A DNA stretch of 64,000 nucleotides from Lingula anatina (taxonomy: Eukaryota; Animalia; Brachiopoda), in assembly GCA_051362555.1 (NCBI GenBank), contig CM120644.1, positions 10,934,567-10,998,566 of the forward strand. The letters run 5' to 3'. The stretch's first letter is position 1; each line of letters starts with the position of its first letter. Shown here piece by piece: positions 1 to 64,000 of the stretch. The position numbers and the translations under genes were made by a program. The notes below the pieces were generated by a model, which searched no databases, was not told where the DNA came from, and was given only the letters and a program-made list of their open reading frames with translations.

Positions 1-811
1 GGGGGGGGGGGATAAGGGGGGTTATTCACTGACGTTAAATGATAAAGAACGGTTGATTCAAAACATAGCGAGATATGTCTTTTGAATCATTATATTATGT
101 TAACACGGGTAAAATAGAACGGTTTTCGGAAACGTTTTGCCCTTAATATCACACGCAAGTGTAATTGTGATGCTTCTGGTGCAGGCTCAGCAATAGTAAC
201 CATGATGTTTTATATTTGTAGTAGTAATGTTTCTTCTATGGTGCATTCAATAAAATATCCAGTGAGCCTTACAAAAAGAACTAAAGTCATAAAATATGTC
301 TTCACAAAAAAAAAAAATCAAATGAAAAAAATTAAAAAGCTGGCAAATCTGAAATTAATTTATCAATTGACTCTAACTTAAAATTGAAACCCAAAAATAC
401 ATAAGATCTGATAAATGATCCTAAAACAAGATATAACTTACCACGGTGTTCTGCGCAGTTGACTGATTTGAACAAGGTGCTTTGAGGAGAGAGAGAGATC
501 ATACAAAATATGAACTAAGCGCAGAGTTGTTAGTGGTGTCAAGTGAACAGAACGTATATCCTTTTGTTAACTAAAAAAAAGACAACAAACATTTTTCATG
601 AAGAATGGTACGCAGTTTTAAACATCAGTTGCTTATCAAGTGATTTAAATCATTTGGACCCAAAGACTTTGTCTTTATTTGTTGGAGCCTTTGTGAAAAT
701 CGAATAAATTTGTGATTTCAAATATTATTTTAGCGTTTCTCTTTTTTTTTCTCTACTCAGAAGATATCAACATTCGTGTTCCTGTTGCTGTTATGTTTTT
801 ATCATTCTCCC

Positions 812-872
812 ATCTCTCTCTCTCCTTCTCTCTCTCTCTCTCTCCCTCTCTCCCTCTCTCTCTCTCTCTCTC
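812..872. repeat. (CT)n microsatellite
   Basis: Direct reading of an imperfect CT run. Confidence 0.9.
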
Positions 873-2687
873 GTTTTAACATCAATCTCTCACGCGTGTC
901 ATTATTTTCACTAGGAGTTCTCAAAAGATGTTAATATCTTCTAGACAACCAAATTGTCAAAGAAAACATGTTAATAGATACAATTAACTGATATACTTTT
1001 CTTTGTGCGTTTCATCAGATAACCCCTAAATCTGACCGTTTACGTATGTTTTACTGGAGATAAGTATAGCTATTTGACCAAACTTATGTTTTATAAAATA
1101 TGTAAATGTAGAAAATTACGATTGATGCATGATATGATATCTATCTAAGTGCAACTTAAACATATTTTTCACAATTATGTTCCATCAAGGTATCGGAATT
1201 GATAGTAATTTATTGTTGATCTTTATTATATCTCAAGATGTCTACCCTATACTTTCAACTACATATGTGACACTAATGATAAAATACGTCAGCAAAAAAA
1301 CAATTTTGCTGAATGCACAACCAGTGTTATTCTTTGTCTAGTACATGTAAATGTACATTTGTTGATTGTGTTTTAGGTCTATGCGAATGCTTCCCTCTCT
1401 TTCTTTCAGCCTATATGCCTGCAATGCAAGTACGCCTGTCCGACCGTCCGTTTGTCTGTCTATCACCCTTTTTTCATTGTTGTGTCCTGCATGCGTGTGC
1501 GTGCGTATGTGCGAGCGTGCGTGCATACCCTATGCATAGCCAACTCGCTGATGTCGTGCTAATGCACATGCATCCTACGTGCCTCCACACGCCAGGTAAG
1601 GTGGAGTAATTCGGGCCCAATTACTTCAGCTGATACGTTTTCTATGCATTTAAAATGTCCAGGTGCACGTGTCCTGATCTACAAGGGCGGAGGGGGTGGG
1701 TGGGGTGTGGAGTGATATCTCATCATGTTCCACCCAAGTTTAAAAGGTCGATTAAGGAAGGTGTAAAGATGAACGTTTCCATGGGCGTAATATCGTATAT
1801 GGACGTCATCGAAAAGATCGCGTTTTATTAATTTTTCGTGAATTGATCACTTATTTATTCATTTACTGCCCTCCCTTATCATGGTGATGACGTTGCAGAT
1901 TTTGAACAATTACTCAGAAAGAAAATAATAAAGGAGTAGGCCCTACAGTAACAAAGAGCTATAGTTCGTGTTCCTCATTTTGTCGTCGTTCGCCATAGAA
2001 GGTGTGTCACCCAGCAAAACCTGCGCTGACCACTAATGAGAATCTATCAAATTTATCAACACTTTAAAGCGTTTGTGGTCTTTTCAGCTAGTTTAGTTAA
2101 GCATACTGATACGTGGACAGATTGCTGTTTCTTATCTTGGGTTTGACCTTAATATGGAGTTTTGAAAAATAATCTCAAAACATCTGTATATTTGACCATT
2201 TCTTTGCAATATTTAGATACTTTTTTCGAGGATATTTTTTGATGCACGCCGATGTCTTCACCAACAAACCCCTTGAAAACACCTGCTTTATCACTAAAGA
2301 GCACTTTAAAACAACCTCACATTTTCCAATTACATTTCATTTATTTATTTATTGTTTTTTAATTTTCGTGCAGTTGCATTTCACATGTACTGTACATTGT
2401 ACATTTACACGTTTTACTTACTTTGAAGATTTTTATCAATTTTTTTAAAAATCAACACAAATCTGCCCATATGTGGTCCATTATTTGACATCATGTCCAT
2501 TTTACAAGCTGGCGTTTGAAAATAAAATTGAGAAAATAGACGTCCAATAATCACGCAGTTAGGCCTATTACAGACACTTTCGATATTACCATTATTATCT
2601 TGACCGTTCTATCGCCTGACATCGAACGAAATCTCGCATGTCGCTGACTATGATCGCCTTCCAATTATCGCCGAATTGGCGAAGGGA

Positions 2688-2695
2688 TATAAATA
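2688..2695 (+). promoter_or_regulatory. Putative TATA box of the TSP1-domain gene
   Basis: TATAAATA about 95 bp upstream of the ATG at 2785. Confidence 0.5.
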
Positions 2696-2784
2696 CTGGC
2701 ATTTCTCCTCGTCTGGTGAACACCAGAGCCCCGACTAGTCAGGGAGTGTTCCAGGAGTACCATACTGTTTGCAAGACAACCATA

Positions 2785-5454
2785 ATGTTGTGCCTTATAT
2801 TTTTAACGTGCGTTATAGCTACGAAAGGTAAGAAACTACATGTACTTTACAACTCCATGCGAAAGGTACTAGAACCTGTCTCAAAATTGGTTTTAGATCA
2901 AACTTTTTCGCCTGGTGTAAACTTAATAGATAAAATGCAAAACTTTAAAGGAAACAGTTATTTTATTTCACTTCATTTCACTACTGACGGTGCATATTTT
3001 CTAAATTGAAGTAGTCTTCTGTTCCAAAAGCCAATAAAAATCACGAAGGTTCAACATTTTCTTGAGAAGCCATCTACAGACCGGTAAAAAGCAAAAAAAA
3101 GGAGTTAGTGTTTAAAGATATTACTTAGATCTCTGTTTCGTTATACGTGCTGTGTCGGTTCATGAGAGATGTGCTTAGGGCTTCGAATTTCCTATAGGTA
3201 AAGGGATGTGGAGGGAATTGATCGCCGACGATATGAAGCAAAGCACATGTTGATGAGAATGATTTTTTTTCAATGTTTGTTACAAATGTTTTACAAACTT
3301 TTGAAATTGTGCCTGCAAATCAAATCCAACAGGCAAAAGATGTCTGTCAGTTTGATATGTCCCTTAAATTATCCTCTATGAACCATCGAAAATGTTACTG
3401 GATGTAATTTAAACCCAATAATTACTCTGCCAACAGTAAACCAAGTTTTTGTACGGAATCTCTTTTGCTTCCTACAGCTACCTATATAGCTCAAGGCCCT
3501 GCATTTCCTCCACGACACCCCCTGGGACCCGTGTGGTTCCCGCCGAGAGCCCAGCTTCTGCGTCCACAGCAAGTCGTCCCGGGGATTCAACCCCCACCCT
3601 CGGCAAGTCAGATAGCCAAAGGGATTAAGAAGGTCCCCGCACCGACAGCCAAATTACCCCAAAATATCCACAACTCCTCGCCGCCTCAGCCACCCCCCGT
3701 CGGACCCGTCCAACCATCGCAACTTCTCCCCAGGACCGTGTACTCGGCCGCCTGGGCGTTGTGGAGCCAGTACACTCCCTGCACGGCGTCTTGCGGGGGA
3801 GGGATCCAGATTCGTCACCGTGAGTGTCTATTGACCAAGACGCTGTACACCGAAAAGGCCGCAGGTGGGGGGTACGGACCACAAGCATGTGCTGGGGCCA
3901 CCGTTCAGTTGCTGCCTTGTAATCAGCAGCAATGTGTTGGTAAGTACCTTTAAATGAAGAACTCCACGTAAGGGTATAAGTGTACGAAAAAAAAACTATG
4001 TATATTACGATATGGAAACGGCTTATGTTTCATTAAAATCTTTTCCATGGATGACAGCCACAAAAAGGTCAAATGTAAGCGATGATGATATCATGATGAA
4101 CTTAAATGGTTGACAAAATAAGTATCTATACTTTTAAACTGTGGATGAACCTTTCCCATCTAAGCTGCAACCATGATTCATGTTACAGTATTACTTCATT
4201 ACACTGAGTTTAAGTATTCTTCCCCTGTAGTTGTAGGCGGATGGAGCAAGTGGTCCTCCTACACCCCGTGTTGTTCGGGGTTAAAGATACGCCACAGGAC
4301 CTGCACGAGCCCTGCTCCCCTGAACGCTCCTCAGTGTGACGGCCCGGCAGTTGACGTGGTCTTCTGCCCTGCTTCTGAGGACATCTGCGGGTGCCCGGAA
4401 ACCTGTGCTCTTAAAGGTATGCTTATACACCATACTTTTTCTAGACCGTTCTTAAGTAGGTATTCCACATTTAATTACTTTACACAAATGATATTTGTTT
4501 CATATTTGGACACAGTGCTGTGGTCTAAAATGAGCAATTTACACTACACCGTAAATAAAAAAATCAAATAAACATAAAGGTTAAAGGTGTGGATACTAAG
4601 TTTATACACGATTCTAATTGCGCCACGTTTTTCTGTTCATAAGTAACTTGTTCTCACCCCTTTTGTATTCTAGTTGACATACCAGTACAACCAGCAGGGT
4701 ACGGACCAAATCAACAATTGCCAAAATATGGCATCCCCTACACCAACAACCAAGGACAACACGGTTTAGTGGCAGCTCTGCCGGATGATTCCGGGCCAGC
4801 CAGTCAACCATCACCTCCTCTTATACTTTCTGGCGGCGCCGTCTACAGTGGGGATAAAAGCCCGGATGGTGTCGCCCACATAGGGGATAAAAGCGGGGCA
4901 AACTATAAAGGAAACGGTGTTGGCGCCGTTTTTGGTGACATTGAACAAGACAACGTGTACAATGGTGGCGATGGTGGCGCCGTCTACATTGGGGACAGAG
5001 GTAACACCGCGAATACAAACCAGGGAGTTGATCTTGGTCAGTTTCCACAACATGCCGGTGTCTCTTCTTCATCGTCTTTGGTACCCGCCTTGGTTGCTGG
5101 CGGGAACACCAGGAACACTTTGTATACTGGACCTGACGGACCCGTCGTTAACAACGTGCAGGTACCCAGTGGTAAAGGAGGTAACGTGTATACCGGGCCT
5201 AACGTTCAAGGCAATCAACACGGCCAGCAGGGTGCTCATTCGGCGGGAAATTGGTTGTGAATGACGTTCAACCAGAGTTGGTGGGCAGGGTTGTTAACGT
5301 GAATGACGTTCAACCGGGGTTAGTGGGCGGGGATGTATACGACGGTGCTGCCCCAGGTGGACATGGTCAGGGGGGCATACCTGTTGTTGCCCAATTTCAG
5401 CGACAGCCAATGGATAGGAGTTACTACGGCGATGGGGTTGGAAACAGCCGTTAA
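2785..5454 (+). CDS. Secreted Pro-rich, 2x thrombospondin type-1 (TSP1) repeat protein with a Gly/Val/Asn/Asp-rich low-complexity tail (extracellular or skeletal matrix-like)
   Basis: Exons 2785-2827 (MLCLIFLTCVIATK, signal-like), 3478-3939, 4231-4416 and 4674 onward; all GT-AG phase-1 joins in frame. TSP1 motifs WALWSQYTPCTASCGGGIQIRHREC and WSKWSSYTPCCSGLKIRHRTC. The frame stops at 5260, but a 1-nt deletion near 5243 relative to the paralog suggests an ancestral stop at 5454. Confidence 0.8.
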
Positions 5455-7520
5455 ACCAGGATCTGGTGTGAAGTTATCTGTAATTGAACTTGGAAATAAT
5501 GTTAATTGACTGCATCCCCAGAAATGCACTGCATGACGTCACGCTTAGCCCACTGCGCATGCGTGCACTTTTAATGAGTTGCTAGATTGCCATAGGAAAA
5601 TGAATGGGTTCGCGATTCGTGGGTAATTCGTGATAATTGACAAACTAACGGCCTGATGCCGATAGACAGCAACGCTGTGCTATGCTTCAAGCAACTCCTG
5701 ACCAAATATCGCTAGGGTTTTTTTTTAAATTCTGTTGTACACACGTACTAAGAAGTTGGCCGAGTATTGCCTAGCCTACCCTCAGCAAAACGCACATATT
5801 TTCAGAAATAGTGATTTTAGACTGTAGATTCACTCAGAAACAAAGGCAAACTAATTCGTTGCCGATAGCACCAGCAGATAGCAGCACCATACAGAGTCTG
5901 ATTAAAAACTTTCATGGCAATTGAAGAACTTTTACCACTGTACAATGTAGTCCAAAAAAAAACACTTAACACAAATGTGAAACTGCCCAGTGCAAGGCCA
6001 AGAATTCAATCAGTATTTTCAATTATATTATCAGATTCTACATAAATTGACTGACAATATCACTACTCAGTATTTAACTAATATCTTAATCCAAAATTCC
6101 TATCATCATTTAACAATAATGCAAAATTCTTCTTTCAGATTGCTATTTATTTTAAATTTTAATGCTGCAACTGTTCCAAAATAATCTTGTAGTAAAGGAA
6201 AAATGAAAATAAGAAGTGGAAGACCAATTTTACCCACATTATTCAATTATTTGAATATAAAAAGAATAAGATCACGATTTAACAAATTAAAATAATCTTT
6301 CATTAACTCTTTCATGAATAACATATTTAACAAAATTAAAGTTATAAATTAGTGGTAATGGCTTATTCTGGAATATATGACCTCTGCACATCATCAGTAC
6401 CTGACTTGGTACAGTATAGTTAGGCTACTATTTGGATACAGAGTTAGATTTAATAATGTAACCATAAGAACAATATATATTACAATAAACTTCTCTGCAC
6501 ATGTCAGACGCTTGTCACCATGAACTAACACTACTTGACAATGGGCTGAGCACTTATCACAGAGTCTGTGTGCAATGCCATTGTTGTGCTGTGATTGGCT
6601 AGTTGAGTCACGTGAAGCCCTACTGTACCGCCCTCGCGTATCGCGTGAATGCTGCGCATTTCTGGCCATGGCTAGTTAAACGGTTCCTTTCAATCGAAAA
6701 CTAGTGATTTGCACATGGTTTCTGTTAAAAATATTTTATTAATTTTTTTTGAGGTTTCAAAGGGTATGTACGTATATTCAGCGCATTCATCTTTATTTAT
6801 AATAAACAAAAGCGAATGGTTCATCATATTTCCAGTTCACCAATTTGATCAAAAATAAAACCAGATGCTCATTTGTCACCGACTATTTCTATATTTTTAA
6901 CCTACGTTGTATCAATATTACTATATTTTTAACCTACGTTGTATCAATATTACTGGTCTTCAGCAAAACTAGGCTCTTTTCAGTATGGTATGACAAGAGT
7001 TCGGCAGCACTTGTGTAGGCAGTCACTCATCAGAGACAATACAGTTGCGTGCTTAAACAAAGGAAAATATTCAAAATCTTGGAGCAATTTAAATCAACGA
7101 AGAAACCTGGATATTTATTGGTACTCGCAGGACACTATGTATGTAGGGCAGTTTTTGTAATTGTATGATTGGCTTCTAGCTCTCTTTCAATCTTAATCTG
7201 CAAATGAGAATGTGCTCGCAAACTTGCCGTAAATTCTCAAGAAATCGTAGTTTTTATTTATTTATTATTATTTATTTATTTTATTATTATTATTTTTTTG
7301 CAAACTTAACGCTTATTATATTTTCATGTAAATGATAAGCTGTTCTTGCAAAAAATGTTAAGTCTGCGGTTAATTTACAGCAATTTTTGCTAGTTTGCTC
7401 CAAAGCTTTGAATTTCTGAATGGGTGCTATGTAAGTTTTTACGTGTATTATAATCATTATATAAAATATAACCGGATGATATGTCTGCCTTTGGTAGCTG
7501 GGAGGTCAATGCCCACCTTT
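3567..7520 (+). repeat. Segmental duplication, copy 1 (paralog about 9958-12430)
   Basis: Colinear similarity across exon 2, the intron, exon 4 and the 3' flank; boundaries approximate. Confidence 0.85.
5513..6670. mobile_element. Non-autonomous DNA transposon in the 3' flank
   Basis: Absent at the paralogous site (about 11670, gttaattgacagatagtta). Imperfect terminal inverted repeats catccccagaaatgcac / gcgcatttctggccatg. Confidence 0.55.
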
Positions 7521-8300
7521 TCAACTTGTTATATTTATATCATTCACCCCCATTAAACGATAATTTTAATTTAAAATTAATTTATTAATTTAAATAATGA
7601 CCCCCTATAATACTTGCATCAATCATAAATCTAGCATACTGTAATATAAACTGTCAACACCTCATTAAATCCTTATGAATCACCCCTCAAAGATGGAATT
7701 TACCAAACAAGTTCAAAAACATTATTGACTCGCGGTTTCCGAATAAATTAACTTTATTGGTTTTCATTGATGCACACTGAGGAACACTTTCTTATTTCTT
7801 AATTTTCTCAGCAACCAAGCGTTTCATTAAGGAAAAATTTGTACAGTAGCTAGACATGTCTCTTGTTCTTACTTGGAACTACTTGACCGTGACTTGTGAG
7901 TATTATTCACTGTTGAACAGAGTAGAAAATGCACTAGGGGTACCACGTGCGAAAAACACCTATTACATGTATATAAATAAGTAGCATTAAAATTTCCTCA
8001 GTGCTATAATGTAATAATAATAATATTACATTCAGATGGACTTATTTTCAAACTTGTGTGAAAACATCTTTAACCACAGTGTACATAAGTACCCAAAACA
8101 GGTATATATATCAATGTATATTTGGTAGTTATATGCTTATTTTATAAGTTCTGTCAGCGTCACATTGGTAATACTTAGATACAAACGCCAATATTTTCGA
8201 AAAAGCAACACTAAGTACAAAAAGGGGAAAATTCCAAATTCACTGTCACGGATATCCAGAATCTAAATCAAAGTTTTCACCTTCGATCTGTTTTCATTAA

Positions 8301-9478
8301 TCACTCTGATAAATCAACGAGTGGCCCGTAGGTTTGGTTGTAGATGTTATTTGGATCTTCGGTCAACCAAAACTCAAGAATACTTTCGGCAAACTCGTCA
8401 ATTGAAACAAGGCCATCTCCGTCGGTGTCCATCATATCAAAGTTGTCATTGGAGCATTCAGTTGGGGTGTTAAAACTGTAATAAAAAGCAGCATGTTCTT
8501 TCTTGGATATGAAGCCATCACCATCAATATCCAACACATTGAACTCTGTACAAATAAAAGTTTTGTAAAACTCTTGTCTGAAGTATCTTTCGTTCAGCAC
8601 TGACAGATTGTACTGACGGTGTTCGTCCTCAGAGATGCGTGGTCTATCTCCTGCAAGGAATGCCCAGACTTCCAGGCGACTATTTAAAACGCTCTCAGCA
8701 CTTTCGCCTGAAAATAAAAATTGCCGTCAAATAAACCACGAGTTATCACTCGGAAATTCCCCGGTCGTTTAGCACCTTTGTGCAGGGGAGGACAGATTGA
8801 GGACGATTGCCCTCTTATAAGTTTGTTTAAAATGAATTATTGGGATCCTTTGTAAAGAGTTTAACGTTTTTCCACCACCAAGTTCACTATACTCATCTCC
8901 CCACCCCAATTTCCCAGGCTACGGCTTAGCGGAGGCATTTTGTAAAAGTACGATAATCTAATTATATTCACCACTGAGGTCCAAATAATCTATAAGAGTC
9001 TGTGCAGAAGTCACCATATCTTCCTTGGTAAAGTACCCATCAGCGTTGACATCCAAACGCTGGAAAACCGTTCGGACTTTTCGTCTCCAGTGTTCTGATC
9101 CAGTCAACAGGGGGTAATCGGTTGGTATCTGAAACGTTTTAGAGAGGGCGCATAAAATTGCAGAGGGCAGTTAATTTGTGCATTATAAGGTTACGCGTAA
9201 TACATTGCTACGAAATTGGCATAAAATGAACACAATGGACGTTTATCGCTAAAATGATAGCTTACCTTCTTTAATCTAAGCGGTCGGTTTACAACTCCTC
9301 GGACAGGTTGGGCAAATGTTGGAAACCCGGTGTCAAAACCATTGTAGTTAATCCATGCTTGCGAAGATGTGATAACCCTTCCCAACCTCCTTACCGGCTG
9401 GAAACATATTGCCAATCTGCTCTTTGCAGGCCGCATAATTCTTGCTAGCCCTCGGATCGGTATGGTTATCTTTAACAT
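8301..9478 (-). CDS. EF-hand SCP/coelenterazine-binding-protein-like copy A (subfamily 1) with Arg-rich leader, about 258 aa
   Basis: Exons 9478-9266, 9128-8972, 8707-8301, GT-AG and in frame. Loops DVNADGYFTKED, DIDGDGFISKKE, DTDGDGLVSIDE; ends YGPLVDLSE. Exon 2 begins with ATA rather than ATG. Confidence 0.88.
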
Positions 9479-9957
9479 GGTGAACTTCGAACATGCAGAC
9501 TAACCAGGAGCTTGGAAAATAGTAGTCGCTCAAATCAAACATCAAATCCGGATTGTACAGTGTACGTGTATTTAAATTATGGAAGTATCATAAGAGTTAC
9601 CAGACTGGAAAGAAAATTACAAAGGTGTCTAGTGTAGCGTATTGTCACAGTCCCAACGTGAATAGAATAAAGCTGTGCCAAGGTATAATGTCCCCAGACG
9701 CGGTAAATATTGGCCTGCTGAACTATAGACGTGAAAGCATACTCTCTGCATTACTGAAACCCCATCTGACCCTCATTTCAATTTAAATAGCAAAAAAAAA
9801 GAAATGACTTCGGCCATCTCCTGTTAAAGCTTTAGCATTCCACTGAATGTATCCCCTCCTGCAACTCCTCGCGTGTAAACGGAGGAGCTGAACGGTCATC
9901 AATGAAGACATGCTGGCAACCCGGAAGTACAGCACCTGTAGCCCGCTATGCACTCAG

Positions 9958-11615
9958 AAAGCAAGTAGCCCCGAGGATTCAACCCCCACCCCCGGCGAGT
10001 CGGACACCCAAAGGGATTAAGAAGGTACCTGAACGGTAGCCAAATTACCTACAGGAATCAAAAAATCCCCGCCGCCTCAGACACCCCCCGTCGGACCCGT
10101 ACAACCACCACCAAATTTTCCCAGGACCGTGTACTCGGCCGCCTGGGCGTTGTGGAGCGAATACACGCCCTGCACGGCCGCGGCGTCTTGCGGGGGGAGG
10201 GATACAGATTCGTCACCGTGAGTGTCTATTAATGAAGATGTGGTTCACCGAAAAGGCCGCAGGTGGAGAGTACGGACCACAAGCATGTGCTGGGGCGAGC
10301 GTTCAGTTGTTTCCTTGTAATCAGCAGCAATGTGTTGGTAAGTAACTTCAAATGATGAACATCACGTTTAAGTATGAGTTAAGTGTACAGAAATTCTATG
10401 TATATTACGAGATGGAAACGGCATGTGTTTCGTTAAAATCTTGCCTTCGCATGACAGCCACAGAATGGTCAAACGTAAGCGATTATGCGTATCATGATGA
10501 ACTTTAATGTTTGACAAAAAATAAATACCTATGTTTTTAGATTGTGTCTGAACCTTTTCCAACGGCGTCATCTAATCTGCAGCCATAATTCATGTTACAG
10601 TATTGTTTCTTTACACTGAATTTACACTCTTCGTTTTGACCAAAAAATGAATTTTCCTGGAGTAAACAACAATTTTTCCATACTTACCAATGGTTAATGA
10701 ATCCATTTTTACATTCAAAGTTAGTCCCTTGTTTTTTTGGTAAAATCTCTTAAGAGATTATGACTGAGTACAGCCATCAATGGAGGTCACGTGATCTGAA
10801 GACAAGCTCAGATATCTGAATAATAGCTATAACTGCCGTTTTTGTGGTAAAACAGAATATATTATATTTCTATGAGTTGTTCACGATGTTTTTATTGTGA
10901 AATATAGATATCATACGAAGAGCTATTATCCCCTTAAGTGTTCTTTCCCTGTAGTGGTAGGCGGATGGAGCAAGTGGTGGGGCAAACTATAAAGGAAACG
11001 GTGTTGGCGCCGTCTATGGTGACAATGAACAAGACAACGTGTACAATGGTGGCGATGGTGGCGCCATCTACATTGGGGACAGAGTTAACACCACGGACTC
11101 TCGTGATTTGAAAAAAAGCGGGCAATGCGAATACAAACCAGGGAGTTGATCCTGGCCAGTTTCCACAGCATACCGGTGTCTCCTCTTCATCGTCTTTGGT
11201 ACCCGCCTTGGTTGCTGGCGTCAACACCAGGAACATTTTGTATACTGGACCTAACGGACCCGTCGTTAACAACGTTCAGGTACCCGGTAGCAACGTAGGT
11301 AATGTGTATATCGGGTCTAACGTTCAAGGCAATCAACGCGGCCAGCAGGGTGCTCTTTCAGGTGGGAAATTGGTTGTGAATGACGTTCAACCAGAGTTGG
11401 TGGGAAGGATTGTTAACGTGAATGACGTTCAACCAGGGTTAGTGGGCGGGGATGTTTACGTGAATGACGTTCAACCGGGGTTAGTGGGCGGGGATGTATA
11501 CGACGGTGCTGCCCCAGGTGGACATGGTCAGGGGCGAATGCCTGTTGTTGCCCAATTTCAGCGAAAGCCAATGGATAGGATTTATTACGGCGATGGGGTT
11601 GGAAACACCCGTTAA
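9958..11615 (+). pseudogene. Decayed partial duplicate of the TSP1/low-complexity gene
   Basis: No signal exon. The exon-2 homolog has indels, exon 3 is fused to mid exon 4 by a deletion at about 10978, and only the 3' part (11196-11615) stays open. Confidence 0.8.
10626..10933 (-). mobile_element. TTAA-type (Kolobok-like) MITE copy, one end eroded
   Basis: Reverse-complement match to 30746-31069 and 32605-32941; absent from the paralogous intron at about 4210. Confidence 0.75.
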
Positions 11616-12958
11616 AACAGGGTCGGGTGTGGAAATCTCTGTAATTGAACTTGGAAATAGCGTTAATTGACAGATAGTTACACGGTTCCTTTCAATCGAA
11701 TACTAGTGATTTTCACACTGTTTCTATATAAAATATTTCATTTTTTTTTCAAAGGGCATGTACGTGTATTCAGTTCATTTATCTTTATTTATAATAAACA
11801 AAAGTGAATGGTTCATCATATTTCCACTTCATGCTCATTTGTCATCGACTAATTATATATTTTTAACCTACGCTGTATCAATATTACTGGTCTTCAGCAA
11901 AACGTGGCTCTTTTCAGTATGGTACATGTATGAACAGTTCGGCAACACTCGTGTAGACAGTCACTCATCAGAAACAATGGAGTTTCGTACTTAAACAAAG
12001 GCAAATATTCATAATCTTTGAGCAATTTAAGTCAAGGGAGAAGTTTAGGTATTTATTGGTTCTCGTAGGACACTATGTCTGTTTAGCCGTTTTAATAATT
12101 TTTTGAATACATACTTGATTTCTGTCTTTCATTCTTTAATTTGCAAACTTGCCGTAAATTCTCAAGAAAGTGTAGTTTTTTTTTTTTTTTTTTTTTTTTT
12201 TTTGCAAACTTAACGCTTATTTTTATTTAAATGAGAAGGTTCCTACTAATTTCTTTTTGCTTTTAAATGAAGAGGTTCTTGCAAAAAGTGTTAGGTCCGA
12301 GATTTATTGCAAATTTTGCTAGTTTACATCAGATTTAGGAAATTGCTCAATGGAAGCCAGTATACAAGCATAAACTGTTGATACGTCTTCCTTGAGTAGT
12401 GGGGAGGCCAATGCCCACCCCTGTAACTTTGTGCCTTACTGAAACAGGGAGTTTTCCTTCGAGCAAAATCATATCACGAAACGCGTGTTAAAGATGGACT
12501 ACCAGCAATGCGTAAATAATTGGTGCAGTGTTAACTCATTTTTTTAAATATGAAATGCGGTCTTATCCCATTTACTAAAAATATATATACTGAAGAGCTG
12601 TTAACTATGAATATCAGCTCATATTGTTTACACCAATGTAATTCTTGTGACTCAAATGCAGTTAAGTGTTATTAAGTGTTTCTCGTGTTTCTTTGGATAT
12701 TTTGCGCTGGTATTTAAGTATGAATATATTGATATAGTTGTAAACCTTGCACCACGAAATTGTAGATATCTGCACTGAAAACGGAAGATATGTCTTTTTG
12801 GGGTTAAAATATTATGTCCATTGTGAACCTTTGAAGGCAAATGAGTTATTTCTAATCTCATGTAGTTATTGAGTTCGTACCGTTTCTTTTTGTTATTTTG
12901 AAATTACAAAAAAAGCAAGAAACAGGTTTGTTTGAAATGCAAACCAAATACGTTTCAG

Positions 12959-13905
12959 ATGCCAATAGACTACCCGCTGGTGACTGGTTCTAAGCACTGG
13001 AGACGTAAAATGCTAACTGCATTTAGGGGTTTAGATTCAAATTCCGACGGCCTACTTACTAGAGAAGATTACCTGATGAGTGCTCGACGCATGGCACAAT
13101 ATTTGGATCTTAATGGTAGCTATAACGAGGGCACGCTAGTACTTTCAAGTAAACTGGTGAATATAGAGTATCAGAAGAAGGGTTCGATCCTTACTTTATC
13201 CTCCCTGGCCCCATTCCCAGCCTTCTGAAAATGCATATAATAAAATATTTTGACTGTTTAGTTTTATTTACTGGTAGATAGAACTTGCCTTAGTGGTTAT
13301 ATATATATATGAGGTTACAGAGACTATGCAGGTCTTAATTGTATTAATTTCTCACTGAATATAGGTTATATATATATATATATATATATTTCTGAGGTTA
13401 TAGAGAGGATGTGCGTCTAAACGTTATTCATTTCTCACTGAATAAAAATTTAAATGGGAACAATGAGAACATATGCTTTTTTATCCTAGATAAACAAGCC
13501 GAGGCTATTCTAAACCTGCGCCTGAACATCTGGAAGTCATTAATCATTCCGGGTTCTAAAAATGAAATGGATGGTGTATTGTCGGAGGAGGAATTCTGTA
13601 AGAATCGCATGGAGCGTTTTAACAATCTGCACCTCCGTCAAGAGTTGTTTAATACCGTCATTTCTGTGGAATTCAGCACCATGGATACCAATGGCGACGG
13701 AGCTATATCAAACCAAGAATTTGCTGCATACTGCCACAGCGTCAACATCCCTACTGAATCTTCGAAGAAAATCTTCAGAATCCTGGACACCAACAAAGAT
13801 GGGTTGATTTCTATCGAGGAGTTCGGTCAAGGTCACGCCGATTTCTGGCTGAGTGAAGACCCAAACAGTAAATACAATGAGTTTATTGGACCTTTAGTTG
13901 ACTAG
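12959..13905 (+). CDS. EF-hand SCP/CBP-like copy B (subfamily 2), 190 aa, no leader exon found
   Basis: Exons 12959-13115 (ttcag|ATG, MPIDYPLVTGSKHWRRKM) and 13490-13905. Loops DSNSDGLLTRED, DTNGDGAISNQE, DTNKDGLISIEE; ends HADFWLSEDP...FIGPLVD. Confidence 0.85.
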
Positions 13906-13918
13906 GGATGGTCAATAC

Positions 13919-14075
13919 CAGGACCCAGTTTCACAAAAAAATTTAAGTCAGTCACCTGGCTTAGTTGACTAGGATTTCCATGAGAGTGATGCTACACTGC
14001 TCCTGATAGGGTAAAACTTGCCCATGTGACCATTTACCTTGGTAATTAAGTTCTTTTTTGTGAAACCGGGGCCTG
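13919..14075. mobile_element. Short Harbinger-like MITE
   Basis: Inverted ends caggacccagtttcacaaaaa / tttttgtgaaaccggggcctg; the interior resembles about 37870-37980. Confidence 0.55.
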
Positions 14076-15869
14076 CTGTGACAGCCTGGCAGTTTCCTTG
14101 AACAGTGCGCGTTAGACCTTTATTCAGCAAAATTATAGTTTTCTGGAAACCCGATAAATTTGTCACTATTCACTACGGCAATCCCAGCCGAAGCTGTGGC
14201 GAAAGTTGCAAACTACAAATGTTTAAAGCCGTTTTGGGGCTTAGATATTCTACTTTCTTCCGCTCTGAGTGAAATTCGCCAGTGTTTACTACGAAATTGT
14301 TTCATAATCTAGAAACCAAATGCTTCAAACAAGTTGCTGGATTGTATATCTATGGTTTCAGTTATTATGATGCATCTTGGTGACATAGGGAAAAGTGCTG
14401 AAATGTGCAGAGAAATTAGTTCTGCAATTTTAAAGTCTTTCGTGCCTTCAGTATGCCATCGGGAAATCAATGTTGCTATGGCACAGTCAACGGGCCCTGG
14501 ATTCCAGATGGTTGTTGTTTTGCTGCCTTTACTTCTGCAATTATCGTCTTTTAGCAGGGTGACGGATTTAGCCAAAATACTTGTAGGCCAAAATGTCCAG
14601 ACCTTTGTGACAGCGATGTTATCTCTATTCTTCTCTCCACCACATGTCAAACTTTTCATTATGCATTGTCAAGACACTAACGTATGTTTTTTATGATTTT
14701 TGTTTCAAACTAAATATCAATTGTGTATGTTCAATATGAACAGCTGAATGCTCTGAGTCAAGAAAACCGATTACGGGATTTGATGAACTAATAAGTAAAA
14801 TTAAGAGGCGTTTCTTTCCCAAACAATTGAAATCAATAGAAAGTCAATCACCACTAAATGTAAAACTTCATGCAAAGATGTCTTCAATGCCTTTTTAAAA
14901 GATGAGAAGAGTTCATATATGTAAATATGACGGAGCTTAGTTGTAAAAAGCAGAATGATCACAAAAAAATGTGTTCTCTTTTTGGCAACCAGTGAAGTTG
15001 TTGAAGATAAATGTGAGGTGACTATAACCGGATGTGGGTAAAAGGGCACTATTCCCCTCGCAGATTGAATAAAATGGTATATTCCCAGAGAAAATACGAT
15101 TTAAAGTGAATATATCTGACACCTGGGAAGATTAGTAATTGTATTTCCTACTACCCTGAGCAGTTTGAAGGTACACTTACTAGGAATTTCCTGGTTTACT
15201 CCAGCAGTTCTTGCAGATCTAAAAGTGTTAAGAACAATGTAAGAAATAGTCAGTATTTGGTAGTATTTAGAATTATCCCGCTGTTAAACCACTTAAACTA
15301 GAATACTAGATTTTAATGTCTCATCAACGTTCAGCGCCATGCATACTGTTTGTATTTAAAAGTAATGTCATTCAATAGCAGACAGACAGTTTAAATGCAA
15401 ATGGCAGTGAACTTTTGAAACAGACGTGTCTCTTCGCCATGTATTTTCTTGCAAATGAGATAGTAACCTACATAACAAAGAAACATCTTACACGTCGACC
15501 AAGGAAAACATATGGTGTAAACAGACTTATTCCGTATGCACATTATTATCAAATATCTTTCACCTTATGTGACCTGCTATAGCGACAGCGGGTCACTCTT
15601 TCTTTTTTTTTATCTCGTATGGCATCTGGTGTCATTGTGTGACACTCTCTGAGTAGGGCATTAGTTATATCCTGATCCGAAATTCTTAAAATGATATGCC
15701 AGTCGAGTGTTGTTCCGATAACAAACTAAAATCAACATAGCCACTAAACTAAAGAAACTTGCGAAACTCATGGGCGTACTTTGTTTCCCGAATATAAACT
15801 TCTTCTGTTATCTTTGCAGAAAACTGTGACATCTAAATAGTACCGTACGAATTAAGACTCAAATGACAA

Positions 15870-18800
15870 CCAGACGACAGAATGGAAGGTTGCAAAACCG
15901 CCAATCAACCGTACAAAACAAAGCACATATTTAGAGATAACTATGACTAACAAAATTTCGTCTTTCTGTGAAAATACAAACGTAAGCTGAATTTAAATCA
16001 GAAAAAAATGTATCGACGTGATCAAAACACCTTGAAATTGCTCGCAAACAGCTCTACACTGATATCTATTTTCTCTCGAACTTGTTTCATTTGTTCATGC
16101 CGTGTCATGCTAATAAAAGCTCTATGGAAGTCTGGTCAGAAAATACGTTGACAAACGAGCATGCATCTCATTTTTTGCGAGTAAAAATGTAATAATGTCA
16201 AAATGTCAAAATGTCGAATGTCATAAACTCCAAATGTCCCTAAGTTATTACTTTTGGGTCCGTTAACTTCCTATTCCTTGTCAGTCACCTTTCCACAAAC
16301 AATAACGCGCATATACACGGTTAAACTATTTTTTGTGGAAATGGTTGGAAAAGATAACAGGAGCACCTTATAGACTATCACGCGAACTGAAACATTATAA
16401 ACATGTTTTGATGATCGTTTCTTGGTGTCAAGAGATAAAACCGCATTTTGTATTGTAAAACTTTTAGCTTACACACTGCGGTTGACCTCATACATATTCT
16501 CTTAATCAGCCATACACACACTGAGAAATACGTGACAACATTCATAGAAAAATCTGAGTCCTTCAACCGAGTAATACGAAAGCTCATACATTAAAAGGAT
16601 TAAAGCAGCAATGACATAAAAGATATGTATTTCTTCCTTTTTATGTGTCACATAACTTAAGCAGAATTTGTATCACAAAAAATGTAAGCCTTGAAATTAT
16701 GAGAAACAGCTCTGCACTTATATTCAATATTTGGCTCAGTGCCATGTCATACTGTAATGTCTAGATATAGAGGCACATTACCCATTACATCACTCAAATT
16801 GAAACATTATACAACATTGGTCAAAAAGGTTGTCCCACCCCCATTTCCATGTACTTTTACTTACAAATGATCACATCACAGCTGTGAACTGTTAGAAATA
16901 GTGCTTTTTATTACGGATACCGTGTCTAACATGATTAATGGTTTAAAAAATACAAAATAGTGGTGAAAATATACACATTTTATGCCATTTAGTAAAATTT
17001 ATAAGAGGTACCCCCTCAAATCAACTGTTTCACTGTGACTTCTACAGATGTAAAGAAATGTCTATAAAATTGAAAAGACGCCATCAAATGTCACCAAATT
17101 CACACACAATTAGCATTAGGGTGTGCTCGTAAAAGGTCACCTGCCTACCAGCGTGTGCGTCTACCGCGTACTGCAATTATCTCCTGTAGACGGCGCGACA
17201 AGCCTTCAACACGGGTTACAATTCTGTTTTGTGGGATATTGTCCCATTCTTCTTAAACAAGTTGGGGGAGTTGGTCCACGTTTTTATGGGGTTGGTTCTC
17301 CTTTGCATTGCACACTCCAATTCATGTCACAGTTGATTAGTAAGTTAAATATCAGGGCTCAAAGATGGTGGTTCCATCCTTAGACCATTGTGTTTCTTCA
17401 ACAAACACTTGCCAGGCGAGAGGTGTGAGCAAGTGTGCAGTCATGATAAAGCCTGAAGTAAACCCCAAAGTCAGTTCTTGAAAATGGAATGAGATATCAG
17501 CTGAGAATGCTACGTTCAGTGATCCCACAGGCACCTGAACCTGGCCATCCATCACTGGAAGGAAGTCGATTTTGATGCAGAATCAAATTATTTCTTGTAT
17601 CCCATCGATGGTCAAAGAGAGTCCATAGACATGTTAAAAAATGCCTCTCGGAAGGGTGTGTGTAGGGTAATATCGCCTGAGGTGTTAGATCAATCCGCAT
17701 TTGGAGAACATTCCAAGCCCATGGTATTAGTACATTGTTCCTTTTGGAACAAAACGTAACAGGGGCATTTTAATGTAACATTCTCAACAGAAATCTCACT
17801 CCATTTGCAAGAGGTGACTTCAGGGATACTACTGGCTTCGTTATGACAACGCACTTGCTCACAGCTCTCGTCTGGCAAACGATTTGTTGCAGAAACACAG
17901 GGCTCTGAGGATGGGACAACCGTCTTTGAGTCCTGATATTAATCCTACTGAGCACCTGTGGCATAAATTGGAATGTGCATTGCAGAGGAGAACCAATTCC
18001 TAAATAATCTTGACCAATTCCGCCACGCTCTTTAGGATGAATGGGACAATATCCCACATAACAGAATTGTTACCCATGTTGAAGGCTTGTCGCGCCATCT
18101 ACAGGAGATAATTGCAGTACGCGGTAGACGCACACGCTGTTAGGAGCGTGATCTTTAACGAGCACACCCTAATGCTAATTGTGTGGGTATTTGGTGACTT
18201 TTCATGGTGTCTTTTCAATTTTATAGACATTTCTTTACATCTTTAGAAGTCACAGTGAAACAGTCGATTTGCGGGGGTACCTCTTATAAATCATACTAAA
18301 TGGTATAAAATGTGTATATTTTCACCACTATTTTGTATTTTTAAACCATTAATCATGTTAGAAACGGTTTCCGTAATAAAAAGCACTATTTCTAACAGTT
18401 CACAGCTGTGAGGTGATCATTTGTAAATAAAAGTACATGGAAATGGGGGTGGGACAACCTTTTTGACCAATGTTTTGTAATCGTTTTTCGGCGTCAAGAA
18501 ATAAGACGGCATTTAATATCGTAAAACTTCGAGCTAACGCACATGTGATAAGCCTTATTCATATACATGTTATACTTGTATTTTAATTAAAATTAATAAA
18601 TAGGGGTTAGTATGGAACGCTTTTTTAATTTTTACATTTGCCGTAATTTTGTCTGATCTGTCACGTGATTGACGTGTGTCAAAATAGCTTCACCATGAAG
18701 GCAATTGTTACCGTATGTTTTCTTTGAAATCGACTTTGTTTGTATTTAACTGTTCATTTTTAGTGGTTATTAAATCATTGTTATATTCAGTCAACCAAAG

Positions 18801-19570
18801 GACCGAGGAGCTCATCGTATTTGCCGTTTGGGTCTTCCCCCAGCCAAAAATCGAGATGCGCCTCACCGAACTCTTTAACGGAGATGTAGCCATTTTTGTT
18901 GGTGTCCATGACATCGAAGATCTTCTTCGAGTGCTCCGTGGGGATGTTTAAACTATGGAAATAAGCAGCGTGTTCCTTGGGAGAAATCTTTCCATCACCA
19001 TCTGTATCCATGGTGTTGAATTCCACGGAAATGACTCGAGAGAACAGCTCTTGTCGGGCTTTCATGTCGTTGAAAGCCAGGATACGATTCTGTATAAACG
19101 CATCGAATGATACCTCTTCGGCCATTTCACCTTTTGGGTTCTTTTCGATCGCTGCCTTCCAGATATGCAAGCGTAGTTTTACAATAGCTTCAGTTTGGTC
19201 CTCTGAAAAAGTAAAGGATTATTTTTGAAAAAGAGAGAGAGAGAGAGAATGAAACATTTGGCATTTATGGCGCCTTAATTGGCGACAATTTATTCTTTTA
19301 TACTAAAGAGAATATAACAATAGAATTGGAATTCAAAGTTGCAATTTTATGAAAAACTACCATTTAGACCCAGATATTGTGCTGCACGCTTCCCACTCAA
19401 AATCATGTCTTCGCTGGAAAGACGTCCATCATTGTTAGAATCTAAGGCCCTGAATACGGTGCGCATTTTGCGTTTCCAGTGTTCCGAGCCGGTCAGCGGT
19501 GGATACTCAACGGGCATCTGAAATACGTTTATTTGTACAAAATTCGACTTAATTCGAATATGGAAACTTA
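15870..19570. repeat. Segmental duplication carrying the body of copy C (paralog about 25612-27620 carries copy E)
   Basis: Direct colinear similarity, interrupted here by the Tc1 derivative. Confidence 0.85.
16812..18477. mobile_element. Palindromic (fold-back) Tc1/mariner derivative
   Basis: Ends ta|caacattggtcaaaaaggttgtcccacccc and ggggtgggacaacctttttgaccaatgttttg|ta. Both arms carry a decayed transposase 3' end (DNALAH...SPDINPTEHLWH...EWDNIP...LQEIIAVRGRRTRC). Absent in the paralog at about 26550. Confidence 0.85.
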
Positions 19571-20174
19571 TTTTTTTCAAAATTGAAAATAAATGTTCTT
19601 TAAAGCAACCTGTCTTGTCTTGTCTTGTCTTGTCTTGTCTTGTCAGTCTACTGAAACAAGTCACGTGGTTTGAAAGAACACCCTGGAGTAACAAGATATT
19701 CTGGATTTATGCACCGAGATATGTTAAATGATCGACGCCCTTTAGTAATGTTCCTTTAACCAACATTCTTTCTACACTGTCATTTTCTTCTTTGATTACT
19801 GGTAGCAACATAGTTTTCTCAGCATTCATATTCAAACCATACGCCTCATTCCTTTTTTCGCTGCTTCAGTATACTGTTTCAGACTTTAGATTACACGGTT
19901 AATAAATTCCTGGTTTAATATGAAAAATATAGATATGCATTAAAAAATTATAACATACTAGTACCTTTTTTAATCTCAAAGGTCGGTTCATCACCTCTCG
20001 CTTGGGTTGGGAAAATCTCGGAAATCCCAGGCCAAGACCGTTGCGGGTAATCCATGTTTGTGAAGAGTAATTGATCTGCAGTCTCCTCACTGGTTGGAAA
20101 CGTATTTTTAACCTGGTTTCTGTTGGTTGTAAGACTCTGGTTATTCCTCGGAAAGCTTCGATAATCCTAGACAT
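18787..20174 (-). CDS. EF-hand SCP/CBP-like copy C (subfamily 2) with leader, about 260 aa
   Basis: Exons 20174-19965, 19517-19361, 19202-18787, in frame. Loops DSNNDGRLSSED, DTDGDGKISPKE, DTNKNGYISVKE; ends HLDFWLGEDP...LLGPLVD. Confidence 0.88.
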
Positions 20175-20905
20175 GGTGTTTGTGGAGAAATGAGACGTGC
20201 TAGAGAATTTAAAATGCACAGGTACCATCCACCCCAATGAAGCCCGGGATTTTCCTCTATGTAAATGTTGAGGCTGTCATAGGGACCATTCCCACAAATA
20301 AATGGATCGATCTATCTCCCTGGGGAGTCTCACTAAATTGCTATCAACGTAACCGGCTTAAATGTCTGTCACGCCTAGTAAAGCTGTTAAGGGGTAATTA
20401 GCTGATTCGGTAGGCGTGACAGACATTTAATCCTCTTGAGCTGATAGCAATTTAGCGTGAACCCCAAGGGAGTTAGGTCGATCCAGATGGATTGATTTAA
20501 GTATGGGAACCCAGTCATAAAAATTACTAGACTGAAAAATTTTTAAGTAACTAAATGAGGGGAGGGCTGAACAACCTTAGCACCTTGCCTTCACTGGAAA
20601 TGGAATAGAACTTTTTAAGGGTAAGATGATCCGAAACATACTGAACAGAAGTGTCCTAAAGATTTGAAAACATAATCTCTTTTTAAATGAAACCCAAAGT
20701 CAAGCTTCATTTAAAATCTAACAGTGGCTTGAACGTGATATGTCTGGAAAGAATATGAAACATGTGTTAGGGATTAGTTATCATAGCGTATTACTTTATA
20801 TTAGACTTTCTGCGTGACTGGAATAATGCCTTATAAACTCACTGGGGACATTTTTATCAATTTCGTCCGAGGTGAGAACAAACACTGCATGTGAATAAAT
20901 AAATA
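19600..20905. repeat. Inverted duplicate of about 42615-43903 (upstream region, leader exon, part of intron 1)
   Basis: Reverse-complement colinear match, including near-identical leaders MSRII(E/I)AFRGI. Confidence 0.85.
20283..20515. mobile_element. About 220-bp internally palindromic MITE (family also at about 21205-21415, 30438-30692, 55384-55607, 55612-55826)
   Basis: Shared cattccca...gatcgatcta...ggggagtctcacta...cgcctacta...ggtcgatc...tggga motifs; absent from the inverted paralog at about 42990. Confidence 0.75.
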
Positions 20906-21204
20906 AACTAGCAAAATTAAGAATATCTAATGCACACATGTACATGCTGATATATGCTGATATACTGAACGTTGCTTTATCTACGAATACGTAATCTACG
21001 AATACGTTTATCTCAGGCATTCTTAACGATTAACCTCTACCAGGGCCGCAGTAATTGTGGACATTTTTTGTTGAGGCGACTCTGTTACGTTTGACCATGA
21101 GGAAACAATTAACTCTGCCCGCGCGCGGAAGGTTTTGTACTCGCTCTGCAGGAGCTTCGCTTCGCGTCGATGCGATAACTGCTCGTTACGCAACCCGTCT
21201 AAGG

Positions 21205-21415
21205 GCGCATTCCCATAGATTTTAGTTGATTTAACACCATGGGGAGTCTCACTAGATTACTGTCAGATAATCCGGCTTAAATGTCCGTCCCGCCTACTAC
21301 AAGCTGTAAGGGGGTAATTAACTTTCGTGCCCGCTCGGCTGACAGCTATTTAGCGTGAACCCCCAGGGAGTTAGGTCGATCTAGTTGGATCGATCTAATC
21401 TCTGGCAATGGGGTC
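21205..21415. mobile_element. MITE, same family as 20283-20515
   Basis: Near-identical to 55612-55826. Confidence 0.75.
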
Positions 21416-21985
21416 TAAGGCTCCGCTGTCTGCTGAAACTAGCCACGTGATTAAAGTCAGAGCATTTACCCGTCTTGATTGCTGTTAAGCGTACTTAGTC
21501 TGGACCTGCATATTGGCAGTGCCTGAGCAGTTATGCAAACAATTACCAGCCATGTAATCAGCCTTGAGATTCCATTACAGGGTGACATCAGTCTAAAATG
21601 GCTGTCTATTTATCTAGAGACATATCTGTGAATATCTGTGAAAAATCAATCTGTGGCCCTGGTAGAGGGTAACTGCTGCCCAGGTATCAAGTGACTGCTT
21701 AAAATTCGCCCAGCTCTTTCGCCTGAAAAGAACGAAATATCTTAAAATGAACCACGGGCTCACACACGGGACCTACCGATATTTGGTCAATATTAGTGGT
21801 TGTATAATAAGAATTCAAAAGTTGCACAAAGCATGATAGAATGGAGGGGCAGAAATAGAGAGAGAGAGTGTGAGAATGTCGAACAAAAGGCATAGGATCG
21901 ACTAGTTCGCACAAGTATATCTTGTTGAGCAGCTGAAGCAATGCTCAAACATCAAATTAATGCAAAAAATTCTAATTGTATTCAC

Positions 21986-22950
21986 CAGTGAGGCCCAGAT
22001 ATTCTGCAAGGATCTTAGAAGAAGTCACTTAGTCTTCTTTGGTCATGTACCCATCGGCGTTGGCATCCATACGCTGGAAAACCGTTCGAGCTTTTCGTCT
22101 CCAGTGTTCTGATCCAGTCAACAGCGGGTAATCGGTTGGTATCTGAAACGGTTTTTGTAAGTGAGAGAAGAAAAAGAATAAAGACAAAAGTATGCTGTTG
22201 TAAGGTTTAAACATCGCTAAGAAACTTAACTTGTAGATAGATAGATAGATTTTTTATTTAACCGTCTCCGAGCAGAATACAATATTAAACAAAACAAAAC
22301 AAAAAGTAAATTACATATACAGTTAATCCTCCGACCTTTCCGTCTCCGACAACATCAAACATCTATGGGCATAATTAGCCATTGTATTAATGTCACCCGT
22401 ATTGTTAAAGTCTAGCCTATTGTAGTCTTCTCTTAACTGTTTCGTTATTTGACAGAAACAAATTACATGCTCTTCCGTCTGAACATCAGTTCCACATGTA
22501 CACAGTCTCATATTTCTGGGGCGGCGTGACCATTACATCTCCCCATTTCAATAGCTAAACTATGAGCACTTAGCCGTAACCGAGAACAGGCTATCCTGTC
22601 CCGTTCCCTGAGACTGTATATATGATGAATACATGTCGTGTATAGACAAGTTAGGATTCATCTTAAAGTATGTAAAGTATGTATCCCATAAAAAGAATGG
22701 ATGTTTATTATAAGATGATCACGCACCTTCTTCAATCTCAAGGGACGGTTTATACATGTATTACCACTCCTCGGGTTGGTTGGAAAAATCTCGGAAATCC
22801 CAGGTGAAGCCCGTTGCGGGATATCCATGTTTGAGATAGGTCGATAAGCTTTCCCAGTTTCCTTACTGGTTGGAAACATACAGCTAACTTGCCTTCTGCA
22901 GGTCCCATGAATCTGGATAATCCTCGGATAGGTATGATAATCCTAGACAT
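21986..22950 (-). pseudogene. EF-hand copy D pseudogene (leader and exon 2 only, subfamily 1)
   Basis: Leader 22950-22727 has an 11-nt frameshifting insertion (22751-22761). Exon 2 (22142-21986) has an in-frame TAA at 22029-22031. No exon 3 found. Confidence 0.88.
22235..22650 (-). mobile_element. 3' fragment of a non-LTR retrotransposon in intron 1 of copy D
   Basis: The minus strand encodes RLSAHSLAIEMG...MRLCTCGTDVQTEEHVICFC (LINE ORF2 C-terminal Cys/His motif), followed by aataaa and a (TCTA)n tail. Confidence 0.7.
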
Positions 22951-23858
22951 GGTGAACACCGAGAAAGCTGACGTCCATGTACTAGAGATTTCAAAATGAA
23001 CCATCTGCTCAAATCTTACCCAAATCTTATCTTTATTCAACGTTTGGGGGTGTCATAAAAGTTACCAGACTGGAAAGAAAAAATTGAAAGAAATAAGAAC
23101 TGAACAACCTTAATATTGCGTAATACTTTAAAATGGATTCAATAGACGGGTGCCTGCTGGAGCGTGCACTCATGACCTTTATACATAAGATTGAGGGCAG
23201 ATATTGTGTGCAAAGTGAATAAAAATGCAAACATCCAGTCTACGCATGTAACACATGCATTTTAATTCTTTCTCTCTCTCTCACACACACACAAACACAC
23301 ACACGACGCCTTCACACCTGGGCAGCAGTCGCTGGAGACAGAACACGTCTTAATTAACCAGGAGGAACACTGTCGAGACCTTCTGGCATTCCTGAATGAA
23401 GAACTTTCATGTAGAAAACGAACAAAATTAATCTGTTATTTCCATGTTAATTAATATGGCACGAGGGGTTTTAATTGTGGAGTCTTCTTCCCTTTTATTT
23501 ATGACGCGTTATCGTCCTTTGGGATCCGTGACACGGGGGTATATGCGATAGGAAAAGAACAACAAAGTCCTGATCTTTCTTTAATCCAGGCAAGCGGCTT
23601 TTATTGGATCACGGATGAGAGGTACAACTGAGTACGCCTTCTGAATTAAACTTTCGTTCCCTGTCGATCGGTTCTGCTCAGATAGTACAGGTACTTCTTA
23701 CGCGACGATATTGCTTCTAAAGGAACAATCTAACGAATAATTGTCTAAGCGCCTAAGTGAACAAGTGAATAAGTGTACATGTATAAGTGTCCAAGTGTAT
23801 AAGTGTCTAAGTGTCCAGCCCAAAGTGCGGGCCTCACTTTTATCTTCCTAGAATGCTG

Positions 23859-25078
23859 GGCCCGGTTGCACCAACCGGTCGTAAGTGAGGCGTAGCAGTT
23901 GCGCCGGCGTAAACCGGGCGCAAAATGCTACGCCCGAGAAAAGCCAGTTGCACCAAACTGGAGTAGTGTTTACGTCGGTCTTAACTTAGTCGTAAATTTA
24001 CGTCTGCTAGTTAGGTGGAGTAAGTCGGTCGTAGCTCGTTTTCCACTATGGCTAGGCTGGCACAGAGAGAGTTTGATGACAATTATCGTAGTTAACGTAG
24101 ATTATGTGGGTTGTTATTTGTTTGTTTCTTACACAAAACTTCCGTCTGCATAGCTTGGTTTTAAAAAAATTAATTATATATATAGCCATGTACATGTATA
24201 TGCATGTGTTCATATTAAATCTTACCACTCATGTCGACATGCCTTGGCTCTCAGCAGTACGGTTTCTTTAATGCTTTTCACAATTTTTGACAAACCATAA
24301 CTAACCATAGTCATTTTTTATTCACATTTTATATCATTCATATTTTACTGTATATAAACATAGAGACGAAAGCTTAAAATATCAACATTTTAAGGCTCAT
24401 ATAATATGTATTAGGTATATTGTATTTCTCAATCTCCAAGATGTAAGATCGATTGAATTGAATGATACCTCACGGTGTAACCATAGATAAAAAAGGTCAT
24501 GAAATTGTGGGCTCTGTTGTAAAATTATAAAAAGAAGGCAATGCTGGCTTTTTTGCATTATTTTCAGACTCAATAGTTTCGATTACAAATGTGAAGGTGT
24601 TCAAATCCATTAAAAGAAATACGTACTGCCTCCAACGCGTTTTTCTCATTTACAACAGCATACTATAATAGCATACATAGCACACTATAATAATATTTTG
24701 ATTCGGAATATATTTACGATTTTATTGCTATATATCCAAGGCAACAGCAAAGTTAACGTATTTTAACGTTCTTGTTTCTAATTGGAATAATTTAGCTCAT
24801 GAATTTCTCCGTCACTGAAATGCTCTTTTTGTGTTTACTTATGTTATCATTCCATTGTGACTGCAGCTGAGAACTCCTCATTTGCCCAATTATACCATCC
24901 ACGTATTGTTGGCCAGTGACGCAACGGAGCGTTACTCGGGCGTAGTTGCGACGATCAGTTTTTGTCTTGGTGCAACGGGCGTAAGCAGGGAGAGTAAACC
25001 TGGCGCACGGACGCTAGGCGTTGCGGTTTAAGACAGTCGTAGCCGAGTAAATTTACGCCCTGTTGGTGCAACCGGGCC
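23859..25078. mobile_element. Non-autonomous PIF/Harbinger-like element
   Basis: TIRs ggcccggttgcaccaac / gttggtgcaaccgggcc flanked by ctg and cag (CWG-type target). Confidence 0.75.
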
Positions 25079-26845
25079 CAGATCAAGTTTCCATTTTACA
25101 CGTCACATTTTGTTACGTATACTATGGTCACAATTTTCCTTTAAAGGGTGGCACACTGTATATTCCGAGCAGATCATTTCTATTTATTCTTCGATCTCCC
25201 TTATGTTTTGATACATTCTTTTAGCATATTTTCCTCTTTCTATATTTTTAATTCAGAACTAATTAAGTAATAATCACTACATGAAACTGGAATGGAATTT
25301 CTTTGGTATCGTCAATAGTTACCAATTACATTCCATAGATATGTCTGTCTGTATCTCGTTTGAACTATTTTTATACCACCTAAATCAATATGATTGCAGA
25401 TATCACACTCATGCTTGGAGTGTATATTGCTTTTCTTTAAAACTAATTCTTTAAATCATTACACATAAATAAAACCATTATGACAAATATAAGACCCTAC
25501 AGCCGTTTCGGCCCGGAGGCCTCATCAGGGGCTCAAACAGATCAAAATACAATAGAAGACTCTAACTTCAAACGGCCAATGCGAAACATCGCACAAAAAT
25601 ACCTCACATTAGCAGACGACAGAAGGTTGCAAAACCGAGAATCAACCGAACAAAAAGTATATTTATAGAAAGAGAATTCTGATTAACAAAATTTCGTCTT
25701 TCTGTGAAATTAAGACGTAAGCAGGATTTAAAAGGGTATACATGATCAAAACACCTTGAAATTCTTCGCAAACAGCTCTACACTAATATCTATTTTTTCG
25801 CGAACTTGTTTCATTCGTTCAGTGCCGTGCCATGCTAACATTAGCTCGATGGAGGGACAGATTTCCAGAATATAGGTTGAGAAATGAGCATGCTATTCCA
25901 TTTAGCGAGTATAAAATATCTGAAGTGTTATAAACTCCAAACATCCCTAAGTTATTACTTTTGGCTCCGTTAACTTCATTTTCCTTGTCATTCACCTTCC
26001 CACAGACAATGACGCTATTTAGTAAGGTTAAACCATTTTTTGTCATGGATAGAAAATGGTTTTGAAAGATGACAAGGGACACCTTACAGACTATCACGCA
26101 AACTGAAACATTATAAACAGGTTTTGATGATCGTTTCTTGGTGTCAAGAGAAAAAAAACGCCATTTTATGTCAAACTTTTAGATTGCACACTGCGGTTAA
26201 CCTCACACATACTCTCTTAAACAGCCATACACACACTGAAAAATACGTGACAACATGCACAGAAAAATCCGAGTCCTTCAATCCATTATTACAAAAGCTC
26301 ATATATTGAAAGGATAAAATAAAGAAGCAATGACATTTAAGAGGTTTTTTTTTTTTGTTTTTTATTTAAGCAGAATTTGTATCACAAAAAATTGTATCAT
26401 AAAAAAACGTGAAGTTTGAGATCATGAGAAACAGCTCTGCACTATAATATCCCATATTTGGTTTAATCGGTCAATCTCATGTAAAACTGCAATGTCTCGA
26501 TACAAAGACACATTACCTATTGCATCACTCGAATTGGAACATAAACAGGTATTGTAATCGTTTTTCGGCGTCAAGAAATAAGACGGCATTTAATATTGAA
26601 AACCTTTGAGCTAACTCACATGTGATAAGCCTTATTCATATACATATTTAATTGATACATACGGGTTAATACGGAGCGTTTTTTATTCTTACATTTACTG
26701 TAATTCTGTCTGAGCTGTCACGTGATTGACGTGTGTCAATATAGCATCACCAAAAAGGCAATTGTTACCGTATGTTTTCTTTGAAATCGTATTTGTTTGT
26801 ATTTAACTGTTATTCATTTTTAGTGGTTACTAAATCACTTAATAT

Positions 26846-27572
26846 TCAGTCAACCAAAGGACCGAGGAACTCATTGTATTTGCTGTTTGGGTCTTCCCCC
26901 AGCCAAAAATCGCGATGCGCCTCGCCGAACTCTTTAACGGAGATGTAGCCATTTTTGTTGGTGTCCATGACATCGAAGATCTTCTTCGAGTGCTCCGTGG
27001 GGATGTTTAAACTATGGAAATAAGCAGCGTGTTCCTTGGGAGAAATCTTGCCATCGCCATCTGTATCCATGGTGTTGAATTCCACGGAAATGACTCGAGA
27101 GAACAGCTCTTGTCGGGCTTTCATGTCGTTGAAGGCCAGGATACGATTCTGTACAAACGCATCGAATGTTACCTCTTCGGCCGTTTCACCTTTTGGGTTC
27201 TTTTCGATCGCTGTCTTCCAGATATGCAAGCGCAGTTTCACAATAGCTTCAGTTTGGTCCTCTGAAAAAATAAAGGATTATTTTTGAAAAAGAGAGAGAT
27301 GTAATGCAACATTTGGCATTTATGGCGCCTTAACCGGTGACAATTTATTCTTTTAAACTAAAGAGAATATAATAAAAGAATTTGAATTCCTGTTTGAAAT
27401 TATATGAAAAACTACCATTTAGACCCAGATATTGTGCTGCGCGCTTCCCACTCGAAACCATGTCTTCTCTGGAAAGACGCCCATCATGGTTAGAATCTAA
27501 GGCCCTGAATACGGTGCGCATTTTGCGTTTCCAGTGTTCCGAGCCAGTCAGCGGTGGATACTCAACGGGCAT
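26846..27572 (-). CDS. EF-hand SCP/CBP-like copy E (subfamily 2), 190 aa, near-identical to the body of copy C, no same-strand leader found
   Basis: Exons 27572-27416 and 27261-26846, intact; ends HRDFWLGEDP...FLGPLVD. Confidence 0.85.
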
Positions 27573-29147
27573 CTGAAATACATTTATTTGTACAAAATTT
27601 GACTTAATTTCAATATGGAAACCGTTATGTTTTAAAATGGTGTGTTAAGTATAATATGCTTGTCGGAAGAGAAATAATAACCATATTGCCGACATTGGTA
27701 TACAGTTGTAGTATCAAAGTGAATACACATCTGTTTTTGAGCCAAGGGTAACAGCGCTGACTGTGCTGTTAAAATTTCATTATCTTAAATGAAAGTAGGT
27801 GGAATGCCGAAGGACACGAGGAAATATGATCGAATTCAATTGTAAGAAAATTTGATAAAATGAATGTGAATTTTCATTCTTCGGGATTCACTTACCTTAC
27901 CTTAGCTGGATTTCGGACGTGCTTAGCCAAACAACACTTGGCCTATTCTGAATTTGGGCCAATGCTGCATAATGTATTTCCCATTATATTAAACTATTTA
28001 AATACAGTAGCTACCCACACCGGTTTAATATTATCTGCTCACTGAAGCAAGAATAAGCAACACCGCATAATGTATTTTTAAACGTTTCTCGCACGAAAAT
28101 ACAGTATTATCAAGGTACAATGTAGAATTTGAGCATTAGTGACGCAGTGGTGTGGAGCATGTTTGTGGTAATAAAAAAAAGGGTTGTGCAGATTAGCATT
28201 TATGCGGTAGATTAATAGCATTATAGAAGCATTTTCAAATGTGCAAATTTTATATTTATTATATAATATATATGATTTTGCAGCCATAACATTGACATGA
28301 CACACATTCATGCATGTATACATAGGTACGGCAAACGCCGACCTCAACAAAAAAATTGATTTGTGCTTTCATCCCTTTGTTCCAGATGTCCCCCTAACTC
28401 CCCCCCCCCCAAAAAAAAAAAAAAAAAAAAAAAAGAAAAATAATAATAAAAAGCAGTATTTACAGTATTTCAAGCAAAAAGAGACCAAACCAAATGCATC
28501 TTCCATCCATTTGCTCCACATATTACACATTTAGTAATATTGTACTTTTCCACTGTGTTCTTTCCTTGTGTCCCGCCCCCCCATAGCTGGTAAGTACAAA
28601 ATGGTAATGGAGTGTATGATTGATTTCAATCAAAAATACACAAACTCGAATATTTTCTGTGGAAGTTAAACTGGCCTTAGTTTGTGATAGCGCAGTTTCC
28701 GCGTTTGAGACGAAGAAAGCTAAGTATAGCGGTACATAACTTTTATTCGTGTAAAAAAACACTCCTTACTTTTGGAAAAGCTGAACAGTAATCAATGACG
28801 ACAGGCTGTCTACCCGGTAGTACATGTAGCACCTGAAGTCCGCTTCGCGCTCAGGGGGGTATGGGTGTACCGAGATCATCATCAGAGTCTACATGTACAG
28901 TCCGGAGTCGGTATTACCTGACGTCCCGGCGATACATAGTAAAAAAAAGTAATGAAAGTAATATAAAATAAAATATAAAATTGAAATACATATATTCATG
29001 CCCTCTTTTAAATGAAAAGCAAAAGAAAAAAAAATTGAGAAAAGCAAACGAATTAAACCAGAAAATTGGAGATTTGTGTTCGACCGTCCCAAAGAAATAA
29101 ATTTACTGACGTCATGCTTATCCTTATCCATCGATTCACGCGCTTGA

Positions 29148-29204
<57 letters not shown>

Positions 29205-29413
29205 AAAATGTGCTTCGTATTGTTTTACTTTGTAATTTCACATGCATTATCTCTCCTCATTTCCAGACAAAAGAGAAAAATTATTTCCCCGGTAAATGGT
29301 TTACGAAGCACCTCTCTATTACATCCTACTTGTACGGCCTCATGGTATATATAGCTCACAGCAGATCAATTTAGCTCCATGTCACATAGACAAGCTTTGG
29401 GCATGTACTGTTG

Positions 29414-29492
29414 TGCGGCCTACAGAAATAAAAGCAGATTAGTAACACTTTTCCGCCCAGTAAGGGGACTGGGGAAGAGAATTAATTATTCG
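29414..29492 (+). pseudogene. Degenerate orphan leader-exon fragment
   Basis: Encodes KSRLVTLFRPVRGLGKRINYS, matching the leader consensus SRLAIxFQPVRRLGK. Confidence 0.6.
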
Positions 29493-29818
29493 TTTGCTTG
29501 TTGTTTCATTGGCACGCGTGCGCGAGAAGTACGGTTATATGCAATTACTGGATGTTTGCATTTTTATTCACTTTGCCCACAGTTTTAAAGGGCACGAGTG
29601 CATGCTCCAGCAGGCACCACTGTGTTGAATCCACGTTTAAAGCATTACTTTATAAAAAAAGGTCGTTCGGCTGTCATTTCTTTCAAAAATTTTTTCAAGC
29701 CTGGTAACTTTTATGGCACTCGCCAACTTTTAATACAGGTAAAATCAGGGTAAGATTTAAGCAGATGGTTCATTTTGAAATCTCTAGTACATGTACGTCA
29801 GCTTTCTCGGTGTTCACC

Positions 29819-30017
29819 ATGTCTAGGATTATCATACCTATCCGAGGGTTAGCCAGATTCATGGGACCTGCAGAAGGCAAGTTAGCTGTATGTTGCCAAC
29901 CAGTAAGGAAACTGATAAAGCTTATCGACTTATCTCAAACATGGATATCCCGCAACGGGCTACACCTGGGATTTCCGAGATTTTATCAACCAACCCGAGG
30001 AGTGGTAAACCGACCCT
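29819..30017 (+). pseudogene. Orphan leader exon (inverted duplicate of the copy D leader), 3' end and donor replaced by a MITE fragment
   Basis: MSRIIIPIRGLARFMGPAEGKL...VVNRP, then half of the TTAA MITE (about 30022-30152). The upstream about 29535-29818 matches 22951-23240 inverted. Confidence 0.8.
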
Positions 30018-30437
30018 ACGTTTAGGAAAAAAACCCTGGATTAACTTTGAATTCAGGAATGGGGTCGTTGACCATTGGTAAGTACGGGAAAATTGCCGTT
30101 TTTTCCAGGAAAATCGTATTTTTGACCAAAACGAAGAGTTATTATGACTTTAAGTATGTGGTTACCACGAATTTTTTGCGCTTGCACATCCGACGACAAT
30201 TTCCAACATTTTACCAAAATTGCATTTTGTATAACGTTGCTACAGGCAAACAGACAGAGCCAAGAATATAACCCCTTATATTTACTGTTATCTGTCTGAA
30301 AGTGGATGGGCCATATGTATGAATAAGATTGTTAGATGAGAGAACTGAGGTAAAACATTTAGTTTAGGAAAATGCCTGTGATATAGGGTATTTGTTTTAT
30401 TACGACTTCAGGATGAATGGAATTGAAGACACGCATA

Positions 30438-30692
30438 GGACCATTCCCAGACCCTATCGTACTAACTGTGGATCGATCTATCTCCAAGGGGATTCCGGCT
30501 AAATTGATATCAACTTAAGCGGCTTAGATGTCTGTCACGCCTACTAAGGCTGCTAGGGGTTAATTAATTATCGTTTAACAGCTTCAGTAAGCGTGCCAGA
30601 CATCTAAGTCGCTTTAGCTGAAAACAATTTAGCGAGAAAACCCCTTGGAGATGGATCGATCTTGTTAGATGGATCAAGGTATGGGAACCCAG
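30438..30692. mobile_element. MITE, same family as 20283-20515
   Basis: Shared ends ggaccattccca / tatgggaacccag and internal palindromes. Confidence 0.7.
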
Positions 30693-30745
30693 TTAAAGAA
30701 TCGAAACACACAAAGTGAAATCATTCTGAAATATGTTAAGGTTAA

Positions 30746-31069
30746 AGGGATAATAACTCTCCGTATGAGATCTATATTTCACAATAAAAACATTGTGAAT
30801 AACTCATAGAAATATAATATATTCTGTTTTACCACAAAAACGGCAGTTAAAGCTATTATTCTGATATTTGAGCTTGTATTTAGACCACGTAACCTCCATT
30901 GATGGCTATACTCGACAAAAAACAAAAAAAAAACAAACTTTTTAGAAAAAAAAACAGGGACTAACTTTGAATGTAAAAATGGATTCATTAACCATTGGTA
31001 AGTATGGGAATATTGCTGTTTACTCTAGGAAAATTCATTTTTTGGCCGAAACGAAGAGTTATTATCCCT
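30746..31069 (+). mobile_element. Kolobok-like MITE
   Basis: TTAA on both sides; TIR agggataataactct / agagttattatccct. Confidence 0.85.
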
Positions 31070-31842
31070 TTAAAATATGACACGTTAAAATTGATGGACA
31101 GCTGATATTCAAAAAGTATAATAAAAATACTGCTTTCAAACGTTCATTCCTTCTAACTCTTATTCTGTGGTTTGCCTTCCCTCCACCCCCTTCCCTTTTC
31201 TGATCGTCTTTTTGTGATTTGAAATTATATCTTGCCAGCACCTAAAATTGAAAATGGGTTTTGGTTATTGTTTATTCTCTCAAGTGTTAAGTGGCATTGT
31301 TTTGTGTGACAGGAATGCTAGTTTGCAATGAACCGTTGTCCGTGCCCCATTACCAGTAGCCTACTTTATACAGGCGACTTTCGTCTCATATACTGTAGTA
31401 ACCTACCCTCTACTAGGGTGGCAGATTATATACGGAAAAATGGGAAAGACCAGAGATAGTAATGACCGTCTATTTATCTTAACACATCTGTGAATATCCT
31501 GTGAAAAGTCAATCTGTGGCCCTGGTAGAGGGCAGTAGTAACTCCGATAAACTCGTACTAACCCTAATCTGTACTAATCACATGGGACCCCAGACGTCCG
31601 TTTTTAGTACTACCATTTGTGTCACGCCGGGTTAGATCCACAAATGGGATTCTTAACAGAACTCGAATTTCAAACTATACGTATCTTTGTAAAGTAAAGT
31701 AAACACCTATTTGTAAAGCCACTGCTGTTATACTTGACAAAGCATACGGATGTGGAGGGGAAAATATGTTGTGACCTTAAATAGAGAATGCACTGGATGA
31801 GTGGTTTGCTGCACGCCCTTTGACATTTAAATGTTGATGGTT

Positions 31843-31845
<3 letters not shown>

Positions 31846-31923
<78 letters not shown>
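31846..31923. repeat. (TA)n microsatellite
   Basis: Direct reading. Confidence 0.95.
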
Positions 31924-31924
<1 letters not shown>

Positions 31925-32604
31925 GTCTCAAAGCATTGTACAGATGAGGTTAAATACTTGTGGTAGGTCCCCTTGCGGGCCTTACGTCCCATTTTACTTC
32001 TAAGTGACATTTACAGCAGTTGAAAAGGGGATATTTACCTATTAAAGTTGAAAGAAAAATGACTTCAACATTGTAAGTCTACCATATTAATCTGACGGTC
32101 ACTTTAATGCAAGTACCCCAGCCATTCAAGTCACATGGATATATTGCATATTTTTACTGATTTTCTATTGTGTGACCCAGGTACATTGTCATATTCTGAA
32201 TAAAGATATAACTTTTATATGTATGGTTTCAGTTAAGCATTTGCTTTCCATAGTAATGTATGTAATCTCGTGTGTAAAAATCATGTTTTTATGGTCTGGG
32301 TAAAGCAAGTCCTGTTCCTGTGGATGTATCAAAAGTCAAATGGAAGATTGAAGTTTAGGACACTACTGCCTTTATTGCTCTCGTTGAATTAAGGGCTACA
32401 CTTCAAATAGCGGTATATAGATAGAGCAGACTGAGTGACCTGTGGTATACTTATCTTGGAACAGTACACTGTAACTGAGCACTGGACACTATAGTAAATA
32501 AAGCGCCGCAGTAAGCTATTTACAGGTACGTTGACCCAATGAGACCTCATTTCTCTTATTCAGGTTTGACACATTTAGGACACTCTCTGTACAATATGAA
32601 TTAA

Positions 32605-32941
32605 AGGGATAATAACTCTTCGTATGAGATCTATATTTTACAATAAAAACATTGTGAATAACTCATGGAAGTATAATATATTCTGTTTTACCACAAAAAC
32701 GGCAGTTATAGCTATTATCCTGATATCTGAGCTTGTCTTTAGACCACGTGACCTCCATTGATGGCTATACTCTGTTAAAATCTCTTAAGAGATTTTAACA
32801 AAAAAACAAACATTTTAGAAAAAAAACAGGGACTTACTTTCAATGTAAAAATGGATTCGTTAACCATTGGGGAGTATGCGAAAATTCTTGTTTACTCCAG
32901 GAAAATTCATTTTTTGGCCGAAACGACGAGTTATTATCCCT
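32605..32941 (+). mobile_element. Kolobok-like MITE about 85 bp upstream of the copy F start codon
   Basis: TTAA flanks, same TIR, near-identical to 30746-31069. Confidence 0.85.
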
Positions 32942-33025
32942 TTAAGGTAACATCGGGTCAAATTTGAGTTCATGTTGCGTTTTCATATCTATCATAGTGG
33001 TACGCCTCTCTGCTCTGTATTCACC

Positions 33026-33652
33026 ATGTCCAGGATCACCATACCTATCCGGAGATTAGCAACAAGAATGCGGCCTGTAGAAAGCAGATTAGCAATACCT
33101 TTTCAACCAGAAAGGAGATTGGGGAAGACCAATTATTCATCGCCGTCCTGGATTTGTCGTAATGGTTTTGAGCTGAGATTTCCAAGATTTTCTCAACCCT
33201 CGCGAGGACTTGTAAACATACCATTGAGAGTACAGAAGGTATTAATATGCTATTGTTATATTGATTTTAATGTTAAAACATTAAGCTACGCAACCTGCAG
33301 ATAGTAGATTGTGTGCCTTTTAAACTTGATAACTTATAGGAAAACAATTTCAGATGCCTGCTGAGTATCCATTGCTGACCGGCTCAGAACACTGGAAACG
33401 AAAAATGCGATCAGTATTCATGTCATTAGACCCAAACAAAGATGGAATCCTTTCTCGCAAAGACATGGTATTGAGTGCGAAGCGATCTATACAACATTTG
33501 AATCTTAAAGGTAAATATTCAGATAATTACCCCTGCTATAATTTACAATTACCAACGGTATGCTGTAGATTTGTATGTTCCAGATAATTGTTATCCCTTT
33601 ATACCTACAATGTCGATTTCAATGCCAATTGCTTCCCTCCCCCCTCCTCCCA

Positions 33653-33695
<43 letters not shown>

Positions 33696-34099
33696 CACAT
33701 ACACACAATTTTCATTTTTTTTCTTCAGAAGACAAACTAAAAGATGTGTTAAAACTGCGTCTGTACATCTGGGAGACATCGATGGGTAAGAATGCAAAAG
33801 GCGAAATTGCAGAAGAGATATCGTTTGAAGAATTTGTTCAGAACCGTATCTTAGCCTTTAACGACATAAAAGCCAGGCAAGAGATTATGTCGCATATTAT
33901 TTCCGTGGAATTCAACACTATGGATACAGATGGTGATGGTCTGATTTCTTCCAAGGAACACGCTATTTTTTGCGAAAGTTTAAACATCCCGCCAGATCAA
34001 TCAAAGAAGATCTTTGCTCTCATTGACAGTAACAAAGATGGCCTCATCACCATGGAAGAGTTTGGACAATCCCTTTGTGATTTTTGGCTAGGGGAATAA
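33026..34099 (+). CDS. EF-hand SCP/CBP-like copy F (subfamily 2) with leader, C-terminally truncated (about 246 aa; possible young pseudogene)
   Basis: Exons 33026-33238, 33354-33510, 33729-34099. An inserted TAA follows FWLGE; the ancestral tail (DPNRKNNEFVGP, a second TAA, original TGA at 34145-34147) is still readable. Confidence 0.75.
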
Positions 34100-36320
34100 G
34101 ACCCAAACAGGAAAAACAATGAATTCGTGGGTCCTTAAAATGACTGAGTATCACATTGTGTTTATTAATAACATGAAATAAAAAATCTGTTGATGTTCAA
34201 AATACTCATACCCTTCACAATATATATGATTTTTGCGCTCAAAAGAAATTATGTTAATAGAAAGAGAAATAGTCATGCAGGAACGTTACATCTGATGAGT
34301 TGGATCAGAGGCGGTATGCCTTTGAAGAGTAGTTAAAAACCCTTTTTAAACTGGTAAGTAGCGTTACAAACTCCTGTAATAGCTTATAGTACCGAAAATG
34401 GTATAGTATTTCACTTCCTCGTGTTTTGTTTCCATTTCCTCTGTACACGTATACATGCATCGTTTTTTCTCGGTACTTTAGTGAGTTAAATATCCATTTA
34501 ACAGGCAGTTAGCATTATATCCTCTACATTACCCGTACATATATTCACTGAGATAAGTAGAAACTTATAATTGTAGTACTGGTATATTGTACACTAGTTT
34601 GGTATATTCAACCACCTTTTATTTTCTCCTAAGTTGCAAGTATAGGTTCAGTATCCATGTTGTACGGTGGTCCATTTTTCATTTGTGGTGTACCGCGGCA
34701 TAAAAGTAATAATAATGATGATAATAAAACTGAGTAAGGTCATATCTATATGTTTACATTCCTTTGCCTATTTCTGCTCTCCCTAGCAACACGTCACAGG
34801 TGCCCCCTATTACCCGCTGTGACCAGGTTCAGAGCAGATGATACAAGAATTCAAACGATTTCCCAGTGTATGGATGAAAAAGCTCAAGTGTAAATTAGTT
34901 TGTTTTGTTTTGTTCTCCAACGAGTGATAATTTTTAATCATTTCGTTGGTCTTTAATAAAGGATAGGTCATATATATAACAGAAAGGGAAATGAAAGAAA
35001 ATCTATTCATTAATAAGTATAAACCTACATTGAATAGATAAAAGCATTGGTAAAAGTAACAATTAAACACCCATTGTTACAGACGTCACATTTTAGCCTT
35101 TATGACATCACCTAGTAACAAATAAACAAAACCCCCTGAAGAAAGAAAGAAACCGGTCGGGGCAAAAAAGTTGCTGTTCTTTTTTTCTTTTTATTATATA
35201 TAATATTACTCGTACAGGTAAAACGTTTTTACTTTTAATATATATAAGCCTCTTTTCATATATTGCACATTCTCATCCTTCGTTCTAAATTTGTAAAAAA
35301 GGCATTTTACAAACTTCCCCACCCCCATCACATATAACCAAAGTATTGAGGAAGGTGTACTGTGTACAGTACTGAATGATTTGTTGTTCAGGTACCCGCA
35401 CTTAAGCTATCAGTCTATCCGTCTGGCCATTTATAATATAGAATTCTTCACCCGTCAGGCAAATAGCTCAGTGCATATTATTTCATTGTCAACTGATTGC
35501 CAAAGGTCGCTTTGCTTCCACATCCATATCATGGCCGTTCAGTAAAAAAGAAAAATAAATTACTAATATTTTATTGAGCACCGCTTCATACCATTCACGT
35601 TAAAAGTATAACACGTATTAAGTCATATAGTAATGTCTCTACATGCATCCCTTTACTGTTGAAATTTGAATGAAGGTCAAATTCGTTGCGACATTTGAGC
35701 CGGGGTGAAGTACGTTTAATTTTCTACTCTTTATATGCATGCCTATATATGTTCACCATATCTAGAAGCATTACACTTAAAGAGCAACTACATTGGATTT
35801 TCCCGCCAAAATGGATTTTCCCTGGAAATAAGCATTCATTTTTCTCGTACTCACGAACCATTTATCTATCCCTCTCTACACTTGGATTTGACCCTTAATC
35901 AAATTCATAAAAGTTGATTTAGTTTAAAATGACTTGCCAGTCATTATAACCAGATACCATTTTCTTATATGCTCCTGTCAACATCAAGAACGCCCAAGAA
36001 AAAAATTACTTAAGAGGGTTTAAATCGTTTTAAGATGTATGTTATGTTTTATAAAAAGCAATGGACGGCAAAAATACGCATTTGGGGAATTTTCAAACCC
36101 ATGGAGTGAGCCTTTAAACTCTGCTTTATTTCACTTCCGTGCAACGTATGACACAATAAGGTGGCTAGGGTCGGATAAATTCTGATTTTTTTTTTGTCAT
36201 TCTTGTCACGTATAAGACATCAAAATTTGAATAAAGGTTAAATCGTGGTTTATATTCACCAGACGATACGTACGTTATCAAATCTATAATACGTCTGCTG
36301 CAGGTACCTCGGCTTTCAGC

Positions 36321-38994
36321 ATGTTTAGGATCATCAGACCTTTACAAGGACTAGCAGGAGTCATGCGACCTGCAGAAAGAAGACTAGCAATACTTTTCCA
36401 ACCAGTTAGGAGATTTGGAAAGATGTTGAACTCTTCACAAACATGGATTGCCCACAGTGGTCTTGGCCTGGGGTTACCGAGAATTTCCCAACCCAAGCGA
36501 GGGATGGTAAACCGACCGTTGAGATTAAAGAAGGTAGGGTAAGTTTATCATCTTAATGATGGTATCAGGACAATTTCCCCCCGGACAATTCCCCCCCGGA
36601 CTATTCCCCCCGGACAATTCCCCCCAAGGACAATCCCCCCCCCCCGGACGATTCCCCCCGAAAGAAGATATATTTATATACAAAATATAAAGTAAAGAGT
36701 ACAAAGTTCAAATCTTTTCATCCATTTTATGAATATATCTCAGTTTGATGATGCAACTCGAGGATAGATAATATTCATTAAATTATTTTCATGTAGTACA
36801 AGTACAGAAAATTTTAGTGATATAAGTACAGAACATTTTGTTTAAAATCTGATCAAAGTACATCTCTAGTTAAGGTGGGATAAACAGATGATCTCACTCA
36901 TCCAGGTGACTCTTTGATAAATTAACTGTTACTTTTTTAAAAGTTAAAAAATTGCTTAATTACTGTCCCCCCCCCCCCCTTGATTAAGTCTTGAATCAAG
37001 GTGCATCTCTAGGGAGAGGTGGGGTAAACAGATTTTCTCGCTTATCCAGGCATCCATTTGATTATTTGTCACTTTTAATTGCTTGACCACTACCCACCTA
37101 CTCACTACCCACCACAATAAAATATTCATAAAATATCTGTTTACCTGTTTATCTGTTTACCCAAACTTTACCTGAAGGATAGGTGGTTATACTTTGATTA
37201 GATGTTTAATAAAACTTTCAGTACTAGTACTAAATGAAAAAGGACTTTGTTATAAAATAATTTTTGTTCATGATGATGTTGCATTATCACACTAAAATAT
37301 TAATAAAATGGATGACATGTTTTAAACTTTACACTTTTTACATTATTTTTCTGTATAAATAGATATTTCTTGGGGGGGGGGAATCGTCCGGGGGGGGGGT
37401 TGTCTAGGGGGGGATTGTCCGGGGGGAATAGTTCGGGGGGGGAATTGTCCGGGGGGAATTGTCCTAGAATCCTTAATGATAAGTCCCATTTTCTTTTTCT
37501 TAATATGATACCAGTTTCTTAGCGTTGAATGAACGTATACTTATTAAGGTATTATCACGTCCATTTGCCTATGCCTGCTCTATGTCTAACATCTATGTCT
37601 AACGTTTCAGATGCCCACCGATTACCCACTGCTGACTGGATCAGAACACTGGAGACGAAAAGCTCGAACGGTTTTCCAGCGTATGGATGCCAACGCCGAT
37701 GGGTACCTTACCAAAGAAGACTATGTGTCTACTGCTCAGACCCTAATAGATCACCTGAGCCTTACTGGTGAGTACAATTAGATTACAGTGTATGAGGTTG
37801 ATGTTTGAGCAGAGCTGTAGGCTTTTAAAACTGTTTGGGGGTGAGCAGCAGTTTCAAAAAAAAAATTAGGTCAGTACCCACGATTAGTCGACTTGGAATT
37901 CCATGATGTTACACTGCTCCTGATAGGATAAGATGTGCCCATATGACCATGTAACCTTGGTAGTTAAGTTCTTAGCCAGAGAACTTAACTTAAAGACAGT
38001 CTCAGCGCGTTAAACCCTTAAAATAGCACGAAAATGAATTTTCCTGGAAATCTCACCAATTTCCCCATCATGACCAAGGTATATCCTATCCAAAACCGTT
38101 CAGAAAATGAAGCTACCTAATACCGTTTTTAAGTTCCATTAAATAATAAAAGACGACTCGTCTTAAATACTCAGCTACCACCTCACAGTACGGCTTCAGA
38201 ACGCGCAATTTCTCGCTAAGTCTCGCGGTTTACTATGAATGAAGTACTACGGCTGAGACCCGGATGTTACTATTTGGCGCCAAAACAGCAAACGTGGCTC
38301 AGACGCGCGTCAAGTCTGAAGAGGAGAGCGACAAAAGGGGACAAAAGAAAATAGCCACTCCAGTTCGAAAGATACGAAAGAAAATTAGAGACAGACGAAG
38401 AAGCACTCAGACTGTGTATGTTGGGAGGGAGGTGGGGCGGTGGAGGACACTTAAAGCTGAGTTAGGACTAACATACGAGGCAATGGCGAAACTACTCCTC
38501 GACACGTGAGTATGCGCTTCACAGGTCTCAAGTGTATCTGATTATCATATTATCCTGTTCACAATAAATGACAATATTTGTGCTCATACAAAGTTGGTTA
38601 CGTGTATAAGAGCGTTTTGGGCTTTACGTTTTCTGTTTTTGATCGGTACATGTACCGAAAAGATGGACAGGCGGCACTTACATGTCTGACAAGTTTCGCT
38701 GTGTAGTCGTGACGTCTATCTCATTCTGACTGAAGCCTGCTGTGATTGGTCGTAAGCGTGGGAAAATCGAGGTCGTGACCTTGAGCCGGAAGTACTTCTG
38801 GCTGTGCTCCGAAATCATGATAAATAGTTTTCGTTTTCTAATTCTTTATTCTAGTTGTCTTAACAGGACTTTTGTGACTCAGACTTATTAATATAATAAT
38901 AAACAATCTCACAAAATACAAATCTGATCAAAGTTTTACATAGAACCTGCTTCTATACATTAATCTAACCCACTGAGACTGTCTTTAAGAACTT

Positions 38995-39033
<39 letters not shown>

Positions 39034-39635
39034 GGGGGGGGGGGGGCTAGAACTTAGCTGTATATTAACGCTTTATTAAGATCCCAAAATGACATTTCTC
39101 TTGTGGCGTGTGGCGTTCGTGTGAAACTTTCCAAAACTATTTATACTGCCAAAAATATTGGCATAATATTTTGAAGTCCAGTATGTGAACTCGTGGTTAT
39201 TTGGAACACATTTAATCCTTTTTAGGGGAAAGAGCTGAGCGCATTTTAAAGGGACGCCTTGAACTCTGGGCAGCAATTGCTGGAGACAAAACACGTCTCA
39301 ATGCAGAAGAACACTGGAGGAACAATCTGGCATTATTGAATGGAGTGTTTTTCCGACAAGAGATGTACCGCACTTTAATTTGTACGGAGTTCAGTACAAT
39401 GGATATTGATGGTGATGGGTTCATATCCAAGGACGAACATGCTGCTTATTATTACAGTCTTGACATTCCAACTGAATGCTCCAAGGACGACTTTGATATA
39501 ATGGACACCAACGGAGATGGCCTCGTTTCAATTGACGAGTTTGCCGAAAGTTTTCTCGGGTTTTGGTTGACCGAAGATTCAAATAACATCTACAACCAAA
39601 ACTTCGGCCACTTGGTGATTGATCAGTGCGATTAA
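36321..39635 (+). CDS. EF-hand SCP/CBP-like copy G (subfamily 1) with leader, about 259 aa
   Basis: Exons 36321-36533, 37611-37767, 39226-39635, in frame, three EF loops intact. A 1-nt deletion near 39606 changes the GPLxD end to GHLVIDQCD. Confidence 0.82.
36561..37471. mobile_element. Non-autonomous Mutator-like element in intron 1 of copy G
   Basis: 9-bp TSD cttaatgat (36552-36560 and 37472-37480); long TIRs built of ggacaattccccccc subrepeats. Confidence 0.85.
37994..38984 (+). mobile_element. Kolobok-like non-autonomous element in intron 2 of copy G
   Basis: TTAA flanks; TIR agacagtctcag / ctgagactgtct; short basic ORF at 38264-38509 (DRRRSTQTVYVG...RWRTLKAELGL...MAKLLLD). Confidence 0.75.
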
Positions 39636-40320
39636 CAGGAACCAGATCGAATGTGAACCTTGTAGTTGAATTGCGTATTATGTATTGATTTCTTGCTATG
39701 ATTTACATAATTCTGCTTTCACATTTACATCAGAAAAGAAACAGAAAATTTGTGGACCACACTTAGAAATCGAAATTTTTGAAAGAATTGTATGGGATTT
39801 CATATCAAAATTTTAATATTTGACTCACAGTCAAATACATCGAACCCATTACATTTCATTTCACTTGTACATGTATCAAAGTACAAAAAGAAATGTAAGA
39901 TTAGATTTTTGCAGATAGAGAGTTTTGTTTAGTTTTTGTTTCTGTTGTAGCTTACGGAAACTTAGGCATTTTTTTTTTGTCACCTGAGCTTCAGCACATC
40001 AATAAACTTTCATATGTAATTCTATTATACATGTACACGAGTCGCGTACTATAAATAGACAAGAGGCCTGTTCGCTGACGAGGCCACAGAGGTAGGGAAT
40101 TAAGTATGCGAAAATTGGATTAGTTCTTACAGAAACCTTGTTTTAAATCAAATTTATAAAATATTTTTATTTGCACGTTTATGATAAAATTTGACACGTG
40201 GTTATAAGAAAGTAATTTGCTATCATCTTTAAATACACTGCTATTTTCAGTGCTCCGGTTTCATTCATATATTATATTTTCGGCAACGTCTGTGGGTCGG
40301 CACAACTGGGAAGCGACACA

Positions 40321-40325
<5 letters not shown>

Positions 40326-40386
<61 letters not shown>

Positions 40387-40632
40387 TCGTAAAAAAATTG
40401 GAAGGCCTCTATTGACGGCAATAAGGCTAGATTGACTTTGTTCTTTTTGAATGGACTGGATGTGCCGTATGCTGAGCAGTACTCACTAGCGCATTCGTGG
40501 CCTACTGCATTGTGTGTTGGGTGGAATCTGTATATGGTGCAGACCCAAAGTGTGTGTGTGAGTATGTGTGAGTGTGCGTGTGTGTGTGTGCGTGCGTGTG
40601 TGTGTGAGTATGTGTGTGTGTGTGTGTGTGTG
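40326..40632. repeat. (TA)n and (TG)n microsatellites
   Basis: TA run 40326-40378; TG-rich run about 40550-40632. Confidence 0.9.
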
Positions 40633-40867
40633 TCGAGTGGGGTGTGTGTTTCTTCCCTGGTCGATGACGGCCTCATATTGACGGTCTCATCAAGTAGTAT
40701 TTCTTTGTTTGCTTTTGCTGAGTCCGAATAATAATGACATTTATAATGAAAATGATAATATTCTTCAAACCCAATGCTGCAGTAACATGTTCTCTGATGT
40801 ATGTAGACTACTGTACTTGTGCGCCCCTTTTCTATGATTATTTTTGTGTATGAATTTACCGGTAGCC

Positions 40868-40898
<31 letters not shown>

Positions 40899-40929
40899 TT
40901 TCTATAGTATTTGCCAAGTGATTTTTAAA

Positions 40930-41260
40930 TGAACACTTACAGTCTGTTGTCTCTTTAACAGCAGCGCAGTGCTTGGAGACCAACGCCTGCAGCCACTCTC
41001 CCACTATTGCCATCGCAAAGCTGTCCAGTCAACTCCATTACTGCAGATGTGAAAAGCATGTTTATCCTCGCTGGATTTTCTCAGCTAACACAGTTCAAAA
41101 TCTTCACCACCTGACCGTCGACATGATTTTGAGGTTTTGTGAAAAGAGCAAAGCGCTGATATCAGGTTTTAAAAGACGTCACTTCGTAAATATTGTGGGT
41201 TATTTTTGCTCTATGCACGTGTAAACGAACGTGGAGCACGATCGAGTAACAGAAGTCAAA
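40930..41260 (+). repeat. Internally deleted duplicate of the region between copy I and the GPCR
   Basis: Blocks match about 45910-45960, 46513-46620 and 47126-47260. Confidence 0.7.
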
Positions 41261-41804
41261 AATCAAATGCAGTTTGATGTTTTATAAGTAATACATTATT
41301 TTGGAAACGGAGTTGCAAACTTTTATGGGAAATGTACTCCATTTGATTTTCCCGCCAAAACGGATTTTCCAGGGAAATAAACCTTTTTCTCGTACTCACG
41401 AATTAAATATCTATCCCTCTCTGCACTTGGATTGGAACCTTAATTAAATTCAAAAAGGTCGATTTAGTTTAAAATGACTGTCCAATCAGCGACGATCTTC
41501 TTATATTCTACTACTGAATGTAAATGTCAACATCAAGTACGCTTGAAAATTTTTAAGGGGGGTAAAATAGTTTTTAAGGTGTATGTTAGGTTTTATGAAA
41601 AGCAGTAGATGGCGAACGTAAGCATTTGGGGAATTTTCAAACCCACGGGGTGAACATTTAAACTCTGCTTTATTTTACTTCCATGCAACGCATGACAATA
41701 ACGTGGCTAGGGTCGGGTGGATTCTATTTCAAGACATCAGAATTTAAATAAAGGTTAAATCCTGGTTTATGAAGAGCAGGCGATGCTTAAAGTTTCAAAT
41801 CTAT

Positions 41805-41953
41805 AGTCTGGGATAATCAAACCTTTACAAGGACTAGTAGGAGTAATTGAACCTGTAAAAAGCAGATTGGCAACACGTTTCCAACCAGTAAGGAGATTTG
41901 GAATGATGTTGAACTCTTCACAAACATAGATTACCCACAATGGTCTTGGCTTG
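41805..41953 (+). pseudogene. Orphan truncated leader exon (duplicate of the copy G leader)
   Basis: IIKPLQGLVGVIEPVKSRLATRFQPVRRFGMMLNSSQT then TAG; no ATG. The upstream 41340-41800 duplicates 35795-36290. Confidence 0.75.
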
Positions 41954-43097
41954 TATATATTGTCTTATACTACTAGCTGCCTTTTCCACACCCCAGTTAG
42001 TGCTGCTTCAATAAAATTAAAACGATTTATGGGTACATGAGTAATGAAAAAATAAGATTTTTTTTTCTGGAAAAAAAAAGGCAGGAATATGTCGTGTCCG
42101 ACAAAGATATCTTATGAGGTCATATGATGTGGTTGTGGTCCAATAGTACTCCAGTAATGTGGCGGCTTCTTTGTGTAACGACAAGGTAAAGAAATTATAC
42201 AATTATAAGTAATTTAAGTCTGCGTGCATCGACCATAGATAACAGATTATCATTAAAGAGATGAGAATTGAGACCTTGGGAGAGGGGATAGGAGACGGAG
42301 GAGAGGAGATTGGGAGCGACAAAGTACGGAGCACAGTAGTTTCGGAGAGTTAGGAGTTGGAGAGTTCACTAAGAATATGTAGCTACCTAGCGTCGACGAA
42401 TAAATCGTTTAACTGGCCATTATGCGGACTTGGGTTTTCTTTGCGCGACCTTGCGTAAATCTGACACGAACCGTGGAATCCTTAGATTGCGTTATCCATT
42501 TAAGTAAGACGAAAACGTAGCCCACGCTTGAATTAAGCGTACAAAAATTATAAGTTAAGGACATTCATTACAGCATGCACATATGTCCATTATATTTTCT
42601 TAATTTTGCCAGTTCATTTATTCACATGCAATATTTGTTCTCACCTCAGACGAAACTGATAAAAATGTCCCCAGTGAGTTTATTAGGCACTGCTCTATTC
42701 CAGTCACGCAGAAAGTATAATATAAAGTAATACGAAATGATAAATAATCCCTAACACACGTTTCAATATTCTTTCCAGACATATCACGTTCAAGCCAGTG
42801 TTAAATTTTAAATGAAGGTCGACTCCGGGTTTCATTTGAAAAGAAATTATGTTTTCGAATCTTCAGTACACTTCTGTTCAGTATGTTTCGGATCATCCTA
42901 CCCGTATAAAGCTCTATTCCATCCACAGTGAAGTCAAGGTGCTAAGGTTGTTAAGACCTCATTTATTTAAGACCTCGTTTATTAACTTTTATAACAGCCT
43001 CAACATTTACATAGAGGAAAATTCCGGGCTTCATTGGGGTGGATAGAACCCTGTGCATTTTAAATTCTCTTGCACGTCTCATTTCTCCACAAACACC

Positions 43098-45317
43098 ATG
43101 TCTAGGATTATCATAGCTTTCCGAGGAATAGCCAGAGTCTTACAACCAACGGAAAGCAGATTGGCAATACGTTTCCAACCAGTGAGGAGATTGCAGATTA
43201 TTAACTCTTCACAAACATGGATTACCCGCAATGGTCTTGGCCTGGGATTTCCAAGATTTTCCCAACCCAAGCGAGAGGTGATGAACCGACCCTTGAGATT
43301 AAAAAAGGTACTAGTATGTTATTATTTTTAAAACTACATATATATAGTTTTCATATTAAACCAGGGATTTATTTACCGTGTAATCTCAAATCTGAAACAG
43401 TATATATATTGAAGCAGCGAAAGAAAGGAATGAGGCGTATGATTTGAATACGAATGCTGAGAAAACTAGAGTGCTACCAGTAATCAAAGAAGAAAATGAC
43501 AGTGTGGAAAGAACGTTGGTCAACGGAACGGTACTGAAGGGCGTCAATCATTTAACATATCTCAGTGCATAAATCCAGAACGAAGGGGATGCTAGGAAGG
43601 TCAGAAAGAGACTGGCAATGGGCCTTCAAATTCTACAGAAATTGAAGAAGCTCTGGTGAGGCCAGGATAAACAGACAAAGCTCAGGATCCTCAAATCCTG
43701 CGTTTTTCCTTTAGTCACATATACGGTCTGGGTTCTGAGAAAGTCGGAAGAGGCAAGAATAACTGCCTATGGCTGGACACTTAATTGATCTCCTGTGACA
43801 ACAAAATAGGCCCTTATGAATAGCTTGTTACTCCAGGGTGTTCTTTCAAACCACGTGACTTGTTTCAGTAGACTGACAAGACAATACGAAACAGGTTGCT
43901 TTAACCATGGACATAATGAGACGAGCATTTATTACATCGGCGCGAAGACCAGCTCCCACTGAACGACTGCAGAGCGTGTATAATGCCATCTGCACTCGTG
44001 CAGGTTTAATTGCTTCCATCTAGCCAAATGTTACAGGGTCGCCTCATGGAAAATGTCCGCATGGTAATAACAGCGGTCCTGGTAGAGGGTATACTTTCTT
44101 GGTGCACACCATGTTCACCAGGAAGGAACATACTAGTATGTTATACTTTAAAAAATACATAATGCAGTATTTATATTACAACCAGGATTTATTAACCATG
44201 CAATTTCAAGATTATGCTTGCATTTCCTTACTTATTTCTGGCATTTTACAATTTTTCAGATGCCAACTGATTACCCACTGTTGACAGGATCAGACCACTG
44301 GAGACGTAAAATTCGAACGGTTTTCCATCGTTTGGATGCCAACGCCGATGGGTACCTCACCAAGGATGACTTTGTGTCCACTGCTCAGACCCTTATAGAT
44401 TATGTGGGCCTCACTGGTGAATATGCTTCTATACCATGCATGTTAAAAGATCGTGCTAGAAAACATATGGTGTTCAGTGCAATCCTTCAGTGCAATGCAC
44501 TTGTCAATGTTTTGGGAAGTATATGCATGTACATCCCCTGCTGTTGTGTGTGCACATACAGAAAGATATGATAGAACATCAAAAAGCGGAGACTGTTCTA
44601 CTGCCTTTAACTGACAGCCAATTTACTCGCGGAACTCTCTCTTTCTCTCAGCCCCCCCCCCTCCCTCCCCCCCCCCCCCCCCCCCCCCCCCCAACAAGCC
44701 TTCTCTGTCTCCAGCGTTCGTGGCGTTGGGAGTTTTCCAATCCTATTTATGCCACTATAAATGTTGGCAAGCACAAGTCACGTCAGTCTGTCATATCTTG
44801 CACACACCCCTTTCACTCACCCCCCCCCCTTTTCTTTCACCTCACCAACTTCCTTCACTAAAAAAACCTGAGGGATAATTAAAAACTTTATATTTTAAGA
44901 CAAATGTTATTCTTTTTAGGCGAAAGAGCTGAGCGCATGTTAAATGGAAGAATTGACCTATGGGCATATCTTGCTGGAGACAAAACGCGTATCACAGAGG
45001 ATGAATACATTCGTGGAATTATGTCATACATGAACGAAAAACACTTTCGAGAAGAGCTGCACCACGCTATGATTTGTACAGAGTTCAATACGATTGATAT
45101 CGATGGTGATGGGTTCATATCCAAGGATGAACATGCTGCTTATTATTACAGTCTTAACATCCCAACTGAATGCTCCAAGGACGACTTTGATATAATGGAC
45201 ACCAACGGGGATGGTCTTGTTTCAGTTGACGAGTTTGCCGAAAGTTATCTCGAGTTTTGGTTGACCGAAGATCCAAATAATATCTACAACCAAAACTATG
45301 GGCCTCTCCTTGATTGA
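43098..45317 (+). CDS. EF-hand SCP/CBP-like copy I (subfamily 1) with leader, about 254 aa
   Basis: Exons 43098-43307, 44260-44416, 44920-45317. Loops DANADGYLTKDD, DIDGDGFISKDE, DTNGDGLVSVDE; ends NYGPLLD. Confidence 0.9.
43581..43770 (+). mobile_element. RTE-type LINE fragment in intron 1 of copy I
   Basis: Decayed KVRKRLAMG...LKKLW...KLRILKSCVFPLVTY...WVLRKSEEARITA; absent from the paralogous intron at about 19700. Confidence 0.65.
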
Positions 45318-47495
45318 TCAGAGCATTGAACGTGAACAACATATTAGATTACGGTTTCGATTTGGATTCTGATTATATCCTTGGGGTAGATTTTTGAAGC
45401 CTGGTCTTTTAAATTTGAAGACATGTTTTCAATATTCCAAATTATTTTGATTTGTGTGAGTTTAATAATAGATGTCCTGACTAGTTGGAGTAGTGTGCAC
45501 ATAAATCTGATTAATGAAATCCCCTTTTCGAACTACCCCATTTTGCATCAAGCTTTCAGAGATTATTGGTTATTATTATTTTATTAACATTGATCTTTTA
45601 TTAGCTTTTTGAAAACAATTTAAAAAAAAAAGGAAATGAAATTTGGAACACTGCTTTTATAGGTTTCAATTTAAAAATCCCTATCCTAATACATGAAGAA
45701 TCGATGTGCACGTAAACCAAGAACAGGGATGCTGACAGAATTACCTTCAATCCAAGTGCTATGGTAATTTTTTTCTCATTATGCTGTACGTATACTGCTA
45801 CACCTCTACTTCACTGTCATTTATGTGTGCGCACTGAGATTCGAAATTTACTGATACATACCACTTTACATGTAATGCAGTGTTGAACTGTTTTATTCTA
45901 AATGAATGCTTACAGTCTGTTGCTCTAAGTCTGTTGATTTTTACCAGCAGCGCAGTACTTACTGGTACAGAGAGATAGTATGCCCGCATCACTTCTTTCA
46001 CCACTCACTGCGCCGACTAATGCACTGAAATAAAAAAAATGTGAAATGTGCAGAGTCTTTACTTGTCACAGAAATCTACTTGTAAATACTTGTACTGCAA
46101 TGTTACTAATGATATAGCTCTTTTGGATGTTAAGATAACGGTAAAGTTAATATACAGGTATGCAACAGTTGATTTAACTGCATGTACCTGTACCATACAT
46201 GCAGCTGTTTTGTCGGTTGCAATGTCGTGAAAAGTCACTCTCCTTTGCATTGTTTATAATAGCAACGGTCAAAGTCCCAGGAGAGGTTGAGTCGATTTGA
46301 CTACTCCTACTCTACTAGCATAGTTTAGAAAAGAATTCTACATGTAAGTGTTCAAAACATGGCACAATAGTGAAATATATGAAGTAAACACCCAAAATTA
46401 ATTACTTTTGGATGTTAGGAGTTTGTAAAACTCCCAATATTTTCCCACCCGCAAAAATCAAATAACGTTCTCATTTCTTGACGTATTTTCCAGTCAGACC
46501 TTAGAGACTGTAGCCATCATAGCGCTGTCCACTCAACTCCATTGCTGCAGTTGTGAAGAGCATGTTTACCCTTCGTTGGATTTTCTCAGCTAACACAGTT
46601 CAAAATCTTCACCACCTGACTGTCGCGACGGAGAGCACGCCCAGCCGTCACCTTGGTCGGTTAAATTTGTTAAAAGTCATTCAAAAGATTTTGTGACACA
46701 ACACTTGACGTAATGCAAACTTAATGAATAAAATAGGTCTATCAAGTTTAATTTATCAAGTTTAAAAAATTGTACATAAAAATCGACTGACGGAGCGCTA
46801 TACAAACTGGGAATATCGATAAATGTATCAATCACATCAATGGTCTCCTTTTTAGCATGATCAAATTTTCTCAGTAAAATACCCCACTTCTAAGCATCTC
46901 TTCGTATATCAGTTATACCTGAATTTGTTAGCATCATCCTAAGGAAAGTGGTGATAGCGAAGAGTTAATTTGATTTGAACGTGATTTGACGACAACGAGC
47001 TTCAGGTTGTAGTTCATTTCACACCCTTGTTGTCCACCGTGACTTTTTTCATGATGATATCTGACGTCTTAGTTATGCAGTTACCGCGCAACCGACTACT
47101 TTACACCAATTTACAAAGCAGGTAAACATGATGTTGAGGTTTTTGTAAAAAGAATAAAGTGCTGATATCAGGTTTTAAAAGACGTCACGTCTCAAATTTT
47201 TGGGGTTCTTAACCGTTTTCAGAACACGTGTAAGCAAACGTGGAGTACGATCGAGTAACAGCAGCGGTTTTTGCCAACAAAAGTTTCAACATCGATGTAA
47301 ATATGTATTTAGGTATCAAAGACAGTTTGCGGTTTGACGTCAAGGACGAAATTATATCAAAACATCTACACAAATTACACAGACTTCGCAAATTGAATCC
47401 AGCATTGCTTCCGCTCACAGAATTTAAGTCAAAATCACAGAGTCGTTGAACACAGAGCGCTTGCAGAAGATTGAAGAGGATTTGAAGACAAGGTT

Positions 47496-48746
47496 ATGCA
47501 CAATTCCACCGTGATGTTGAATCAAACTTTGGCAGGCGACATCGCTCCATTGAACGGATCAAATGTGTCCGCCCTCCCTTGTCAACGCATGAGCTGCGTC
47601 GTCTTCATCACCGTAGAAGCCTTGATATCGCTGGTATCGGTAACGTCTAATTGTTTTGTCATTTTTGCGTTTTGGAAGTTCAAGTGGCTGCGGTCGAACA
47701 CTAACATTGCCATTGTAAGCTTAGCACTGGTTGACGTTTTGACTGGTCTGATCAGCATGCCTTACAATATAGTCATAGGGTATCTCGTCGAAATCCTTCC
47801 AGCATTGCATCACTGGGCCCACAACAAGTACTTCTGCATTGGGAAAATAGCGTCACTAAGTACATTCCTTTCACTTTCAATGCTCATACAGACTCTGATT
47901 TCTTTTGAAAGATACGTCAAAATATGCTGGCATATCCACTATCCCAGAGTTTTGCCAAAAAAGAGATTTTATTTCGTCACCGCTATGTGCTACTTGTACA
48001 TGTTCATTTTGAATGCTATACCTTTTATGGGTTGGGACAACTGGACTCCAGGCGTGGAATGCAGGGCGGAGACCACAGTGGCAGGTTTCACGCGTTACAT
48101 TGCGATACCACATATCCCTATTTGCCTCTTGGTTGCTTTGGGTTTCTACGTTGCGGTATTTAGAAAAGTCAAGAAGCAAAAACAACAAGTGGGACAGTAT
48201 GGCAACGCTTTTGAGGACACTTTACCCCTTGGGTTGCAAATTTTGACACCGACATCCCAAACATCCAGAAACAACGTGCTATCGGTTTCTGGCCCATCCG
48301 CATCGCCCGGCGTGACTCCTCGGCATGGAGGTCTAAATACGGTGTCAAGTGTCGTCCCAGGACCAAGTAAGGGAGGTGAAAGCGGGATTTACGGCCGCAC
48401 TGGTGCGGCACCCTTGGCAGCGACAGCTTCGGGAGGTGATCCTTCTACTTCTCACACCCGCTCTGACAGGTCTAAAAGAGTGGCAATCGGAACATCGACC
48501 AACAATGTGGACGCCAAGGTTGCAAAAATGACTGCTGTTATTCTCGGTTGCTTCTTTGCTCTGTATTGTCCATATCCGATAATATTCTGGTGCGAGAAAT
48601 ACTTTGAGAAAGGTAGTTTGACTTATGCTATTCTTAGAAATATTGCCGTTGAATTTTTATCGTTAAGTTCAGCAATTAATCCGTTCATATACGGTTTGAT
48701 GAATTCCCAATTCAGGCGAGCGTTTTTCAAAATGTTAAAATGTTAA
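47496..48746 (+). CDS. Single-exon class A (rhodopsin-like) GPCR, orphan, loosely amine/adenosine-receptor-like
   Basis: 416-aa ORF with 7 hydrophobic segments, N-terminal NxS/T sites, SLALVD (TM2), ISFERY (TM3), PFMGW (TM4), CPY (TM6) and SSAINPFIY (TM7). Confidence 0.92.
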   Translation: MHNSTVMLNQTLAGDIAPLNGSNVSALPCQRMSCVVFITVEALISLVSVTSNCFVIFAFWKFKWLRSNTNIAIVSLALVDVLTGLISMPYNIVIGYLVEILPALHHWAHNKYFCIGKIASLSTFLSLSMLIQTLISFERYVKICWHIHYPRVLPKKRFYFVTAMCYLYMFILNAIPFMGWDNWTPGVECRAETTVAGFTRYIAIPHIPICLLVALGFYVAVFRKVKKQKQQVGQYGNAFEDTLPLGLQILTPTSQTSRNNVLSVSGPSASPGVTPRHGGLNTVSSVVPGPSKGGESGIYGRTGAAPLAATASGGDPSTSHTRSDRSKRVAIGTSTNNVDAKVAKMTAVILGCFFALYCPYPIIFWCEKYFEKGSLTYAILRNIAVEFLSLSSAINPFIYGLMNSQFRRAFFKMLKC

Positions 48747-48810
48747 ATGACACCACCTTCAAGACTTGAAAGTAAAAACGATTTTAGGAATTTATTTTTT
48801 CAAATTTGTA

Positions 48811-49135
48811 CATGTTTGTATGATGTTATTTTTAATCTCTTTCATTTGTAATGTTTAAGTGTACTTAAGTTATTGTGTAGGGCTGTGAAATAAAAAAAAC
48901 ACCGGAGTGACATTTTTTAATATCACAACTAGTAGTGTAGAGCACCTTATTTCGAGGTTTATATTGACAGATTGATATGTATGTATGATGTTATTTACAA
49001 TATCTACAGTGTGTAATATTAAAGTGCTACGTCAGTTATTGTGTCGGGCTGCAAAGTAAAAAAAACATCGCAATGACATCATTTTTGAATAGTGAAGCTA
49101 GCAGTAGAGCACCTTATTTCGAGGTTCATATTGAT
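48811..49135 (+). repeat. Two tandem copies of about 160 bp downstream of the GPCR
   Basis: tgtatgatgttattt...agagcaccttatttcgaggtt(t/c)atattga occurs twice. Confidence 0.7.
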
Positions 49136-49554
49136 ATTGATTCAGCACAGGCATTGCAATGAAAAGATGGCTATTATTTCTGGTGAGGAAGAGTTATGCT
49201 GACTCAGATGTCGTGTACACTTAATGAAGCATTATCAAATAAAGTGTCCTTATCGATGAGAAAGAAAGACGGGTCTACAAAAAAATACCAGGTAAATTAA
49301 AAGATCACTGTGGTTTTGTGATAGAACATGAAATACAATATGTGCACAAATTTCAATGTATGGGTGACGTAGGATACTATGTAATCGTCTTGAATCCGGA
49401 TAAGCTATTTTCAGCCGAAGAATAACCGCTGGAAATTCTGTAACAGTAACTTTGGCTGTTTATTTATGGTTATTATGATGCTATTCACCTACTGCAATAT
49501 AAATGCACGCGTATTATATAATAACACTAGTATACATTGCTATTTGATGTACGT

Positions 49555-49591
<37 letters not shown>

Positions 49592-52190
49592 TTAAGGGAT
49601 GGTATTGTGCATCATGTGCTCGCACCGTAAATAAATAACATAATACAAATTAATGTTCTGTCGGTCACGGTAAGAGTGTGTATTTAGTTACAATTGATCC
49701 CGTTTTATATATACCCAAACTGTTCACATTATACTTTGAGGACACAAAAATATTCTCATTACTTATGCTTTCTGTAACACGTGGGTATTTGTTGTATAGG
49801 TGACTTTATCAATTTTGTTGTCAATCTCAATGTAAATAGCGCCTAGTTTTTCTGAGGTCAATATGAAACAGCGAAAGAACAGCAATTAGCTGGCAATTAA
49901 AGGGGCAAACGCATTACAACTCAACTCAGTTCACCCTAATGTGTTTATCATATGCCTCACAGCGTGATTCGAATGATCTGCCTTTTTTAATTTCCCCAAA
50001 GAAAGATTTTGTTCGACCACTCTGTTTGAATTCAGTCACCAAGGTTATACCGTAGGTTAGAAGTTATCTGTGCGAACACAACACGATTCGTGGATCGGTT
50101 AATGAGGTAGAAAATAAGTAAAAGACAATACACTGTTTATAGTTACCAATTTGTGAAATAGATTCAAAGTATCATAAATGAAAATTATAAAACATAAGCC
50201 GAAATATTTTCACACCGTTAGCTTACGGCCAACCTGGGCGAAGGCCTTTTTTGATCCAACTACAAAGCTAATGAATATTTTTGCTAATTTAGATTCAAAG
50301 TAGTAATGTATTTGAACACAAAATGTTTAGTTCACGTATTAGTAGATGAGTAGAGGATAATGCCCTGGTTATATCTCCTATGTTTTTAGAAGATTTAAGG
50401 TCGTATATATTTGTCCACGAAATGTAATTAGCTCCCAGACTTTCTGAGATCCATTTAAAGCAGTGAAAGAACAGCAATCAGCAATCAGATAATTAAAGGG
50501 GCCACCTCATTAAAACTGAACTTCTTCACCTTACATGCCTCATAGCGTGAATCAAAGGCTTTGCGTTTTTCAACTTTTGCAAATAAAGTTGTCTGTCGAA
50601 TTCTGCGTTTAGAATGAGTTACCGACCACCATCGTAATCTTATAATCATAATAAAGCATAGATTTAAATCATGAGTTTGAAGCCAACTATTGGTATTTTA
50701 TATAGGCCTACTGGAAATATTAGGCAGTATATTTCTATATATGCGTCTGTGCACTATCCACCAGGACTAGGGTTATTTCTCAGTTATTTCTCTGGCTTGT
50801 TCTTTGTACTTCCATTTACTGAACTAACAGCAAAAATAATTTGGACAGATCTAGAATTGACGTCAGCATGCATTCAGCTGACTTCTGGTACAATGTAATT
50901 ACGTTCGTGTACGTTCAGAAATAATGCCCTCATGTTGCATGGCATAGGTGTAAATCTCAGTGCGTGGGTTAATGAGTCGAGTTAACACAGCGTGGTTTAA
51001 AAGGAAGATGGTCCTCAACTCTGTGCGAGCATGATGAAAATATTAATGTAATTGCGGATACGGGGGCAAGGAAGGCAGATTCTATCTTCTTTTAAGGTTA
51101 TGTAGACCCAGGTCATTTATCCTACATTTTCTGTGAAAATCAGATTTTAAGAGCTTGTTTCTCAAATGGTGTGCGTCCTTTTTTCTAGAGAGAGTCCATA
51201 ATCCAAAAAGGAAGTCAAACGGGGATCATGATACAGTTGGGGTTGAGGACACACTCCGTCATAAACCAGAAAGAAAGCGCACTGTCACTGACTGTGAAGT
51301 ATATCATTTATGTTTCTTCGGATATTTCTCAAGTTCTTTCTTAACTCGGGTGAGGTTGCGTTACATTGCTTTTGTTTGTATAAATGGTAGGGTGGTACGT
51401 CATGTCCCTCCACTGAACTTTAAATATGGCTGGTAGACAAAGCAAATGGTAAATCAGTGAACTTGCTCAATACATGTTTGTCGTCTTTAAAATAAAAGAA
51501 ACTGTAGATCCTACTTTAAAATGCGTCTCTGTATAGAGACTGAACAGAAAAAGAAATTGCTCTGAGAGTTAGGACCATGCCATTGCTTGTAAGCTATCAG
51601 ATAGTTTGACAATGTCAGACCTTGAACAAGCCTCAAATAAAAATAGATGGGAAACCCCTCCATAACATTTTGTGTAAGGCTGGTGACGAACATACAACAG
51701 AGGTGAAAACAACTTCCTTTGGTGGAGATAAATATGACTTCGGAAACCTTCCAAAGGTTTTAAACCTCCAAACCTTATAGTAACACGCTGTTCGAGCAAT
51801 ATCATTTCATTGCCCTTAGGAGAAAAATACTCTACACGGATTAAGTCACCTGCAGTGTAAGGACGAATGAAATTGTATCTTGTATAGGTAAGTCTATAGA
51901 ATAAGATTAAATAAGCATAAACGTGCTGCGCTGCTGTCATCAACTGAAAATCATCAGACCTCACGTGCCAATTTTTCTTTCCACAGTTTTCATTCTTTGG
52001 CACTAATAAATAATAGATTACAAGGAGCGCGTAGGGGAGAGAAGTCTCTTGCAACGTTTTAAATTTCCTGTCGCATGCGATAACTATTTGGTCATCATTA
52101 TTGCAAAAAAAAAAGGGAGTCATTAATTTCGACATCAGTTCCCGGAGATACCAAAAGGGAATCAAAAAGTCAGTATTTTGATAAGCGCTT

Positions 52191-52364
52191 CAGGCCTGTA
52201 GCCAGCAATTTCAAAAAGGGCATTTTTTTCTGAAAAAGTGGACCTTTTTCCATAGAAACTTCATGTACCTGATCAAATTTCACCCAGAGTGGACCTTTTT
52301 CCAGCAAAAGGGGCGGTTCTTTCGAACCCCTCGCCCCCCCTCCCCCTCCCTGGCTACGGGCCTG
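52191..52364. mobile_element. About 170-bp MITE
   Basis: TIR caggcctgtagccag / ctggctacgggcctg; 5-bp direct repeat cgctt. Confidence 0.8.
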
Positions 52365-53033
52365 CGCTTTATTCTTCAACCTCAATTCTTTTGGAGTGTT
52401 TCTGATATAATATCATATTAGGCAAGGGTAAGTTTTAGAATAGATTCTTGTCTTAGTCAGAATTTTATGTTTAACACACAGGTGAGAGCTATTACACAAC
52501 ACTTTTTCTAATTATATTCAAGTCAGCACACATGGTGAATAGCTCACTTTGAAATGCAACAATTGCGGTCCATAGTTCTAACATGAGATAATGGATTTAA
52601 CTTCCCGCCCTCAAAAAAGTAAATAAATAAATAAGAAAATACATACTATATAATAAACACTATAGAACCTTAAATTGTTGATGATCAAACTTTGATGACT
52701 TTTCTGTCTTCCAATTTGAAATCGGTCATCATATTGACCTACATCTGTACCTGTATCTGTCAGTATACGTCTAAAGAACCACTGCTGGTATATAATGACT
52801 ACCAGATCCGTATTTAGCATTAAACGTATTTTGAAGTCAGAATACACCTGTTTTAATTAAAACATTTAAGATTAAACCTACCCTAATTATAGTTACAAGT
52901 TTTGTCTGTCGGTTAAAATATTGTGGATCAAGCTGCCTTATCAATACGCATAGCTTACATTTGGCACCCGAAAGGTTCTTCCAGACGTTTTCAGAAAAAA
53001 ATATCATTTACCCTTTCTTAATTATATACTATT

Positions 53034-53200
53034 CAGGCCCGTAGCCAGCAATTTCAAATGGGGGGTTCGTTTTCTGAAAAAGTGGACCTTTTACCATAAA
53101 ACCTTCATGTACCTAGATCAAATTTTATCCAAAGTGGACCTTTTCCCAGCAAAAAGGGCGGTTCTTTCGAACCCCCTGAACCCCCCTGGCTACGGGCCTG
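53034..53200. mobile_element. About 170-bp MITE, second copy
   Basis: Same TIR; 5-bp direct repeat ctatt. Confidence 0.8.
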
Positions 53201-53369
53201 CTATTCGCTGTCTATATATTTTCTATGGCCGATAAACAAGATAGAATAATCAAGATTTATTTATAAAAAAGAAAATAATAACATCATCATGGAATTTCCA
53301 GGCACTGTCTGATCATGATTACGAAATTGACATTCCCAACCATAATCCCGCGTCTTTAAGAAGCATTAA

Positions 53370-54776
53370 AGGCCTACTGTGCTCTAGGAACACAGAGCGT
53401 TCACTGCTTTTTTTACAGTATAAAAACTATAAATCGACGTCAAAAAATTGTTCTTTTTAAGTTTTAGAGAGAAAAGATGAGATTTAGATGAGAAAATTCT
53501 GATTGGTCAGTTTCTAGTGACGTAACCTGGGTAGTAGCTTCCCACAGCTGTTCTAGTAATAGTATAGATCTATACTATGCAGTAGGTGACTAAACATCCA
53601 GGTGTCAGAAAAACAAAATGCCGCAAAGTTGTGTTGCTCCCGGGTGCCGTAATGTAGGTTACGATAAGAAAGACATCTGCTTTTATATCCTGCCTGCGGA
53701 TGCCGCAAAACGTAAAATTTGGCTCAATTCTCTGAAGTTAAAAAATCCCAGCACAGTGTCAAAACACGCGAGGATCTGTAGCGACCACTTCGAGCCGGAA
53801 TGCTTCGTACGTGACCTGCGAGCTGAATTGTGCGGTGGAAAAGCACGGAGAAAACTAAAAGATGATGCTGTACCCAGTATATTCGATTTTTCGGAGTACC
53901 AAAATGCGACAGTAAATGCCAGAGCGCTGCCGACGAGAGTCTTACCTGTAGGATGTGTGCATGATGCGGCCGTCGAAAGGAAGAAGAGAGCAGCTTCTAG
54001 AGCCCAAAAAAAGTTCGTAGCAGAGGTACGTTGTCGAATTTTTTGGTCATGTTAGTGAAAACTTTAATATTAACATGATAGTGGAATCAAATTTTTACTC
54101 GACATACTGCTGCACTGATCACGTGTAAGGCGGAAGTAGCGAGGTAAGTTGCAGAGGTGTGAAATGTAGTGTCCGATGCTATCAGTCCGATATCTTTGGC
54201 CTTTTGTCCACTGACCTGGCTCTCCCGGAATGACACTGGTAAACTGCACGGGTGTGAAAAATAATGTTAGCTGTCACACCTGCATGTATTAGGTAACTTT
54301 CTCTTATCAGTCGGGATAAGAACGTTCAGCCGCCGCGACAGATGGGCATGTGTGAAAAACTATGTTCGCTGCCCTGCTTCCAAACCTTTACTGTTAACAT
54401 AGTTTTGGTGTATTTTGTTGGTTAATAAATGATAACCACGTAGGGAATTCATCTTCTTTTGTGTAGCTATCTTCAAAAATTTGAATTTATAAATGATCAT
54501 GTAGTAATCAATTGCGTGTATCGCTTTTAGTTTGCTGCGATCGAGTAAATGTAAGTAAGCGGATAGCTGAATCGAATATGGCTTTCTGAGCCTCGACGCA
54601 AGTGACGTCACTCGCCTCAAAGCGCCACCACGCGGCAGTATCGTAAACTACATTCACACCTGCATAAAATCGGCTTTAAAAACTAAATAAACGTAAGAAC
54701 TTTTTTTCATTACTCAAAAATGACTTTTGGGCACCTAATGGATACTTTTAACCCGTTTTTTCATCACAGTATACCT
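53370..54776 (+). mobile_element. Kolobok-like element carrying a THAP-domain ORF
   Basis: TTAA flanks (53366-53369 and 54777-54780); TIR aggcctactgtg / cacagtatacct; no DDE domain visible. Confidence 0.7.
53618..54055 (+). CDS. THAP zinc-finger domain ORF (transposon-derived)
   Basis: MPQSCVAPGC...FYILP...W...ICSDHF...LKDDAVPSIF is a complete C2CH THAP signature with AVP box; possible splice donor GAG|gtacgt at about 54025. Confidence 0.8.
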   Translation: MPQSCVAPGCRNVGYDKKDICFYILPADAAKRKIWLNSLKLKNPSTVSKHARICSDHFEPECFVRDLRAELCGGKARRKLKDDAVPSIFDFSEYQNATVNARALPTRVLPVGCVHDAAVERKKRAASRAQKKFVAEVRCRIFWSC

Positions 54777-55383
54777 TTAAATCCTTTCTGATGTCACGCA
54801 AAGTATTCCGTGAAGAGCAATCATGGTTTATTTTGCAATCTAGAAAAACGATAGTTAGATAATATGTAATCGCTGCCCTGTCCTTGCATGATTTTCACAA
54901 ACGACACATGACGGTTCAAAGGTACATGTACCTTTTATTTTATTTTCCATATGTACCTTTTATTTTATTTACATGTAGTTGTTGTGTGGATATATATATA
55001 CGTATTGCCAGCGCGTGTGTAAGTTAACCTTTGCACATGTACATAGTAGTACGTACATTTAAGGTGAAATGCCTCATATTACACAGTATACGTGTACACC
55101 TTACCAAAGTAAATTGTATCTTAAAATGCTATTTTATGTTTGAACGTCTAAAAATAACGTGCTATTCAGGATAGCGTCATATTCCAATGCTGTAAAAATT
55201 CAGATTCAGTTATAACAGGTATACGAAGAGGTGCATATAAGGGGTGTACATAACTGAATAAACTTGATCACACTATTAAAAGGGCTGTTGATGTGATATT
55301 TATTGAAATTACTATTTATGCTTTCTTTATAAATGACATTTTAAAGAGGAGGAAACGACAAAACAATCCTTATTTTCACTAAT

Positions 55384-55826
55384 GGTGCTTTCCCAGAGAT
55401 TTAGATCGATCTAAGGATTAAGTTTTAGATCGACCTAACTCCCTGGGGGTTCACGCTAAATTGCAGTCAGCCGAGCGGACACCATAGTTAATTACCACCT
55501 TACAGCTTTTAGTAGGCGGGACAGACGCTTAAGCCGGCCAAGCTGACAGTAATCTAGTGAGACTCCCCACAGGGATAGATCGATCTAAAAATCTATGGAA
55601 ATGGGGTGTAAGGCTCTATTCCCATAGATTTTAGATCGATCTATCCCCGCGGGGAGTCTCACTAGATTACTTTCAGATAATCCGACTTAAATGTCCGTCC
55701 CGCCTACTACAAGCTGTAAGAGGGTAATTAACTTTCGTGTCCGCCCGGCTGACAGCTATTTAGCGTGAACCCTCAGGGAGTTAGGTCGATCTAAAGTAGG
55801 TCGATCTAATCTATGGAAATGGGGTG
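55384..55826. mobile_element. Two adjacent, oppositely oriented copies of the about 220-bp MITE
   Basis: 55384-55607 is the reverse complement of 55612-55826. Confidence 0.8.
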
Positions 55827-58800
55827 TTACACACACAAGTAATGCATGTTGCCGTTTTTTTTTTTTTTTCATTCCGATGAATTTGCAAATTCAAATCAAG
55901 AGAAAAAAACCACAAAATTTGGGTTTGTTGATTTTCTAAATTGCCTTCGTTTATTGGGGCTTCAATTGGACATTCTGGTAAGGCCATAGCCTTGTCAGTG
56001 AATTCAATTGTTATTTGCCGTCATTGAACAATTACAGAACTATGCACCATGTAGGGAATCCAATCAAAATAACATAACATTGTATTCCCAGTTTCCAAGC
56101 AATTACTGATCAAATGAAAAACCATTTAATGCCTCTCTCACGTTACAAACTCAATCAATAACCTAAGGCAACAATCCGTTCTGGTTTGTTTTCAGTATCA
56201 ACTTATTTAAGTGATAACTCCAAAGAATATCAAGGGCAATGCTCTATCCCGGTATCAATTTCAATTTTTAATCTTGTTAGTGTCAAGTACAGCATTTCTT
56301 ATAGGCAGAAGGCAAATAGGATTGCCTTGTAATGAGAAGCAATGCGTTGGGTTTATTGGCTTCAAGAAGGTTTTTAATCTGTCTTCTTCGATACGTATGC
56401 GCATTAGACTCAAAACAATATGTATTGTGATAGAACATATCCCTTGGACAATTTCATTTCCTGGTTTTAACATTTCAAATGGAGTGTATCAATCAGTCAT
56501 TATTGTTGAGTATTGACAACTGGGAAGATATCCTGCCAACGTAATTGAGACGTAAAATGACTGTCGGCTCCGTATTTAGTATCATACATACTCTGAACTC
56601 GTAAAACCCGTTTTAATAAGATCTTGTAAGATTAACGCTAACCTATCCATAGTTGCATGTTTTGTTCGTCAGTTCAATAATTGCGGATAGTTTTTCTATC
56701 CTCGATATACAAGATAGAATGTTCATTATTTATTTCTTAAAAGGAGGAAATGACAACTTCGGGGAATTGCCAGCTACTGTCTGATTATTGTTATGAAATT
56801 GACATTTTTGAACTCAGAAAACACCTGTTCTAATTAGAACATTTGACATTTACGCTACCCAATATATAGTAACATGTTTTGAACGAGCAAGCCCTGCTCC
56901 TGTACATATTACTTAAAGATACAGTGCTATGTTAGACGTATTTAAGTTCGGGATACTACTGCTTTTATAGTTTTTTCCTGAATAAATTTTACCATAATCA
57001 TTGCAGCATACACATAGACTGAGTAAACATGTTAGTGCGTCTTTTAGTACAATCCAGCGAGAAGCTTGAATGTTAAAGTATTTTGTCTTCTCTAACGTTG
57101 TGCTGTGTCTAATCTGAAGCAATTCATTCTCAGATTACTGTGCAACTAATGCAATGCAGATTTTCACTGGTGAACATGCCAGTTTACGATGTGCACCAAA
57201 TTAACCATCAATCCCTCTATGGTCGATTAGTGTACCGTATTTTTGTCAAAAAATAAAAAAAGGAATAGAAAAGGAGGCTGATTCTTTTTTTTTCTTCTGG
57301 GAAAATTGAGAATTTGATGAATTTCCAGCATTTTCCTCTTTTTCACCCCCTGCTTCTATTTCATTTCGACTTCCCTGATACTAGCTGCTCAACACTATCT
57401 CCTTTTATTACCTTTGTTTCCTTTGATGCTCAGTACAGAAAAACTATAGTCTGATATTTATTTTTACTTCACCCTACATGTACATTACGAACACAAAATT
57501 GAACTATATAAGTTATGATATTCATTTTATATAATGACATTTTTCACCGACGTCTGAGATTCAAGTAAGGTGGCCGGTCCTAGAATAAATATATCAGTAA
57601 ATATATGAGACTCCGCATAAGTTCACTGAGGGATCAAAGATGAATTCTTCTAAGGAAGGGATACTTTTTAGGAGAAGATAGATATTTGAACTTAATGGAG
57701 GGCTGTGTGATCCGCTGAGCCCTCCCCCCACCACCCCCCACTCCCACCACCACCAATTTCGTGCCTCAAGTTACCCCTTGTGTCAACACTGTGTTCACTT
57801 TCTACTTTAACTTTTTAAGCAACTTCTCAGTCCTGCCAGGCAGACTCCAATCGCGAAGAGAAGTCCAATGCATTCCGATACGATCATTCCTATGGCTGCC
57901 TTGGTGCCAGGTATACCCGAACAATACTGGAAGAAGACAATACAGAGGCAATTAAATTTTGACGAAATATTTATACATGAAAACTAGTCAAAATGGCTGC
58001 CAGGGTAGACGAATATGACCAAAGTTTATTCGGACTGTAGGCACATATTTGCAAATCTTTGATTTCCATCTCTGAAACCCAAATAATACAGACGCTGCAT
58101 GGAATGTATTTTTGCTTCTGTTCCCTATTAAGCTTCGTGGTTCATTCACGAAATTTATCACAGAGGCAATTATATAATGCTAGTTCGTAATAACCTGTGT
58201 GGAGAAGATAACACAAAGGACGGTTTTAGTTTTAGCAAGTCCCTAAGAATAGGGGATTATTATAAACGTTCCAATGTGTAAAAGCCGTCCCGCTTTCTAT
58301 TCAAGCAATTGCAACGACGTGAATTTTAGAGAAAAACATATTTGGCAAATAATTCCGCCGAGAAGATATCATTTTTTTTTCTGCTGGACGCGGTTTACAG
58401 GTGGTATGACGTGGTGCCATAACGAGAAAGCTTCTTAATCAATTCTACAGGTAGTTTGGCCGCTTTTATTGATAAGCCTGTCCGGAACGTTTAGCTACTG
58501 AATCAATTCCTCTTAAATATGTAGTAATCAAACGCAATATTATAGAAATATTTGGTTTAATATTCGAGCCTGCGTATATCTCCCTGTGTCCAAGACAGCG
58601 GAGTTACCACCCAGAAGCCCAATTCAGTGTTTGAATTGTTTACAGCATAATGAACATGTCACTTTACAGGTGGGAAGACGGTTTGTTTGTATGACACGTG
58701 TAATTTTAATTAATTTAAATTTGAAATTGAAAATTTAAAAAATAAAAAATTGTGGATGTTATATATTAAGGCATATCACAAAATTCTTACAAGTGAAATT

Positions 58801-58888
58801 TATTTTAATTAAAAGACGTATTCATTTATGTGGTTTGTAAAACATATCTGATGATGATTCTTTTTATAGATATTTGATTTGATTTGTC

Positions 58889-59492
58889 CACCCTGAGCTT
58901 CAGAGATAACTTGACACTAACCTCTTCACTATAGCCTATCTTCATCGTGTCAAGTTACCTCTGACCACATTCGATTGCCTCCGCCGCCCGCCAATCAAAT
59001 TTAAAGCCCGCACTCAATGACTCATTGAACGATCTAGCCAATGAACGCGAACGAGTCAAAGCGCGCTTTGTTCAAATCCGGACCAATCAAAGATAAGGCT
59101 GAATATCAGGGACTTGCCGTAACCTGTGGGCAGCACGCAAAATACATCATCCCTCAGTAGATAATTATGCAGGGCATCAAACTGCTCTGGTTTCAATTCC
59201 GATATACTCCATGCTTTCTTTGTGTACGGTTATGCACTCGGAACTACTCGGATGTCTCCGCACTCGACAATAACTATGTTGTTAGTATGGAGCTTGCGGA
59301 ATCAGCCGAGGATTGCCGATTGACGGTCAACCAATCAGCGTTTTCACCAAACTTTGGTGAAAAATTTTGAAACATGGATTCGATTGGCTTATATAAACTA
59401 GGTCAAACTATTTTCGTCAGAGGTAACTTGACACGATGAAGATAGGCTATAGTGAAGAGGTTAGTGTCAAGTTATCTCTGAAGCTCAGGGTG
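58889..59492. mobile_element. Non-autonomous hAT/P-like element
   Basis: 77-bp perfect TIRs (58889-58965 and 59416-59492); 8-bp TSD gatttgtc. Confidence 0.9.
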
Positions 59493-60712
59493 GATTTGTC
59501 TGACATGAATGTGGAAATAGTTTCAGAAAACGGGTAATTCAGTTGTGATCAAGTCTGTCAGAGTGACCAAACGAAACAGTCAACAGGTAAATTTAATACT
59601 GTATGTGGATCTATCATAAATGAAAACTTTGTCTGATATAATTATATAAGGTGTGTGTGCGCATGCGTGCGCCTGTGTGTGGTGAAAAGCTGCACTCAAA
59701 TCTCACTGGCATATTCATGGTTAATATTGTATATTATTATCATGTTTTCTTTACTAATAAGCAGACACTTACAGATAAAAATAAAAATAATAAAAATAAG
59801 CTGTCAATGAGAGAGGTTATTTTCGATAATAAACGATAAATGCTACTTACCCGAATGTTGCTACAGAGTACAACCAACACCTGTTCTGTTTACAAATTAA
59901 GTCACCTGTTGAGCTGCAAGTGTTATAGCAGTCTTTATAGAGACATTATGGTTTATTGTAAGTGTTAGTGGAATTTTACGTTAACTTTTACCTGCGTTTG
60001 ATATCCGGCTTATCAACCGAACATTAACGTGTCTTGGTTTCTTATGGTCCGGTTTTGCTTTTTTCCTTGCGTTTTGAAATGTGATGTTTTAGTTCAAGCT
60101 TAAAAGTGGGTTGAATTATACGAAGCCACGTAGCTCCCCGCAGACCACAGGTGTGTGTTCCCATATCCTGGACACGCTTACATTGCCTGGTGTAATAATT
60201 GATTCTATTTTACCTCTAAAATCCGGGTGTTGTCCTAAAAACACATAAAATGTACATAACATTTTACCATAGAAATATTACTTTTCTTGGAAAGATAGAA
60301 TCTTCTCTAAAAACCTAAAATGTCGTGAATGTTTTAACCCCCGTTCTTGAGAATTTTCCATTTTTATCGTTACGTGGGAATTCCGCCAACCGAATTCATC
60401 TCCATTACCAAACTGACTCGACAAATAAAAGAAAAGGAGATGTAACTTTATGAACGGCTTTGGATGGGTCATACCTTGATGATTTAGAATAAAGTCTTGA
60501 CACATACCAAGGTAATTTAAATTTTACTACATGTTTGTTATATTAAGGTATAACGTTAATCGTACGCCTCTAAGTATCTGTGTAAATTGCGTTTGTAATA
60601 GTTGTGAATGTGTGCTCAGACATTTCATATAAAATGTGTAGTTTAATCACGTACGCCAAGAGCACAAGACCACAAATTAAGGCAAAATGTCTTGCTGAGC
60701 AGTTAAAATTTA

Positions 60713-62243
60713 TTAAGACAGAGCCTGACACAGGCTCAAATTAAACAAACGACATATTTTAACGAGGAACAAACTTTTGATTTTGCTCTCTTCAAACCAA
60801 ATCAATCTGTCATCTGAAATGTGACCGATAGGGGCGCCAGACACCAACGGGGAGACTGTTACATTAAATTTGCTCGTCTGAAATTTAGGGACATCTACTT
60901 TGGGAATTTTTGCACATTTTCCTTGTGTAATGCTACTCGGCAGATTTAACTGGTCTAAAACATCTGTAAAGTAGCCGTTTACCGCCGCAAAAGCTTTTTC
61001 CGCATTGTAGACTTGAGTGAGAGCGTAATACACGTTCCAGTCAGGATATTTTGTATAGGTCGTCTGATTGACAGCCTCCTTGCTGAACAAAAGGAATCCC
61101 CATCTTTCTGGAAGATGCATGTTTATTGCATTCTGGGAAGACCACACCCAGTTATCCTCTCTGATGTTGGGGACCTTCTCATAATGCCCGTTGACGACTC
61201 TCACGTGCCACTCAACGCGACTGAAGTTGATCCTCCACTGATCCCCATTTTTGGGAGGCGCCCTCATCCCCGTTTTCCCGTGTATCAGATCTTTAAACGG
61301 CATGGCGATTTCAGCAGTCCAGTATGTATTTTTAACTAAAGGGTCATTGACAGGACCGTCCACAAAAGTGGCTGTTTTCATGGTGGGCATTTCCCAAGAG
61401 GAATTGGGAGTTCCTCCATTTAAGTAGGGTTTGTTCAGTTCCAGGTCCCACGTGGTATTTATGGCGTTCATTTCAAATTCTTTGTAGAAATGGGTGCTTC
61501 CGCTCGGGTCAATGAAGACCTCGAAATCGTTGTCGTAAAATATTACCGAGTCGTGTTTGGTTTGATTCGCCCATACGTCCTAAAATGCAAAAAAATATTT
61601 TGTTCTTGTAAATTAATGCACCTCATAAATGATTTAAAAGTGACAAAGACGTCTCTACCAACTTTATTCTTATGTGTACGTCTCATAAAATATAAAGACA
61701 TAGAAAACTCCGTGTTTGTGAATGATTATACACACTGTTTTGATATATCAGTTCTGAGATACAAACCGTTTCTTCCATAAAGGCAGCAATATACAGGTAG
61801 TTCTCGTCCCATCGCATCTTGGCTCTTGTGGTAAACCTTGGTTTTGGGAAAGATGGGCCCTGAAATTATGAATAAATTACTTATTATAAAAGACGAGTCA
61901 GTACTCAATTTATTGATTATCTAGCAAAATTTTAAATATTTATTAGTCAGATTTTTTGTTGCTGTCATTTTATATCGATTAATTAATTAATATATATTTA
62001 TTTATATTACAAAATGGCTAATTAAAAAGTTTATTTTTGGATCACCTTTCCTATAGTTTTTCCTTGGTCATTTTCACCTTTGCCATTAATTTAAAACCAT
62101 GTATTTAAAATTGTTTGAAAAATCAATTATCAATTCACTCCATCCGTTTTGTCACTCGATCAAGCGCTCATGCTATTGTTTCAAAACGGTATATCTGATT
62201 CATATTATGCTCGTCAGTAGCTTCCTTCCGAACTGTCATTTTG

Positions 62244-62298
<55 letters not shown>

Positions 62299-63117
62299 GG
62301 TGGACCCAAAATAAGAGTTATCTTATCAAGGGAGAAAGGCAATCGCCCTGCTGTTAAGTCATCCCCTAAAGGATGAACCAACATTTTTCTTGGCGTACAG
62401 AATCGCGTCAATCACTGAGTAACAGTAATCTAAAAGACACAGGGTGTAGACGAATGAGCAGGACGACATATTTTCTTACAGGTGGAAATATTGCCCACTG
62501 CATACTAGCATACTGAGACAGCATTCTCAACCACACATACTTATATAACCACACTGTGTAATAATTGTGTTTTTACATTGATCCAGTGATAGGCATGGCA
62601 GACCACTGGGACATGCAATACGACGTAGCCTTCATTTGATTCATTTCATACTTAAAATATGAATTATAAACAAAATGTTTAACACATTAAAAATACATAA
62701 TGACAAAAGAAAATGAAAACACCTGTCTGCAAGAAAGGTCAATGCCCATTCTACTAGTATTACTAAAATCTATCTAACTCTCATCCTGTACTGGAAAGTC
62801 GCTACATGTAGGCCTACGTTTGCTCCTCTATTACCGCTGCAGCTATAAAGTACATGTATGGCCAGCGGCTATTTAAAACGGTCACTGACCTGTATGTCCA
62901 TAAATTCATCTGTCCATGCCACTTTGCTCCAGGCGTCTTCGTCCACCTTGCCGTCCACGTTAATGATCTCCCCAGCGTTCAAGTGGTACGCCGTGTAGTG
63001 TTTGGGATATGGGAAATTACAATCAGAAGACGCCGAAACTGACGACAGCGTCCCAAGGTAACCCAATGTGGTTATAAATGGACTGATAAAAAATATCAAG
63101 TTCCAGCAACACACCAT
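60713..63117 (-). CDS. Secreted carbohydrate-binding family 9-like (CBM9/DOMON-like) protein
   Basis: Exons 63117-62890 (hydrophobic N-terminus, INVDGKVDEDAW), 61859-61767 (PKPRFTTRAKMRWDENYLYIAA) and 61579-60713 (HDSVIFYDNDFEVFIDP...YKEFEMNAINTTWDL...WRINFSRVEW...NWVWS...MHLPERWG). Phase-0 GT-AG joins, in frame. Confidence 0.85.
62245..62298. repeat. (ATT)n microsatellite
   Basis: Direct reading. Confidence 0.95.
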
Positions 63118-64000
63118 ATTCGTCTAGATTCACAATATGACTTGGTTTGTATTATAACTGTAGCCTACTGCTTCTCCAGGTAGAGCAGCTTTTGCCAGGA
63201 AAGTCTTATTCCGTAGTGCAGAAGACCCGTTATTGTCGTTGGTTATTCTAAATGTGACTTGAACGTGAAAACTCTAACTGGCTGTTGATAAGCACCAACT
63301 GCCGTTGATAAATATAAACTTGGCGATACTGACTGCAAATGTGACCAAACTAGAACAAGTTGAACATTAAGTTCACGTGTAGGTTGAAATGGGTCATACA
63401 AGTTTACATATTAACTACAGCGAGCTGGGATGTTAACAGAGCTGTTTTTATGACGCTGGCTTGATGTTTTGTCTAAACGTAGCTCGCCGTGATTATTGTA
63501 CTGCTTTTGTTCAATTTACTAAGAACTCTACAAGAATGCCCCACAACAGAGAAAAGTATCAAAATCCCAATTTGCCAACGTGACTGTACTGCGTAGATTT
63601 ATTATCAAACGTCTTAGAAGAACACCAATTAACAGCGGTAGTCTGTCCTAAATGTTAGGTAAAATACACATAAATTGCGTAGACTTGGCTTGGAAAGCCT
63701 ACTGATTCACGCCAACGTGTTTTATAAATTACAAAACTCGCGGATTCGTAGGCCCAAGATTTATCATGCCATGGTCGGATGTCAAAAGGATTGGAAGCGT
63801 GCTGTTGTTGAGCCGTTATAAATAAACCAATATCTGTACATTGCATATCTTGAATTCATATAGTTCCTCCGATTATCATACTGTGCATTAGGTGCGTAGA
63901 TGTACTAAGCTGATAGCGCATTATTTCAGGTGACTTGATAATAGGTGTGATTACTGTTGTGATAGGTGAGAAGTGATTGTGGTGGGATCGTTGCTACAGA

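Follow-up and report, generated by a model that had tools for sequence, protein, structure and literature searches.

A tandem family of SCP-fold EF-hand genes in Lingula anatina with a coding, presequence-like first exon

Invertebrate SCPs, three-loop EF-hand proteins, are regarded as cytosolic. The closest described relative of the proteins analyzed here is the SCP of Nereis (Hediste) diversicolor (PDB 2SCP/1Q80), their best profile and structure match, which shares with them loops I, III, and IV, an Asp12 in loop I, and an FW/FF...GPLV end. Sequence identity is only 22–23%, however, and the solved Nereis chain (174 aa, aligned from model residue 82) has no leader, whereas a PxxYPxxxG segment and a basic leader are extra in the Lingula proteins, which fall into at least 34 sequence clusters. 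The coelenterazine-binding protein (CBP) of Renilla muelleri (PDB 2HPS/2HQ8) likewise has the fold, the three-loop pattern, and a GDLVD end (E 1.5e-22; Z 21.2 for the Ca-loaded form), but its solved chain carries no presequence and the likeness is one of fold only; Lingula is not, to our knowledge, luminous. Calexcitin, juvenile hormone diol kinase, okadaic-acid-binding protein, and calerythrin share the same SCP-like fold (Z 12.9–21.6) at 47–62 bits against 90, and we know of none among them that is a matrix protein. A mitochondrial precedent in the same fold, already named in an earlier sequence-only reading, is clytin2 of Clytia hemisphaerica, for which one paper describes a predicted 30–50-aa presequence and co-localization to egg mitochondria (PMC4043110); it is a single gene whose leader is not a separate exon, while in Lingula the leader is an exon across the family. 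A review attributes EF-hand Ca sensing at mitochondria to MICU and LETM1, and states that mitochondria, unlike the ER, are without specialized Ca-binding proteins, matrix Ca being buffered by phosphate (PMC7889021). MICU1/2, LETM1, and SCaMC resemble the Lingula family in their EF-hands, but act as regulators in the intermembrane space or as transporters in the membrane.

The window, i.e., the whole 64,000-nt stretch of L. anatina contig CM120644.1 that we analyzed, contains seven SCP-fold EF-hand genes (A, B, C, E, F, G, and I), one pseudogene (D), and two orphan leaders; its nearest matches without exception come from L. anatina. Five of these genes (A, C, F, G, and I) open with a leader exon of 210 or 213 bp in phase 0, as a sequence-only reading had proposed, and mapping of exon borders and acceptors showed for each an ATG start, an AAG↓GT end, and then a TTTCAG acceptor in phase 0. 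A second intron, in phase 1, interrupts the body after a 157-bp exon 2. On the minus strand, copy A comprises a leader exon of 71 codons (213 bp, ATG to AAG↓GT; 9266..9478), exon 2 with helix A and EF loop I (8972..9128), and exon 3 with the dead site II, loops III and IV, and the GPLVD end (8301..8707, at low read depth in one run). Copy C, on the same strand, has a leader of 70 codons (210 bp; 19965..20174) with 92% nucleotide identity to that of I, followed by exon 2 (19361..19517) and exon 3 (18787..19202). The plus strand carries copy F (leader of 71 codons, 213 bp, 33026..33238, 94% identical to the XP_013398786.1 leader; exon 2, 33354..33510; exon 3, 33732..34099), copy G (leader of 71 codons, 213 bp, 36321..36533, 100% identical to the XP_013398759.2 leader; exon 2, 37611..37767; exon 3, 39226..39635), and copy I (leader of 70 codons, 210 bp, 43098..43307; exon 2, 44260..44416; exon 3, 44920..45317).

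Copies B (plus strand; exon 2, 12959..13115; exon 3, 13490..13905) and E (minus strand; exon 2, 27416..27572; exon 3, 26846..27261) have intact bodies and no detectable leader within the window, where the best candidate for a diverged leader upstream of either reached E 0.013 over 17 residues and had no donor; the RefSeq match of E, P0011 (97%), is also leaderless. Pseudogene D (21984..22950, minus strand) combines a leader with an 11-nt insertion (22950-22727) and a stop in exon 2, and has no intact exon 3. An inverted copy of its leader (29819..30030, plus strand) has a 4-nt insertion and a lost donor, and orphan leader H (41804..41950, plus strand), a copy of G's leader, has lost its ATG and 3' end and contains an internal stop. 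RefSeq already holds four models that fuse leader to body, under SCP-like or kinase-like names, and the leader exon is annotated there but not interpreted.

The bodies conform to the predicted SCP-like fold with a dead second site: loop patterns match at I, III, and IV and not at II in all seven, the AF2 model of protein P0005 superposes on 2scp with Z 23.4 (rmsd 1.9 over 171 aligned residues), and Nereis SCP is the top profile match (E 1.8e-24), kinship to named SCPs being read from ranks of profile and structure scores. Body lengths of about 185–190 aa had been expected and were recovered for A (187), C (190), G (188), and, nearly, I (184 aa), but not for F, in which exon 3 stops early after loop IV for a body of 174 aa. 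The anticipated GPLVD-like end, a GPL[VI] C-terminal segment, was found in six of the seven (A, B, C, E, I, and G as GHLV) and is missing from F, with the same stop in RefSeq XP_013398786.1. The suggestion of a photoprotein-like branch is not supported: hydrozoan photoproteins have the same fold (structural Z 16 vs 23 for SCP), but the position of His22 of the first triad (obelin numbering) is occupied by V, M, M, M, M, A, and I across the seven copies, with His175 present in three (B, C, and E) and Trp179 in all seven. NCBIfam/Pfam matches to XopAW and TcdB were rejected as EF-loop noise far under the cut-off.

The leader is coding and under purifying selection, as inferred earlier from its conserved frame. 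Its dN/dS was 0.48 (LRT 12.9, p = 3e-4 vs 1) compared to 0.36 for the body, and none of 5000 neutral simulations left all five leaders stop-free. Openness is specific to frame 0, which has no stop in any of the five, while frame +1 contains 6–7 and frame +2 1–3; frame-specific openness, dN/dS, and simulations together rule out a UTR or a neutral ORF. Indels in paralogous flanks were mostly not multiples of three (41/50), whereas the leaders differ by one codon only, and the three leaders without an intact body (D, its inverted copy, and H) are all broken. All five leader ATGs have an A at −3, and W, P, and G columns are invariant within the leader. In copy A, exon 2 opens with ATA and the first body Met is residue 38, past loop I, so without the leader A could not yield a whole protein. 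As a domain the leader is unfamiliar: neither of two leaders tested belongs to a Pfam family, no usable Atlas feature match was obtained, and structural matches had a TM of 0.36 or lower. A profile of seven leaders, all of the long type, retrieved two proteins from 1.84 billion representatives. The first is a Lingula model; the second, a repeat protein of 589 aa (E 9e-5 over 28 positions), is treated here as a chance match.

RNA reads from seven runs of the same species label, mapped to copies other than F, G, and I, show that the leader is spliced in frame to exon 2 in related copies. In three of four runs the C leader was covered to a depth of ~50–66 near its 3' end, and 46, 32, and 43 reads had loose ends at the exact C donor (19965) that continue as an exon-2 start, resembling that of B in two runs (27–28 of 30 nt), while depth was zero in the intron bins 19569–19910. 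The C intron 2 joint 19202/19361 (CT..AC) was supported by 15, 12, and 16 reads. The proposed exon 1–exon 2 junction was seen in related copies and in the four fused RefSeq models, but the joints listed include none across intron 1 of C itself; the leader-to-exon-2 reads fit neither C nor E fully, with 12 of 28 variant letters being E's. Neither the A leader nor A exon 2 had any reads in four runs at 93%. Three runs at 93% had almost no reads on the cluster genes, and a further run gave 3 reads.

The composition of the leader is that of a presequence. It is strongly basic and nearly free of acidic residues in all five window copies, as first noticed for A (14 R/K and 1 D in 71 aa), with net charges of +12 to +14, and the best 11-residue Kyte-Doolittle means of 0.47–1.75 indicate that it has no hydrophobic signal-peptide core, also as proposed. 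Among RefSeq L. anatina proteins, from which all family counts are drawn, 23 of the 38 retrieved family members carry a leader ≥24 aa long (range 25–90 aa) whose net charge is at least +4. In 21 non-redundant leaders, the segment before the predicted cut contains 12.3% R and 2.6% D+E, compared to 18.4% D+E in the bodies, and the first 25 residues include 0–1 acidic residues in every case; a classical K/R NLS pattern was absent from 20 of them.

Cleavage-site evidence differs between clades. The R-3 peptidase motif described in PMC3673636 occurs in its strict form R-x-[FLY]-[STA] in 11 of the 21 leaders, against 0.18 on average and at most 3 in shuffles, although the shuffles ignore the kinship of the leaders, and the textbook R-x-F↓T/S site is present in all seven leaders of the short-leader clade. 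An Arg at −13/−12 from the body was found in 17 leaders and was absent in four, the looser Arg-site motif being derived from the same leaders it was scored on. None of the five window leaders matches the strict motif (RGVV, REVM, RGLV, RGMV, and REVM), but all keep the Arg. Hydrophobic moments at the N terminus were 0.66–0.85 per residue and exceeded those of the leader's own shuffles (p < 0.05) in one of the five. In two structural models, predicted disorder stops at the putative cleavage site: pLDDT is <50 for residues 1–63 of P0005 (predicted mature start 62–63) and 1–17 of P0031 (predicted start 16), a boundary that may simply reflect where alignment conservation starts. Mitochondrial targeting, the central claim of the sequence-only reading, stays a prediction, favored by the short-leader sites and by the disorder boundary and weakened by an amphipathicity that exceeds shuffles in only one of the five window leaders and by the degenerate sites of the window copies.

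We consider it fairly probable that these tandem genes encode proteins with a cleavable presequence in their first exon, whose mature forms are soluble buffers of matrix Ca2+/Mg2+; both the mitochondrial localization and the calcium binding of the family are inferred. The leader is predicted to lack structure as far as an R-x-hydrophobic site, which lies ~11 residues short of the exon end. It would be imported with its protein via TOM/TIM23, the matrix peptidase would then cleave two residues past the Arg, and copies with R-x-F↓T/S would lose one further residue by trimming. The mature protein would then be ~195–200 aa long and retain a short basic linker that lies against the body. Loops III and IV would bind Ca2+, and loop I, whose position 12 is Asp in Nereis SCP too, would form a mixed Ca/Mg site. 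The promoter and leader probably move between paralogs as one module, and copies that lost the leader (B and E), or that initiate at the ATG of exon 2, would stay in the cytosol.

These proteins could instead be mitochondrial but, rather than buffering in bulk, carry or sense a small hydrophobic ligand or partner protein under Ca2+ gating, by analogy with the Renilla CBP, okadaic-acid-binding protein, and juvenile hormone diol kinase. Ligand-binding members of the fold rank next in our comparisons (7pjd, Z 21.6; 2hq8, Z 21.2; CBP, E 1.5e-22), and the divergence of paralog bodies to 42–50% identity between classes at a dN/dS of 0.36 suits ligand diversification over dosage. We nevertheless consider a carrier role unlikely: Nereis SCP comes first by both profile and structural Z, loops III and IV are intact in all seven bodies, no ligand is indicated, and the photoprotein catalytic His22 is missing throughout.

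The two further alternatives concern the leader itself. Its constraint (dN/dS near that of the body; invariant W, P, and G) exceeds that expected of a simple presequence, consistent with a basic tail that stays on the protein and binds acidic membranes, nucleic acid, polyphosphate, or the protein's own acidic body, as are the opposite charges of bodies (−17 to −21 in A, G, and I) and leaders (+13 to +14) and the degenerate cleavage sites in the window. Yet paralog leaders range from 25 to ~75 aa while keeping both composition and the R-x-F↓T/S site, residues 1–63 are not docked on the body in the models, and leaders have no Cys/Gly lipidation start and, in 20 of 21, no NLS cluster, which makes a tail of this kind improbable. 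That most protein starts at the exon-2 ATG or from an alternative first exon, so that a standard cytosolic SCP is the main product and the leader-bearing form a minor one, appears still more doubtful: ATG opens exon 2 in six of the eight window copies, four RefSeq models share the leaderless state of B and E, and reads at the C/E-type exon-2 start show no joint to C's leader, but exon 2 opens with ATA in A and D, in many paralogs the corresponding residue is T, A, D, or N or is absent, and the leader ATG, with its A at −3, heads a sequence under purifying selection.

If the matrix-buffer reading is correct, an SCP-type family with presequences would be a counter-example to the view, expressed in the review cited above, that the matrix has no dedicated buffer (PMC7889021). 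The family could also supply natural matrix-targeted Ca buffers as tools. In the literature outside subscription journals, we found no description of the leader-bearing family, and nothing that pairs an SCP with mitochondrial targeting or a transit peptide; the main text of the Lingula genome paper does not contain "sarcoplasmic", "EF-hand", or "mitochondri", nor its supplement "sarcoplasmic", and in a 2026 proteome paper "sarcoplasmic" is absent from the text and occurs in two supplement rows, both from another species. Lingula is among the few invertebrates with a calcium-phosphate (apatite) shell, and mitochondria have long been suggested as a source of mineral for forming apatite. It is conceivable, if rather unlikely, that dozens of dedicated matrix Ca buffers let shell-forming cells load mitochondrial calcium and phosphate without uncontrolled precipitation, which would provide a genetic handle on mitochondrial mineral supply for apatite. 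None of six family accessions appears in one shell-proteome supplement, as is also expected of an intracellular protein.

The proposed expansion of the family in Lingula is supported, with 34 Lingula proteins among 106 matches of a word-based search that may miss animal relatives. The remaining 72 matches scored ≤102 bits and were mostly bacterial or unnamed; horizontal transfer from bacteria is unsupported, because the bacterial matches do not outscore Nereis SCP. Atlas neighbors include SCP-like clusters of flatworm, arthropod, and mollusc. The Lingula clade had a support of 89/98 with distant, bacterial-type outgroups, and the long leader probably arose by elaboration of a 25–31-aa presequence that a sister clade has kept, although the root for this short-ancestral order is not firmly supported. 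The cluster would show how tandem paralogs can swap, lose, and lengthen a targeting exon.

Translated searches and splice-site reading placed seven intact or nearly intact EF-hand bodies of the sarcoplasmic calcium-binding protein (SCP) fold in the window (copies A, B, C, E, F, G and I), together with a pseudogene (D, 21984..22950, −) and two orphan leaders (29819..30030, +; H, 41804..41950, +). In each gene, exon 2 measures 157 bp and is separated from exon 3 by a phase-1 intron. As the sequence-only reading had proposed, splice-site reading gave five copies a 210 or 213 bp phase-0 first exon, hereafter the leader, running from ATG to AAG/GT with a TTTCAG acceptor (A, 213 bp, 9266..9478, −; C, 210 bp, 19965..20174, −; F, 213 bp, 33026..33238, +; G, 213 bp, 36321..36533, +; I, 210 bp, 43098..43307, +). 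The leader was also confirmed as basic and acid-poor (14–16 R/K vs 1–3 D/E), and hydropathy of the five peptides revealed no hydrophobic core. The proposed three-loop body stood in part: the EF-loop pattern was matched at loops I, III and IV and unmatched at loop II in 7/7 bodies, but a GPLVD end is absent from copy F, whose body has 174 aa. The F stop (34097-34099) directly follows EF loop IV, leaving ~16 last residues missing, and since the RefSeq model of F ends at the same place, this truncation is not a one-off error. That model starts 18 codons before the conserved leader ATG, at a Met in the same frame; C, F, D and the orphan leader at 29819 have this Met (20228 and 32972 region), and A, G and I lack it. 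Bodies of G, F, C and E are 97–98% identical to L. anatina RefSeq models, that of I is 90% identical to its nearest model, and those of A and B 70% and 66%. The nearest proteins to A exon 3 are L. anatina RefSeq models in 4/4 cases, which makes the source Lingula and probably L. anatina.

The leader exon is real and coding. Pairwise leader dN/dS ranged over 0.27–0.82 without transition weight and 0.36–1.01 with it, while a tree-based codon model yielded 0.48 (vs 1: LRT 12.9, p = 3e-4), <0.5 in both leader halves, each significant, and 0.36 for the body. All five leaders remained stop-free in 0/5000 neutral simulations, for which branch lengths were rescaled to neutral evolution. Across eight alignments of paralogous non-coding sequence, 41/50 indels were non-3n, a rate that predicts ~31 frameshifts over the leader tree, vs 0 present; the coding selection suspected from sequence is thus borne out. 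Where a leader is not followed by an intact body (three cases), it is always broken, and copy A needs its leader because exon 2 opens with ATA and the first body Met is residue 38. The leader profile matched four fused RefSeq models of 254–264 aa, named SCP-like or kinase-like, with “mitochondrial” in none of the names.

RNA reads from seven of nine available runs were aligned to the part of the window that holds copies A to E. At a 93% threshold over 8000-27900, genes carried clear reads in run X7 only, with a trace on E in run X4 and zero reads on the A leader and A exon 2. At 82% over 18600-20285, the leader and both body exons of C were covered in 3/4 runs, depth was zero across 19569-19910 (within C intron 1), and C intron 2 was spliced as modelled in 15, 12 and 16 reads. 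Among the loose ends listed, 46, 32 and 43 reads from three runs crossed the C leader donor into sequence reading ATG-Pro-Ile-Asp-Tyr-Pro-Leu-Val-Thr-Gly, which by eye resembled B exon 2 at 27–28/30 nt in two runs; their sequence departs from that of C as well as that of E, 12/28 variant letters being E's. The exon 1–exon 2 junction anticipated in RNA therefore exists as an in-frame splice in a family member, but it is not C's own junction, and a 19517/19965 joint (C intron 1) was absent among the joints listed. Reads from three runs also join opposite strands at 18680-18767, a short inversion difference between RNA source and window in the 3′ UTR of a C/E-type gene. Interspersed repeats at 10626-10937 and 21209-21671 reach hundreds-fold depth in polyA RNA.

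Leaders of C and I are 92% identical and their bodies 56%, and the tree of the leaders disagrees with that of the bodies (lnL loss 36 and 169 on swapping); the leader module is thus exchanged among paralogs. C and I have in common a recently copied promoter–leader–intron block (19699-20281 vs 42990-43580, 91% nt; 20562-20949 vs 42571-42960, 88% nt). No leader was found for B and E within the window; these may be cytosolic forms, or the leader may have been lost in this haplotype. Given RNA reads with a leader joined to B-like exon 2, loss in B may be haplotype-specific, or the reads may come from a paralog. A decayed duplicate (9960-12325, 72–83% nt) of the thrombospondin-repeat gene at 3568-7396 sits between A and B, at the expected place of the B leader.

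A family profile search returned 106 matches, including 34 L. anatina clusters on at least 11 contigs; in a leader profile search, the long leader turned up only in Lingula. Among 38 L. anatina proteins compared (the clusters plus cluster members), 23 carried a leader ≥24 aa long whose net charge was ≥ +4, and the others had 20-aa stubs (4), acidic or chimeric starts (3), no leader (4) or partial sequences (4). The acidic or chimeric N termini (RefSeq proteins P0001, P0013 and P0025) resemble mis-predictions, P0013 opening with a D-type leader read in frame +1. Four further L. anatina models have a start at a Met inside a leader of a 74-aa type. In 21 leaders, after removal of two near-duplicates, Arg lay 12–13 residues before the invariant body Pro in 17, and R-x-[FLY]-[STA], the R-3 pattern of MPP cutting followed by Icp55 trimming in a passage of PMC3673636, occurred in 11 (shuffle mean 0.18, max 3 in 5000, shuffles that ignore relatedness). 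The motif was present in 7/7 short leaders (25–31 aa), whose proteins, including one chimeric model, form a clade (support 100/97) outside the rest of the family with bacterial-type outgroups, although the root is not firm (P0002 dropped, P0035-37 left out). Window leaders keep the Arg, with a degenerate cleavage site reading RGVV, REVM, RGLV, RGMV and REVM. Their N-terminal amphipathicity exceeded shuffles in 1/5. AlphaFold models of P0005 (RefSeq counterpart of G) and P0031 are disordered over residues 1–63 and 1–17, respectively, up to the predicted cuts at 62–63 and 16, and the last 8–10 leader residues are ordered together with the body; this boundary may reflect no more than alignment conservation.

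Body profiles ranked Nereis SCP first (E 1.8e-24), followed by Renilla coelenterazine-binding protein (CBP, 1.5e-22), calexcitin (8e-16) and aequorin (3e-12). Structural alignment of the body model likewise placed Nereis SCP first (Z 23.4, rmsd 1.9) ahead of JHDK (21.6), CBP (21.2) and obelin (16.4); in Foldseek CBP led by E-value and SCP by TM-score, and identity was 22–27%. A photoprotein identity was rejected because, in the alignment, His22 is missing in 7/7 copies and His175 present in only 3/7 (residues as listed in PMC10095345). The precedent offered by the sequence-only reading proved apt: passages of PMC4043110 describe clytin2 as a mitochondria-targeted protein of this fold, although its leader is not a separate exon, unlike that of Lingula. 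Passages of PMC9934868 mention an annelid Scp2, and this for foregut muscle only.

Directly established is that the SCP-fold body is preceded by a first exon that is coding, spliced and basic, and the Lingula proteins are an SCP-kind variant with a likely mitochondrial address. Mitochondrial targeting by the leader is highly probable in our assessment. It is more probable than not that the full model also applies: the precursor would be imported into the matrix and cleaved behind R-x, leaving an acidic mature protein that would bind Ca2+ at loops III and IV and Ca2+/Mg2+ at loop I, thereby damping free matrix calcium. A ligand-carrier role within mitochondria would be a less likely use of the same address. 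That the leader is instead a retained basic tail seems unlikely. A mainly cytosolic product appears more doubtful still.

Mitochondria are said to lack specialised Ca-binding proteins, and their granules to have a role in mineralisation, in passages of a review (PMC7889021). For the terms tried, the family goes unmentioned in text passages and supplements of the Lingula genome paper (PMC4595640, with the top of its expanded-family list) and a 2026 shell-proteome paper (PMC13425148), and nothing pairing SCP with mitochondrial targeting was found outside subscription journals; as far as these searches reach, the leader-bearing family is undescribed.

Elsewhere in the window, a multi-exon gene (60713-63123, −) with a 288-codon open stretch had no match in Pfam, NCBIfam or PDB; it may resemble bacterial carbohydrate-binding family 9-like proteins. 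A single-exon rhodopsin-family GPCR lies at 47475-48746 (+; 7tm_1, E 7e-32), and the ORF at 53594-54055 (+) encodes a THAP domain (E 3e-17).
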